Source: Podarcis melisellensis (Eukaryota). Taken from it: DNA of 64,000 nt. Within the stretch, counting starts at the first letter, position 1, and each line of letters begins with the position of its first letter. The stretch lies in NCBI GenBank assembly GCA_964234715.1, contig OZ174281.1; one strand, 5' to 3'. This document shows positions 1 through 64,000 of this stretch, one piece after another. Both the position numbers and the translations under genes were made by a program. The notes beneath the pieces were generated by a model. That model searched no databases, was not told the DNA's origin, and saw only the letters and a program-made list of their open reading frames with translations.

Positions 1-1290
1 ATCCAACCTCTGTTTATAAATTGAATTAAGTGCAATTCAAGTGTTCAATGTGCTTTAAATGTCTTCAGCTGGTGTAGTGTAAGAAACAGAATAGTAATGC
101 AGTTTGTGTCTTGCATTTGGCATGATCTCAGCATGTTCCCTTAAGTAAGCCACATTTCCCTCAATGCTCTTCCTTCAGTATGGAAATAATTGCACTAATA
201 CTATATAATATTATACATTATAAGTATTATAACCCGGGAGGTAATGTAGCTGTTCTGACAAATCCTGGATATTTGAGGAACTTTACTCAGCTTTAGCTCC
301 AGACTTAGCCTGCAATCTTTTGCACTGCGCTGGTGGTGGTAGGGTTTGGATTGTTGGAGCTGTTCCTCAGCCAAGCCCTACCAGCCTCTACTGGCCTCTA
401 CCCATAGGGGGTCACTCTGCTGGGGCAGAATTGCCTGTTCCCTCTGCCAAATGTATGCTTGGTTAGAAGTCATGCCAGTGGGATCTCCACTCATGGCAGC
501 TGATGAAAAATTCTGAAAGGGGACAAGGACAGGGAGAGACAGGAGCCAGTCCCACTACTGTCCCGTGGTGGCACTGGGCCTGATGTGGGTCTAAGTGAGG
601 TGCCCCTCCACCTTCTGCCCAGACCAGCAGCAACGCTGCGGATGTGACAGTGGTCTCTTTGCTCTGTTATGCCTCACAACGCCCAAGCCAGGATTTGGAT
701 AACAGCCTTAGTCATGGTTATAGATGATCCACAAAAATCAATGTGGTTTAACTCAGTAATAGCTAACTTGTCAAGTTGATTTCAATGCTTTGGCTCTATG
801 TATGGCCAAGTCTGGATCCAGTCCACTATATACATAACCCTAAATAATACATATACCTTCCAAGATAGCCACAATTCACATTTCTTCAGCAAAAGCAGTC
901 TCTAAGCAGTTTACAACTATAAAATAAATATGATCAACCAGTTGTGCATCTCCAGCTAAATAACCAATATCCACGCTCTACTCTAGAAGACCACTGCCAA
1001 TTAGTCTTGACCTGGTGGTGGATTTTATATCACACATACTGAAACATGATTGATCTACACAATACAGGTAAAAAGAAAAAAAAGTGTGGTCTATGTTTGC
1101 CTCCACACCCCAGCATGAAGCCAGACACAGTTAATGGTTTTGTCTATGTACCACAACTTATTTACTTACAAGTCTGATCTACATATGATTAAATAATACT
1201 ACTTCTATAACCTCAGTGATGACATACTTAATGCCAAGATGGAGGCTAGGAACTGTCTTTTCTGCCAGACACATTAAACAGTTGTCGCCA

Positions 1291-1348
1291 TTCAATATTG
1301 ATCCAATACTTGGACATTGTTGGGTCCAAGTATTGGATCAATATTGAA
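1291..1348. repeat. Perfect inverted repeat, 25-bp arms and 8-nt loop
   Basis: TTCAATATTGATCCAATACTTGGAC-attgttgg-GTCCAAGTATTGGATCAATATTGAA. Confidence 0.95.
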
Positions 1349-2457
1349 ACTGGTCTTTTCTCTTCAGTGCCCTCCCTCCCAGCTCCACTGAGTGCAAATG
1401 AGGACCTTTAGGTATCATCAGCTCTGAGCCAGTAAGTGCTACAGTCAATGAGATCATCCGTACAGACGAATAATTGCCATCACCAGATTCTCCCAAATTA
1501 GTAAGAATACCATGGAGGTTGGTTTGGGTAACTCTCCTTTCAGGTCTTGGGCTGCTCACTATAGGATCCTTTTGCTTTCTAACCTACATAGCACTTGCCA
1601 GTTGTGACACATTTAAAAAGAATGGCTGGGGTCCAAATACAGCCAGTCTTTAATTACTGACTGCCTAGCAGATGAGAAAGCTCCTGTCATTCATCCTCTC
1701 ATTTGGCCAATTTAGCAACAAGAACAAAGTACTACCATTCAGCCCCAGTTGGGAACTGATAGATCCTGCCTTGTTTGAAGCTAGAAGGAGAAGGCCACAT
1801 ACTGCCATGCCAAACAGAGGCCTAGAGATGGTGCCCACCCCAACTGTCCACATAGGCAGCGTTGAGAACATGCTGCACAATTTACACCTCCAAAAGATTA
1901 AAGCAAAAGCGTCTTCTGTGGAGTTCAAAGATACACATAAAAAGGTTGCATCCACATTACACATGACCTCCTACATTAAAACAATGGGTTAAGCATTGCA
2001 TCCAGTGCTCAATTAAATACCAACAATTTGATCAGTGAAATTCAATCTGCACTGTTAAATGAAACAGGGAAACTCTAGATCCGAACCATGATGTCAAAGT
2101 ACTTTGTACAATGTTCTTCAACATGAACCACAAGTAGCCTATTCAGACTTTTGTAAGGACTCTAGTATATCCGAAATTAACATCATTTTAGACCTAGTGA
2201 AGCCATATCATATTATTTTAAATCCAGGTAGCTACAATGCACTACTGGTGAAAAATGATACATTGTACTCCAATAATTCAATGTTGTAGTTGACCATTCT
2301 TGATTCAAAAGGAAAGAAAGAAGGGGGCTATGATTATAAAGTAGAAGCATCAGCACATTGCTCCCACCCCATGTCATGAAATGATCAGAAAATAATTATC
2401 TTCCTCATTTACTATATTATTTAATGTTCAAGCTACTTATGCTGGAAAGCTGGAATA

Positions 2458-2708
2458 CGATCGTACTTTGGATCCAAAACACCCTGGAACTCGGACGTTT
2501 TGGCTCCCAAATGCCGCAAACCCGGAAGTGATTGTTCTGGTTTGCAAACATTCTTTTGGAACCCAAATGTCCAGTGGGGGTTCCGATACCTCTGATTGGC
2601 TGCAGGAGCTTCCTGCATCCAATCAGAGGCAACAATTTGGTTTTCAAACGTTTTGGAAGTCCAACAAACTTCTGGAACGGATTCTGTTTGACTTCCAAGG
2701 TATGACTG
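2458..2708. mobile_element. Non-autonomous Tc1/mariner-pogo-type MITE
   Basis: TA flanks, degenerate TIR (CAGTCGTACCTTGGA-like) and an internal hairpin at 2579-2619. Confidence 0.7.
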
Positions 2709-3221
2709 TACAACCTGGGAGTAAGCACTATTGAACTCAATAGCACACAACTCTGCCATACAGAAAGAAGTGCACCTCCTCAATGACATAATAAAAACGT
2801 CGGCACATTCCACACCCATTCATAAGATTAAATGAGCAATATATATATCCATCTAACTTCATTTAATTTCATGTTCCCACTATTCAAATTCCAAAGCTTA
2901 AATCCTAAGCACTCTTACTTGAGAGAAAGTCACATTGAATTCAACAGGACTCACATCTTGGTAGATATGGTTAGGACTGAACTGGAAATCTCAAAATGCA
3001 ATGGAGAAAATAGACTACACCTGCAACAGATAGTTTAGCCTCAGCTGTTTATTATATATAAAGAAGGTGATGATTCATGAATCTAGATGGAAAATTAACT
3101 AAAGACTGAAAATTTAAAAGGCAGGTACACATGCTGTATAAAAAGGTTGCATTGCAATGCCACTTAATGGTAAAGAACTACAGAGTGTACAACACATGTA
3201 AATATAGAGAACAAACCTTAC

Positions 3222-5642
3222 CTCTTCACCATTAGCCATCTCAGAATGAAAATTGTTTCCTTCATTGCCTGTAAAAGGCACAGCAGGTTTCTCACTGCTA
3301 AGAATATTGTCTACCATCTGAACACTGGGTGTCAGGAAGGCAAACTCATTCTTCCTGGTCTCAGAAGACAGACACAGCTGGTAGGAATAGGGCAAAGTCC
3401 CATCTTCAAAGTTGGGTGGGAAGATGGCACCATTCTTGGAATGGGGAACAGGACCAAAGCACTGTAGGAACCTGGGATGCCCTGATTGACGGAGCTTCAT
3501 TGTAACGGCCAGAATCACAGTCAAGAGGAACAAGAAGGAGATCACAGCTAAGGCCAGCACCAAGTAGAACTGCAGGTCAGACTGATACTCCGAGCTGCTG
3601 GGTTGGCTCTTCATTTCCGGAAGGGCCTCCTGAAAGTTCTCAGCAAACACCAGGTTCAGAGTCATGGTGGCCGAGAGAGACGGCTGCCCGTTATCCTTCA
3701 CCATAATGACCAGTCTCTGTTTCACAGCGTCTCTCTCCACAAAGGCCCTGGCTGTCCTGATCTCTCCAGTATGAGAACCAACCGTGAAGAGTGCCGGCTC
3801 AGTGGCCTGAGTCAGGTGGTAGGAGAGCCAGGCGTTGTGTCCAGAATCTGCATCCACGGCCACCACCTTGGTGACAAGATAATCTGCCTCGGCCGAACGA
3901 GGCACCATCTCAAACAAGGCTGAGCCCTTGGCTTCTTGTGAGGGGGACAGGATACGAGGGCTGTTATCATTCCTGTCAAGAACAAACACCCTGATGCTCA
4001 CATTGCTGCTGAGAGGGGGAGAACCCCCATCTTGGGCCTTCACTTGCACCCGAAACTCTCTGAATTGTTCATAGTCAAAGGATCTCTGGGCATAGATGGT
4101 GCCAGTCTCAGAATTAATGGAGATATAGGAGGAGATGGGAAGCTCCTCAATGTTGCTGTTGAGTATGGAGTATGTGATCCGTGAGTTCTGATCCATGTCG
4201 GAATCAGAGGCTTTGATGGTGAAAATGGAGGCACCTGAAGGATTGTTTTCTGGCACATAGATATTGTAGGATGATTTCTGAAATGTAGGGGCATTATCAT
4301 TGATATCTGAGATCTGTAGAGAGATCGTTTTGTGTGTGGAAAGAGGTGGAGTTCCTTTGTCAGTGGCTGTGATTGTAATATTATATGCAGGAGTTTTTTC
4401 TCTGTCCAAAGGGCTGACTGTCAGAAGTTTGTAGAAATTGTTAGATGAGGAAATAATCTTGAAGGGCAAATCACTGTTTAAATAGCAGGTAACCTTTCCA
4501 TTATCACCAGCATCTTTGTCATTTACATTGATCAGAGCAATTAAGGTTCCAGGTGGCGAATCTTCAGGAACAGGGCTGAACATGGAGGCTAATGTCACAT
4601 CCGGGGCATTATCATTCTCATCAAGAACCCTTATCTCAATATTGGAATGAGTCACCAATCCTCCGCCATCTTTTGCAGCAACCGTCATAGTATATTCATC
4701 GTTGTCCTCAAAATCCAGTCGCTCCAAGAGGGTGATTATGCCACCAATGGGATCTAGACTGAATTTCTCTTGGGAAGTTGCTGGTATGTTGCTGAAATAA
4801 TACCTGATTTGGGCATATGAACCTTCATCATCATCAGAGGCTATGACCTGGAGCACTGTGGACCCAATAGGAGCATTTTCACTTAAAGTGACCTTGTACA
4901 CCTCTTGAGTGAAAATGGGAGGGTTGTCATTGGCATCGGTGATATTAATCCGTATCTGGGCTGTTCCAGTTTTCCTAGGCTCGCCCCCATCCATTGCGAT
5001 AAGTACTAAGTGAAGGGTTTGTTCTTTTTCCCGATCCAAAGATTTCTGCAACACCAATTCTGCATATTTATTTCCATCTTTTCTCTCTCTAACTTCCAAA
5101 GAGAAATACTGATTGGAGCTCAGCTGGTAATCCTGGAGAGAGTTCATCCCAATGTCAGGATCTTCCGCTTTCCCAAGGAGAAAGCGGGCCCCAGGCAAGG
5201 TTTGTTCTCCTGTCTCCAAGTTGATGTTGCCATTGAGGAATTGGGGTGCATTATCATTAACATCCTGGATTTCTACTGTTACATGGAAAACATTCAGCGG
5301 GTTTTCCACCACAACTTCAAACTGAACAAAGCAAAGTGGATTTTTGCCACATATCCCCTCCCTATCAATCCTGTCATTTACATAGAGGTTTCCATTCTCT
5401 GCATTGATACTGAAATGCTGCATTTTAGCCACAGACACAGTGTGCAGATTGCGATGTTTTAGCTCTTTGGCGCTCAGTCCCAGGTCCTTGGCGAGGTTCC
5501 CCACAACGGAACCCTTTGCCATCTCCTCAGGGGTTGAACAATGAATCTGCTCTGATGCAGCCCAACAGGTAAAAGACAATAGAGAGAGAAGCAGTACTTG
5601 CCTTGTGAGCGCCCTGCCATTCCCTGTGTGCCTTCTCTCCAT
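3222..5642 (-). CDS. PCDHGB: Protocadherin gamma-B-type variable exon V1 (family A, MERRHT...), 807 codons to splice donor
   Basis: Six cadherin repeats (PE, DRE/DFE, DxNDN motifs) and a TM helix. Gamma-B signatures [30 protein letters not shown] and [13 protein letters not shown]. Donor GAG|GTAAGG at 3222/3221; the ORF track reads on into the intron to 3114. Symbol is subfamily level only. Confidence 0.93.
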
Positions 5643-5907
5643 CTGGCTGGTTCTCTCAAAAACAGGCTGCTTCCTTTTCTCAGTTTCCTATGCTTAAGCT
5701 CTCACAGTGATGCAGGAAACAACATGAGGTATCATTGAGGAAGAATAAACTGCCCTTGTTTTGTGCAAAGCAAAAGAGATTTTTCCTTCTCTGCAAGAGT
5801 TCCCTGTCTCTGTGCTCTTCAGCTGGCCTGCTCTGAATAGCAGTGATGGGAGTTACTGCAGTCTAGGAAGCATCAATGGATCTCTATCCTCTCTCTGGCT
5901 CTCACAC

Positions 5908-5948
5908 TGGCCAACACTGACACTTGGAGGACCACTCAAGGAACTGCA
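5908..5948 (-). promoter_or_regulatory. V1 promoter CSE / CTCF site (CAGT variant)
   Basis: TGCAG-N13-CCTCCAAGTGTCAGTGTTGGCCA, ~270 bp upstream of the ATG. The same 41-bp layout occurs before all 11 exons. Confidence 0.8.
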
Positions 5949-6278
5949 AGGAAAACCATGTTGTGCAATGTACAGTACTTTCCCTTTAGCAAATTTCAAG
6001 TTATTTGCTTTCAGTTTGTACACATTAAAACAACAGCTTCTCTGATTGCTGCGCATAACAGCTCACAAGACTCACAACCCAGTCTGGAGATATACAGCCT
6101 ATTGAAAACATGTTTTGCCTTGATGTCTATCCCACTGAAATTGAACCCCCTTGAATGGAAGCTACATACCCAAGGGATCACCAGCAGAGCATTGCCTCAC
6201 TTTAACATGGTTATAGTCTTTTGTCCGTCAGTCTATCACACAACATCAGGGCACACAATTCCTTTCATTAAAATGTAG

Positions 6279-6490
6279 CAACATAAGAAGAGCCTTGCTG
6301 GATCAGAACCCAAGGCCTTTCTTGTTAAGCAGCTTGTCTCCCACTGTGGCATCTCCCACTGGAGGCATCCTGCTCCTAGTACCTGACGGGATATAGTCAG
6401 CACGACTTGCGGCCACCATGAAGTTGTCTATAAGGCATCCAAGTTAGTGGCCATCACAGCTTTTTGTGGGAGCAATTCCCATAAGTTATT
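6279..6490 (-). mobile_element. CR1-like LINE 3' fragment (paralogs ~18918-19135 and ~30475-30690)
   Basis: aacataagaagagcc(c/t)tgctggatcag motif, typical of squamate CR1 3' UTRs. Same position in three duplicated units. Confidence 0.6.
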
Positions 6491-7770
6491 TATTTACTGA
6501 AATGTGTAAAGTATGTGTGATTGTTCTGTAAAAAATAATAATAATGGCTGGATACAAGTTTGAATAGTTTTATATTATACACTCTAAGAAAGCATACCGA
6601 TTTATAAAGTTTCTAACAGTGTGTGCACGTCTGTATTATCTTGAACCTTATTGCACAAATTAAGTATGAAAATGTTCTATTTTCCCACCACAATGTTATC
6701 AGTCTCCCCACTCTGACTCTTACCATATTCATTAGTTTAACGATAGATAAAATATCCCATACCCTAATAATGTAAATAATGTATTTACATTAAATAATGT
6801 AAAGCTGGTGTTCTTAACCACACACTCCACTCAACTTATACCAAATAGTTGTTCTTGCTATAGTTAATAAGTCTTGGACTAATCCTCTGCTAGTATTAAA
6901 CCCTTAATACAACTGAATAAAACAATCAGAATAACCGTTGATAAAGTGTATCCTGTTATTATTTCAGCTTCCCTTATTATATCCACCTGGAACCTTTCAT
7001 TTCAGGACATGCCCCACAAAAATGTTGCTTCCTAGCATTGGTTGCCTTGCACTTCCCACTTAAATTACTTGCTGTCCTGTAGATCTGGTTGAAATGTGGC
7101 ACTGGGAGGACCATATCGCTTCTCCCTTGTCTTTGATCTAAACTAAATATTGTTAAGCATTGCATTTTTTTCCAAATAAAGAAGTTGTTCCACCCACTTG
7201 ACCATCTTAGTTGCGCTTTTCTGAGCATTCTGCATTTCATACAAGATCTTTATATGTAAATCTTCCAGAGAAGTCCAAAACAGTCCAAAAGATCTACTAT
7301 GAACAAATAGGAAGCATTCATGTTTTACACATTTTTCAGTTAACTCAAATCACAACAGGATGAATAAACTATGTGAGTGAGTGAAGTAAAAATCCACATA
7401 TTTAACCTCTGGGAGGAACTAAAAAATAACTACTGTATATAATGATAGTGATATTTTAATAATCTACAGGAAGAAAATTACTAGAAGGTAGAACAGGATA
7501 TAAATTCCATAATTCATGAAGACTCACCTGAACCTCATTTTCAGACTCAGCATTGAATTTGCCTCTGTCACTGCAATTTGTAGACTACTTGTAAAAAAAA
7601 GTTTTCTACAGTCTGAACAGCTGGTGCTAATAATATAACTTGATTTTTTTTTAGTTCTCTCATTTAGTAAATCAGGCAGTTAAGAGGAAAACAACTAAAA
7701 ATACTAGTTTTGCTCATACAAGGAGCAAGGTTGTGGTGCCTACATCACAGTTTCTGAAAGCAAAGCTTAC

Positions 7771-10200
7771 CTGCTCACCAACCTCCTCTTTGGCACTGGC
7801 ATCCCCACAGTTGCCATCCACAAGAACCACCTGAGAGCTATCATTGCATAGCAAGTTTTCTGACACCTGGATATGGGGTTTCGGGAAAGAGATCTGCTCT
7901 TTCCTCATCTCTGACGATAGGCAGAGTTGGTAGGAATAAGGTAAAGTTCCTTCTTCATAGTTTGGTGGAAATATGACCTGCGCCTTAGGAAAAGTATTAG
8001 GTTCAAAGCATTGGAATAATTTGGGATTTCCTGATTGTCGAAGTTTCATGACAATGACCAGTATCACCGTCAGGAGGAACAAAAATGAGATCAATGCCAA
8101 AGCCAGCACCAAGTAAAACTGGAGGTCAGAATGATGCTCTGTGTCACTGGATTGCCTAGTCATTTCTGGAAGTGCCTCTTGGAAGTTCTCAGCAACCACA
8201 AGGTTGAGGACCACAGTAGCTGAGAGTGGAGCCTTCCCATTGTCCTTCACCAGGATGACCAGCTTCTGTTTCACAGCATCTTTCTCCAGAAGGGCTCGTG
8301 ACGTCCTGATCTCTCCCGTGTGGGTCCCAATGATGAAGAGGGCCGGCTCTGTGGCCTGCAGCACTTGGTAGGAGAGCCAGGCATTGTGCCCAGAGTCAGC
8401 GTCCACAGCCACCACTTTGGTCACTAGGTAGCCTGGCTCTGCTGAATGAGGAACCATCTCAAACAAGGCAGAGCCCTCGGCGCCCGTGAAACGATACAGA
8501 ACGCGAGGGCTGTTATCGTTCTGATCCAAAATGTACACCCACACGGTGGTGTTGTTGCTGAGAGAGGGAGAGCCGCCATCTTGGGCCTTCACTTGGATCT
8601 GAAACTCCCTGAATTGCTCATAGTCAAAGGAGCGCTGTGCATAGATAGTTCCCGTCTCAGAGTTGATGGAGACGTAAGAGGAGAGAGGCAGCTCCTCCAT
8701 GTTGCTGTTGAGGATGGAGTAAGTGATACGTGAGTTGCGGTCCAGATCCGGGTCTGTGGCTTTGATGAAGAAAATGGAGGCACCTGAGGGATTGTTTTCA
8801 GGCACAAAGACACTGTAGGTTGATTTTTCAAAGGCAGGGGGGTTGTCATTGATGTCTGAAATCTGCAGGGAGATGGTTTTGTTGGAGGAGAGAGGGGGTC
8901 TACCTTTGTCGGTGGCCGAGATTGTGATGTTGTATCCTGAGGCTTTTTCTCTGTCCAAAGGACTGTCTGTGAGGATTTTATAGTAGTTATTAGATGTTGA
9001 CACTATTTTAAATGGTACATTACTTTGTAAGTGGCAGGTGATCTTTCCATTTTCTCCAGAATCCCTATCCTTTACATTGATGAGAGCTATTACTGTTCCG
9101 GAAACAGAGTCTTCAGGAACTGGACTAGATAAGGAGGTCAGAATGATCTCTGGAGCATTGTCATTCTCATCTAGAATCTTTATATTGACATTAGAGTGAG
9201 CCACTAATCCTCCTCCATCTCTTGCTTCAATTGTCATACTGTACATCTCTGTTTCCTCAAAGTCAAGAGCTTCCTTAATTGTAATGGTTCCACTTTGTGG
9301 AACTAGGTCAAATTTTTGGTAGGTTCTTTTGGGAATATTACTAAATGTATAATGAATTTGGGAATTCAGACCTTCATCTCTATCAGAGGCTTTTACTTGG
9401 AGTATGGGGGACCCTACAGGGGAATTTTCCCTCAGGCTAACTGTATAAACCTCTTGAGTGAAGACTGGTGGGTTGTCATTGGCATCTGTGACGTTAATCC
9501 ATATCTGGGCAGTCCCAGTTTTTCTGGGCTCACCCCCATCCAGGGCCGTAAGGATCAACTGAAGCGAGTGCTCACTTTCCCGATCCAAAGCTTTCTGCAG
9601 CACCAATTCTGCATATTTATGGCCATCTTCTCCCTGTCGAATCTCTAGAATGAAATAGTGATTTGGACTTAGCTGGTAATTCTGGAGAGAATTAGTCCCA
9701 ATATCAGGATCTTCAGCTTTCCCAATATGAAATCTTGTACCTGGTAATGTGGATTCAACAATTTCAAGCCTCATGATTTCATTTAAAAACTGTGGCATAT
9801 TATCATTAATGTCCTGAATTGCTACAATAATATGGAAAACATTTAAAGGATTTTCAACCACAGCTTCAAAATTAATCAGACAGTGCACACTGCCCCCACA
9901 TATTTCCTCACGATCTATCCTTTCATTTACATACAGGTTTCCATTTTGTGCATTGATAGTGAAATATGACTTTTTACCTTCAGAAATGATATGCAGGTTT
10001 CTGCTCTTCAGTTCTCTGGCATTCACTCCTAGATCCTTGGCAAGATTTCCCACCAAAGACCCCTTTGCCATCTCCTCAGGGATGGAATAGTGAACCTCTT
10101 CCAAAACTGCTCCACAGAACAAAGATGAAAATATCAGAAGTGTTATATACCTTCCTGGTGTTTGAAAGCTCTCTCCATGAAGGATTCCTCTCATCTTCAT
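7771..10200 (-). CDS. PCDHGB: Protocadherin gamma-B-type variable exon V2 (family B, MKMRGIL...), 810 codons
   Basis: Six EC repeats, [15 protein letters not shown]. First ATG at 10200 (ORF-track start 10224 is GTG). Donor CAG|GTAAGC at 7771/7770. Confidence 0.92.
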
Positions 10201-10440
10201 TTTCCTCTTCTCTTTGATGAGCACAGGATTTCAGATTTCCACCAAGACAGGAGATTTTTTTGCCCAGTAAAAAAAGAACTGGATCCTTTGGATTAATTTG
10301 TATATGCTGCAGTGTTTTCTGTTTTCCAGCTGAAACGTTTGTTGCAGCGTCTGCTGGTATTCCCGATGTGCAGTTTGGGACAAAGAGATCTCTCTGCAGA
10401 AAGCATCAGTGGAACTTCAGCTGCCCTTGGGTTGCCGCCT

Positions 10441-10481
10441 TGTCCAACAGTGACACTGTGAGTCTGAAGCAGAGAACTGCA
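10441..10481 (-). promoter_or_regulatory. V2 promoter CSE / CTCF site (CACT variant)
   Basis: TGCAG-N13-ACTCACAGTGTCACTGTTGGACA. Confidence 0.8.
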
Positions 10482-11253
10482 ATCTTTTCCCAGTGATTTT
10501 TCTCCCCAATACATGTCACAGAAGGTCTCTGTTGGTGTTTATATGTGATGACTCAAGGCAGGCTTTTAAACAGAATATGTGAACCTTCTTTACTAGGTTT
10601 AATTTTCACTCCAATCTTGATATTTTGTAGGTTAATTTTTTACTCTATGTTGATAGAGATATTTACAATTATTTCCAAGCTTATTAATGTGCAGTGTTGC
10701 TGACAAAAATGGAATTACAGGCTGCACAATTAAACATTATCATTTATAGTATGGGGCTATTAAAAAAATTGAGGAAAATATATTATTGCCTATAGTTAGG
10801 CCTTAGGCCATGAACCTTAGACACAAGAATGTCTGCTTTTAGAGGTATGTATCTTTCTGTGTTTGAGTGCATATCCTAAGGAGGCATCTTGTATTACATT
10901 GCTTATCACTGAAATTAGTCCCACATCTCATGCTTAGTTTTGTCATCTCGCCCCGTATTAGTGCTCAAATTATTGGTCTATTTGTGTGGACATCCCCTTC
11001 AATAGGTTTATTTAGCAGCTCTCAACTTTGCCATTGTTCCCCCCACATCCATGTGCTTCAGTGATTCAGTCACGGTAGATAGATTTCCAATTTCTAGTGT
11101 TAATTTAATTTACTATGTGTGTTTCTGACCTTGCACATCTACTTCACAGTCTCACAGGTATGGCTCATCACCCTCCTCTTTACACAGAACAATAACATTA
11201 TAGGTTTATTGTAAGCCAATAGTATGTAAGGGATCCTGAGTATGCAGCTTGAA

Positions 11254-11284
<31 letters not shown>

Positions 11285-11288
11285 CACA
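11254..11288. repeat. (AC)n microsatellite
   Basis: Seen directly. Confidence 0.9.
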
Positions 11289-12573
11289 AACTTCCTCTGC
11301 ACGGCCTGGTTGGCCTCCACTGGTTTCCACCCACAAAGTGATGCTAGTGCCACTCTGCTGGTGCATAATTGCCCATTGTTAGTAGACCTTTCAGCATGAA
11401 TCAGATTGGAATAATCACTTTCAGTTTCTGGAGTTCAAATGCTTCATTCATGCAGAAAATATCTACAGGATGATTAGTGATGAGAGAGAAAAACAGAAGA
11501 CATCTTATCTCAACAAGTTGGGAGACAACAACAAAATCGTTCAGCTTTTAGGGGTGAAGTTAACTTAGACATAATAGATACAAACAAGTGCTCACTAGAT
11601 TGTTACACAATCAAGGATTAATTATAAATTATTAGCAGATGACATCCAATTGTCTTACAGACTACACTCTGGATTTGTGTAGGGGATACCCTGCAAGGCA
11701 GCAGAGTTTTGGATCAGAGTTTTCCTTTTCCTAAATGTGTTACCTTCCCAGGTTGAAGAGGAAGTGATCTGCCACTCACTTCCCTCTACGGCATGTGCAG
11801 TAACCACCTTCTTGATTGCTGAACCCACTATTATTTTGTCTGCTCAATCCACCAGAACTTGTCTTCACATGCAGAGAAAGTCCCTAACTCACTGAGGGTT
11901 TGAGACCCATCAGCTATCCTCACTTGCTTTAGCCAGTCAGTCAAAGCCATATCCCAGGATGTGACCACTGCCATAGTGCCTGTGTGCATGGTGGGGACCA
12001 AAGACAGACAAACTACCTCAGAGGTAGGATGACGTTTCTCCTTTGATGCCCACCCACCAGGGTCCAAGTATTAGATCAATATTGAAACTGGTCTTTGCTC
12101 TTCAGTGCCCCCCCCCCCGTTCCACTGAATGCAAATGAAGACCTTTAGGTATCATCAGCCCTGAGCCAGTAAGTGCTACAGTCAATGAGGTCATCCGTAC
12201 AGACGAGTAATTGCCATCACCAGATTCCCCCAAGCTAGTAAGAATGCCATGAAGGTTGGTTTGGGTAGCTCTCCTTTCAGGTCTTGGGCTGCTCACTATA
12301 GGATCCTTATGTTTTCTAACCTACATAGCACTTGCCATTTAAAAAGAATGGCTGGGGTCCAAATACAGCCAGTCTTTAATTACTGACTGCCTAGCAGATG
12401 AGAAAGCTCCTGTCATTCATCCTCTCATTCGGCCAATTTAGCAACAAGAACAAAATACTACCATTCAGCCCCAGTTGGGAACTGATAGATCCTGGCTTGT
12501 TTGAAGCTAGAAGGAGAAGGCCAGATACTGCCATGCCAAACAGAGGCCTAGAGATGGTGCCACCATGCCCACG

Positions 12574-13101
12574 CCAACTGTCCACAGAGGCAGCGTTGAG
12601 AACATGCTGCACAATTTACACCTCCAAAAGATTAAAGTAAAAGCGTCTTCTGTAGAGTTCAAAGATACACATAAAAAGGTTGCATCCACATTACACATGA
12701 CCTCCTACATTAAAACAATGGGTTAAGCATTGCATCCAATGCTCAATTAAATACCAACAATTTGATCAGTGAAATCCAATCCTCACTGGTATATGAAACA
12801 GAGAAACTCTAGATCTGAACCATGATGTCAAAGTACTTTGTACAATGTTTTTCCCAACTGTTCACAGAGGCAGCATTGAGAACATGCACAACAATTTACA
12901 TCTCCAAAAAATTAAAGCAAATGCATTTTCTGTGGAGTTCAAAGATGCACAAAAAATGTTGCATCCACATTACAGATGAAGTCCTGTATTAAAATAATGG
13001 GTTACATGTTGCAGCCAATGTTCAATTAAATGCCAACAATTTAAGGAGAGGAACCCAATTCTTGCTATTGAATGGAACAGGGAAATTCTGTATCTGAACC
13101 A

Positions 13102-13102
<1 letters not shown>
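12574..13102. repeat. Diverged ~280-bp tandem duplication
   Basis: 12574-12850 is repeated at 12854-13102; single copy at ~1840-2110. Confidence 0.75.

Positions 13103-13103
<1 letters not shown>

Positions 13104-13143
<40 letters not shown>
13104..13143. repeat. (GT)n microsatellite
   Basis: Seen directly. Confidence 0.95.
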
Positions 13144-13146
<3 letters not shown>

Positions 13147-13409
13147 AATGATCTTCAATATAAACTATAGGCAACCTATTCAGATTTGTAAATATAAGCA
13201 GCCTAGTGCTAGATTAAAATCAGTTTACCGTATTACATAAATCCAGATTGCTACAGCTCACTACAGGTTAAAAACTATACAGATACACTATATTGTAATA
13301 ATTGGGTGAATGTTGTAGTTGTCCATTCTTGAGTTAAATTGATGCCAAAAAACACAAGGTACTTAGATCATCATGCCACAACGTACTTTATGCAAGGTAT
13401 ACACGTGCG

Positions 13410-13410
<1 letters not shown>

Positions 13411-13443
<33 letters not shown>
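13411..13443. repeat. (TG)n microsatellite
   Basis: Seen directly. Confidence 0.95.
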
Positions 13444-13445
<2 letters not shown>

Positions 13446-14824
13446 CCAACCCCCCCTTGAACAAATCTTGAAAAAAAGAGATTTATAATTAGCCTAGCTA
13501 TAGGGAGATTTAAGTAAATCATAAGTCCCCCCCATGCCATTTTTATTGTGACTAATGATGAAGTTTTATTGTGACTAATGATGAAGTACAAATGCTTATT
13601 TTGTTTTTGGTTCTTTGTTAATGTTCTTGATATTGTTTTGTGGACTATGAGAGCTGTAATGCTTTGTGAATTTTATAATATGACTTTTCTTGTGGCTGTG
13701 CTGTTTAGCCTATTTTTAAACTTGTTTTGTTAAAAGTGTATTTAAAAGGTGGTTGTTTTACTTTACTGATGATTTGCTTATTATTTTCTATTATTTTTAT
13801 TGTGCTTGTGATGTTCTACTATGTTATTATTTATGGTACATAAGCCGTTTTGTGACTCATGTGAGTGTCCCATAACTTCCTGCTGAAATTCTGCAACTTT
13901 TTATAACACCAATGTTCTGGTTTATTCTTTGTCCCGCTTTCATTATACAGTAGTGCCCCTACAAATGACAATAGTTTAACTAGCAAGTAGTGATATTTTT
14001 CATGTAAGTTTATGTAAATCTTATTACCTAGTTTAGATTTTGTTACCTTGCTCTGTGCTGAAGACTAATGCAATGGCAGCTATTCTCTTCAAAAATGCAA
14101 TAACACTGGGGAGGCTAACAACTAATAAAGAAGAATGATGTGTGGACAATCCACGATACATTGACTATTAATACACTATTATTGTGTCAAATGTTGAAGA
14201 ATGCACCAGCAAAACAAAGAACAAAAAATTGCAACATCCCCTGAAAGGAGTATGTACTTATAAGCTAAAGTATGCAAATCACTGAAGATATTTTCTGCCA
14301 ACAAAAAGAAGTGTATTTCCTTGATTATATAGTAAAAAGAAAATGACACACTCCAAACCATGTGCCATAAAAAGAGCACAAAAACCTCACTTCTTATCAT
14401 TTAATATTAATAAATTTATTTAAGCACTAAAGCTGGAATTGTAAGCCATCTTCCCTGGAAGTAAGCCTTCTTGAAATCAAACAAAACAGAAAATGGAATA
14501 CCCCAACTGACTATGAAATAGCTAATTGCGCCAGGTGGTTTAGCCTCAGCTATGTAGAATAGATAGGAAAGATGATAACTCATGAGGGCTTTTATATTGA
14601 AAGCTGCCATGTGAACTTTGGATGAAAGGCAGTATAGAAAGCTAATAAATAATTAAAATGAACATACAAAATAAAGCCCCACCTATTGATTTCTATATGA
14701 AAAACTAACTAAAGACTGAAAAAGGCAGGTACACCTGCAGTATAAAAGGTTGTATTGAAATGTCACTTAACAGTAAAGAACTACAGAGTGAACCAGGCAT
14801 GCAACTGCAGAGAACAAATCTTAC

Positions 14825-17245
14825 CTCTTCACCATTAGCCATCTCAGAATGAAAATTGTTTCCACTGTTGCCTGTAAAAGGCTCATCAGGTTTCTCACTG
14901 CCAAGAATATTGTCTACCATCTGAACACTGGGTGTCAGGAAGGCAAACTCATTCTTCCTGGTCTCAGAAGAAAGACACAGCTGGTAGGAATAGGGCAAAG
15001 TCCCATCTTCAAAGTTGGGTGGGAAGATGGCACCATTCTTGGAATGGGGAACAGGACCAAAGCACTGTAGGAACCTGGGATGCCCTGACTGACGGAGCTT
15101 CATTGTAACGGCCAGAATCACGGTCAAGAGGAACAAGAAGGAGATCACAGCTAAGGCCAGCACTAAGTAGAACTGCAGGTCAGACTGATACTCCGAGCTG
15201 CTGGGTTGGCTCTTCATTTCCGGAAGGGCCTCCTGGAAGTTCTCAGCAAACACCAGGTTCAGAGTCATGGTGGCCGAGAGAGACGGCTGCCCGTTATCCT
15301 TCACCATAATGAACAGTCTCTGTTTCACAGCGTCTCTCTCCACAAAGGGCCTGGCGGTCCTGATCTCTCCAGTATGAGAACCAACCGTGAAGAGTGCCGG
15401 CTCAGTGGCCTGAGTCAGGTGGTAGGAGAGCCAGGCGTTGTGTCCAGAATCTGCATCCACGGCCACCACCTTGGTGACAAGATAATCTGCCTCGGCCGAA
15501 CGAGGCACCATCTCAAACAAGGCTGAGCCCTTGGCTTCTTGTGAGGGGGACAGGATACGAGGGCTGTTATCATTCCTGTCAAGAACAAACACCCTGACGC
15601 TCACATTGCTGCTGAGAGGGGGAGAACCCCCATCTTGGGCCTTCACTTGCAGCTGGAACTCTCTGAATTGTTCATAGTCAAAGGATCTCTGGGCATAGAT
15701 GGTGCCAGTCTCTGAATTAATGGAGATATAGGAGGAGATGGGAAGCTCCTCGATGTTGCTGTTGAGCATGGAGTATGTGATCCGTGAGTTCTGGTCCACG
15801 TCGGGATCAGAAGCTTTGATGGTGAAAATGGAGGCACCTGAAGGATTGTTTTCTGGCACGTTGATGTTGTAGGATGATTTCTGAAATGTAGGGGCATTAT
15901 CATTGATATCTGAGATCTGGAGAGAGATTGTTTTGTGTGTGAAAAGAGGCGGAGTTCCTTTATCAATTGCTGTGATTGTAATATTATATGCAGGAGTTCT
16001 TTCTCTGTCCAGGAGACTGTCTGTCTGGAGCTTGAAGTAATTGTTAGATGAGGGAAGAACTTTGAAGGGTAAATCATCGTTTAAGTAGCAAGTAACCTTC
16101 CCATTATCTCCACTATCTCTGTCATTCACATTGATCAGTGCAATGATTGTTCCTGGCAGAGAATCTTCAGGAACAGGACTGAACATGGAGGCTAAGGTCA
16201 CATCCGGGGCATTATCATTCTCATCATGAACCCTTAGCTCAATGTTAGAATGTGTCATCAATCCACCTCCATCTTTTGCAGCAACTGTCATAGTATATTC
16301 ATCGTTGTCCTCAAAATCCAATTGCTCCAGTAGTGTGATTGAGCCACTGATGGGATCCAGCTTGAATTTCCGTTCGGCACTTGCTGGTATGTTACTAAAA
16401 TGATACCTGATTTGGGCATTTGTACCTTCATCCTCATCAGAGGCTGCAACCTGGAGAACAAGTGACCCAACAGGAATATTTTCAGATAAACTGACCTTGT
16501 TCACCACTTGAGTGAAAACAGGTGGGTTGTCATTGGCATCAGTGACATTAATCCATATATGAACAGTCCCTGTTTTCCTAGGCTCACCCCCATCCATAGC
16601 GGTAAGAACCAAGTGAAGGGTCTGTTCACTTTCTCGATCAAGAGGGTTCTGTAGCACCAGTTCTGCATATTTATTTCCATCTTTTCTCTCTCTAACTTCC
16701 AAAGAGAAATACTGATTGGAGCTCAGCTGGTAATCCTGGAGAGAGTTCACCCCAATGTCAGGATCTTCCGCTTTCCCAAGGAGAAATTGTGTGCCTAGCC
16801 GAGTGGATTCAAGGATCTCTAAATTGATATTGCTATTCAGGAATTGGGGTGCATTATCATTAACATCCTGTATTTCCACTAGCACATGGAAAATATTCAA
16901 AGGGTTTTCCACCACAACTTCAAAATTAAGAAAGCAATTTGGATTTTTGCCACATATCCCCTCCCTATCAATTCTGTCATTTACATAGAGGTTTCCATTC
17001 TCTGCATTGATACTGAAATGCTGCATTTTTGCCACAGACACAGTGTGCAGATTGCGATGTTTTAGCTCTTTGGTGCTCAGTCCCAGGTCCTTGGCAAGGT
17101 TCCCCACAACGGAACCCTTTGCCATCTCCTCAGGGGTTGAATAATGGATCTGCTCTGATGCAGCCCAACAGGTAAAAGACAATAGAGAGAGAAGCAGTAC
17201 TTGCCTTGTGAGTGCCCTGCCATTCCCTGTGTGCCTTCTCTCCAT
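14825..17245 (-). CDS. PCDHGB: Protocadherin gamma-B-type variable exon V3 (family A), 807 codons
   Basis: Same architecture as V1. Donor GAG|GTAAGA at 14825/14824. Confidence 0.93.
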
Positions 17246-17515
17246 CTGGCTGGTTCTCTCAAAAACAGGCTGCTTCCTTTTCTCAGTTTCCTATGCTCAA
17301 GCTCTCACAGTGATGAAGGAAACAACATGAGGTATCACTGAGGAAGAATAAACTGCCCTTATTCTTATATTTGTGCAAAGCAAAAGAGATTTTTCCTTCT
17401 CTGCAAGAGTTCCGTCACTGTGCTCTTCAGTTGGCCTGCTCTGAATAGCAGTGATGGGAGTTACTGCAGTCTAGGAAGCATCAATGGATCTCTATCCTCT
17501 CTCTGGCTCTCATAC

Positions 17516-17556
17516 TGGCCAACACTGACACTTAGAGGACCACTCAAGGAACTGCA
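17516..17556 (-). promoter_or_regulatory. V3 promoter CSE / CTCF site (CAGT variant)
   Basis: TGCAG-N13-CCTCTAAGTGTCAGTGTTGGCCA. Confidence 0.8.
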
Positions 17557-18290
17557 TTTTGTTCTATGAAAATAGACAGAGGTGAATAAATGCAGATGTT
17601 TCTACAGCACATACTGTACCTTCCTTTCTGCTCACTGAGTGGAGCATTTGAGAAAACTTTTCCTTGGTGTTCTTTCTTAGTGTACAGCTACCCTCATTTA
17701 TGTTCGTGGCTTTTCAGTACTGTGAAAATTGGGGTTGTATCTAATACTGCAATTACATTAAGGTTATGCACATCTTCATTTTTTATTGGAAATATGCAAA
17801 CATTATTATTAATATAAAAATATCCAGTTATAGAGTAAAACTTTATCTTAAAATTAATGTATTACGATAATAGTTATGCTATAGTAGCACAAGAGCTGTA
17901 GGTCTAATGTATTTTTGTTGCTGTTGCTTAAATAGAATATAAACACCCTGCTGAAATTATTCTCTTTTTTATCTTTTCTATGTTGTTGGATGTCTATCAA
18001 CATTTATGGAACATAATACAAGTTCTTCTCAGTGTTGGGTAGGAATTCAGTTACTTACTATTCCAAGAGTTCTCTGTCTGTTGCGTATAAGATAAGATGC
18101 AACACGTGTAGCTTCTGTCTAGACAGCACTAGGTGATAAAGGTGTGTTCGCTGGTATTGGTTCTACATCAGACTCTGCCCCCCTGCTGGTGCCACACAAA
18201 TGTCCTTGCTTAGCAGTTGCTCCCCTGTGATCAAAGCAGGAACCCAGCACAAGTGCAGGACCAATGGCTGTAGTTGCTCTACCATGAGTA

Positions 18291-18465
18291 AAAAAAGGTA
18301 AAGGACCCCTGAATAGTTAAGTTCAGTCAAAGGCGACTATGGGGTGGCGACGCTCATCTCTCTTTCAGGCCGAGGGAGTCAGCATTGGTCCACAGACAGC
18401 TTTCCAGGTCATGTGGCCAGAATGACTAAACAGCTTTTGGCACAACGGAACACCTTGACGGAAGC
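18291..18465 (-). mobile_element. 5'-truncated Sauria SINE
   Basis: 3' half only (aaaggtaaaggacccc...gtcatgtggccag). Duplicated at 29848-30021. Confidence 0.75.
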
Positions 18466-19143
18466 TAGGCATGATCCAACAGAATAAAATGTTTGTTAGA
18501 CACTTTACACATGATTTCATATTATGATAATAGCATCATGAAGTTTGGGAACTGAGAACAGTGGAGATACAAGAGGTGTTAGAAGAAATCAATAGTGTCT
18601 AATTGAAAGAGTATATGATAGAAGTCTTATTAAAAAATAACTAAAGTAATTTACTTTCAGTTTGTACGCATTAAAGGTAATAGCTCCTCTTATTGCTCCA
18701 TAGAACAGCCTACAGGACCATAAACCCAATCTACAGATGTGTATGCTATTCAAATATTTTTGCCTGCCATATATCCCCTTGAAACTGGAACCCCATTGAA
18801 CAGAACTGACATTTCCAAGTGATCACAACCAGAGTGCTGCCTAATTTTCAACATGCTTCTAGTTTTTCATCTGCTAGTCTATCACACAGAAACACTGCAC
18901 ACAATTCTATTCATAAAAACATAAGAAGAGCCCTGCTGGATCAGGCCAGAGCTCTACTGAGTCCAGCATCCTTTCTCCCACTGTGGCCAACCAGATGCCC
19001 CTCAAAAGCTCTGCCCTTGGTCCACAGTCAGAGGTGTCTGGTACTAGACATAATATAGCCAACATGACAATCATTTTTTTCTAATCCCCCCTTAAAACCA
19101 CCCAAGTAGGTGACCATCAATGCATCTTATTTGCTGTACTATA

Positions 19144-19247
19144 AATTTGACCAAACTGTGGGAGGCAGTGGAAGACAGGAGTGCCTGGCGTGCTCTGGTC
19201 CATGGGGTCATGACGAGTCAGACACAACTAAACAACTAAACAACAAC
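19144..19247 (+). mobile_element. RTE/BovB-like LINE 3' end
   Basis: gggaggcagtggaagacaggagtgcctggcgtgctctggtccatggggtca...caactaaacaacaac tail. Copy at 30701-30804. Confidence 0.75.
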
Positions 19248-19804
19248 TAAAATGTGATGAAGCCACAGCAGTGTCATATACCATCAAAAAACAAACTTAT
19301 ACAAGTGTTCCTTGAGATTCACACTAATTGTTTGCTGCCATATCCATTTTCAATGATCTGTTGTTGCAATGAGTTGTCAACAAGGAATTCCATAGTTTAA
19401 CTATGCATTTAAGTTGATCATAACAGGGCAAATAAACTGTGCTTTTTGTGAGTGAAAAAGTACACATCCTTATTTTTAATTGATGAGGGATGTATAAATA
19501 ACTATATATTTATGGTGACATACTAATACCCCACAGGAAGATTGGACACTCAGTGTATGCATGCTTACATTTCCTTTAATTCCAGAGATGAAGACTCACT
19601 CTGCCATTATTGTATGATTCAGAATTTATGCTACGTCTACCATTGCAACTTAAAAGCTATGTGTAGGGAAAGTTCTTCACAATCAGAACAACGGCTGCTA
19701 ACACTGTAATTTCATTTTCCTGACCCCTTTATATAGTAAAATGAAATAAAAATATTAGTTTTATTCTTATAAGGAGCAATGCTGTTTCTGAAAGCAAAGC
19801 TTAC

Positions 19805-22234
19805 CTGCTCACCAACCTCCTCTTTGGCACTGGCATCCCCACAGTTGCCATCCACAAGAACCACCTGAGAGCTATCATTGCATAGCAAGTTTTCTGACAC
19901 CTGGATATGGGGTTTCGGGAAAGAGATCTGCTCTTTCCTCATCTCTGACGATAGGCAGAGTTGGTAGGAATAAGGTAAAGTTCCTTCTTCATAGTTTGGT
20001 GGAAATATGACCTGCGCCTTAGGAAAAGTATTAGGTTCGAAGCATTGGAATAATTTGGGATTTCCTGATTGTCGAAGTTTCATGACAATGACGAATATCA
20101 CCGTCAGGAGGAATAAAAATGAGATCAATGCCAAAGCCAGCACCAAGTAAAACTGGAGGTCAGAATGATGCTCTGTGTCACTGGATTGCCTAGTCATTTC
20201 TGGAAGTGCCTCTTGGAAGTTCTCGGCAACCACAAGGTTGAGGACCACAGTAGCTGAGAGTGGAGCCTTCCCATTGTCCTTCACCAGGATGACCAGCTTC
20301 TGTTTCACAGCATCTTTCTCCAGAAGGGCTCGTGACGTCCTGATCTCTCCCGTGTGGGTCCCAATGGTGAAGAGGGCCGGCTCTGTGGCCTGAAGCACTT
20401 GGTAGGAGAGCCAGGCATTGTGTCCAGAGTCAGCGTCCACAGCCACCACTTTGGTCACTAGGTAGCCTGGCTCTGCTGAGTGAGGAACCATCTCAAACAA
20501 GGCAGAGCCCTCAACACCCGGGACAGGATACAGAATGCGAGGGCTGTTATCGTTCTGATCCAAAATGTACACCCACACGGTGGCGTTGTTGCTGAGAGAG
20601 GGAGAGCCGCCATCTTGGGCCTTCACTTGGATCTGAAACTCCCTGAATTGCTCATAGTCAAAGGAGCGCTGTGCATAGATAGTTCCCGTCTCAGAGTTGA
20701 TGGAGACATAAGAGGAGAGAGGCAGCTCCTCCATGTTGCTGTTGAGGATGGAGTAAGTGATACGTGAGTTGCGGTCCAGATCCGGGTCTGAGGCTTTGAT
20801 GGAGAAAATGGAGGCACCTGAGGGATTGTTTTCTGGCACAAAGACACTGTAGGTTGATTTTTCAAAGGCAGGGGGGTTGTCATTGATATCTGAAATCTGC
20901 AGGGAGATGGTTTTGTTGGAGGAGAGAGGGGGGCTACCTTTGTCGGTGGCCGTGATTGTGATGTTGTATCCTGAGGCTTTTTCTCTGTCCAATGGACTGT
21001 CTGTGTGGATTTTGTAGTTGTTCTTAGATATTGATGCTATTTGAAATGGTACATTACCTTGTAGATGGCATGTAATTTTTCCATTTTCTCCAGAATCTCT
21101 ATCCTTTACATTGATGAGAGCAATTATTGTTCCAGAAACAGAGTTTTCTGATACTGGGGTGGATAAGGAGGCCACGATGATCTCTGGAGCATTGTCATTC
21201 TCATCTATAATCTTTATATCAACATTAGAGTGAGCCACTAATCCTCCTCCATCTCTTGCTTCAACTGTCATAGTGTATTTTTCTGTTTCCTCAAAGTCAA
21301 GGGTCTCCTTAATTGCAATTGTTCCACTTTGTGGATCTAGTCTAAATTTCTCATAGATTTTTTCTGGGACTTTACTGAATGTGTAACTGATCCGACTATT
21401 TGAACCTTCATCTCTATCAGAGGCTTGTACTTGGAGTATGGAGGACCCCAGAGGGGAATTTTCCCTCAGGCTAACTGTATAAACCTCTTGAGTGAAGACT
21501 GGTGGGTTGTCATTGGCATCTGTGACATTAATCCATATCTGGGCAGTCCCAGTTTTTCTTGGTTCACCCCCATCCAGGGCTGTAAGGATTAACTGAAGGG
21601 AGTGCTCGCTTTCCCGATCCAAAGGTTTCTGCAGCACCAATTCTGCATATTTATGGCCGTCCAGACTGTGTTTAATTTCTAATATAAAGAACTGATTTAG
21701 GCTTAACTGGTAATTCTGGAGAGAATTAATCCCAATATCAGGATCTTCAGCTTTCCCAAGGGGAAATCTGGCACCCGGCAATGTGGATTCAATTATTTCA
21801 AGTCTAATATTGGCTTCTAAGAATTGTGGGGCATTATCATTAATGTCCTGAATTGCTACACTTACATGGAAAACATTCAATGGCTTTTCCACCACAGCTT
21901 CAAAATCAATAATGCAGTGTGTGCTCTCTCTACACATTCCCTCACGATCTATCCTCTCATTCACATACAGGTTTCCATTTTCAGCATTGATAGTGAAATA
22001 TGGCTTTTTACCTTCAGAAAGGATATGCAGGTTTCTGCTCTTCAGTTCTCTGGCATTTAGTCCCAGATCCTTGGCAAGATTTCCCACCAAAGACCCCTTT
22101 GCCATCTCCTCAGGGATGGAATAGTGAACCTCTTCCAAAACTGCTCTACAGAACAAAGATGAAAATATCAGAAGGGTAATATGCCTTCCTGGTGTTTGAA
22201 AGCTCTCTCCATGAAGGATTCCTCTCATCTTCAT
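19805..22234 (-). CDS. PCDHGB: Protocadherin gamma-B-type variable exon V4 (family B), 810 codons
   Basis: ATG at 22234 matches the V2/V6 start. Donor CAG|GTAAGC at 19805/19804. Confidence 0.92.
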
Positions 22235-22479
22235 TTTCCTCTTCTCTTTGATGAGCACAGGATTCCAGATTTCCACAAAGACAGGAGATTTTCCCCAGTA
22301 AAAAAAGAACTGGATCCTTTGACTTAATTTGTATATGCTGCAGTGTTTTCTTTTTCCTTTTTCAGCTGAAATGTTTTTTTTTCTAGCGTCTGCTGGTATT
22401 CCCAATGTGCAGTTTGGGACAAAGAGATCTCTCTGCAGAAAGCATCAGTGGAACTTCAGCTGCCCTTGGGTTGCCGCCT

Positions 22480-22520
22480 TGTCCAACAGTGACACTGTGA
22501 GTCTGAAGCAGAGAACTGCA
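22480..22520 (-). promoter_or_regulatory. V4 promoter CSE / CTCF site (CACT variant)
   Basis: Identical to the V2 site. Confidence 0.8.
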
Positions 22521-23827
22521 ATCTTTTCCCAGTGATTTTTCTTCCCTAATTCATGACATGACAGAGTAGTATTTTAAAGTAATGACTCAGACAATATTCT
22601 CATACAGGTTATATGAATATCCCTGTTAGAAAGTGTTATCTGTTCACCATTCAAATAGGTTAAAAGAAATCAGCCTCAAATGAATATTTACAGCAAAGAA
22701 AAAGCAGTAATGAATTTATAGAACTATTTCCACTATTTCTTTAGAAAAAAATCAGAATAGCAGACTGCAGTATGAGAATGATATTGTTATTTATAAAATT
22801 AGAAAAATATCGTATTAGGTATTTACAGGCATCTTAGACGATGTGTGGAAAGCCTAAGGACGCGTCTGAAAATTGTGTTTATCTTTACATAATTTCACTG
22901 AAAATAGTGCCACATCTCAAGTCCTATTTTGTCACCTTATGCCCACACGATTTCTGGTCTGTTTGTGTAGCTTCCTCCTTCAACAGTTGTACTGTGTCAG
23001 TATTTACCTTTGCCATTTTCCCCACCTGCCCATTTGTCCAGTTACGATAGACACTTTGCTGATTTCATTTAGTTTGTGGTGTGTGCTTTTGACCTTACAC
23101 AACACCCCAGCTACTTCACAATATCACAGTTATGGTTCATCCTCTCTACATATGCAAACAATATGGAGATCCCTATTTTGCCGGGGGGCGGGGGGCGACA
23201 AGACAACCAGAAAGCTACTCAGAAATCTCAACAGTCCTTTCAGTATTTTAGGAAGTTACATGTGGTCTCCAGCTGTCAATGCAACTTCATTTAATCAAGG
23301 AACAAAACTGCATAAATAAGCCCTGGGTGTTATATGCTGAACCTCAAATGTTCTGAGCTTTCCTTTCCATTTTTAAACTTCTTTTTCTATGTTCATGTGG
23401 TAGCTGAGCACACTGCAATTATCAGTCATGGTCCTGTCCCCTAATTCCTTCCAGCAGCTAGCACCAACCCTGGCAAGAACACTCCTCCATCCTCACATCT
23501 GGCCTTCTGGCCATGAGCCCAGCAGGGAGTTGGAGGGGGTGGTTCATTGCAGGCTTAAGTAACTCAAGAACCTGCTAAGATATCCCACAATGCTATGATC
23601 AGAAATACAGTTATCCATCTATTCATGCATTCATGTCATGTAAGCAGCATAGCTAACATGTTGCAGTTCAAGAATTCAACATGCTTCGTGTATATTGAGC
23701 TGGTCTCATGTAAATAACAAAACTGTGAACCAGGAATTCCATGGTATGAATTTTGCCTCTGACAGGAACTCACTTATATAAGAATTATAAGATAATGTGT
23801 CAAATCCAGACTTCATCATACTTAGAG

Positions 23828-24187
23828 AAAGGTAAAGGTAAAGGGACCCCTGACCATTAGGTCCCGTCGTAGCTGACTCTGGGGTTGCGGCGCTTATCTC
23901 ACTTGATTGGCTGACGGAGCCGGTGTACAGCTTCCGAGTCATGTGGCCAGCATGACTAAGCTGCTTCTGGTGAACCAGAGCAGCACATGGAGATGCCGTT
24001 TACCTTCCCGCCGGAGTGGTATCTATTTATCTATTTGCACTTTGACGTTCTTTCAAACTGATAGGTGGGCAAGAGCTGGGACCGAGCAACAGGAGCTCAC
24101 CCCGTTCCGGGGATTCGAACCGCCGACCTTCTGATCGGCAAGTCCTAGGCTCCGTGGTTTAACTCACAGCGCCACCCGCCTCCCGCT
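23828..24187 (-). mobile_element. Full-length Sauria SINE (POM-type)
   Basis: tRNA-derived head GCGGGTGGCGCTGTG...GGTTCGAATCCCC and tail CCCTTTACCTTTACC. TSD TCATAC/ATTAGAG. Empty site in the paralog at ~35620-35640. Confidence 0.9.
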
Positions 24188-24948
24188 TCATAATTAGAGT
24201 AGCCCCACTTAAATAAATTTGACTTAAATTAGTCTTGCTTGACTAACTTGGTCCAAGGATAACTAATTCTGAATCTGACCCATTATATGCAATGCCCTTT
24301 GAAACTTAAAAATATCATATAACTATCATTATTATTGTCTAAATCATGAGGCATGCAGTGCAATCTGGCAGGTAGCATTATTGAAAAACTGACATGGAAA
24401 TTGAAGACAGCAAGAGGCCAGGGGAAATATGATAACTTTTTTGCAGTCGTGGATGACTTTATAGATTATACAAACAATGAGGCCTGTGGCAGAACGGTGC
24501 CTTGGCCTACAGCACAGTTTGGTGTGCATGAAGCACATATTTTATTTTATTTTTCCTCCTTCCTTCTTGCCTTTGTATAATCCCTGCAGACCAGCACTGC
24601 TGCTGATACAATATATGTTTGTAGTTGTGGACAACAGTCAAAGAGATGGAGGTTATTACGTACCATTTTGTTTCTGTTGAGATTGAAATAATTTTAGAAT
24701 ATACACTTTAGCAAAGCTCTGTGGAGTATTTGAAGATAACTCTCTGGCTGTATGTAGTTGTTTTATTTTTGTTTTAAATAAATTTTAAAAATAAATAAAT
24801 GCACAATGCATGTCTTTAACAAAATATCCCACATTGTCTGCCTGCCTGCCTGTCTTTTAGACAGTTGTTTAGAAAGAGCTTTAATGCAATGTGGTTTCAC
24901 TTAAAGGAATATGGGGGCTGGAAATATCCACAATCTACTCTAGAAGGC

Positions 24949-24984
24949 CAGTCAGTCAGTCAGTCAGTCAGTCAGTCAATCAGT
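24949..24984. repeat. (CAGT)n microsatellite
   Basis: Seen directly. Confidence 0.9.
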
Positions 24985-26371
24985 ATTGACTTGACTTTTT
25001 TTACATCACTCATGCAGGAACACACATGCCTTTATTGAACCCCACTTTACAGAAAACAAAACAAGACTGGTTTATGTTTTCCCACCCACAAATTCCAGTA
25101 TGCAGAGATATGGTGAATGGACTTGACCACGGACCACAATCTCATTTATTTACAAGTCTGATCTGATTTCTACCAAGTTGAAGGCCTTCCTTGCTAGTCA
25201 CATTTAATTGGTGACCCAACTCTGGACCTAAGATTGGGATCAGTACTGAAACTGGTATTTGCTCTTCACTCAATTTTGTGTAGAGGAGGACATTTAAACA
25301 CCAGGAGCTGGTAAATCTTAGGTATGAGATAATTAGTTCTCCTTTCCAGATCCACCCAAGGTGGTAAGGACGCTATGAGGCTAAGCACCCCTTTATGCCA
25401 TGTTGCGCCCACTCTAGGTTCCTTAGGTTTCTAAGCTACATAGAACCTGTGCATTGTGGACTATTTAAATGGAATACTGGTATCTAGATGTAGCTAGGCT
25501 TTAATTCTCCACACTCTGAATTTTAATACTGAATTCCAGTATTAAAATAAGTAAAATGTGTGGACTAAACTAATGTAGACGTCATTAGTTTGATAAGGCA
25601 ATTCAATCTGATGTTTCTGGAAGTTTCCTCTTCATTGAACGAAACAGGAAAGCTCTGGATCTGAACTATGTATAAATACTTTACACAATGATATTTAATG
25701 TGAATTGTAGGCAGCAATTCATTGTATAATTTCTAAGTGAAATTAAATAAACAGCATAATTAACACTCATAACCTAGATTCAAACAATTTACTGAAGTTC
25801 ATGGAAGCTGCAGTTCATTAAATTGAAAATTCACACAGTATAAATGAACAAATTTATAATTAATTTGATTTTATGGAGAAGGAAGTAAAGCACCTCTCAA
25901 AAGTGTATGTCTTTCAAATCTATTGCTTAAAAAAATTGCTAGTAATACTAATAACAGTGATAGTATTTTCTGCTATATAGCAAGGTACCCTCCTTTGATT
26001 CTACAGCGGAAATTGCTGCACAGTAGCCCCCCAAAGCCGAGTAATGTGAAAAACAAAGTTCTTTCCCTCACTTTATTTAATTTATTGAAAGTAGTTGGTC
26101 AGCTCCTCAAAATACTAGTTGTTCAAATGACAACAAGATAAGTTCTACCAGATGGTTTCAAGGGCATGGCTCGAAGCTGCAATGTGTAGCTTCTCCATGG
26201 AGTGAAAAGGACTCATTTATGAAAGCCAAATGATGTAAGAGCGAAACTATTCATTTATATGATGAAAAACAAAAAGGCAGTCACATCACCTGGATAAAAA
26301 GCACTGTGACAATGTCACTAATGTCAAAGAATGATGGATAATGGCATTTAATTTCAGAAAACAAACCTTAC

Positions 26372-28792
26372 CTGTTCTCCATTATGTACTGCAGAATCAA
26401 AATTGTTCCTTACATTGCCCGTAAAAGGCACAGCAGGTTTCTCACTGCTAAGAATATTGTCTACCATCTGAACATTGGGTGTCAGGAAGGCAAACTCGTT
26501 CTTCCTGGTCTCAGAAGAAAGACACAGCTGGTAGGAATAGGGCAAAGTCCCATCTTCAAAGTTGGGTGGGAAGATGGCACCATTCTTGGAATGGGGAACA
26601 GGACCAAAGCACTGTAGGAACCTGGGATGCCCTGATTGACGGAGCTTCATTGTAACGGCCAGAATCACAGTCAAGAGGAACAAGAAGGAGATCACAGCTA
26701 AGGCCAGCACCAAGTAGAACTGCAGGTCAGATTGATACTCCGAGCTGTTGGCTTGGCTCTTCATTTCCGGAAGGGCCTCCTGAAAGTTCTCAGCAAACAC
26801 CAGGTTCAGAGTCATGGTGGCCGAGAGAGACGGCTGCCCGTTATCCTTCACCATAATGACCAGTCTCTGTTTCACAGCGTCTCTCTCCACAAAGGGCCTG
26901 GCGGTCCTGATCTCTCCAGTATGAGAACCAACCGTGAAGAGTGCCGGCTCAGTGGCCTGAGTCAGGTGGTAGGAGAGCCAGGCGTTGTGTCCAGAATCTG
27001 CATCCACGGCCACCACCTTGGTGACAAGATAATCTGCCTCGGCCGAACGAGGCACCATCTCAAACAAGGCTGAGCCCTTGGCTTCTTGTGAGGGGGACAG
27101 GATACGAGGGCTGTTATCATTCCTGTCAAGAACAAACACCCTGACGGTCACATTGCTGCTGAGAGGGGGAGAACCCCCATCTTGGGCTTTCACTTGCACC
27201 CGAAACTCTCTGAATTGTTCATAGTCAAAGGATCTCTGGGCATAGATGGTGCCGGTCTCAGAATTAATGGAGATATAGGAGGAGATGGGAAGCTCCTCGA
27301 TGTTGCTGTTGAGCATGGAGTATGTGATCCGTGAGTTCTGGTCCACGTCGGGATCAGAAGCTTTGATGGTGAAAATGGAGGCACCTGAAGGATTGTTTTC
27401 TGGCACGTAGAAGTTGTAGGATGGCTTCTGAAAGGAAGGGGCATTATCATTGATATCTGAGATCTGTAGAGAGATTGTTTTGTGTGTGGAAAGAGGCGGA
27501 GTTCCTTTGTCAGTGGCTGTGATTGTAATATTATATGCAGGAGCTATTTCTCTGTCCAAAGGACTGTCGGTCTGGAGCTTGAAGTAATTGTTAGATGAGG
27601 GAAGAACTTTGAAGGGTAAATCATCGTTTAAGTAGCAAGTAACCTTCCCATTATCTCCACTATCTCTGTCATTCACATTGATCAGTGCAATGATTGTTCC
27701 TGGCAGAGAATCTTCAGGAACAGGACTGAACATGGAGGCTAATGTCACATCCGGGGCATTATCATTCTCATCATGAACCCTTATCTCAATGTTAGAATGT
27801 GTCACCAATCCACCTCCATCTTTTGCAGCAACTGTCATAGTATATTCATCATCGTCCTCAAAATCCAGTTGCTCCAGAAGAGTGATTCTACCACTGAGGG
27901 GATCCAGCCTGAATTTCTGTTCAGCAGTGGCCGGTATGTTGCTAAAATGATACCTGATTTGGGCATTTGTACCTTCATCCTCATCAGAGGCTGCAACCTG
28001 GAGCACAAGTGACCCAACAGGAACATTTTCAGATAAGCTGAGCTTGTATACCTCTTGAGTGAAAACAGGTGGGTTGTCATTGGCATCTGTAACATTAATC
28101 CGTATCTGTGCTGTCCCAGTTTTCCTAGGCTCACCCCCATCCATAGCGGTAAGAACCAAGTGAAGGGTCTGTTCACGTTCTCGATCAAGAGGGTTCTGTA
28201 GCACCAGTTCTGCATATTTATTTCCATCTTTCCTTTCTCTAACTTCCAAAGAGAAATACTGATTGGAGCTCAGCTGGTAATCCTGGAGAGAGTTCATCCC
28301 AATGTCAGGATCTTCCGCTCTCCCAAGGAGAAAGCGGGCCCCAGGCAAGGTTTGTTCTCCTGTCTCCAAGTTGATGTTGCCATTGAGGAATTGGGGTGCA
28401 TTATCATTAACATCCTGGATTTCTACTAGTACATGAAAAATATTCAAAGGGTTTTCTACTACAACTTCAAAATTAACAAAGCAATTTGGATTTTTGCCAC
28501 ATATCCCCTCCCTATCAATCCTGTCATTTACACAGAGGTTTCCATTCTCTGCATTGATACTGAAATGCTGCATTTTAGCCACAGACACAGTGTGCAGATT
28601 GCGATGTTTTAGTTCTTTGGTGCTCAGTCCCAAGTCCTTGGCAAGGTTCCCCACAACGGAACCCTTTGCCATCTCCTCAGGGGTTGAATAATGAATCTGC
28701 TCTGATGCAGCCCAACAGGTAAAAGACAATAGAGAGAGAAGCAGTACTTGCCTTGTGAGTGCCCTGCCATTCCCTGTGTGCCTTCTCTCCAT
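26372..28792 (-). CDS. PCDHGB: Protocadherin gamma-B-type variable exon V5 (family A; V3/V7 chimera), 807 codons
   Basis: Six EC repeats and TM. Donor CAG|GTAAGG at 26372/26371. Confidence 0.93.
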
Positions 28793-29060
28793 CTGGCTGG
28801 TTCTCTCAAAAACAGGCTGCTTCCTTTTCTCAGTTTCTTATGCTTAAGCTCTCATAGTGAAGAAGGAAACATGGGTTATCACTGAGGAAGAATAAACTGC
28901 CTTATTCTTATATTTGTGCAAAGCAAAAGAGATTTTTCCTTCTCTGCAAGAGTTCCCTGTCTCTGTGCTCTTCAGTTGGTCTGATCTGAACAACAGTGAT
29001 GGGAGTTACTGCAGTCTAGGAAGCATCAATGGATCTCTATCCTCTCTCTGGCTCTCATAC

Positions 29061-29101
29061 TGGCCAACACTGACACTTAGAGGACCACTCAAGGAACTGC
29101 A
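29061..29101 (-). promoter_or_regulatory. V5 promoter CSE / CTCF site (CAGT variant)
   Basis: Identical to the V3 site. Confidence 0.8.
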
Positions 29102-29847
29102 TTTTGTTCTATGAAAATAGGCAGAAGTGAATAAAAGCAGATATTTCTCCAGCACATACTGTACCTTCCTTTCTGCTCACTGAGTGGAGCATTTGAGAAG
29201 GCTTTTCCTTGGTGTTCTTTCTTAGTGTACAGCTACCCTCATTTATGTTCGTGGCTTTTCAGTACAGTACTGTGAAAATTGGGGTCGTATCTAATACTGC
29301 AATTACATGAAGGTTATGCACAGCTTCATTTTTTATTGGAAATATGGAAACATTATTATTAATATATAAATATCCAGTTACATATTAAAACATTTTCTTA
29401 AAATTAATGTATTACGATAATAGTTATGCTGTAGTAGCACAAGAGCTGTAAGTCTAATGTATGTTTTTCTTAAATAGAATTAATATAAACACCCTACTGA
29501 AATTATTCTGTTTTATCTCTTCTATGTTGTTGGATGTCTGTTCATCAACATTTATGGAACACAGCACAAGTTCTTCTCAATGTTGGGTAGGAATTCCAAG
29601 AGTAACTTACTATTCCAAGAGTTCTCTCTCTGTCTGTTGAGGATAAGATAAGATGCAACACTTGTAGCTTCTGTCTAGACAGCACTAGGTGATAAAGGTG
29701 TGTTCGCTGGTATTGGTTCTACATCAGACTCTGCCCCCCTGCTGGTGCCACACAAATGTCCTTGCGTAGCAGTTGCTCCCCTGTGATCAAAGCAGGAACC
29801 CAGAACAAGTGCAGGACCAATGGCTGTAGTTGCTCTACCATGAGTAA

Positions 29848-30021
29848 AAAAAGGTAAAGGACCCCCGGATAGCTACGTTCAGTCAAAGGCGACTATGGGG
29901 TGGCGACGCTCATCTCTCTTTCAGGCCGAGGGAGTCAGCATTGGTCCACAGACAGCTTTCCAGGTCATGTGGCCAGCATGATTAAACCGCTTTTGGCACA
30001 ACGGAACACCTTGACGGAAGC
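29848..30021 (-). mobile_element. 5'-truncated Sauria SINE (duplicated copy)
   Basis: Paralog of 18291-18465 with the same flanks. Confidence 0.75.
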
Positions 30022-30700
30022 TAGGCATGATCCAACAGGATAAAATGTTTGTTGGCACTTTACACATGATTTCATATTATGATAATAGCATCATGAAGTT
30101 TTGGGAACTGAGAACAGTGAAGAGACAAGAGGTGTTAGAAGAAATCTATTGTGTCTAATTGAAAGAGTATATGATAGAGGTTTTATTAGAAAATAACTAA
30201 AGTAATTTACTTTCAGTTTGTACGCATTAAAGGTAATAGCTCCTCTTATTGCTCCATAGAACAGCCTACAGGACCATAAACCCAATCTACAGATGTGCAT
30301 GCTATTCAAATATTTTTGCCTGCCATATATCCCCTTGAAACTGGACCCCCATTGAACAGAATTGACATTTCCAAGTGATCACAACTAGTGTGCTGCCTAA
30401 TTTTCAACATGCTTCTAGTTTTTCATCTGCTAGTCTATCACACAGAAACACTGCACACAATTCTATTTCATAAAAACGTAAGAAGAGCCCTGCTGGATCA
30501 GGCCAGAGCTCTACTGAGTCCAGCATCCTTTCTCCCACTGTGGCCAACCAGATGCCCCTCAAAAGCTCTGCCCTTGGTCCACAGTCAGAGGTGTCTGCTA
30601 CTAGACATAATATAGACAACATGACAATCATTTTTTTCTAATCCCCCCTTAAAACCACCCAAGTAGGTGACCATCAATGCATCTTATTTGGTGTACTATA

Positions 30701-30804
30701 AATTTGACCAAACTGTGGGAGGCAGTGGAAGACAGGAGTGCCTGGCGTGCTCTGGTCCATGGGGTCATGACGAGTCAGACACAACTAAACAACTAAACAA
30801 CAAC
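30701..30804 (+). mobile_element. RTE/BovB-like LINE 3' end (duplicated copy)
   Basis: Identical to 19144-19247. Confidence 0.75.
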
Positions 30805-31361
30805 TAAAATGTGATGAAGCCACAGCAGTGTCATATACCATCAAAAAACAAACTTATACAACTGTTCCTTGAGATTCACACTAATTGTTTGCTGCCATAT
30901 CCATTTTCAATGATCTGTTGTTGCAATGAGTTGTCAACAAGGAATTCCATAGCTTAACTATGCATTTAAGTTGATCATAACAGGGCAAATAAACTGTGCT
31001 TTTTGTGAGTGAAAAAGTACACATCCTTACTTTTAATTGATGAGGGATGTATAAATAACTATATATTTATGGTGACATGCTAATACCCCACAGGAAGATT
31101 GGACACTCAGTGTATGCATGCTTACATTTCCTTTAATTCCAGAGATGAAGACTCACTCTGCCATTATTGTATGATTCAGAATTTATGCTACGTCTACCAT
31201 TGCAACTTAAAAGCTATGTGTAGGGAAAGTTCTTCACAATCAGAACAACGGCTGCTAACACTGTAATTTCATTTTCCTGACCCCTTTATATAGTAAAATG
31301 AAATAAAAATATTAGTTTTATTCTTATAAGGAGCAATGCTGTTTCTGAAAGCAAAGCTTAC

Positions 31362-33791
31362 CTGCTCACCAACCTCCTCTTTGGCACTGGCATCCCCACA
31401 GTTGCCATCCACAAGAACCACCTGAGAGCTATCATTGCATAGCAAGTTTTCTGACACCTGGATATGGGGTTTCGCGAAAGAGATCTGCTCTTTCCTCATC
31501 TCTGACGATAGGCAGAGTTGGTAGGAATAAGGTAAAGTTCCTTCTTCATAGTTTGGTGGAAATATGACCTGCGCCTTAGGAAAAGTATTAGGTTCGAAGC
31601 ATTGGAATAATTTGGGATTTCCTGATTGTCGAAGTTTCATGACAATGACCAATATCACCGTCAGGAGGAACAAAAATGAGATCAATGCCAAAGCCAGCAC
31701 CAAGTAAAACTGGAGGTCAGAATGATGCTCTGTGTCACTGGATTGCCTAGTCATTTCTGGAAGTGCCTCTTGGAAGTTCTCGGCAACCACGAGGTTGAGG
31801 ACCACAGTAGCTGAGAGTGGAGCCTTCCCATTGTCCTTCACCAGGATGACCAGCTTCTGTTTCACAGCATCTTTCTCCAGAAGGGCTCGTGACGTCCTGA
31901 TCTCTCCCGTGTGGGTCCCAATGGTGAAGAGGGCTGGCTCCGTGGCCTGAAGCACTTGGTAGGAGAGCCAGGCATTGTGCCCAGAGTCAGCGTCCACAGC
32001 CACCACTTTGGTCACTAGGTAGCCTGGCTCTGCTGAATGAGGAACCATCTCAAACAAGGCAGAGCCCTCAACACCCGGGACAGGATACAGAACGTGAGGG
32101 CTGTTATCGTTCTGATCCAAAATGTACACCCACACGGTGGCGTTGTTGCTGAGAGAGGGAGAGCCGCCATCTTGGGCCTTCACTTGGATCTTAAACTCCC
32201 TGAATTGCTCATAGTCAAAGGAGCGCTGTGCATAGATAGTTCCCGTCTCAGAGTTGATGGAGACGTAAGAGGAGAGAGGCAGCTCCTCCATGTTGCTGTT
32301 GAGGATGGAGTAAGTGATACGTGAGTTGCGGTCCAGATCCGGGTCTGAGGCTTTGATGGCAAAAATGGAGGCACCTGAGGGATTGTTTTCAGGCACAAAG
32401 ACACTGTAGGTTGATTTTTCAAAGGCAGGGGGGTTGTCATTGATATCTGAAATCTGCAGGGAGATGGTTTTGTTGGAGGAGAGAGGGGGACTACCTTTGT
32501 CGGTGGCTGTGATTGTGATGTTGTATCCTGAGGCTTTTTCTCTGTCCAAAGGACTGTCTGTGAGGATTTTATAGTAGTTCTTTGAAGTTGACACTATTTG
32601 AAATGGTACATTACCTTGTAGATGGCATGTAATTTTTCCATTTTCTCCAGAATCTTTATCCTTTACATTGATGAGAGCAATTAGTGTTCCAGAAGCAGAG
32701 TCTTCAAAAACTGGACTAGATAAGGAGGCCAGAATGATCTCTGGAGCATTGTCATTCTCATCTATAATCTTGATTTCAACATTACAGTGAGCCACTAAAC
32801 CTCCTTCATCTCTTGCTTCAACTGTCATAGTGTATTTTTCTTTTTCCTCAAAGTCAAGGGTCTCCTTAATTGTAATTGTTCCACTTTGTGGATCTAGTCT
32901 AAATTTCTCATAGACTTTTTCTGGGACTTTACTGAATGTGTAACTGATCTGACTATTTGAACCTTCATCTCTATCAGAGGCTTTCACTTGGAGTATGGAG
33001 GACCCCAGAGGGGAATTTTCCCTCAGGCTAACTGTATAAACCTCTTGAGTGAAGACTGGTGGGTTGTCATTGGCATCTGTGACGTTAATCCATATCTGGG
33101 CAGTCCCAGTTTTTCTTGGTTCACCCCCATCCAGGGCTGTAAGGATTAACTGAAGGGAGTGCTCGCTTTCCCGATCCAAAGGTTTCTGCAGCACCAATTC
33201 TGCATATTTATGGCCATCCAGACTATGCTTAATTTCTAATATAAAGAACTGATTTAGGCTTAACTGGTAATTCTGGAGAGAATTAATCCCAATATCAGGA
33301 TCTTCAGCTTTCCCAATATGAAATCTGGCACCCGGCAATGTGGATTCAATTACTTCTAGTCTAATATTGGATTCTAGGAATTGTGGGGCATTATCATTAA
33401 TGTCCTGAATTGCTACACTTACATGGAAAACATTCAATGGCTTTTCAATCATCGCTTCAAAATCAATAATGCAGTGTGTGCTCTCTCTACACATTCCCTC
33501 ACGATCTATCCTCTCATTCACATACAGGTTTCCATTTTCAGCATTGATAGTGAAATATGGCTTTTTACCTTCAGAAATGATATGCAGGTTTCTGCTCTTC
33601 AGGTCTCTGGCATTCAGTCCCAGATCCTTGGCAAGATTTCCCACCAAAGACCCCTTTGCCATCTCCTCAGGGATGGAATAATGAACCTCTTCCAAAACTG
33701 CTGCACAAAGCAAAGATGAAAATATCAGAAGGGTAATATGCCTTCCTGGTGTTTGAAAGCTCTCTCCATGAAGGATTCCTCTCATCTTCAT
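31362..33791 (-). CDS. PCDHGB: Protocadherin gamma-B-type variable exon V6 (family B), 810 codons
   Basis: ATG at 33791. Donor CAG|GTAAGC at 31362/31361. Confidence 0.92.
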
Positions 33792-34031
33792 TTTCCTCTT
33801 CTCTTTGATGAGCACAGGATTTCAGATTTCCACCAAGACAGGAGATTTTTTTGCCCAGTAAAAAAAGAACTGGATCCTTTGGATTAATTTGTATATGCTG
33901 CAGTGTTTTCTGTTTTCCAGCTGAAACGTTTGTTGCAGCGTCTGCTGGTATTCCCGATGTGCAGTTTGGGACAAAGAGATCTCTCTGCAGAAAGCATCAG
34001 TGGAACTTCAGCTGCCCTTGGGTTGCCGCCT

Positions 34032-34072
34032 TGTCCAACAGTGACACTGTGAGTCTGAAACTGAGAACTGCA
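34032..34072 (-). promoter_or_regulatory. V6 promoter CSE / CTCF site (CACT variant)
   Basis: TGCAG-N13-ACTCACAGTGTCACTGTTGGACA. Confidence 0.8.
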
Positions 34073-35342
34073 ATCTTTTCCCAGTGATTTTTCTCTCCTA
34101 ATTCATGACATTACATAGTCATTTTTAGGTAATGACTCAGACAATATTCTCATACAGGTTATATGAATATCCCTGTTAGAAAGTGTTATCTGTTCACCAT
34201 TCAAATAGGTTAAAAGAAATCAGCTTCAAATGAATATTTACAGCAAAGAAAAAGCAGTAATGAATTTATAGCACTATTTCCATTCCCTAATCTTAATCCA
34301 AGCAAATTAATGTATTTATACACTGCTTCTTTAGAAAACAAAATCAGAATAGCAGACTGCAGTATGAGAATGAATTTTTTTTATAATAAAAGACTTTTAA
34401 ACAGATTAGAAAAATATTGTATTGGGTATTTACAGGCATCTTAGACTGTGTGTGGAAAGCCTAAGGACGTGTCTGAAAATTGTGTTTATCTTTACATAAT
34501 TTCACTGAAAATAGTGCAACATCTTAAGTCCTATTTTGTCACCTTATGCCCACACGATTTCTGGTCTGTTTGTGTAGCTTCCTCCTTCAACAGTTGTACT
34601 GTGTCAGTATTTACCTTTGCCATTTTCCCCACCTGCCCATTTGTCCAGTTACGATAGACACTTCGCTGATTTCATTTAGTTTGTGGTGTGTGCTTTTGAC
34701 CTTACACAATACCCCAGCTACTTCACAATATCACAGTTATGTGTCATCCCCTCTATATATGCAAACAATATGGAGACCCCTATTTTGCTGGCGGGAGTGC
34801 GGGTGGGACAGGAGAACCAGAAAGCTACTCAGAAATCACTACGGTCCTTTCAGTATTTTAGGAAGCTGCATATCGTCTCCCGTTCTTAATGCAACTTCAT
34901 TTAATCAAGGAACAAAACTGCATAAATAAGCCCTGGGTGTTATATGCTGAACCTCAAATGTTCTGAGCTTTCCTTTCCATTTTTAAACTTCTTTTTCTAT
35001 GTTCATGTGGTAGCTGAGCACACTGCAATTATCAGTCATGGTCCTGTCCCCTAATTCCTTCCAGCAGCTAGCACCAACCCTGGCAAGAACACTCCTCCAT
35101 CCTCACATCTGGCCTTCTGGCCATGAGCCCAGCAGGGAGTTGGAGGGGGTGGTTCATTGCAGGCTTAAGTAACTCAAGAACCTGCTAAGATATCCCACAA
35201 TGCTATGATCAGAAATACAGTTATCCATCGATTCATGCATTCATGTCATGTAAGCAGCATAGCTAACATGTTGGTAGAGCAAACAAAACTGAGAACCAGG
35301 AATTCCATGGTATGAATTTTGCCTCTGACAGGAACTCACTTA

Positions 35343-35583
35343 CTGTATTTTTTGCTGTATAGGACGCACTTTTCCCCCTCCAAAAATGAAGGGGAAATGT
35401 GTGTGCATCCTATGGAACGAATGCAGGCTTTCGCTGAAGCCTGGAGAGCAAGAGGGGTCGGTGCGCACCAACTCCTCTCGCTCTCCAGGCTTCAGGAAGC
35501 TATCCGCAAGCCTTCGGAGCGCGGCAGGAGTTCCCGCCGGGCTCCCAAGGCTTGCGGATAGCAGCCTGCAGCCCAAATTATGG
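35343..35583. mobile_element. Non-autonomous Tc1/mariner-type MITE with two internal hairpins
   Basis: Inserted at a duplicated TA; empty site at 23775-76 in the paralog. CCGTATTTTT-like terminus, CpG-rich. Confidence 0.8.
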
Positions 35584-36907
35584 TATATAAGAATTATAAG
35601 ATAATGTGTCAAATCCAGTCTTCATCATACTTAGAGTAGCCCCACTTAAATAAATTTTACTTAAATTAGTCTTGCTTGACTAACTTGGTCCAAGGATACC
35701 TAATTCTGAATCTGACCCATTATATGCAATGCCCTTTGAAACTTAAAAATATTATATACACGGTAAGTATCGTTATTATTGTCTATATCATGAGGCAGAA
35801 ATACATAACGCAGGCAGTGCAATCTGGCCAGTAGCATTACTGAAAAAACTGACATGGAAATTGAAGACAGCAAGTGGCCAGGGGAAATATGATAACTTTT
35901 ATGCAGTCTTGGATGACTTTATAGATTATGCAAACAATGAGGCATGTGGCAGAATGGTGCCCTGGCCTACAGCACAGTTTGGTGTGCACAAAGCACATAT
36001 TTTATTTTATTTTTCCTCCTTCCTTCTTGTCTTTGTATAATCCCTGCAGACCAGCACTGCTGCTGATACAATATATATTTGTAGTTGTGGACAACAGTCA
36101 AAGAGATGGAGGTTATTACGTACCATTTTGTTTCTGTTGAGATTGAAATGATTTTAGAATATACACTTTAGCAAAGCTCTGTGGAGTATTTGAAGATAAC
36201 TCTCTGGCTGTATGTAGTTGTTTTATTTTTGTCTTAAATAAATTTTAAAAGTAAATAAATGCACAATGCATGTATTTAACAAACTATCCCACATTATATG
36301 TCCGCCTGTCTGTCTTTCAGACAGTTGTTTAGAAAGAGCTTTAATGCACTCATGCAGGAACACACATGCCTATTAATATGATTTTATGGAGAAGGAAATA
36401 AAGCATAATTTACAGACACCTCTCAAAAGTGTATGTCTTTAAAATCTATTGCTTAAAAAAAATTGCTAGTAATACTAATAACAGTGATAGTATTTTCTGC
36501 TATATAGCAAGGTCCCCTCCTTTGATTCTACAGCGGAAATTGCTGCACAGTAGCCCCCCAAAGCCGAGTAATGTGAAAAACAAAGTTCTTTCCCTCACTT
36601 TATTTAATTTATTGAAAGTAGTTGAAGGTCAACTGCTCAAACTGCTAGTTGTTCAAATGACAACAAGATAAGTTCTACCAGATGGTTTCAAGGGCATGGC
36701 TCGAAGCTGCAATGTTTAGCTTCCCCATGGAGTGAAAAGGACACATCCTGATTCATGAAAGCCAAATGATGTAAGAGCCAAACTATTCATTTATATGATG
36801 AAAAACAAAAAGGCAGTCACATCAGCTGGGTAAAAAGCACTGTGACAATGTCACTAATGGCAAAGAATGATGGATAATGGCATTTAATTTCAGAAAACAA
36901 ACCTTAC

Positions 36908-39328
36908 CTGTTCTCCATTATCTACTGCAGAATCAATATTGTTTCCTACATTGCCTGTAAAAGGCACAGCAGGTTTCTCACTGCTTAGAATATTCTCCGT
37001 AATCTGTATATTTGGTGTCAGGAAGGCAAACTCATTCTTCCTGGTCTCAGAAGACAGACACAGCTGGTAGGAATAGGGCAAAGTCCCATCTTCAAAGTTG
37101 GGTGGGAAGATGGCACCATTCTTGGAATGGGGAACAGGACCAAAGCACTGTAGGAACCTGGGATGCCCTGATTGACGGAGCTTCATTGTAACGGCCAGAA
37201 TCACAGTCAAGAGGAACAAGAAAGAGATCACAGCTAAGGCCAGCACCAAGTAGAACTGCAGGTCAGACTGATACTCCGAGCTGTTGGCTTGGCTCTTCAT
37301 TTCCGGAAGGGCCTCCTGAAAGTTCTCAGCAAACACCAGGTTCAGAGTCATGGTGGCCGAGAGAGACGGCTGCCCGTTATCCTTCACCATAATGACCAGT
37401 CTCTGTTTCACAGCGTCTCTCTCCACAAAGGCCCTGGCCGTCCTGATCTCTCCAGTATGAGAACCAACCGTGAAGAGTGCCGGCTCAGTGGCCTGAGTCA
37501 GGTGGTAGGAGAGCCAGGCGTTGTGTCCAGAATCTGCATCCACGGCCACCACCTTGGTGACAAGATAATCTGCCTCGGCCGAACGAGGCACCATCTCAAA
37601 CAAGGCTGAGCCCTTGGCTTCTTGTGAGGGGGACAGGATACGAGGGCTGTTATCATTCCTGTCAAGAACAAACACCCTGACGCTCACATTGCTGCTGAGA
37701 GGGGGAGAACCCCCATCTTGGGCCTTCACTTGCAGCCGGAACTCTCTGAATTGTTCATAGTCAAAGGATCTCTGGGCATAGATGGTGCCGGTCTCTGAAT
37801 TAATGGAGATATAGAAGGAGATGGGAAGCTCCTCAATGTTGCTGTTGAGGATGGAGTATGTGATCCGTGAGTTCTGGTCCATGTCGGGATCAGAGGCTTT
37901 GATGGTGAAAATGGAGGCACCTGAAGGATTGTTTTCTGGCACGTAGATAATATATGAAGATTTCTGAAATGTAGGGGCATTATCATTGATATCCGAAACC
38001 TGTAGTGAGATCGTTTTGTGTGTGGAAAGAGGTGGAGTTCCTTTATCAATTGCTGTGATTGTAATATTATATGCAGGAGCTATTTCTCTGTCCAGGAGAC
38101 TGTCTGTCTGGAGCTTGAAGTAATTGTTTGCTGAGGGAAGAATTTTGAAGGGTAAATCATCCTGTAAATAGCAAGTAACCTTCCCATTATCACCACTATC
38201 TCTGTCATTTACATTGATCAGAGCAATGACAGTTCCTGGCAGAGAATCTTCAGGAACAGGGCTGAACATGGAGGCTAACGTCACTTCTGGGGCATTATCA
38301 TTCTCATCAAGTACAGTTATTTCAATGTTGGATTGTGCCACCAATCCGCCACCATCTTTGGCTTCTACTGTCATAGTATATTCTTTAGTTTCCTCAAAGT
38401 TGAGCAGTCCCATAAGAGTGACTATGCCATTAATTGGATCCAAACTGAATTTCTTGTGGCTGTTTGCTGGTATGTTGCTGAACTGATACCTGATCTGAGC
38501 ATAAGAGCTTTCATCTTTATCTGAGGCTACAACCTGGAGCACAAGTGACCCAACAGGAACATTTTCAGGTAAATTGACCTTGTACACCTCCTGAGTGAAA
38601 ACAGGTGGGTTGTCATTGGCATCTGTGACATTAATTCGTATCTGGACAGTCCCAGTTTTTCTTGGTTCGCCCCCATCCAAGGCTGTAAGGATCAAGTGAA
38701 TTGTCTGTTCACTTTCTCGATCCATAACTTTACTTAGCACTAATTCGGCATATTTATTTCCATCTTTTCTCTCCCTTACTTCCAAGGTGAAGTACTGGTT
38801 GGAGCTCAGCTGGTAATTCTGGAGAGAGTTCAACCCAATATCAGGATCTTCTGCTTTCCCAAGGAGAAATCTGGTTCCTAGAACAGTTGATTCTATTATC
38901 TCCAAGTTGATTATATCACCAAGGAAATGTGGTGCATTATCATTAATATCCTGTATAATTATTGTTATATGGAAAACATTTAAAGGATTTTCCATCACCA
39001 CTTCAAAATTAATAAGGCAGAGTGGAGTTGTGCCACATATTTCCTCCCTATCAATTCTGTCATTCACATAAAGGTTTCCATTGTCTGCACTTATGCTGAA
39101 ATACTGCATTTTGTTCACAGAGGCAGCATGCAGATTGCGCCTTCCTAGATCTCTGGCATTCAGTCCCAAATCTTTGGCGAGATTTCCCACAATCAAACCC
39201 TTTGCCATCTCCTCAGGGATAGAATAGCGAATCTGCTCTGAGGCAGCCCAGCAGGAGAAAGGCAAAAATAAGAGAAGCAGTACTTGCTTTCTGAGTGTTC
39301 TGCCATCCTCTTCCTGCCTTTTGTCCAT
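36908..39328 (-). CDS. PCDHGB: Protocadherin gamma-B-type variable exon V7 (MDKRQE...; family-A C-terminal half), 807 codons
   Basis: First ATG at 39328 (39337 is GTG). Donor CAG|GTAAGG at 36908/36907. Confidence 0.92.
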
Positions 39329-39592
39329 CCAGATCACTGAGAAATTTTCTGCCTCCTTTTCTGCAGCTTGTAGTGACCAGATCAGTTTCTCAATAGCACA
39401 GAGTAAATCTCTGTAAGTAAATATAAACTGTCTTCCTTCTTAGATTGTGAGGACTGGGAGCCTTTTCCTTTTTTCAGCCAGACTGCAATGCCTTTGTGTT
39501 TTTCTCTGTGCACAGTCTGTACAGAACTGATGAAATACTCACTTTGTAGGAGAAGCATAACTAGAGCTCCATCCTTTTTTCTGGCACCACAC

Positions 39593-39633
39593 TGGCCAAC
39601 AGTGACACTCTGAGGCTCAGAGAGAGAATTGCA
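39593..39633 (-). promoter_or_regulatory. V7 promoter CSE / CTCF site (CACT variant)
   Basis: TGCAA-N13-CCTCAGAGTGTCACTGTTGGCCA. Confidence 0.8.
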
Positions 39634-39980
39634 AATGTTGTTTTGTTATGAAAATAAAAAGCAGAAATACTACCAGTATGATCATATCTTTGTGTTCCAG
39701 TAAAAAGGACAACTGAAAGAGTCAGATATTTGAGAATGCCCTCCTATTGAAATTAATACTTCATTGCTTTTTACACTCAGTTTTTAGATTCTTTCACGCT
39801 GGCCAGTGACTTTTAATGTTTTGGAACTGCTACTGTGACTATGAAGAGAACTTTCAAACTCCATGGTCAGGCAATACCTTCATTATTGCCAACAAAAATG
39901 CCACAAATTCTAGCTCCTGAAATTGTCATATCAGAAATTTCCAGAGATGCAGTATTTTTACAATTCCATTTGCAGAAGTA

Positions 39981-40203
39981 CAGTGGTACCTCGGGTTACA
40001 TACGCTTCAGGTTACATATGCTTCAGATTATACACTCCACTAACCTAGAAATAGTGATTCAGGATAAGAACAGAAATTGGGCTCTGGCAGTGTGGCGGCA
40101 GCAGGAGGCCCCATTAGCTAAAGTGGTGCATCAGGTTAAGAACAGTTTCAGGTTAAGTATGGACCTCCAGAAAGAATGAAGTACTTAACCCGAGGTACCA
40201 CTG
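39981..40203. mobile_element. Non-autonomous Tc1/mariner-pogo-type MITE
   Basis: Perfect 18-bp TIR CAGTGGTACCTCGGGTTA / TAACCCGAGGTACCACTG, with TA on both sides. Confidence 0.88.
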
Positions 40204-41013
40204 TATTTTCATTTTCCCAATCAGAAGCTCATACCTTATTGGACACTTCTGCCTGACCAGAGATCTCTCTGTGTAACCTTTTTGGGAAAAATGAATAGTG
40301 TTAAGGCTGGAACTAGATGTTCTTTCAAAGGATGTGTGGCTGGCATCAAAAGTAGCAGTTCTGTGTCTCCCCCTCTCACCAAAAGAACTCAAAGTAAAAT
40401 AAAAGCTGTAAGACGATGCCATTGCTTTCAAAGCTTCACCACCTATGCATGTGGCAACCAATGAAGTGAGGAAAATTGCAACAAGATTGACTAGATGTTA
40501 CAGATTAGAGAAAAGGAGAAGATGTGGGGTTGCTGCTTTTGGCATTGCCATAGTATCCTTCTGCACAGGACTGTCTCAGATGGGCATTGAGGGCAAGGTG
40601 GGTTCTAATGCTAGTGGGACAAGCAACCAATAAACCCAACCACCCATGTATGTACTTCTCTTACTTTGTGACTTTACCAAATACTTGTGCCAGTGACATT
40701 GTCTGCATATCATACATACAGGCTGCATGTTCCCCTGGCTTTGCCACCTTAGCATTATGGAGGATCATGAGCAATCCAGACATCCTAAAACTATGCTGCT
40801 GTACAGTTCTAAGATGAGACACCAGATAAGACCACATTTTCCATCAAGTGACTCTTCTCGGTCTCATGGAGAGATCCTTCCCAGCTATGTTCTTGGAGAT
40901 CCTTTAACTGGAGAGGGTAAGAATTGAATCTGGGACCTTCTGAGTACAACAAACTATAGAATTCCACTACTCAGCTATAGAATTCCAAATGTGGGGGAGT
41001 AGAGATTATTATT

Positions 41014-41357
41014 AAGGTAAAGGTACCCCTGCCCGTTCGGGCCAGTCTTGCCAGACTCTAGGGTTGTGCGCTCATCTCACTCTAGAGGCCGGGAGCCAGC
41101 GCTGTCCGCAGACACTTCCGGGTCATGTGGCCAGCGTGACAAGCTGCATCTGGCGAGCCAGCGCAGCACACGGAACGCTGTTTACCTTCCCGCTGGTAAG
41201 CGGTCCCTATTTATCTACTTGCACCCGGTGGTGCTTTCAAACTGCTAGGTTGGCAGGCGCTAGGACCGAACGACGGGAGCTCACCCCGCCGCGGGGATTC
41301 GAACCGCCAACCATGTGATCGGCAAGTCCTAGGTGCTGAGGTTTTACCCACAGCGCC
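41014..41357 (-). mobile_element. Sauria SINE (different subfamily)
   Basis: GGTTCGAATCCCC B-box, GGCCACATGACC core and TACCTTTACC tail. Confidence 0.85.
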
Positions 41358-41359
41358 TC

Positions 41360-41560
41360 ACCTGTTTATCCCACTTTTCCTCCAAGAAGTTCAGGGCAGC
41401 TTAGAGGTATGTGAGTGTGGGATCATTCCATTTTATCTTCTCAACAACCCTGGAGAAAGGCCAGGCTGAGAGAGATGTGACCAACGCTGCCCAGTGAGCT
41501 TCCTTTTGGATGAGTAATCATTTGAACTCAAGATTCCATGGTTCAACATTCTGTCCATTG
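41360..41560 (-). mobile_element. Old squamate SINE fragment (similar fragment ~46660-46780)
   Basis: ttttatcttctcaacaaccctg...ggctgagagag...cccagtgagcttc motif. Family not firmly assigned. Confidence 0.5.
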
Positions 41561-42745
41561 CACCTCAGGCTTCAAATATAGAACCTCTCAAAGCTGCCAT
41601 ACTTAAGCATTGCCACAATACACTTATTATTAATATGTCTACTTATGTGAAACATATTCTGATCATACTTGAGATACTTTTTTCTAGATATTTCTCATTC
41701 TTTGCTTTCTCCTAAACTGGTAAAAACATAAGCTGAAATCACTATGCATAGACTGCTGGTTAAAGATAATATACTCTGTCACATAAAGCCAAATTCCTAT
41801 AACTAAATATTTAATATTATGGAGAATCAAAGACTGCAATGAAATTGGTTTACAAACAGAAAACAGTAGGTCCTGGTCCACATGTGCATATTTATCATTT
41901 GATGACTGCAGCATCTAGTGTGAACACAGATGTCACACCACAAATAAAATGGTTGAATGTTCTGAAACAAATCCAGTTCAGCTGCCAAGTGATCAAACTG
42001 TGTTCAAACAGTTAACAAGTGATGTAGTTGTTCACATAAACTAGCCCTAGATTTTATACTCAAGGTGTGAAAGCACATAATTAACTCCAAAGGTTTGCAT
42101 ACTTCTTAATAAGATTTGATTAATGCAGTTGTTGTATAATGACTGGAATGTTTTAATTTAGCATGTTCTAAAGCTTCCCAATCATCTCAAACTCCTGAAC
42201 TGTCTCAGGCTTCCATTGGGAAAATACAGCTGATGAGTTTTGATCATATTATGGGTCTGTCACCATATGTGGGGTTAGAAATGAATTTCCCCATCCACAA
42301 GAATGGTGAGTGATAAAACCTGGGTATCGTCCTCCCTTAGAAGTGTGTGTCATCTAAGAACTAGGCATACATTATACTTCAAGCAAGGCAAATAAATGCA
42401 TAATACTGTTTTGATCTCAAATCTACTTATATAACAACTATGAAATAGTTTTTCTTGTCAAAGAGAGTAAGCAAACATTCACTCTGATTCTTTCTTTCCT
42501 GGGGGACTCTGACAAATATTTCTTTTGACCAAGAGAAGTCTAGTTTTTATGGGGGAAAGTGGTGTGCTTGTTGTATGTGTGGCATAGGTATTTTCAAATA
42601 CCAAAAACTATAAGATTCTGGTAAAGATAAAATAATATGAGTGGAAGAATGTTCTCCCAACCCCCTCTTCATAAAAGCACATAACAATTAATAGCAGGCA
42701 TTATATTTAAAACCTAAGACCCCAGATCTGAAAGGGATAGCTCAC

Positions 42746-45160
42746 CTGTGTATTGGCTGAATCTCCATTACTGCTATTAATATCTTCAGCAATGAGGAAG
42801 GGATCCTTTATTTCACACGTATCTTTATTGCTCAGAGTATTGGAATAATTTGCCTTAGAAATATTAAACTGACTTTTCCTTGAGTCTGTGGTGAGAGAAA
42901 CCTCCTGGCAGTAGGAGTGCAGAAATGCTCGGACTCCATCAATCCCCACAAACTGTGAGATAGGAGCACCACTGAAATTCACACTCCCTGACTCAAGCAG
43001 CTGAGAATTTCGCCACCTGTGCAACTTGATGGCCAGTAACACAAGGAGGAAAGTGAAGAACAAGCAGGAGACAAAAGCCACTGCAAGGACCAGGTAGAAG
43101 GTGAGGTCAGACGGAGGCTCTACAGGAGCTGAGATGCTGCTAAGGTCTGACAGGATTGCAGGGATGGTGTCAGCCAGCACCACAGTCAGAGTGGCTGAAG
43201 CAGAGAGAGGTGGCTGCCCATTGTCCTTCACTAAAACCACCAGGCTTTGCTTGAGGGCATCTTTCTCCAGGAAGAATCGGGCTGTCCTGATCTCTCCCGT
43301 GTGGAGCCCCAGAGTGAAGAACCCTGGCTCGGTGGCCTTGATCAGCTGGTAGGAGAGCCAGGCATTCTGGCCAGAGTCCGCATCCACAGCCACCACCTTA
43401 GTGACCAGGTAGCCTGGCTCAGAGGAGCGAGGGGCCAGCTCTATCCCTGTGGAGCCATCAGTGGGAGGGGAAGGGTAAAGGATTTGGGGTGCATTGTCAT
43501 TCTGGTCCAGGATGAAGAGAGTCACTGAGACGTTGGAGCTGAGTGGTGGAGAACCTCCATCCTGGGCCTTGACCAGAAACTTAATCTCCCTCATCTCCTC
43601 ATAATCAAAAGAGATCAGGCCATAGACAATCCCAGTCTCAGAGTTAATGGAGAGGAAGGAAGATACTGGGGAGTCACTGATGTTGTGCTCAATGATGGAA
43701 TAAGTGACTCTGGAGTTCTCTCCACAGTCTGGATCATCAGCCTTCAAGGAAAATATGGAGGCCCCTCTTGGGTTGTTCTCCATTAAATACGAAGTATAAA
43801 TGGATTGCAGGAAGTGTGGAGGGTTGTCATTTGTGTCTAAAATCTCAAGTGGAATAACAATTGATGTGGAAAGTGGAGGGGTCCCATGATCCATGACTGT
43901 GACAGTGATGTTGTAGGCTGCCACCTGTTCTCTGTCCAGGGCTCTTGCTGTCACTAAACTGTAGTAGTTGCCATAGGCTTTTGTCAGTAGAAAGGGGAGG
44001 TTGCTGGGGATAGAACATGTGACTTCTGCATTCTCTGCCGAATCCTCATCTTGCACATTCAAAAGGGCTATTGCAGTCGCTGGTGGAGAGTTCTCAGGGA
44101 TGGAGCTGATAAGTGAAGCTATTTCCAGTTTGGGTGCATTGTCATTTACATCAGTAACAAATATCAAAAGTTTAGATTTGTCAAAGAGTTCACCACCATC
44201 ATGAACCTGGACCTCAATTTCATGAAGTGTAGACTCCTCGTAGTCTAAGCCTCTTGCAAGCGTAATTTCCCCAGTTTGTGAATTCAAATGAAATATTTGT
44301 GAAGCCCTTTCTGTGATCTTTCTGAATGAATATTTCAGTTCCTTGTTGACACCTTCATCCAGGTCAATGGCTTTTAATATAACCACTGTGGTACCAACAG
44401 GAATATCTTCCCTAACGCTTACTTCATAGCTATGATGGCTAAAAACTGGTGCATTGTCATTAGCATCTAAAACTGTCACTTGAATCTGTACAGTTCCTGT
44501 CCTGACTGGATCTCCCCCATCATATGCTGTGAGGACCAGATTATGAATAGCTTCCTCTTCACGGTCCAAAGGCCTTTCCAGTACCAATTCAGTGTATTGT
44601 CTACCGTCAACTGCCTCTTGCACATTTAGGGAGAAATGGCTACTGTTGCTGAGTTTGTATCCTTGAAGGGTATTGGTGCCCAAATCTAGATCCTGAGCTT
44701 CATCGAGGGGAAAGTGAGATCCAGGTGCTGTGAGTTCACTCATTTTGAGCTCCAGTTTCTCTGAATGGAAGGTGGGAGCGTTGTCATTAATATCTGTGAT
44801 TTCCACTTCAGCACCATATACTTTCATTGAATCCCCCACTATGGTATCAAAGTGCAAGACACACTTCTCCACTTGTCCACAGAGCACCTCTCTGTCTATT
44901 CTCTCTGTGATGTACAAATGACCACTCTTATAATTCAAAGCAAAATACTGTGTCCTACCTCGAGAAACAATGCGGACTCCACGGCGTGAGAGCTCTTTTA
45001 ATTCCAGCTTCAGGTCTTTTGCGATGGGCCCCACGAAAGAACCTTTTTCAGCTTCTTCAGGGATGGAATAATGAATCTGCCCTGTAACAGCTTGCCAAAC
45101 ATGAACCAGAATGAAACAAAAGACAGCTCTCCTTCTGCAATCCTGGAAAAGGGTTTCCAT
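42746..45160 (-). CDS. PCDHGA: Protocadherin gamma-A-type variable exon V8, 805 codons
   Basis: Gamma-A signatures [45 protein letters not shown] and cytoplasmic [27 protein letters not shown]. Donor CAG|GTGAGC at 42746/42745. Confidence 0.93.
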
Positions 45161-45432
45161 TGCCAGTTGTACTTCTGTGCCAAGGTGAAGATCTTACTTC
45201 TTTGACAGAGTGGCTATATTTTAGATTTGTCTGTATGTGACTGAAATTCTTAATATATACACACAGACAATACAGATATCTCTATTGCCTGTATTTTAAA
45301 ATACAGATTTGATTTAATATAAGATCCTCCAGTTGTTCAGATTCCATACGTGTGATCTCTCTTTCTGCATTTTCTGCAATGAAGCGGTTGGATGGGAAAG
45401 TTGAATCTCTTACTAAATTGTTCAGCCTTGGT

Positions 45433-45473
45433 TGGTAAACAGCGACACCCAGAGTCCTAAAACAATAACTTCA
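45433..45473 (-). promoter_or_regulatory. V8 (gamma-A) promoter CSE / CTCF site, intact CGCT box
   Basis: TGAAG-N13-ACTCTGGGTGTCGCTGTTTACCA; resembles the mammalian Pcdhg CSE. Confidence 0.85.
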
Positions 45474-46426
45474 TCTTCTTGGTGCTTTCTGAAATGCCAC
45501 TTTCCTTAGTACGGTATATTTCTCATCCTGATACATTAGCTGCAAGTACAGTAGATGACCAGATAAAAACTCCCACTCCATTTGTGTGACATTTTGTAGC
45601 AATCCAGGTTCATGATTGAATCACATTTCTGACCATAGAAACTGATTGTTCTCTGCTTATAATCATTATCCTGCTATCGTAGGCTGTTACTCTCCACACA
45701 GTCTCTTGGAAGTTGGACTATGGTAGACACTGTGATGATCTTGTCTGAAATATGTTTCCCTGATATTTTCTAGTACTTTAATAAGCATTTTTTTCTGTTC
45801 AGATTTTAAATAACGTGGAATTCAGCTAGAAACTCACGTGTTTGTATGCACACACATATGTGATCATAAATCTTTTCTGTGCTATCTAGAATTTAAACCA
45901 ACTCTCTTATAAAAATAGATAACTCTTAAATTATGGGAATAAAATAATGATAAAATATGTTTCCAAAATATTTATTTTTAAAATGTTCATCCCACCCATG
46001 CCCCCAAATTTGCTCAGGGCAACTTTATCTCAAGAAATATAAGGATAAGGTAACAGGAAGGGTTGTGCCCATAACATACACATTCATATGCACATTTACT
46101 CAAGGCCAAATACATGGTACATTAAAATAGCATGTGTGGACCCTGTGACTTGGATCAGTGCAGTGATGCAGGGGGTACCTAATTGGGCCTCATTTCCCCC
46201 CAACATGTTGCTTTGGCTGATCTGCACTGAGGTTATGGCACAGAGAAAAACATTAGACCTGCCCATTCTCATGTTGTGGCCCTGATCAAAATTAGAAAAC
46301 CTTCACGACTCCTTCTACAAAGAAGAAAATTATATCAGGATACCAAATGCAGAGCTCCTATGTAACAAGTAGTTTATCTCTCAGAAGATCCACTGCGTTC
46401 AAGCATAGGAGTGTGTGTATGTGTAG

Positions 46427-46428
<2 letters not shown>

Positions 46429-46460
<32 letters not shown>

Positions 46461-46473
46461 ACAGAGAGAGAGA
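46429..46473. repeat. (AC)n(AG)n compound microsatellite
   Basis: Seen directly. Confidence 0.9.
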
Positions 46474-47189
46474 ATCCTGAATCCTAAGAATTGCTGAATC
46501 CTATTTTAAACAATAGTGTTTTTCTGATTGAAATGTTTACATGCAGTCTCAAACAGGGCAGAGCACTACAAATAAATACAAAAATGGATTTTAAAGGACT
46601 CCTAATATTTTTCGTATCATAGTTATATTTTGCCTTTCCTCCAATGAGCTTACATGGCCCCCCACCCCTCTTTTCTCTTCACAATAGAAATGATGTTGGT
46701 TAGGTTGATAGGTCAGTGACAGGCTCAAGTTCACCCGGTGAGTTTCATGGCTGAGTGAGGATGTTAACCTTTATCTCCCCAATCCTTTCACCTCCAAACT
46801 TTCAGAATTTTGTGGGAGGGATCCAAGCACACAATTAAATTGTATTGAAGTGCTTTGCTGTCACTGCACAATATAGCTGTTTGTAAAAAATGGGACTTTT
46901 GTGGTTAGGCAAGTGCTAGGGAAATGCACTGGAAAGAGTGAGGTGAATGAATGATTCATGGGAAGATGTATAAATGCTGCAGAAACAAATCAGGATCCAT
47001 GCTCATTGTCACAGAACCTCCCTGCAAACAAATCAGAACAAGCGTGCAAGAAAGATATAGTCTAACCTTCCCAGTAAGCTTTGTGCAAGTAAATCAGAAT
47101 AACTTCTCAATAAACAGGTTGTCTCTAGGGGCCCCTAGTTCAAAAGTCAAACTGCTATACCACAAGAACTTTCTTTCTATAAGCACTAC

Positions 47190-47483
47190 TGTTAAGTTGT
47201 GGGTGAACATATCAGACGACACAGCGATTCTTCAAACAGCTCTTGTTTATTCCGAGGCCAGAACAGAACTGAACTGAAGAGCTCAGTCAGCCTGCTTATA
47301 TAGAGCTCCAGTACAACATTACTGTAGCAACTTTCTAAAACTGTCCAATCACTGAACATCACTTTCGATCCTTTATTTGCATACAAACTATCCAATCACT
47401 GAATGTCACTTTTGATCTTTCATTTGCATAACTATCTACAGTGTCCCCCTGCTGGCTCAGGGTGAGAACTTCAGTACATAACA
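47190..47483 (-). mobile_element. Solo LTR (294 bp) of an LTR retrotransposon
   Basis: TGTTA...TAACA termini and 5-bp TSD ACTAC (47185-89 / 47484-88). On the minus strand: two 47-bp repeats each with an octamer and a CCAAT box, TATA CTATATAA (47296-303) and AATAAA (47246-51). Confidence 0.85.
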
Positions 47484-48582
47484 ACTACATTTCTAGGAGC
47501 TTCATGTGACATCAAGCATGTCTGTAGCAATGTGATTCTGTCAAGTGTTTAGGGGATTTTTTTTTTATCTTATACTGTGTTGTAATGCTAAGCATGACAT
47601 GAATTATCCAATTCTGATTTTGTCACATAAAACAGCATCAAGTATTCTCAAATTCGCTGCTTCTCTGAAATCTTTATCATCTCTTTCTTTCTAAACTGGT
47701 TTGAAAACTGATTCTTTTTTCCTTTTTTTAAAAAAAAATCATAAAAGTGTAGAATTATAGCAAATGATTCAAAATGAGTGACCAAACTAATTCAAAAATA
47801 TGGAGAAAACTACCACCACCCTATTTGTTTGGGTAGGAAGTTATTTGGTTAATGTGTGGAATCTTCAAATATTAGATTCCTCTATCCAAAATCTTTAAGA
47901 GCACAGCCCAAGATCACAGAAGGGTGCTAATTGTTTCAATTCTAAGTTGAGGATTGGGAATTTGAGCAGGTAGTGACAAGCTATAAGGACAAATTAAAAC
48001 TGAAGAGATTGCTAATTATCTAACTATTAGGTGTATAAATAATTCCTCTAGCATTCACTGCAATTAAAGTTGAAAGAATATTGCAGTATCAAATAGCAGA
48101 CATTGTAAAGCACCCCAATTTTCATTGCACACAGGGGTGCTATAAAATGATATCATAAGATGTGAACTAAGTGGGTGTGATCCAAAATTATTTATTGCTT
48201 CCTCTTCCTTCCTCCTTCTCCACTCCCGTCACTTCCAGACTGTGACATATATGCACATTTATCCGCCTTATTAAGTATCCATATAGATGGCAATGTGTAG
48301 ATCTGTAAATAAGTAACTGCAGAGCATGTCTAGAACTACAGTAGGATTAGTCAGAATTAATATAGATAAAATGATTGCTTCATTAAAGTTGAAGTAACTA
48401 GAAAAACAAGGACTATTTAGCATCTGTTATAAAAGAAATTATATCTCTTTTCCTCAGACTGTACATCATTATGAATCTATTGGAAGATACATCCACTATC
48501 TACAATATAGTTCTTCATATATAGACACAGTTTAAAAGTAGTGCAGGAGATAATGTGAATAATATCTAGAACGAAAACTCAC

Positions 48583-51003
48583 CATGTTTGTATTATCCAT
48601 CTCAGAATTAAAATGGTTTTCTCTGCTGCCTGTAGAAGGTGGAGCAGTTTTGTCATCACAGATAACATTGTCTGCAATCTGAACGTTAGGTGTCAGGAAT
48701 GCAAACTCATTTTTCCTGGTCTCTGAGGATAGACAGAGCTGGTAGGTGTAGGGTAAAGTCCCTTCTTCAAAATTCGGTGGGAATACGGTAGCAGCCTTTG
48801 AAAAAGAAGCAGGACCAAAGCACTGAAGGAAGTGAGGACTGCTTGATGTGCGAAGCTTCGTAACAACTGCCAGAATCACCGTAAGGAGAAATAAGAATGA
48901 AATCATAGCTAAAGTCAATACTAAATAAAACTGTAGGTCAGATTGATTATGTGAATCAATACTTTCACTGCTCACTTCTGGGAGCGCTTCTTGGAAGTTC
49001 TCAGCAAACACCAGGTTGAGACTCACGGTAGCGGATAGTGGTGGCTGCCCATTATCCTTGACTAAGATGATGAGCTTCTGCTTCACAGCATCTCTTTCCA
49101 GAAAAGCCCGTGAGGTCCTGATCTCCCCAGTGTGAGGCCCAATTCTGAACAATGCTGGCTCTGTAGCCTGAAGCAGGTGGTAAGAGAGCCAGGCGTTATG
49201 TGCAGAATCAGCATCTACTGCCACTACCTTGGTCACCAGATAATCTTCTTCTGCTGAGCGAGGCACCATCTCAAACAAGGATGAACCCTTGACTTCCTGT
49301 GAAGGGTAGAGGATTTGAGGATTGTTATCATTCTGATCCACAATGAACACTTTCACTGTGGTGTTTCTGCTGAGTGGTGGGGAGCCACCATCTTGTGCTT
49401 TCACTTGGAACTGAAACTCCCTGATTTGCTCATAGTCAAAGGAGCGTTGGGCATAGATCATGCCATTTTCTGAGTTAATGGAGATATAAGAGGACAGAGG
49501 CAGGTTCTCCATATCACTATTGAGCAGAGAATAAGTGATTTGCGAGTTGTACTCTAGATCTGCATCTGTAGCCTTTACACGGAAAATGGAAGTTCCAGCT
49601 GGATTGTTCTCTGACAAATAGGTGACATAGGAAGATTTTTCAAAAGCTGGGGGGTTATCATTGATATCTGAAATCTGCAGGGAGATGGTTCTGTGGGTGG
49701 AAAGAGGTGGTGCACCTTTGTCTGTGGCTATAATTGTGATATTGTATTCTGGAGTGCTTTCTCTGTCCAAGGGACCATCTGTAACCAATTTATAGAAGTT
49801 ATTGGATGTAGCAATTATTCTAAATTGCCACTGACTTTGTAAATGACAAGTAATGTTCCCATTGTCTCCAGAATCTTTATCGTTTACATTGATAAGGGCT
49901 ACCAGGGTTCCTACTGCAGAATCTTCAGGAATTGGGCTGGATAAGGAAGCCAGGATCACTTCTGGTGCATTGTCATTCTCATCTAATAGCTTTATTTCAA
50001 CACTGCAATGAGTCACTAATCCACCTCCGTCTCTTGCTTCTACTGTCATTGCATATTTCTCTGCTTCTTCGTAGTCCAACGACTCCTTAACTGTAATTGT
50101 CCCATTTTGGGGATTTAGGAAGAATTTTTTGTGAGTGTTTTCAGGGATGTTGCTAAAACTATACGTGATATGACCATTTGAGCCTTCATCTCTATCTGTG
50201 GCTTTCACTTGTATTACTGAAGATCCTTTTGGGGTATTCTCTTTAAGACAGACCTTGTACACCTCTTGTGTGAAGATTGGTGAATTATCATTTACATCAA
50301 TGACACTGATCCATATTTTGGCTGTACCAGTTTTGGCAGGCTTCCCTCCATCAAGAGCCATAAGAATTAAATGGAAACTACTTTCACTTTCTCGATCCAA
50401 CTGTTTATTCAGTACTAATTCTGCATATTTCTTCCCATCTTCTCTCTCTCTAGCTTCTACTATGAAATACTGATTGGGCATAAGGTGGTAATTCTGGAGA
50501 GAATTTATTCCAACATCTGGATCTTCAGCAAATCCAAGCACAAATCGGGCTCCTGGCAAAGTGAGTTCACTTGTCTCCAGTTTGATATTCTCATTCACAA
50601 AATGTGGTGCATTATCATTGATATCCTGGATCTGTACAGTAACATGAAAAATATTCATAGGATTTTCAACCATCACTTCAAAACTAATGAGGCAAAATGC
50701 ATTGCTTCCACATATTCCTTCTCTGTCTATCCTGTCATTTACATATAGATTCCCATTTTCTGCACTGAGAGAGAAATATTGCTTTTTACCTAGGGAAAGG
50801 ATATGCAGATTGCGATTTGCTATTTCTCCAGCATTCAGCTCCAAATCTTTGGCAAGATTTCCTACAATGGAGCCTTTTTCCATTTCCTCAGCGATAGAAT
50901 ACTGAACGTGCGCTGAGGCAGTCTGGCACAACAAGGACAATAACAAGAGGAGTGGTACTTGCCTTTTTACCGACCCATTTTTCTCTTTGTGCCTGTTGTC
51001 CAT
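48583..51003 (-). CDS. PCDHGB: Protocadherin gamma-B-type variable exon V9 (family C, MDNRHK...), 807 codons
   Basis: ATG at 51003 gives the same 2421-bp length as paralogs; an upstream in-frame ATG at 51042 is possible. Donor ATG|GTGAGT at 48583/48582. Confidence 0.9.
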
Positions 51004-51280
51004 CTGATTTGGTGAGACAATTGCTTTATTCTTTTCTTGCATATTTTCATTAGATGGAGATTCTCAAGTTCCCATCAGGTCCCACAAATCCACAATAAGG
51101 AAGTATAAAAGCAGTCACTGTCTCTTTCTATATGTTGCAGTGTGTTTTATTTCCTCAGCAAAAGTGTTTTAATGTCCCTGTGTTCTACTATCTCCCAGTT
51201 CTGCAGTCTATGGCTGAACAACGGCACTGCAGGAAGCATCGCTTAGCAGATTCCATGCAGCACCATGAGATGCAGCACAT

Positions 51281-51321
51281 TAGCCAACAGCGACACTCTG
51301 AGTCTGAGATGGAGAACTTCA
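51281..51321 (-). promoter_or_regulatory. V9 promoter CSE / CTCF site, intact CGCT box
   Basis: TGAAG-N13-ACTCAGAGTGTCGCTGTTGGCTA. Confidence 0.85.
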
Positions 51322-52403
51322 TGTGCTGCTTTTCCCCCCCCCCCCCTTCCTCTAGTGCTTAGATGGAGAATACAAGAGCAATCTATTTTCAAATGCAGTA
51401 TGAGAAGGTTTTCTTGCTTTGTAACTATTTTCTGGTGTTTTGCTTTTACAGTAGCATGAAATGGAAATATATTTCAAGTGCTTGAGAGATGCAACAACCT
51501 CCCCTATCCCTCAAATTTTCCATCTTCCCTCTGTACTTCCACAGATAACTGAGATTGTTAGCACTCAACAACATTTTGTAGCCAATTAATGCAACTTCTA
51601 TGTCCAGCTCTCCTCTGTAAAACAATACATTTAATAAAATTCAGCGATATTACTATTTTTAATGAAAAGGTGAGCAACTAACAGAGCAATCTTATGGAGG
51701 TTGGACAGGCAGCATGGATGGCAGAGATAATTGTAGCAGAGGAACCAAATGATGAATAGGGCACAAGATAGGAGGTGGCTTTTTTTACTTTCCCCATTTT
51801 CTTTCTTGTAGAAAAAAATAAATTGGTTCCACAGGGAAGGAAAATAACTCCAGGGCTGGTGTAGTTTCCCCCCTATTCCATCCTTGAGTAGGTCTGGGAA
51901 ACAAGGGAATCTAAAGCCTCCCTAGAGCACCCCTTCTTCCACCCATAGAGCACTGCCTGCAATACAGCCATGGCAACGGAGTGTTCTGTCACTGGTCAAG
52001 GAATGAACTCTCCAGTGGAGCTTCCTCTCTGCTGTTAGATAACCTCCTCTGCTCAAAGGCAAAGGTCTGCAGAATCCCAGGTCCCCTGGGACCACTTACA
52101 ACAGAGGACTAAAAAAGTCCTTGCTACTTACTCCAAACTCTTCTCTAAACGCTTGCACAAACACTTGTAAAAACGCACGGGTGGTTATTTTTCTAATTCA
52201 TTTTATGCATGCCACTTACAGGGTACAAAAAACAGTGAGAGGAATAAAACAGAGACCTTTAAAAATAGTTAACTTTGTCATCATTTGTCACTAAAATGCT
52301 GGCCTGGGTTTAAGGTGAATACATAATGGCATGAATGAGTGCTAAATAACAGTTTGGCCAAAGTTTGAACTGTTTGTCAATGTATCCTCAAATACTGTTG
52401 TGA

Positions 52404-52550
52404 CATAGAATGGTAGAGTTGGAAGGGACTCTGAGGATCATCTAGTCCAGTCCCCTGCAATGCAGGAATATGCAGCTGTCCCATACAGGAATAGAACCTA
52501 CAGCCTTAGCATTATCAGCATCATACTCTAACCAACTGAGCTATCCAGGC
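52404..52550 (-). mobile_element. tRNA-derived SINE with CR1-type 3' tail
   Basis: GGATAGCTCAGTTGGTTAGAG A-box head, then GGACTAGATGATCCTCAGAGTCCCTTCCAACTCTACCATTCTATG tail. Confidence 0.75.
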
Positions 52551-53659
52551 TGACAATACTGCAGTACTATTAACATTTATATTCTAGCTGCACAGTTCTA
52601 GGATCATAGCTGAAATAGTTATGCATCTTCATTTAAAAGACTGAAAGCAGCAGAAAGACCTCAGCACCAGATCATAACCATTGCCACCTGATTCATGGGA
52701 GTGAGTGTGCCATGAGAATTGGACTCTAGTTGGATTCACAGTCTGAAACCTCTACATATACAAAACTTGTTTTTGTATGAGCTTTGGAGACCCACCTTGC
52801 CCGCCCATCTCATTCATCAGTCACTCTATCCTTGCAGGTTGCTCTTCTTGGCTCAGGCAAACTGACTGTTGGTAAGCATCCCGAGTGTCTGTGCCAGATG
52901 GTGTTTGCAGTGTTGAATACTCTAGAAAATACACCCCTTTAACAACACCATGCATCTTGACACTTGACATGCCCATAGTGCTGTCCTCATACAGATGTGG
53001 TCCCCAGATACAGGATAATATTGCTCCTGGCATCCATACCTGGAGCCCAGGGCCTGTAAAGATCCATGGATGCCTCTATGTCCTACCTTCAGTTTGAACA
53101 AACAGAGAGCTGGATCACTCCAGAAATGAACAGCTCAGTACAATGTTGAAACTTACATATGTGTGATCACAGAAATGTGAATATAAATGATAAAATTATA
53201 TGAATATACAAGATGACGGATACAGAATTTTGTTATTATTCTTATTTTAGGGCACGTATTTTCCACGTTCCAGAAACTACGCATGGATACATATTCGTGG
53301 ATTCAAAAGTTTGATAGAGTAACATGGTAATTAAGCACATGTAAAAATCTGTTTATTACCATTCATCCTTAATCATTCCATTCCCCACCCCTTGTGCACA
53401 TCAGACGACTTGCTACTTGGAGGAAGAGATTTGTCTATTTCTTGCTTATTTATCTACTTGATTTATACACTACTCTTCAAGCCACAGGTTTACAATCAGA
53501 TCAAATAAAATACAATCAATATATAAAATCCATAGACTAGCACAAATTGTTAAATGGAAAACACAGCAACTCATAACTATTCAACTAAGTAGCAATTTCC
53601 TAATAGCAACAGCAACAGCAAACTAAACACTTTTTTCTAATCAAGTCTCTTTCTCCAAA

Positions 53660-53890
53660 CATCACCTGAAAAAAGTTTGCCTTAACTAGCCACCTAAAAT
53701 TATATAGATATGGGACTAGATGCACATTAGAAGGGAGGGAGTTTCACATGTGAGGAGCCACCACTGACACTGCCCTCCCCTGGGCCCTGCACCATCCTGT
53801 TTAGAGACCACCAAGAGGGCCTCATCTGCTAAAGCATGGGCAGACTGATATGGAAGAAAGTGGTTTCGCAGATACTGGGCACCTCTGTAG
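53660..53890 (-). mobile_element. L2-like LINE 3' fragment
   Basis: Degenerate translation resembles the L2 ORF2 C-terminus (QYLRNHFLPYQSAHAL..EALLVV..RAVSVVAPH..NSLP..FRWLVK). Confidence 0.65.
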
Positions 53891-55363
53891 AGTACCATGT
53901 ACCCTGATGGTGTATCAACAACAATTCTATGCAGATCACATGCTTCGTCAAAGCACTCTCATCTATGCATTGGTCTCCAGGTGGCATCACATGATAAAGG
54001 AAGCAGCAAGAGAGGAACTGCGATTTATTTCACCCTTCATTTGTCCTTTCTAGTCTAATGCACCAAGGGAGGGACGTATGAATGTCTTCTGAATGCATGA
54101 GCTCTAAAGGCATCTGATTCTGAAACATATCCAACTAACCACGAAACTTAAGAATGTTTGCAAATTGTTCGCAAATAGTATAACACAAGACATCACCAAC
54201 GAGTGCTGTAGGACATCTGCAAAAAGTCTCTAAGCATAAAAATATTGATAAGCAAAAGGTTTACAGCCTAAGGGAGTTTGGAGCATGCATCTGAGAAAGC
54301 ATGCATTGTAGCTTTCTTTGACTAGAAGGGAATATTAACATGTTGAATTGTATTGCAACCTGGACTGTTCCATTTTAACATCTATAGTTAGAACATTTGT
54401 TCAAAGGCCATTTTATGCGTCCATAGTTTTAACATCACTAACAGCATGATCCAAATGAATGTTTACCTGGAGCTTACCCGAGGTACTTACTCCTTGGAGA
54501 GTATGTACAGAATTGGAGCCTTTGGGTGCTTCCAGATGGAGGTTTAATATTACAAATGGTTCACTGAGATATCGCAAATGGGTCACTGACAACATTTTTA
54601 AAAAAATAATTGGATTGTCTGTGGCAACAGTTAAATGTGGCCTGGTGCTGGGACTGTTGGCTATACCCTCACCACTGTATAGCCAGCAAGGTTACCAACA
54701 GCCTTATTATTGGGATTCTCAACAGTCTACTGAGAAAAGCAGTTGGTAACCTTTACCAGAGCGAGGGAGGAACACAAAACAGCAAGCAGACTCAACAAAG
54801 TGGGAGAGAAGTAATATGAGGACTGTGAGTGACACAACATCAAAGTTCTGGAAAGCAGTGAGGATGGAGAGAGAGGAAGTAGAGGAGGGTTAATATGCAA
54901 ATAGGCTGAAAGGGGGAACCAACACTATTTAAGCTTGAGGGTTTTAGAAAGGAGAAGAGTTATCAACCTGAAAATCACTGATTACCTCTTTAAGGGGAAA
55001 AATGCAACACATGAGTTTTTCTCTTATTAAAAAGAACTTGCCAAACTACAGAATTTCATAACTACTTGAGACACATTGCACTTTACTAACAAAAAAGGTG
55101 AAGGCTAGTGAAAAGTTGAAAGCCACAAAGTAAGTGGTAAGTTATCATGATATAAAAGAGACATAACAGTGTTAGGTGTGCCTATTTTTCAGGAAAGTGT
55201 TCATAATTGCTGACAGATGAGACTTGAGTCACAGATATGTCAGACTGAAATCTTAGTATGTGACTGTAAAAAGGCCCACTTAAGTCAGAGGCGCCCATAT
55301 ATGCATAAATATGCACAATACAATAAAAATGTTTATGAGATGCGCAATGAAAATAATTTTTAC

Positions 55364-57784
55364 CTTCTCAATATTCTCCATCTCAGGATGTAAATTGTTT
55401 CCTTCATTGCCTGTAAAAGGAACACTAGTTTTCTCACTGCTAACAATATTGTCTACCATCTGAACACTGGGTGTCAGGAAGGCAAACTCATTCTTCCTGG
55501 TCTCAGAAGACAGACACAGCTGGTAGGAATAGGGCAAGGTCCCATCTTCAAAGTTGGGTGGGAAGATGGCACCATTCTTGGAATGGGGAACAGGACCAAA
55601 GCACTGTAGGAACCTGGGATGCCCTGATTGACGGAGCTTCATTGTAACGGCCAGAATCACAGTCAAGAGGAACAAGAAGGAGATCACAGCTAAGGCCAGC
55701 ACCAAGTAGAACTGCAGGTCAGACTGATACTCTGAGCTGCTGGGTTGGCTCTTCATTTCCGGAAGGGCCTCCTGAAAGTTCTCAGCAAACACCAGGTTCA
55801 GAGTCATGGTGGCTGAGAGAGACGGCTGCCCGTTATCCTTCACCATAATGACCAGTCTCTGTTTCACAGCGTCTCTCTCCACAAAGGCCCTGGCTGTCCT
55901 GATCTCTCCAGTATGAGAACCAACCGTGAAGAGTGCCGGCTCAGTGGCCTGAGTCAGGTGGTAGGAGAGCCAGGCGTTGTGTCCAGAATCTGCATCCACG
56001 GCCACCACCTTGGTGACAAGATAATCTGCCTCGGCCGAACGAGGCACCATCTCAAACAAGGCTGAGCCCTTGGCTTCTTGTGAGGGGGACAGGATACGAG
56101 GGCTGTTATCATTCCTGTCAAGAACAAACACCCTGACGCTCACATTGCTGCTGAGAGGGGGAGAACCCCCATCTTGGGCCTTCACTTGCACCCGAAACTC
56201 TCTGAATTGTTCATAGTCAAAGGATCTCTGGGCATAGATGGTGCCGGTCTCAGAATTAATGGAGATATAGGAGGAGATGGGAAGCTCCTCAATGTTGCTG
56301 TTGAGGATGGAGTATGTGATCCATGAGTTCTGGTCCATGTCGGGATCAGAGGCTTTGATGGTGAAAATGGAGGCACCTGAAGGATTGTTTTCTGGCACGT
56401 AGATAGCATACAAAGATTTCTCAAAGGAAGGGGCATTATCATTGATATCGGATATCTGTAGTAAGATGACTTTATGGGTGTTCAGCGGGGGAGTTCCATT
56501 GTCAGTGGCTGTGATTGTAATATTATATGCAGGAGTTTTTTCTCTGTCCAAAGGGCTGTCTGTCTGGAGTTTGAAGTAATTGTTAGACGAGGGAACAATC
56601 TTGAAGGGCTGATTGTTTTTCAAATAACAACTAACCTTTCCATTCTCACCAGTGTCTTTGTCTTTTACATTGATCAGAGCAATTAAGGTTCCAGACACAG
56701 AATCTTCTGGGACTGGACTAAATAAGGAAACCAGAGTTACCTCTGGGAAATTGTCATTCTCATCAATAATCTGTATTTCTACTTTACAATGTGTTACTAA
56801 TCCACCTCCATCTTTTGCCGCAACTGTCATAGTATATTCTCTGGTTTCCTCAAAGTCTAATGGGCTCATAAGAGTGATTGTGCCATTACTAGAATGCAAG
56901 TTGAATTTCCCCTGAGCACTTTTTTGGATGTTGCTGAAATGGTAACTGATTTTGGCATTTGTACCTTCATCTTTATCAGAGGCTAAAATCTGGAGCACAA
57001 GGGAGCCAACAGGAGCATTTTCCTTCAGATTGACCTTGTAAACCTCTTGGGTGAAGATAGGTGGGTTGTCATTGGCATCTGTAACATTAATCCATATCTG
57101 GGCAGTCCCAGTCTTCCTAGGTTCACCACCATCCAAGGCTGTGAGGATCAAGTGAATGGTCTGTTCACTTTCCCGATCTAGTGGTTTCTGAAGCACCAAG
57201 TCTGCAAATTTATTTCCATCCTGACTCTCTTTAACATCAAGGCTGAAATATGGATTGGGGCTGAGATGGTAATTCTGAAGAGAATTTGTCCCAATGTCAG
57301 GATCTTCAGCTTCTCCGAGGAGAAATCGTGTTCCTGGTACAGTGAACTCACTTGTCTCCAAGTTGATTTTTCCATTGAAAAACTGTGGTGCATTATCATT
57401 AATGTCCTGGATTGCTATAGTTATGTGGAAAATATTCAAGGGGCTTTCAATTACCATCTCAAAATTAATAAAGCAAAGGGGATTTTTGCCACATATTCCC
57501 TCCCGGTCTATCCTGTCATTTACATAGAGGTTTCCATTCTCTGCATTCATAGTGAAATATTTCATTTCATCCACTGAGACAGCATGCATGTTGCGTTTCC
57601 CTAGTTCTTTGGCATTCAGTCCCAAATCCTTGGCAATATTCCCCACAACTGAACCCTTAGCCATTTCCTCAGGAACTGAATAATGAATCTGCTCTGAAGC
57701 AGCCCAGCAGGAGGGCAAGAATATTAAGAGAAGCTGTACTTGCCTTGTGAGTGCCCTGCCATTCTTCTTGTGTCTTCTCTCCAT
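55364..57784 (-). CDS. PCDHGB: Protocadherin gamma-B-type variable exon V10 (MERRHK...; family-A C-terminal half), 807 codons
   Basis: Six EC repeats and TM. Donor AAG|GTAAAA (weak) at 55364/55363, at the position homologous to the other donors. Confidence 0.91.
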
Positions 57785-58028
57785 TTGGCTCTGTGAAAAA
57801 TCAGCTGTTTCCTTTTTTTAAGAACCAGATCAAATTTTCACCAGTATGCACTAAGTCTCCATAAAAAAGAATAAACTGTCTTTCTCGTTAATTTGTAAAA
57901 ATCATTTTTGTATTTTCTTTATGTCAGCAGCAATGCTTTCTCTCTGTTCCCTGATCTGCACAGCACTAAAGAAGTAAGCTCACTGTAGAAAGGATCAGTG
58001 GATTTCCATCACTGTATGGCTACTAGAT

Positions 58029-58069
58029 TGGCCAACAGCGGCACTGTGAGGTTCTGCAGGAGAACTGCA
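58029..58069 (-). promoter_or_regulatory. V10 promoter CSE / CTCF site, intact CGCT box
   Basis: TGCAG-N13-CCTCACAGTGCCGCTGTTGGCCA. Confidence 0.85.
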
Positions 58070-58706
58070 AGGGATGTATTCAACCTTTCAATTTAAGAGA
58101 CAATGCAACGTGCATGTAACGTAATTATAGTTTTATACAGTAGGGAAAACATGCAACTGGAAGTTTACACAGGAGCTATTTCTATTGAATTTTGACTTCA
58201 GCTGAATATTTGGGAATCTTTGTTTTGGTTTTGGAATCAATAACACTTCAAACCTTTCCATTTGCCTGGGTAAATGGCTTGCAATGTAACAAAGGATTCT
58301 TTTCTTGGAATCTTGGAAATAATATTATCAAAGTTACAATCCTGAGTGCCAGAATCTCAACAGTCTCAACATTGTCATCTCGGGTTATATATATATTTTT
58401 AATCTCCTGTTTCCACTTTAAAAAAAAATATCTTGGGGAGTTTACTATATTTCAATGATAATGTCGAAACAATAAAAACAATTTCCGCCCAACCACAGAT
58501 CAACCACAGATCTCTTGCAGAACTTTCCCACTCCTTCCTTAGGAAAAAGGCTTGATGAGCGAGGGAGAAGAATTCTCCAAAGGGACTCCAAAGATGTCTC
58601 ATCCCAGCCAATGAAGGGAATCCCTGTGCAGCTGGCAGCACTTGTGCTCTCCCACTCTTTCTGAAAATATTAAAGGCATGATTGGTCCCTGCTGGGCCTA
58701 TGTAGG

Positions 58707-58752
<46 letters not shown>
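58707..58752. repeat. (ATT)n microsatellite
   Basis: Seen directly. Confidence 0.95.
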
Positions 58753-58755
<3 letters not shown>

Positions 58756-59535
58756 CCAAGGCTTTCTGGTAGGGCACTTTTTATCTACTGCCAAGTTGGG
58801 AGTGGCAAGTTAACAATCTGGCCTGATCAAGGTACTTAGGTCCTTGTCAAGGTACTTAGGTCCTAACTAGGTGGTAGAACAGGCAGGATCAGGGCAGAGT
58901 GCAAAGAGTAGGCTGGGGAACACACTGAGAAATCAAGTTAGTGAAAAGATGTTTCCCCAAATCATTCATTGAAGGGTCACTGATTAAAGGAGATCTGGGA
59001 CTGAGAGTATTTTGAGGCCTGGTTGCATGTGTGAGCCTGCTAACTGGCCTGGAGGTGGGTGACACTAGCAACAAAATAATAATATATAAGGGCAGTAAAA
59101 AGCCAAGAACACATATTATACTCTTGCTCTTCAGGTCAAAGGGAGGCAGCAGGAGATGGTAAAAGTCTCATCTAAGTGGAAGAGAACTTCTCACTGGAGG
59201 TGCAGAAGGTAAGACAACTAAATAGGGACAGAAGACACAGATCAGTCGCTAACAATGTTGTGGCTTTAGTTTATCACATTTATGTGTCTTGCACCTTTAT
59301 TCTGGGATCCACAGTTCAAAGAGAGGAGCCACTGCAAAAAGTATAAGACTCAAACTAATTTCAGGAAGAAATGAAGCCATTGCTTAGAAAAGAGAATTAT
59401 TATACTGTTTTACCGCATTGAAGGTTTTTGGTTTCTTTCAGTTTCTGTAATCTATAGTCAAGATTTTATATGACAAACTTCCATGTATTCATCTATTTTG
59501 TTCACTTTCATTTTGTTCATTTGTAATGTGTGGAT

Positions 59536-59882
59536 GGACGCGGGTGGCGCTGTGGGTTAAACCACAGAGCCTAGGGCTTGCTGATCAGAAGGTCGGCGGT
59601 TCGAATCCCCACGACGGGGTGAGCTCCCATTGTTCAGTCCCTGCTCCTGCCAACCTAGCAGTTTGAAAGCACGTCAAAGTGCAAGTAGATAAATACCTTC
59701 CTCCAGCGGGAAGGTAAATGGCGTTTCTGTGCACTGCTCTGGTTCACCAGAAGCGGCTTAGTCATGCTGGCCACATGACCCAGAAGCTGTATGCCGCCTC
59801 CCTCGGCCAATAAAGCGAGATCAGCGCCGCAACCCCAGAGTTGGCCACGACTGGACCTAACGGTCAGGGGTCCCTTTACCTT
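59536..59882 (+). mobile_element. Full-length Sauria SINE (POM-type)
   Basis: GGACGCGGGTGGCGCTGTGGGTTAAACC...GGTTCGAATCCCC...CCCTTTACCTT, with 12-bp TSD TAATGTGTGGAT. Confidence 0.92.
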
Positions 59883-60820
59883 TAATGTGTGGATACTGCA
59901 TATAGGATGTGGACGTTATTGTCTGGTGTCAGGAGCTTTTAAGAACATTATGGACAGGTGAAACGGCAGTGGCTCTGCTTTTGCTATACTGTACTTCGTT
60001 ATCATCATCATCAAAAACAACATTAACAGTATTATTGTTATCTTAATGAACTGATTCATATGATTTCACTGAGGGCTCTTTTTTTTGCATTTTTAGACTT
60101 TTAAATTGCAAGCTGCTTTGAGGGTATAACCATAAATCATAAATAAAATAACCAGGCAGAGGCTTTTCAGAACAGCAAATAGTTTTGCACTATTGTGTTT
60201 TCTCTGGACATGGGATGTATATACCTTTGTGTTGGTAGCCCTACTTTACTTTTACATTTTTCTTAATTTAAATTATTCTTTCCTGTCCTTTCTAAATTGG
60301 TTTTGCCAATGGCCATCCAAATTAAGATACACTAGAATTCATATAGAGGCTGAAGTGTGAGCTGTGAGATTCCTAGTTCTTCAGTTACAAATTTACTAGG
60401 CAGCTTTAGAACTCTGACTTTCAGCATCTGACAAAACTTGGGACCACACTTGACAGGCTTGCTCTTGCAGTTGAAAGGCAGATAAAAATGTTTAAAACTA
60501 AATACATTTCAGACTACAGACTAAGATAATGTATGTGAACATGTTCTAAATACTTGAAGTACTCCCTGGAAATTACTGATACTATGGGAGAAATATATCA
60601 GATGTTTTCTCTTTCATAACATCCAATTAGCGATTTCATTCTAAGGCCCCACATGTTCATAATTTTAAGATTACCAAAGCCCCTTTCATTTTATTTTGCC
60701 CCAAAGAACTACAGGAAAACACCTTGCCCTGATTTCTCCTGGGAAATGTCTCCTCCACTCAACACATTTTCATAAACACACAAAAACAGAAAACACATAG
60801 ATATTCTCCAGTAAAATGAA

Positions 60821-60825
<5 letters not shown>

Positions 60826-60901
<76 letters not shown>
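60826..60901. repeat. (TG)n(TA)n compound microsatellite
   Basis: Seen directly. Confidence 0.95.
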
Positions 60902-60906
<5 letters not shown>

Positions 60907-61133
60907 TCATTAAAAGAACCAATTCCAACAGTTTATGAACCAATCAGACTTGAAAGAATACACAATCAAGTTGAACCAATTAGTTGGTTAAAGGTAGGTT
61001 GAAAAACAATAAATTAAAATATATTAGTTGTATAAAAAAAGATTACGGAATCAGCAACAAAGATTCATAAAAAATTTCCATTCTTTAAGCAGCAAGAATG
61101 TATAATGTAGATACTGCTCAGATTAAAACTCAC

Positions 61134-63548
61134 CATATCAGTTCTATCCATCTCAGAAATCAGGATATTGCCTCCATTGGCAGTCAAAGGTGCATCAGTG
61201 TTGCTTGAAATATTTTCTGCAGTTTGAAGATTGGGTGTTGGAAAGGTGAACTCCTGTACCCTGGACTCAGAAGATAAGCACAGCTGATAGGAATACGGCA
61301 ATGTTCCTTCTTCATAGTTTGGTGGGAAAATGACTGTGTTGTTTGAATGGGGAACAGGAGCAAAACACTGCAGGAATTTGGGGTTCCCTGATCGCCGAAT
61401 CTTCATGAGAATGGCCAGAATCACTGTCAGGAGGAATAAGAAGGAGATCAAAGCTAAGGCCAGCACCAAGAAGAACTGTAGATCCGATTGATACTCGGAG
61501 TCACTGGGCTGGTGGCTAATTTCTGGAAGTGCCTCCTGGAAGTTCTCAGCAAACACCAGGTTGAGACTCACGGTAGCGGATAGTGGTGGCTGCCCATTAT
61601 CCTTGACTAAGATGATGAGCTTCTGCTTCACAGCATCTCTTTCCAGAAAAGCCCGTGAGGTCCTGATCTCCCCAGTATGGGAACCAATTGAGAACAGCCC
61701 AGGTTCTGTTGCCTGGAGCAGATAGTAGGAGAGCCAAGCGTTGTGTCCAGAGTCAGCATCCACAGCCACCACCTTGGTCACCAGATAACCCTCCTCTGCT
61801 GAGCGAGGCACCATCTCAAACAAGGAGGAGCCCTCTACTCCTTGAGAAGGGTAAAGAATCTGAGGGCTTTGGTCATTCTGGTCCAGAATACACACTCTCA
61901 CGGTGGCATTGCTGCTGAGGCGGGGGGAGCCTCCATCTTCGGCCCTCACCTCCACTTGAAACTCCCTGACTTGCTCATAGTCAAAGGAGCGCTGAGCATA
62001 GATAGTGCCAGTCTCAGAATTAATGGAGAGGAAGGATGAGAGGGGCAGCCCCTCAGTGATGCTGCTGCGAATGGAGTAGGTGATTTGAGCATTCTGATCC
62101 ACATCTGGGTCAGAGGCTTTGACCCTGAAAATGGAGGAGCCTGAAGGATTGTTCTCTGGGACATAGGCAGTATAATAGGGTTTCTCAAAGGCAGGGCGGT
62201 TGTCATTGATGTCAGAGATCTGCAGTGTGATGGCTTTGTATGTGGAAAGAGGGGGGTTGCCTTTGTCTGTGGCTGTGACTGTGATATTGTACTCTGGAGT
62301 TCTTTCTCTGTCCAAGGGGGCATCTGTGAGAAGCTTATAATAATTATTGGAGGCTGATACCATCTTGAATGGCAAATTGTGTTGTAAATCACAAGCAATC
62401 TTCCCATTATCTCCAGAGTCTCTATCATTTACATTGATAAGGGCTACCAGGGTTCCTACTGCAGAGTCTTCAAGGATGGGGCTGGATAAAGAGGCAAGAA
62501 TCACTTCTGGGGCATTGTCATTCTCATCTAGAAGTATTATTTCAACTTTACAGTGAGCCACTAATCCACCTCCATCTCTTGCTTCCACTGCCATCACATA
62601 TCCTTCTGTTTCCTCAAAGTCCAGAACCTCCTTAACTATAATTGTTCCATCTTGTGAACCCAAGTGGAACTTTTGACGAGCACTTTCAGGGATGTTACTA
62701 AAACTATAGTTTATCTGGGCATTTGAACCATCATCTCTATCTGTGGCTTTCACCTGGACCACCAATGACCCTTTGGGGGCATTTTCTTTCAGCTTGACCG
62801 CGTATATTTTTTGAGTGAAGACTGGTGGGTTGTCATTTGCATCAATGACGGTGATCCATATTTTGGCTGTTCCAGATTTGGCAGGCTTCCCTCCATCCAG
62901 TGCCGTAAGGATTAATTGGAAACTGCTTTCACTTTCCCGATCCAACTGTTTATTCAACACTAATTCTGCATATTTCTTTCCGCCTTCTATTTCTCTCACT
63001 TCCAGAATAAAGTATGGATTTGTGCTAAGGTTGTAATCCTGGAGAGAATTCACCCCAAGATCAGGATCTTCAGCTTGTCCAAGGAGAAATGTGGTGCCTT
63101 GTAAAGACAATTCACTTGTCTCCAGCTTGATATCCCCATTTACAAAAAGTGGTGCATTATCATTAATGTCTTGGATCTCTACAGTTATATGAAAAATATT
63201 CATAGGACTTCCAACCACCACTTCAAAATTGATGGAGCAGATTGCAGTTTGACCACATAATTCCTCTCTATCAATCCTTTCCCTTACATACAGATTTCCA
63301 TTTTCTGCACTGAGAGTAAAGTATTGCTTTTTACCTAGGGAAAGGATATGCAGATTGTAATTTCCTATTTCTCCATTATTCAGGCTCAGGTCTTTAGCTA
63401 GGTTTCCCACAATGGAGCCCTTTTCCATTTCCTCAGGGATGGAATAATGAATGTGCTCTGAGCCAATCTGACCACACAGAGAGAATAATAAGAGGAGAGG
63501 TACTTGCCTTCTTAGGGATCTGCTGCTATCTTTCTGTCTGCCGGCCAT
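61134..63548 (-). CDS. PCDHGB: Protocadherin gamma-B-type variable exon V11 (family C, MAGRQK...), 805 codons
   Basis: Six EC repeats, [15 protein letters not shown]. Donor ATG|GTGAGT at 61134/61133. Confidence 0.92.
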
Positions 63549-63803
63549 CCCTCTTGCAGAGAAATGTGTTTTATCCTTTCTTTCTGTGATTAGTTAAATT
63601 GAGGCGTATTAAATCCCATTCACTCTGTAGAAGTGTTCAATAAAGAATCATGAACGAAGTCAGTAGCTGCTGCTGGATTTCTATACTTTGCAGTGGCTTT
63701 GTTCCTGTGTTCTGCTGTTTCCCAGCTCTGTAGTTTGTTCATGAGCAATCAAATTGCAAAAGCATCTGGTAGTGGATTCTCCACTCCTCCATGAGAACTA
63801 TAT

Positions 63804-63844
63804 TGGCCAACAGTGACACTCTGAGTCTTAGATGGGGAACTGCA
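63804..63844 (-). promoter_or_regulatory. V11 promoter CSE / CTCF site (CACT variant)
   Basis: TGCAG-N13-ACTCAGAGTGTCACTGTTGGCCA. Confidence 0.8.
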
Positions 63845-64000
63845 AGACGTCTCTTCTCTTTTAAGTAAATAACATACAAGGGATTTCTTGCCATTTTCAA
63901 TCTTACGTACAATAATTCTCAGGTAGAGAATCTTTTGTGGTATGGTAAAAAAATTAGAGTTTGGTCCCTGTGTTTTACATTAGGATAAGCAACAACTCAC

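What the first reader, a model, noticed from the sequence alone, without database searches (positions are those of the whole stretch)
5643..63844. CpG-free protocadherin promoters: 8 of 11 CSEs lost the methylatable CGCT box but kept the CTCF architecture
Seen: every exon has a 41-bp element, TG(C/A)A(G/A)-N13-core. The box reads CGCT only in V8, V9 and V10. It is CACT in V2, V4, V6, V7, V11 and CAGT in V1, V3, V5. I found no CpG at all between CSE and ATG in V1 (5643-5948), V5 (28793-29101) or V7 (39329-39633), and one in V3. The upstream module and its spacing are invariant, and all ORFs are intact. Established: mammalian clustered-Pcdh promoter choice involves CpG methylation of the promoter/CSE gating CTCF binding, and CTCF tolerates CAC/CAG at this part of the core. 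Inference: most of these promoters cannot be silenced by local CpG methylation, so isoform choice here may use another switch, or there may be two promoter classes (methylation-sensitive and insensitive).
Basis: partly seen in the sequence, partly recalled or inferred. Interest (0 to 1): 0.72.

Follow-up and report, generated by a model that had tools for sequence, protein, structure and literature searches.

The report
CpG-poor lizard protocadherin-gamma promoters
Eleven lizard protocadherin-gamma promoters keep the conserved control element known from mammals, but eight have lost its single methylatable CpG; this is part of a loss of CpG richness at this locus in all nine lizards and snakes sampled, and at least one CpG-less promoter is still transcribed.

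Summary
The window holds 11 protocadherin-gamma variable exons on the minus strand: 10 gamma-b-like and one divergent, gamma-a-like (V8). Each has one conserved sequence element (CSE) 246-280 nt upstream of its ATG. The box reads CGCT in V8, V9 and V10, CACT in V2, V4, V6, V7 and V11, and CAGT in V1, V3 and V5. V1, V5 and V7 have no CpG between box and ATG.

The emphasis needs correcting in four ways.
- The CpG-free promoters are not unusual here: 19% of random intergenic 273-nt windows have none.
- The eight losses reduce to about three CG>CA events plus one CACT>CAGT change, copied by tandem duplication.
- The loss is not specific to this species. Eight other squamates show it, and their gamma exons and promoters have CpG o/e 0.09-0.30, against 0.54-0.82 in turtle, pigeon and tree shrew.
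- CSEs without a CGCT box are already published for zebrafish and Xenopus alpha genes.

The CpG-less CSEs look functional. They are the best-conserved promoter block, every loss is CG>CA and never TG, and V7 is transcribed from its own promoter. CTCF binding and any alternative choice switch remain untested.

The parts
5904..5949 (-). CSE of V1, box CAGT (5919-5916)
10437..10482 (-). CSE of V2, box CACT; one CpG 15 nt 3' of the box
17512..17557 (-). CSE of V3, box CAGT
22476..22521 (-). CSE of V4, box CACT
29057..29102 (-). CSE of V5, box CAGT
34028..34073 (-). CSE of V6, box CACT
39589..39634 (-). CSE of V7, box CACT. No CpG from the box to the ATG. RNA of a close relative covers the exon and 5'UTR up to about 39474 and nothing in 39500-39899.
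45429..45474 (-). CSE of V8 (gamma-a-like exon), box CGCT, weakest match to the gamma-b matrix
51277..51322 (-). CSE of V9, box CGCT
58025..58070 (-). CSE of V10, box CGCT; the snake orthologue also has CGCT
63800..63845 (-). CSE of V11, box CACT; 46/46 identical to the Podarcis orthologue
3114..5642 (-). V1 variable exon ORF (gamma-b-like); V1, V3 and V5 are 90-95% identical
7714..10200 (-). V2 variable exon ORF; V2, V4 and V6 are 91-97% identical
14705..17245 (-). V3 variable exon ORF
19712..22234 (-). V4 variable exon ORF
26354..28792 (-). V5 variable exon ORF
31269..33791 (-). V6 variable exon ORF
36890..39328 (-). V7 variable exon ORF; 93% identical to a Zootoca vivipara protein named gamma-B5-like; transcribed
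42707..45160 (-). V8 variable exon ORF, about 53% identical to the other ten (gamma-a-like); transcribed in sense
48532..51042 (-). V9 variable exon ORF
55280..57784 (-). V10 variable exon ORF
61065..63548 (-). V11 variable exon ORF

Best explanation
These are working promoters of tandemly duplicated protocadherin-gamma variable exons in a lacertid lizard. Each carries the vertebrate CSE. In mammals the CSE is a forward-oriented CTCF site made of an upstream TGCAGTTC module, a fixed spacer and a core ending in the CGCT box.

In squamates the whole gamma-b unit (promoter and exon) has CpG content at genome-background level. This implies germline methylation followed by deamination, so CpGs decay. 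At the box, the G of CGCT sits at a position where G or A appears to be tolerated, while the C and the T are invariant. The CpG has therefore repeatedly decayed to CpA, giving CACT. Once it changed further to CAGT. These states were then copied by tandem duplication and kept by purifying selection.

Shown here: the sequence states, the phylogenetic pattern, the locus-wide CpG depletion across Squamata, the conservation of the CSE, and transcription of V7 and V8. Inferred: CTCF still binds the CACT and CAGT elements, and the depletion comes from germline methylation. One consequence follows directly. In 8 of 11 promoters CTCF binding cannot be blocked by methylation of the box. Whether isoform choice then relies on the few remaining CpGs or on another layer is open.
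For: The element is specific and placed as in mammals. It has the same architecture as the tree-shrew, turtle and pigeon CSEs.

Tree of the 5' 1200 nt of 30 exons: turtle and gamma-a sequences have CGCT. V2/V4/V6 plus their Zootoca orthologue (CACT) are sister to a Lacerta agilis CGCT copy. V11 plus its Podarcis orthologue (CACT) are sister to a Podarcis CGCT copy. V7 and V1/V3/V5 sit in a third clade. The CGCT label needs 5 changes over the sample, 3 of them forced by well-supported branches.

All 17 non-CGCT boxes are CA-type and none is TG. In contrast, ancestral coding CpGs decayed symmetrically in squamates (TG 56, CA 62).

The CSE is the best-conserved promoter block in CpG-less lineages: V7 versus Podarcis 89% against 43-53% in the flanks, and V11 versus Podarcis 100%.

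Locus CpG o/e for exon / promoter / rest is 0.15-0.29 / 0.09-0.30 / 0.11-0.26 in nine squamates. It is 0.65 / 0.72 / 0.42 in turtle and 0.82 / 0.69 / 0.43 in pigeon. In tree shrew the exons are 0.55-0.75, the promoters 0.54-0.80 and the rest 0.30.

RNA: contigs and stranded reads from a relative about 2.5% diverged cover V7 (38500-39474) and V8 (42882-44499) in sense. The non-repeat intergenic DNA has essentially no coverage (at most about 3, just 3' of V8), so V7 is not read-through from upstream promoters.
Against: No CTCF binding data exist for any squamate, and the register of the CSE against the CTCF core could not be checked in the structural paper. By eye the gamma CSE matches the CTCF consensus only partly.

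The CA-versus-TG asymmetry rests on only 3-5 independent events (p = 0.125-0.03).

RNA evidence covers one CpG-less promoter (V7), in a related animal, from unknown tissue, at low depth (about 0.1-1 in raw-read runs, against 1-5 for V8).

The outgroup comparison rests on one locus each for turtle, pigeon and tree shrew. I did not measure whether squamate promoters in general are CpG-poorer. Only unchecked notes of this scan mention real CpG islands elsewhere in this genome.
Confidence: 0.65

Rival explanations
1. Squamate protocadherin promoter choice has been uncoupled from DNA methylation. Either most promoters use a different switch, or there are two functional classes: methylation-sensitive CGCT and insensitive CACT/CAGT.
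For: 8 of 11 boxes lack the CpG, and 5 of 11 CSEs have no CpG within the 46-nt CSE span (-30 to +15 of the box). Both box types are conserved over long times: V10 and its snake orthologue both have CGCT, and CACT occurs in gecko, amphisbaenian, snake and lacertids. The box CpG is retained more often (9/26) than ancestral coding CpGs (16/208), which hints that CGCT is favoured where it is kept. In mammals the promoters sit in CpG islands and methylation is central (PMC10463633, PMC7811963).
Against: Nothing here measures methylation, CTCF or single-cell choice. CGCT promoters are as CpG-poor as the rest, so the classes would differ by a single CpG. CpGs remain in 5' exon sequence, where methylation correlated with expression in mouse (cited in PMC3333863). 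That same paper found CSE methylation did not affect complex formation, so even in mammals the box CpG may not be the switch.
Confidence: 0.2
2. Simple decay. The non-CGCT elements are dying CTCF sites, and their exons are on the way to becoming pseudogenes.
For: CG>CA is the expected deamination product in a methylated region. In the two raw-read runs V7 depth is lower than V8 depth.
Against: All ORFs are intact. The CpG-less CSEs are 87-100% conserved between species or paralogues while flanks fall to 37-53%. Identical CACT and CAGT states are shared by orthologues in Zootoca, Lacerta and Podarcis. V7 RNA has a sharp 5' limit downstream of its CSE and reaches depths similar to V8 in contig runs.
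Confidence: 0.05
3. A genome-wide property. Squamate promoters in general are CpG-poor, so the finding says nothing specific about protocadherins.
For: Cold-blooded vertebrates have promoter islands that sequence-based CpG-island criteria predict poorly (abstract of PMC3583005). All squamate loci sampled here have background o/e of 0.11-0.26.
Against: Turtle, also cold-blooded, has o/e 0.65-0.72 at the same units. Unchecked notes of this scan report real CpG-island promoters elsewhere in this genome. In outgroups exon and promoter o/e is about 1.5-2.5 times that of the flanks; in squamates the ratio is mostly about 1 (0.3-2.1).
Confidence: 0.1

Closest known systems
Mammalian clustered-protocadherin CSE promoter element (Wu et al. 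2001), a forward-oriented CTCF site; with the upstream SSE of Golan-Mashiach et al. (PMC3333863)
   Same: It sits about 200-300 nt upstream of each variable-exon ATG. It has the upstream TGCAGTTC module at fixed spacing and the core ...CTC.G.GTG(T/C)-box-GTTG.CCAA. It aligns directly to tree-shrew gamma CSEs.
   Different: The box is CACT or CAGT in 8 of 11 instead of the near-universal CGCT of mammals. There are 0-1 CpG in the element against 2-5 in tree shrew and turtle. There is no CpG-island context.
CSEs without a CGCT box in zebrafish alpha and Xenopus tropicalis alpha protocadherins (Noonan 2004, cited in PMC4978886; Etlioglu 2016, PMC4978886)
   Same: These are non-mammalian clustered-protocadherin promoters that keep a CSE but lack the CGCT box. 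[quoted passage not shown]
   Different: Those cases are alpha genes of fish and frog. Here it is the gamma-b group of an amniote, with CGCT and non-CGCT promoters side by side, and the change can be traced to CpG>CpA decay.
Green anole protocadherin cluster (Jiang et al. 2009, PMC2764143)
   Same: A squamate cluster whose gamma-b subgroup expanded by lineage-specific tandem duplication, as V1-V6 show here.
   Different: That paper does not analyse promoters, the CSE or CpG content: one search found no occurrence of CSE, CpG or CGCT in its text.

Membership tests
Clustered protocadherin gamma variable exon | Single large exon of about 2.4 kb encoding signal peptide, six cadherin repeats and a TM segment, arranged in tandem, with best matches named protocadherin gamma | tested here: met
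   There are 11 ORFs of 812-846 codons from their ATG, spaced 4.5-7 kb apart. The V7 search returned proteins that sources name gamma-B, led by Zootoca vivipara at 93%, with Cadherin_2, Cadherin and Cadherin_C_2 Pfam domains.
Protocadherin CSE promoter element | Conserved element at a fixed distance (about 200-300 nt) upstream of each variable-exon ATG | tested here: met
   The box lies 246-280 nt from the ATG in all 11. There are exactly 11 matrix hits in the window.
Protocadherin CSE promoter element | Highly conserved CGCT box | tested here: not met
   CGCT is present in 3 of 11 (V8, V9, V10). The rest are CACT in 5 and CAGT in 3. The flanking core is conserved.
Protocadherin CSE promoter element | Sequence homology to mammalian CSEs, including the upstream module at fixed spacing (SSE / CTCF upstream motif) | tested here: met
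   The elements align without gaps to tree-shrew, turtle and pigeon elements. TGCAGTTC lies 29-30 nt before the box.
Protocadherin CSE promoter element | Binds CTCF/cohesin | not testable with these tools
   No squamate ChIP data were available. This rests only on homology to experimentally bound mammalian CSEs (PMC3333863, PMC7811963).
Methylation-gated CTCF site (mammalian model of promoter choice) | CpG at the ZF3-contacted box, so that 5mC can block binding | tested here: not met
   This CpG is absent in 8 of 11. Five of the 11 CSEs hold no CpG at all in 46 nt.
CpG-island promoter | GC of at least 0.5 and CpG o/e of at least 0.6 over at least 200 nt at the promoter or 5' exon | tested here: not met
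   Promoter o/e is 0-0.30 and exon o/e is 0.19-0.31. Nearly all island-like 200-nt windows lie in intergenic repeats; the listed exceptions sit deep in the V2 and V6 exons (about 8381-8680, 32081), none at a promoter or 5' exon end.

The most novel reading that the evidence does not exclude
Across Squamata the protocadherin-gamma cluster has given up the CpG-island, methylation-gated CTCF mechanism that governs stochastic promoter choice in mammals. Its CSEs would then be constitutively competent for CTCF, and isoform choice would be made by another layer, such as heterochromatin or loop-extrusion competition. The loss of CpG islands may have gone together with the large gamma-b expansion seen in lizards.
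Probability: 0.2. Interest if true: 0.75.

Novelty: new variant of a known kind. Interest (0 to 1): 0.45.

Why it matters
The current model of how each neuron picks its protocadherin isoforms rests on mammals. There, the promoters sit in CpG islands, and methylation of the CGCT box is said to decide whether CTCF can bind and loop the promoter to the enhancer.

In a whole amniote order the same promoters keep the CSE but have lost the islands. About half of the gamma-b promoters sampled have also lost the box CpG, yet they stay conserved, and at least V7 is expressed. Squamates therefore offer a natural experiment. Adjacent paralogues differ only by CGCT, CACT or CAGT, which allows a direct test of how much the box CpG contributes to promoter choice.

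The finding is modest as it stands. It is sequence-level only, CGCT-less CSEs are already known in fish and frog, and local CpG depletion explains it.

Tried and rejected
- Chance absence of CpG was tested and found to be sufficient. Zero-CpG promoters occur at the background rate, so I dropped 'CpG-free' as a signal in itself.
- I rejected the count of eight independent losses after the identity matrix and the tree.
- I rejected silent decay after the conservation and RNA results.
- I tried by eye to fix the register of the CSE against the CTCF core consensus on both strands. Neither register is clean. The papers that would settle it (Guo 2012, Yin 2017) are not held. I rely on reviews stating that the CSE is a forward CTCF site whose CGCT box is read by ZF3 (PMC6881428, PMC7811963).
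- The tuatara locus, which would date the CpG loss, was not on record.
- The promoter of the Zootoca orthologue of V8 falls at an assembly gap. I left it unread.
- The squamate matrix found no pigeon CSE. A looser pattern found one with CGCT.
- Rfam found nothing in the transcribed CpG-rich repeats.
- Earlier scan notes matching all the words protocadherin, CSE, CGCT, promoter and CTCF: none.
- No human sequence was used. The mammalian comparison is Tupaia chinensis.
Full report
**What is in the window**

The window carries 11 long ORFs on the minus strand. From their first plausible ATG they run 812-846 codons and begin with a signal peptide followed by the cadherin motif YSIPEE. A database search with V7 returned thousands of proteins that sources name protocadherin gamma-B. 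The best were Zootoca vivipara (93%), Podarcis (86-90%) and Lacerta agilis (83%). The window therefore comes from a lacertid lizard and holds part of the gamma variable-exon array.

V1, V3 and V5 are 90-95% identical over exon plus promoter, and V2, V4 and V6 are 91-97% identical. This means a two-exon unit was duplicated in tandem. V8 is only about 53% identical to the rest and groups with a second divergent copy in L. agilis, so it is gamma-a-like. The 3' halves of V1, V3, V5, V7 and V10 are 98-99% identical, yet their promoters differ.

Reading the 450 nt upstream of each ATG in gene orientation shows one element per exon. It consists of TTGCAGTTC, about 20 variable or semi-conserved bases, CTCA.AGTG(T/C), a 4-nt box, and GTTGGCCA.
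- The upstream module starts 29-30 nt before the box in all 11, without indels.
- The box is CAGT in V1, V3 and V5, CACT in V2, V4, V6, V7 and V11, and CGCT in V8, V9 and V10.
- CpG counts between box and ATG are 0, 4, 1, 2, 0, 4, 0, 2, 2, 1, 2.
- A position matrix built only from other species' elements finds exactly these 11 sites in the 64 kb, on the expected strand. Shuffled sequence scores near zero.

**What is not unusual**

The whole window has CpG o/e of 0.24. Intergenic DNA is at 0.22, exons at 0.19-0.31 and promoters at 0-0.30. Of 1209 intergenic 273-nt windows, 19% hold no CpG. The promoters together hold 18 CpG against 24.1 expected (P = 0.12), or 11 against 15.3 when duplicates are collapsed (P = 0.16). 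'CpG-free' therefore describes the background here and is not a property of these promoters. The CGCT promoters are just as CpG-poor as the others.

**How many events**

I built a maximum-likelihood tree from the first 1200 coding nt, which lie outside the homogenised 3' tracts. It holds 30 exons from the window and from loci fetched from Zootoca, L. agilis, Podarcis raffonei, Rhineura, Tiliqua, Eublepharis, Candoia and the turtle Trachemys.
- Turtle gamma-b and both gamma-a copies have CGCT.
- V2/V4/V6 and their Zootoca orthologue (all CACT) are sister to an L. agilis copy with CGCT.
- V11 and its Podarcis orthologue (CACT) are sister to a Podarcis CGCT copy.
- V7 (with Zootoca and Podarcis copies, CACT) and V1/V3/V5 (with an L. 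agilis copy, CAGT) share a third clade. That clade also holds CACT copies from a gecko, an amphisbaenian and a snake, and CGCT copies from V10 plus its snake orthologue and from a skink.

The window's eight non-CGCT boxes thus need about three CG>CA events and one CACT>CAGT change. The whole sample needs five changes of the CGCT label, three of them forced by well-supported branches.

**The loss is Squamata-wide and locus-wide**

In the other squamates about half of the gamma-b CSEs lack the CpG. More telling is the CpG o/e of the units:

| Group | Exon | Promoter | Flanks |
|---|---|---|---|
| Nine squamates | 0.15-0.29 | 0.09-0.30 | 0.11-0.26 |
| Turtle | 0.65 | 0.72 | 0.42 |
| Pigeon | 0.82 | 0.69 | 0.43 |
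| Tree shrew | 0.55-0.75 | 0.54-0.80 | 0.30 |

Turtle, pigeon and tree-shrew CSEs all read CGCT, and the turtle and tree-shrew elements shown carry 2-5 CpG. The first 1200 nt of the exon hold 42-56 CpG in turtle, 27 in tree shrew and 7-19 in the lizard. At the eight CpG sites shared by tree shrew and turtle, squamates retain CG in 8% of cells and show TG (56) and CA (62) about equally. This is the signature of methylation-driven deamination on both strands.

Mammalian clustered protocadherins are noted for keeping prominent CpG islands at each variable exon (PMC10463633). The anole cluster paper does not treat promoters or CpG. Full-text searches found no paper on lizard protocadherin promoter methylation.

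**Are the CpG-less elements functional?** Three lines of evidence say yes.

1. Conservation. The 46-nt element is the best-conserved promoter block in CpG-less lineages. V7 versus its Podarcis relative is 89%, against 43-53% for the flanks. V11 versus Podarcis is 46/46. V1 versus L. agilis is 87%, against 37% upstream. This matches CGCT lineages, where V10 versus snake is 89% against 45-56%.
2. Direction of change. All 17 non-CGCT boxes are CA-type and none is TG, although coding CpGs decay both ways. With 3-5 independent events this is only suggestive (p = 0.125-0.03). It fits a site where the first C is required and the next base may be G or A. That is what the CTCF core consensus (...GGC-R-S) would predict if the box is the ZF3 contact, as reviews state (PMC7811963). 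The consensus and this register come from my own knowledge and from the reviews. They were not verified here.
3. Transcription. I placed it on 38500-44499, which covers the 5' part and promoter of V7, intergenic DNA and the 3' part of V8. The runs are from an animal about 2.5% diverged from the window.
   - Two small runs held as contigs cover V7 from 38500 to 39474 (depth 4-73) and V8 from 42882 to 44499 (16-74).
   - Two stranded raw-read RNA runs cover both exons at low depth, with the first mate on the plus strand only. This means sense transcription of minus-strand genes.
   - Nothing lies on 39500-39899, which holds the CSE at 39589-39634. Nothing lies on the non-repeat intergenic DNA either. 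The V7 signal is therefore not intronic read-through from upstream promoters. It ends at least 100 nt downstream of the box, as expected for a start site 3' of the CSE.
   - In that stretch the closest paralogue of V7 is only about 80% identical, so cross-mapping is excluded.

**What remains inference**

No data here show CTCF on any lizard CSE. By eye the gamma CSE matches the CTCF core only in part, and I could not obtain the structural or EMSA papers.

The premise that box methylation gates CTCF is itself disputed. One study found that CpG methylation of the SSE-CSE did not alter the complex. It also cites work in which CSE methylation was mosaic regardless of transcription, while methylation of the first exon correlated with expression (PMC3333863). 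The lizard exons still have 1-8 CpG in their first 500 nt, and V2, V4 and V6 have a CpG 15 nt after the box. A methylation-based switch is therefore not excluded.

**Comparison with what is known**

The element is a CSE by position, architecture and homology. It departs in the one feature that gave the CSE its name, the CGCT box. CSEs lacking that box are already described for zebrafish and Xenopus alpha genes, and weaker conservation is noted for Xenopus gamma (PMC4978886).

Within the reach of my searches, three things appear new:
- the gamma-b case in an amniote, with CGCT, CACT and CAGT promoters side by side;
- its origin by repeated CG>CA decay;
- the order-wide loss of CpG-island character at these units, against turtle, bird and mammal.

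**Verdict**

The finding is best read as tolerated CpG decay in functional CSEs of a CpG-eroded locus. It is a new variant of a known element and a useful natural experiment. It is not evidence for a new mechanism of promoter choice.

Noticed in passing
window 39979-40205 and 41014-41400 (similar CpG-rich windows at 23821-24260 and 35341-35640): These are CpG-rich, high-copy intergenic repeats. RNA runs cover them at depths of hundreds on both strands, and reads run off into many different flanks. They account for almost all of the 'CpG-island-like' 200-nt windows in the window. There is no Rfam match.
   Followed up: partly
window, about 35-55 nt 3' of each gamma-b box (e.g. 5865-5885 for V1); also L009 (turtle): A second semi-conserved promoter block, GGA.ATCCAYTGATGCTTYCTGCAG, appears in most gamma-b promoters of lizards and in turtle. 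It may be a start-site region or another factor's site.
   Followed up: partly
window, the base immediately 5' of each box; loci L001-L009: The base before the box covaries with the box. GTGC or GTGT (once GTGG) precedes CGCT, but GTGT always precedes CACT and CAGT. GTGC-CACT was never seen in 30 elements.
   Followed up: no
window 3611-4300, 15214-15900, 26761-27450, 37297-37990, 55753-56440: The 3' halves of exons V1, V3, V5, V7 and V10 are 96-100% identical, while their 5' halves are about 80% identical and their promoters differ. The homogenised (gene-conversion) tracts stop short of the promoters.
   Followed up: partly
L001 (Zootoca vivipara) about 4090-4590: The promoter of the Zootoca orthologue of V8 abuts an assembly gap (a run of N), so its CSE could not be read. 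It was left as it is.
   Followed up: no
window 42014-42388: Low-depth RNA contigs (depth 2-3) lie just 3' of the V8 exon. This is consistent with intronic pre-mRNA from V8 or from upstream exons.
   Followed up: no
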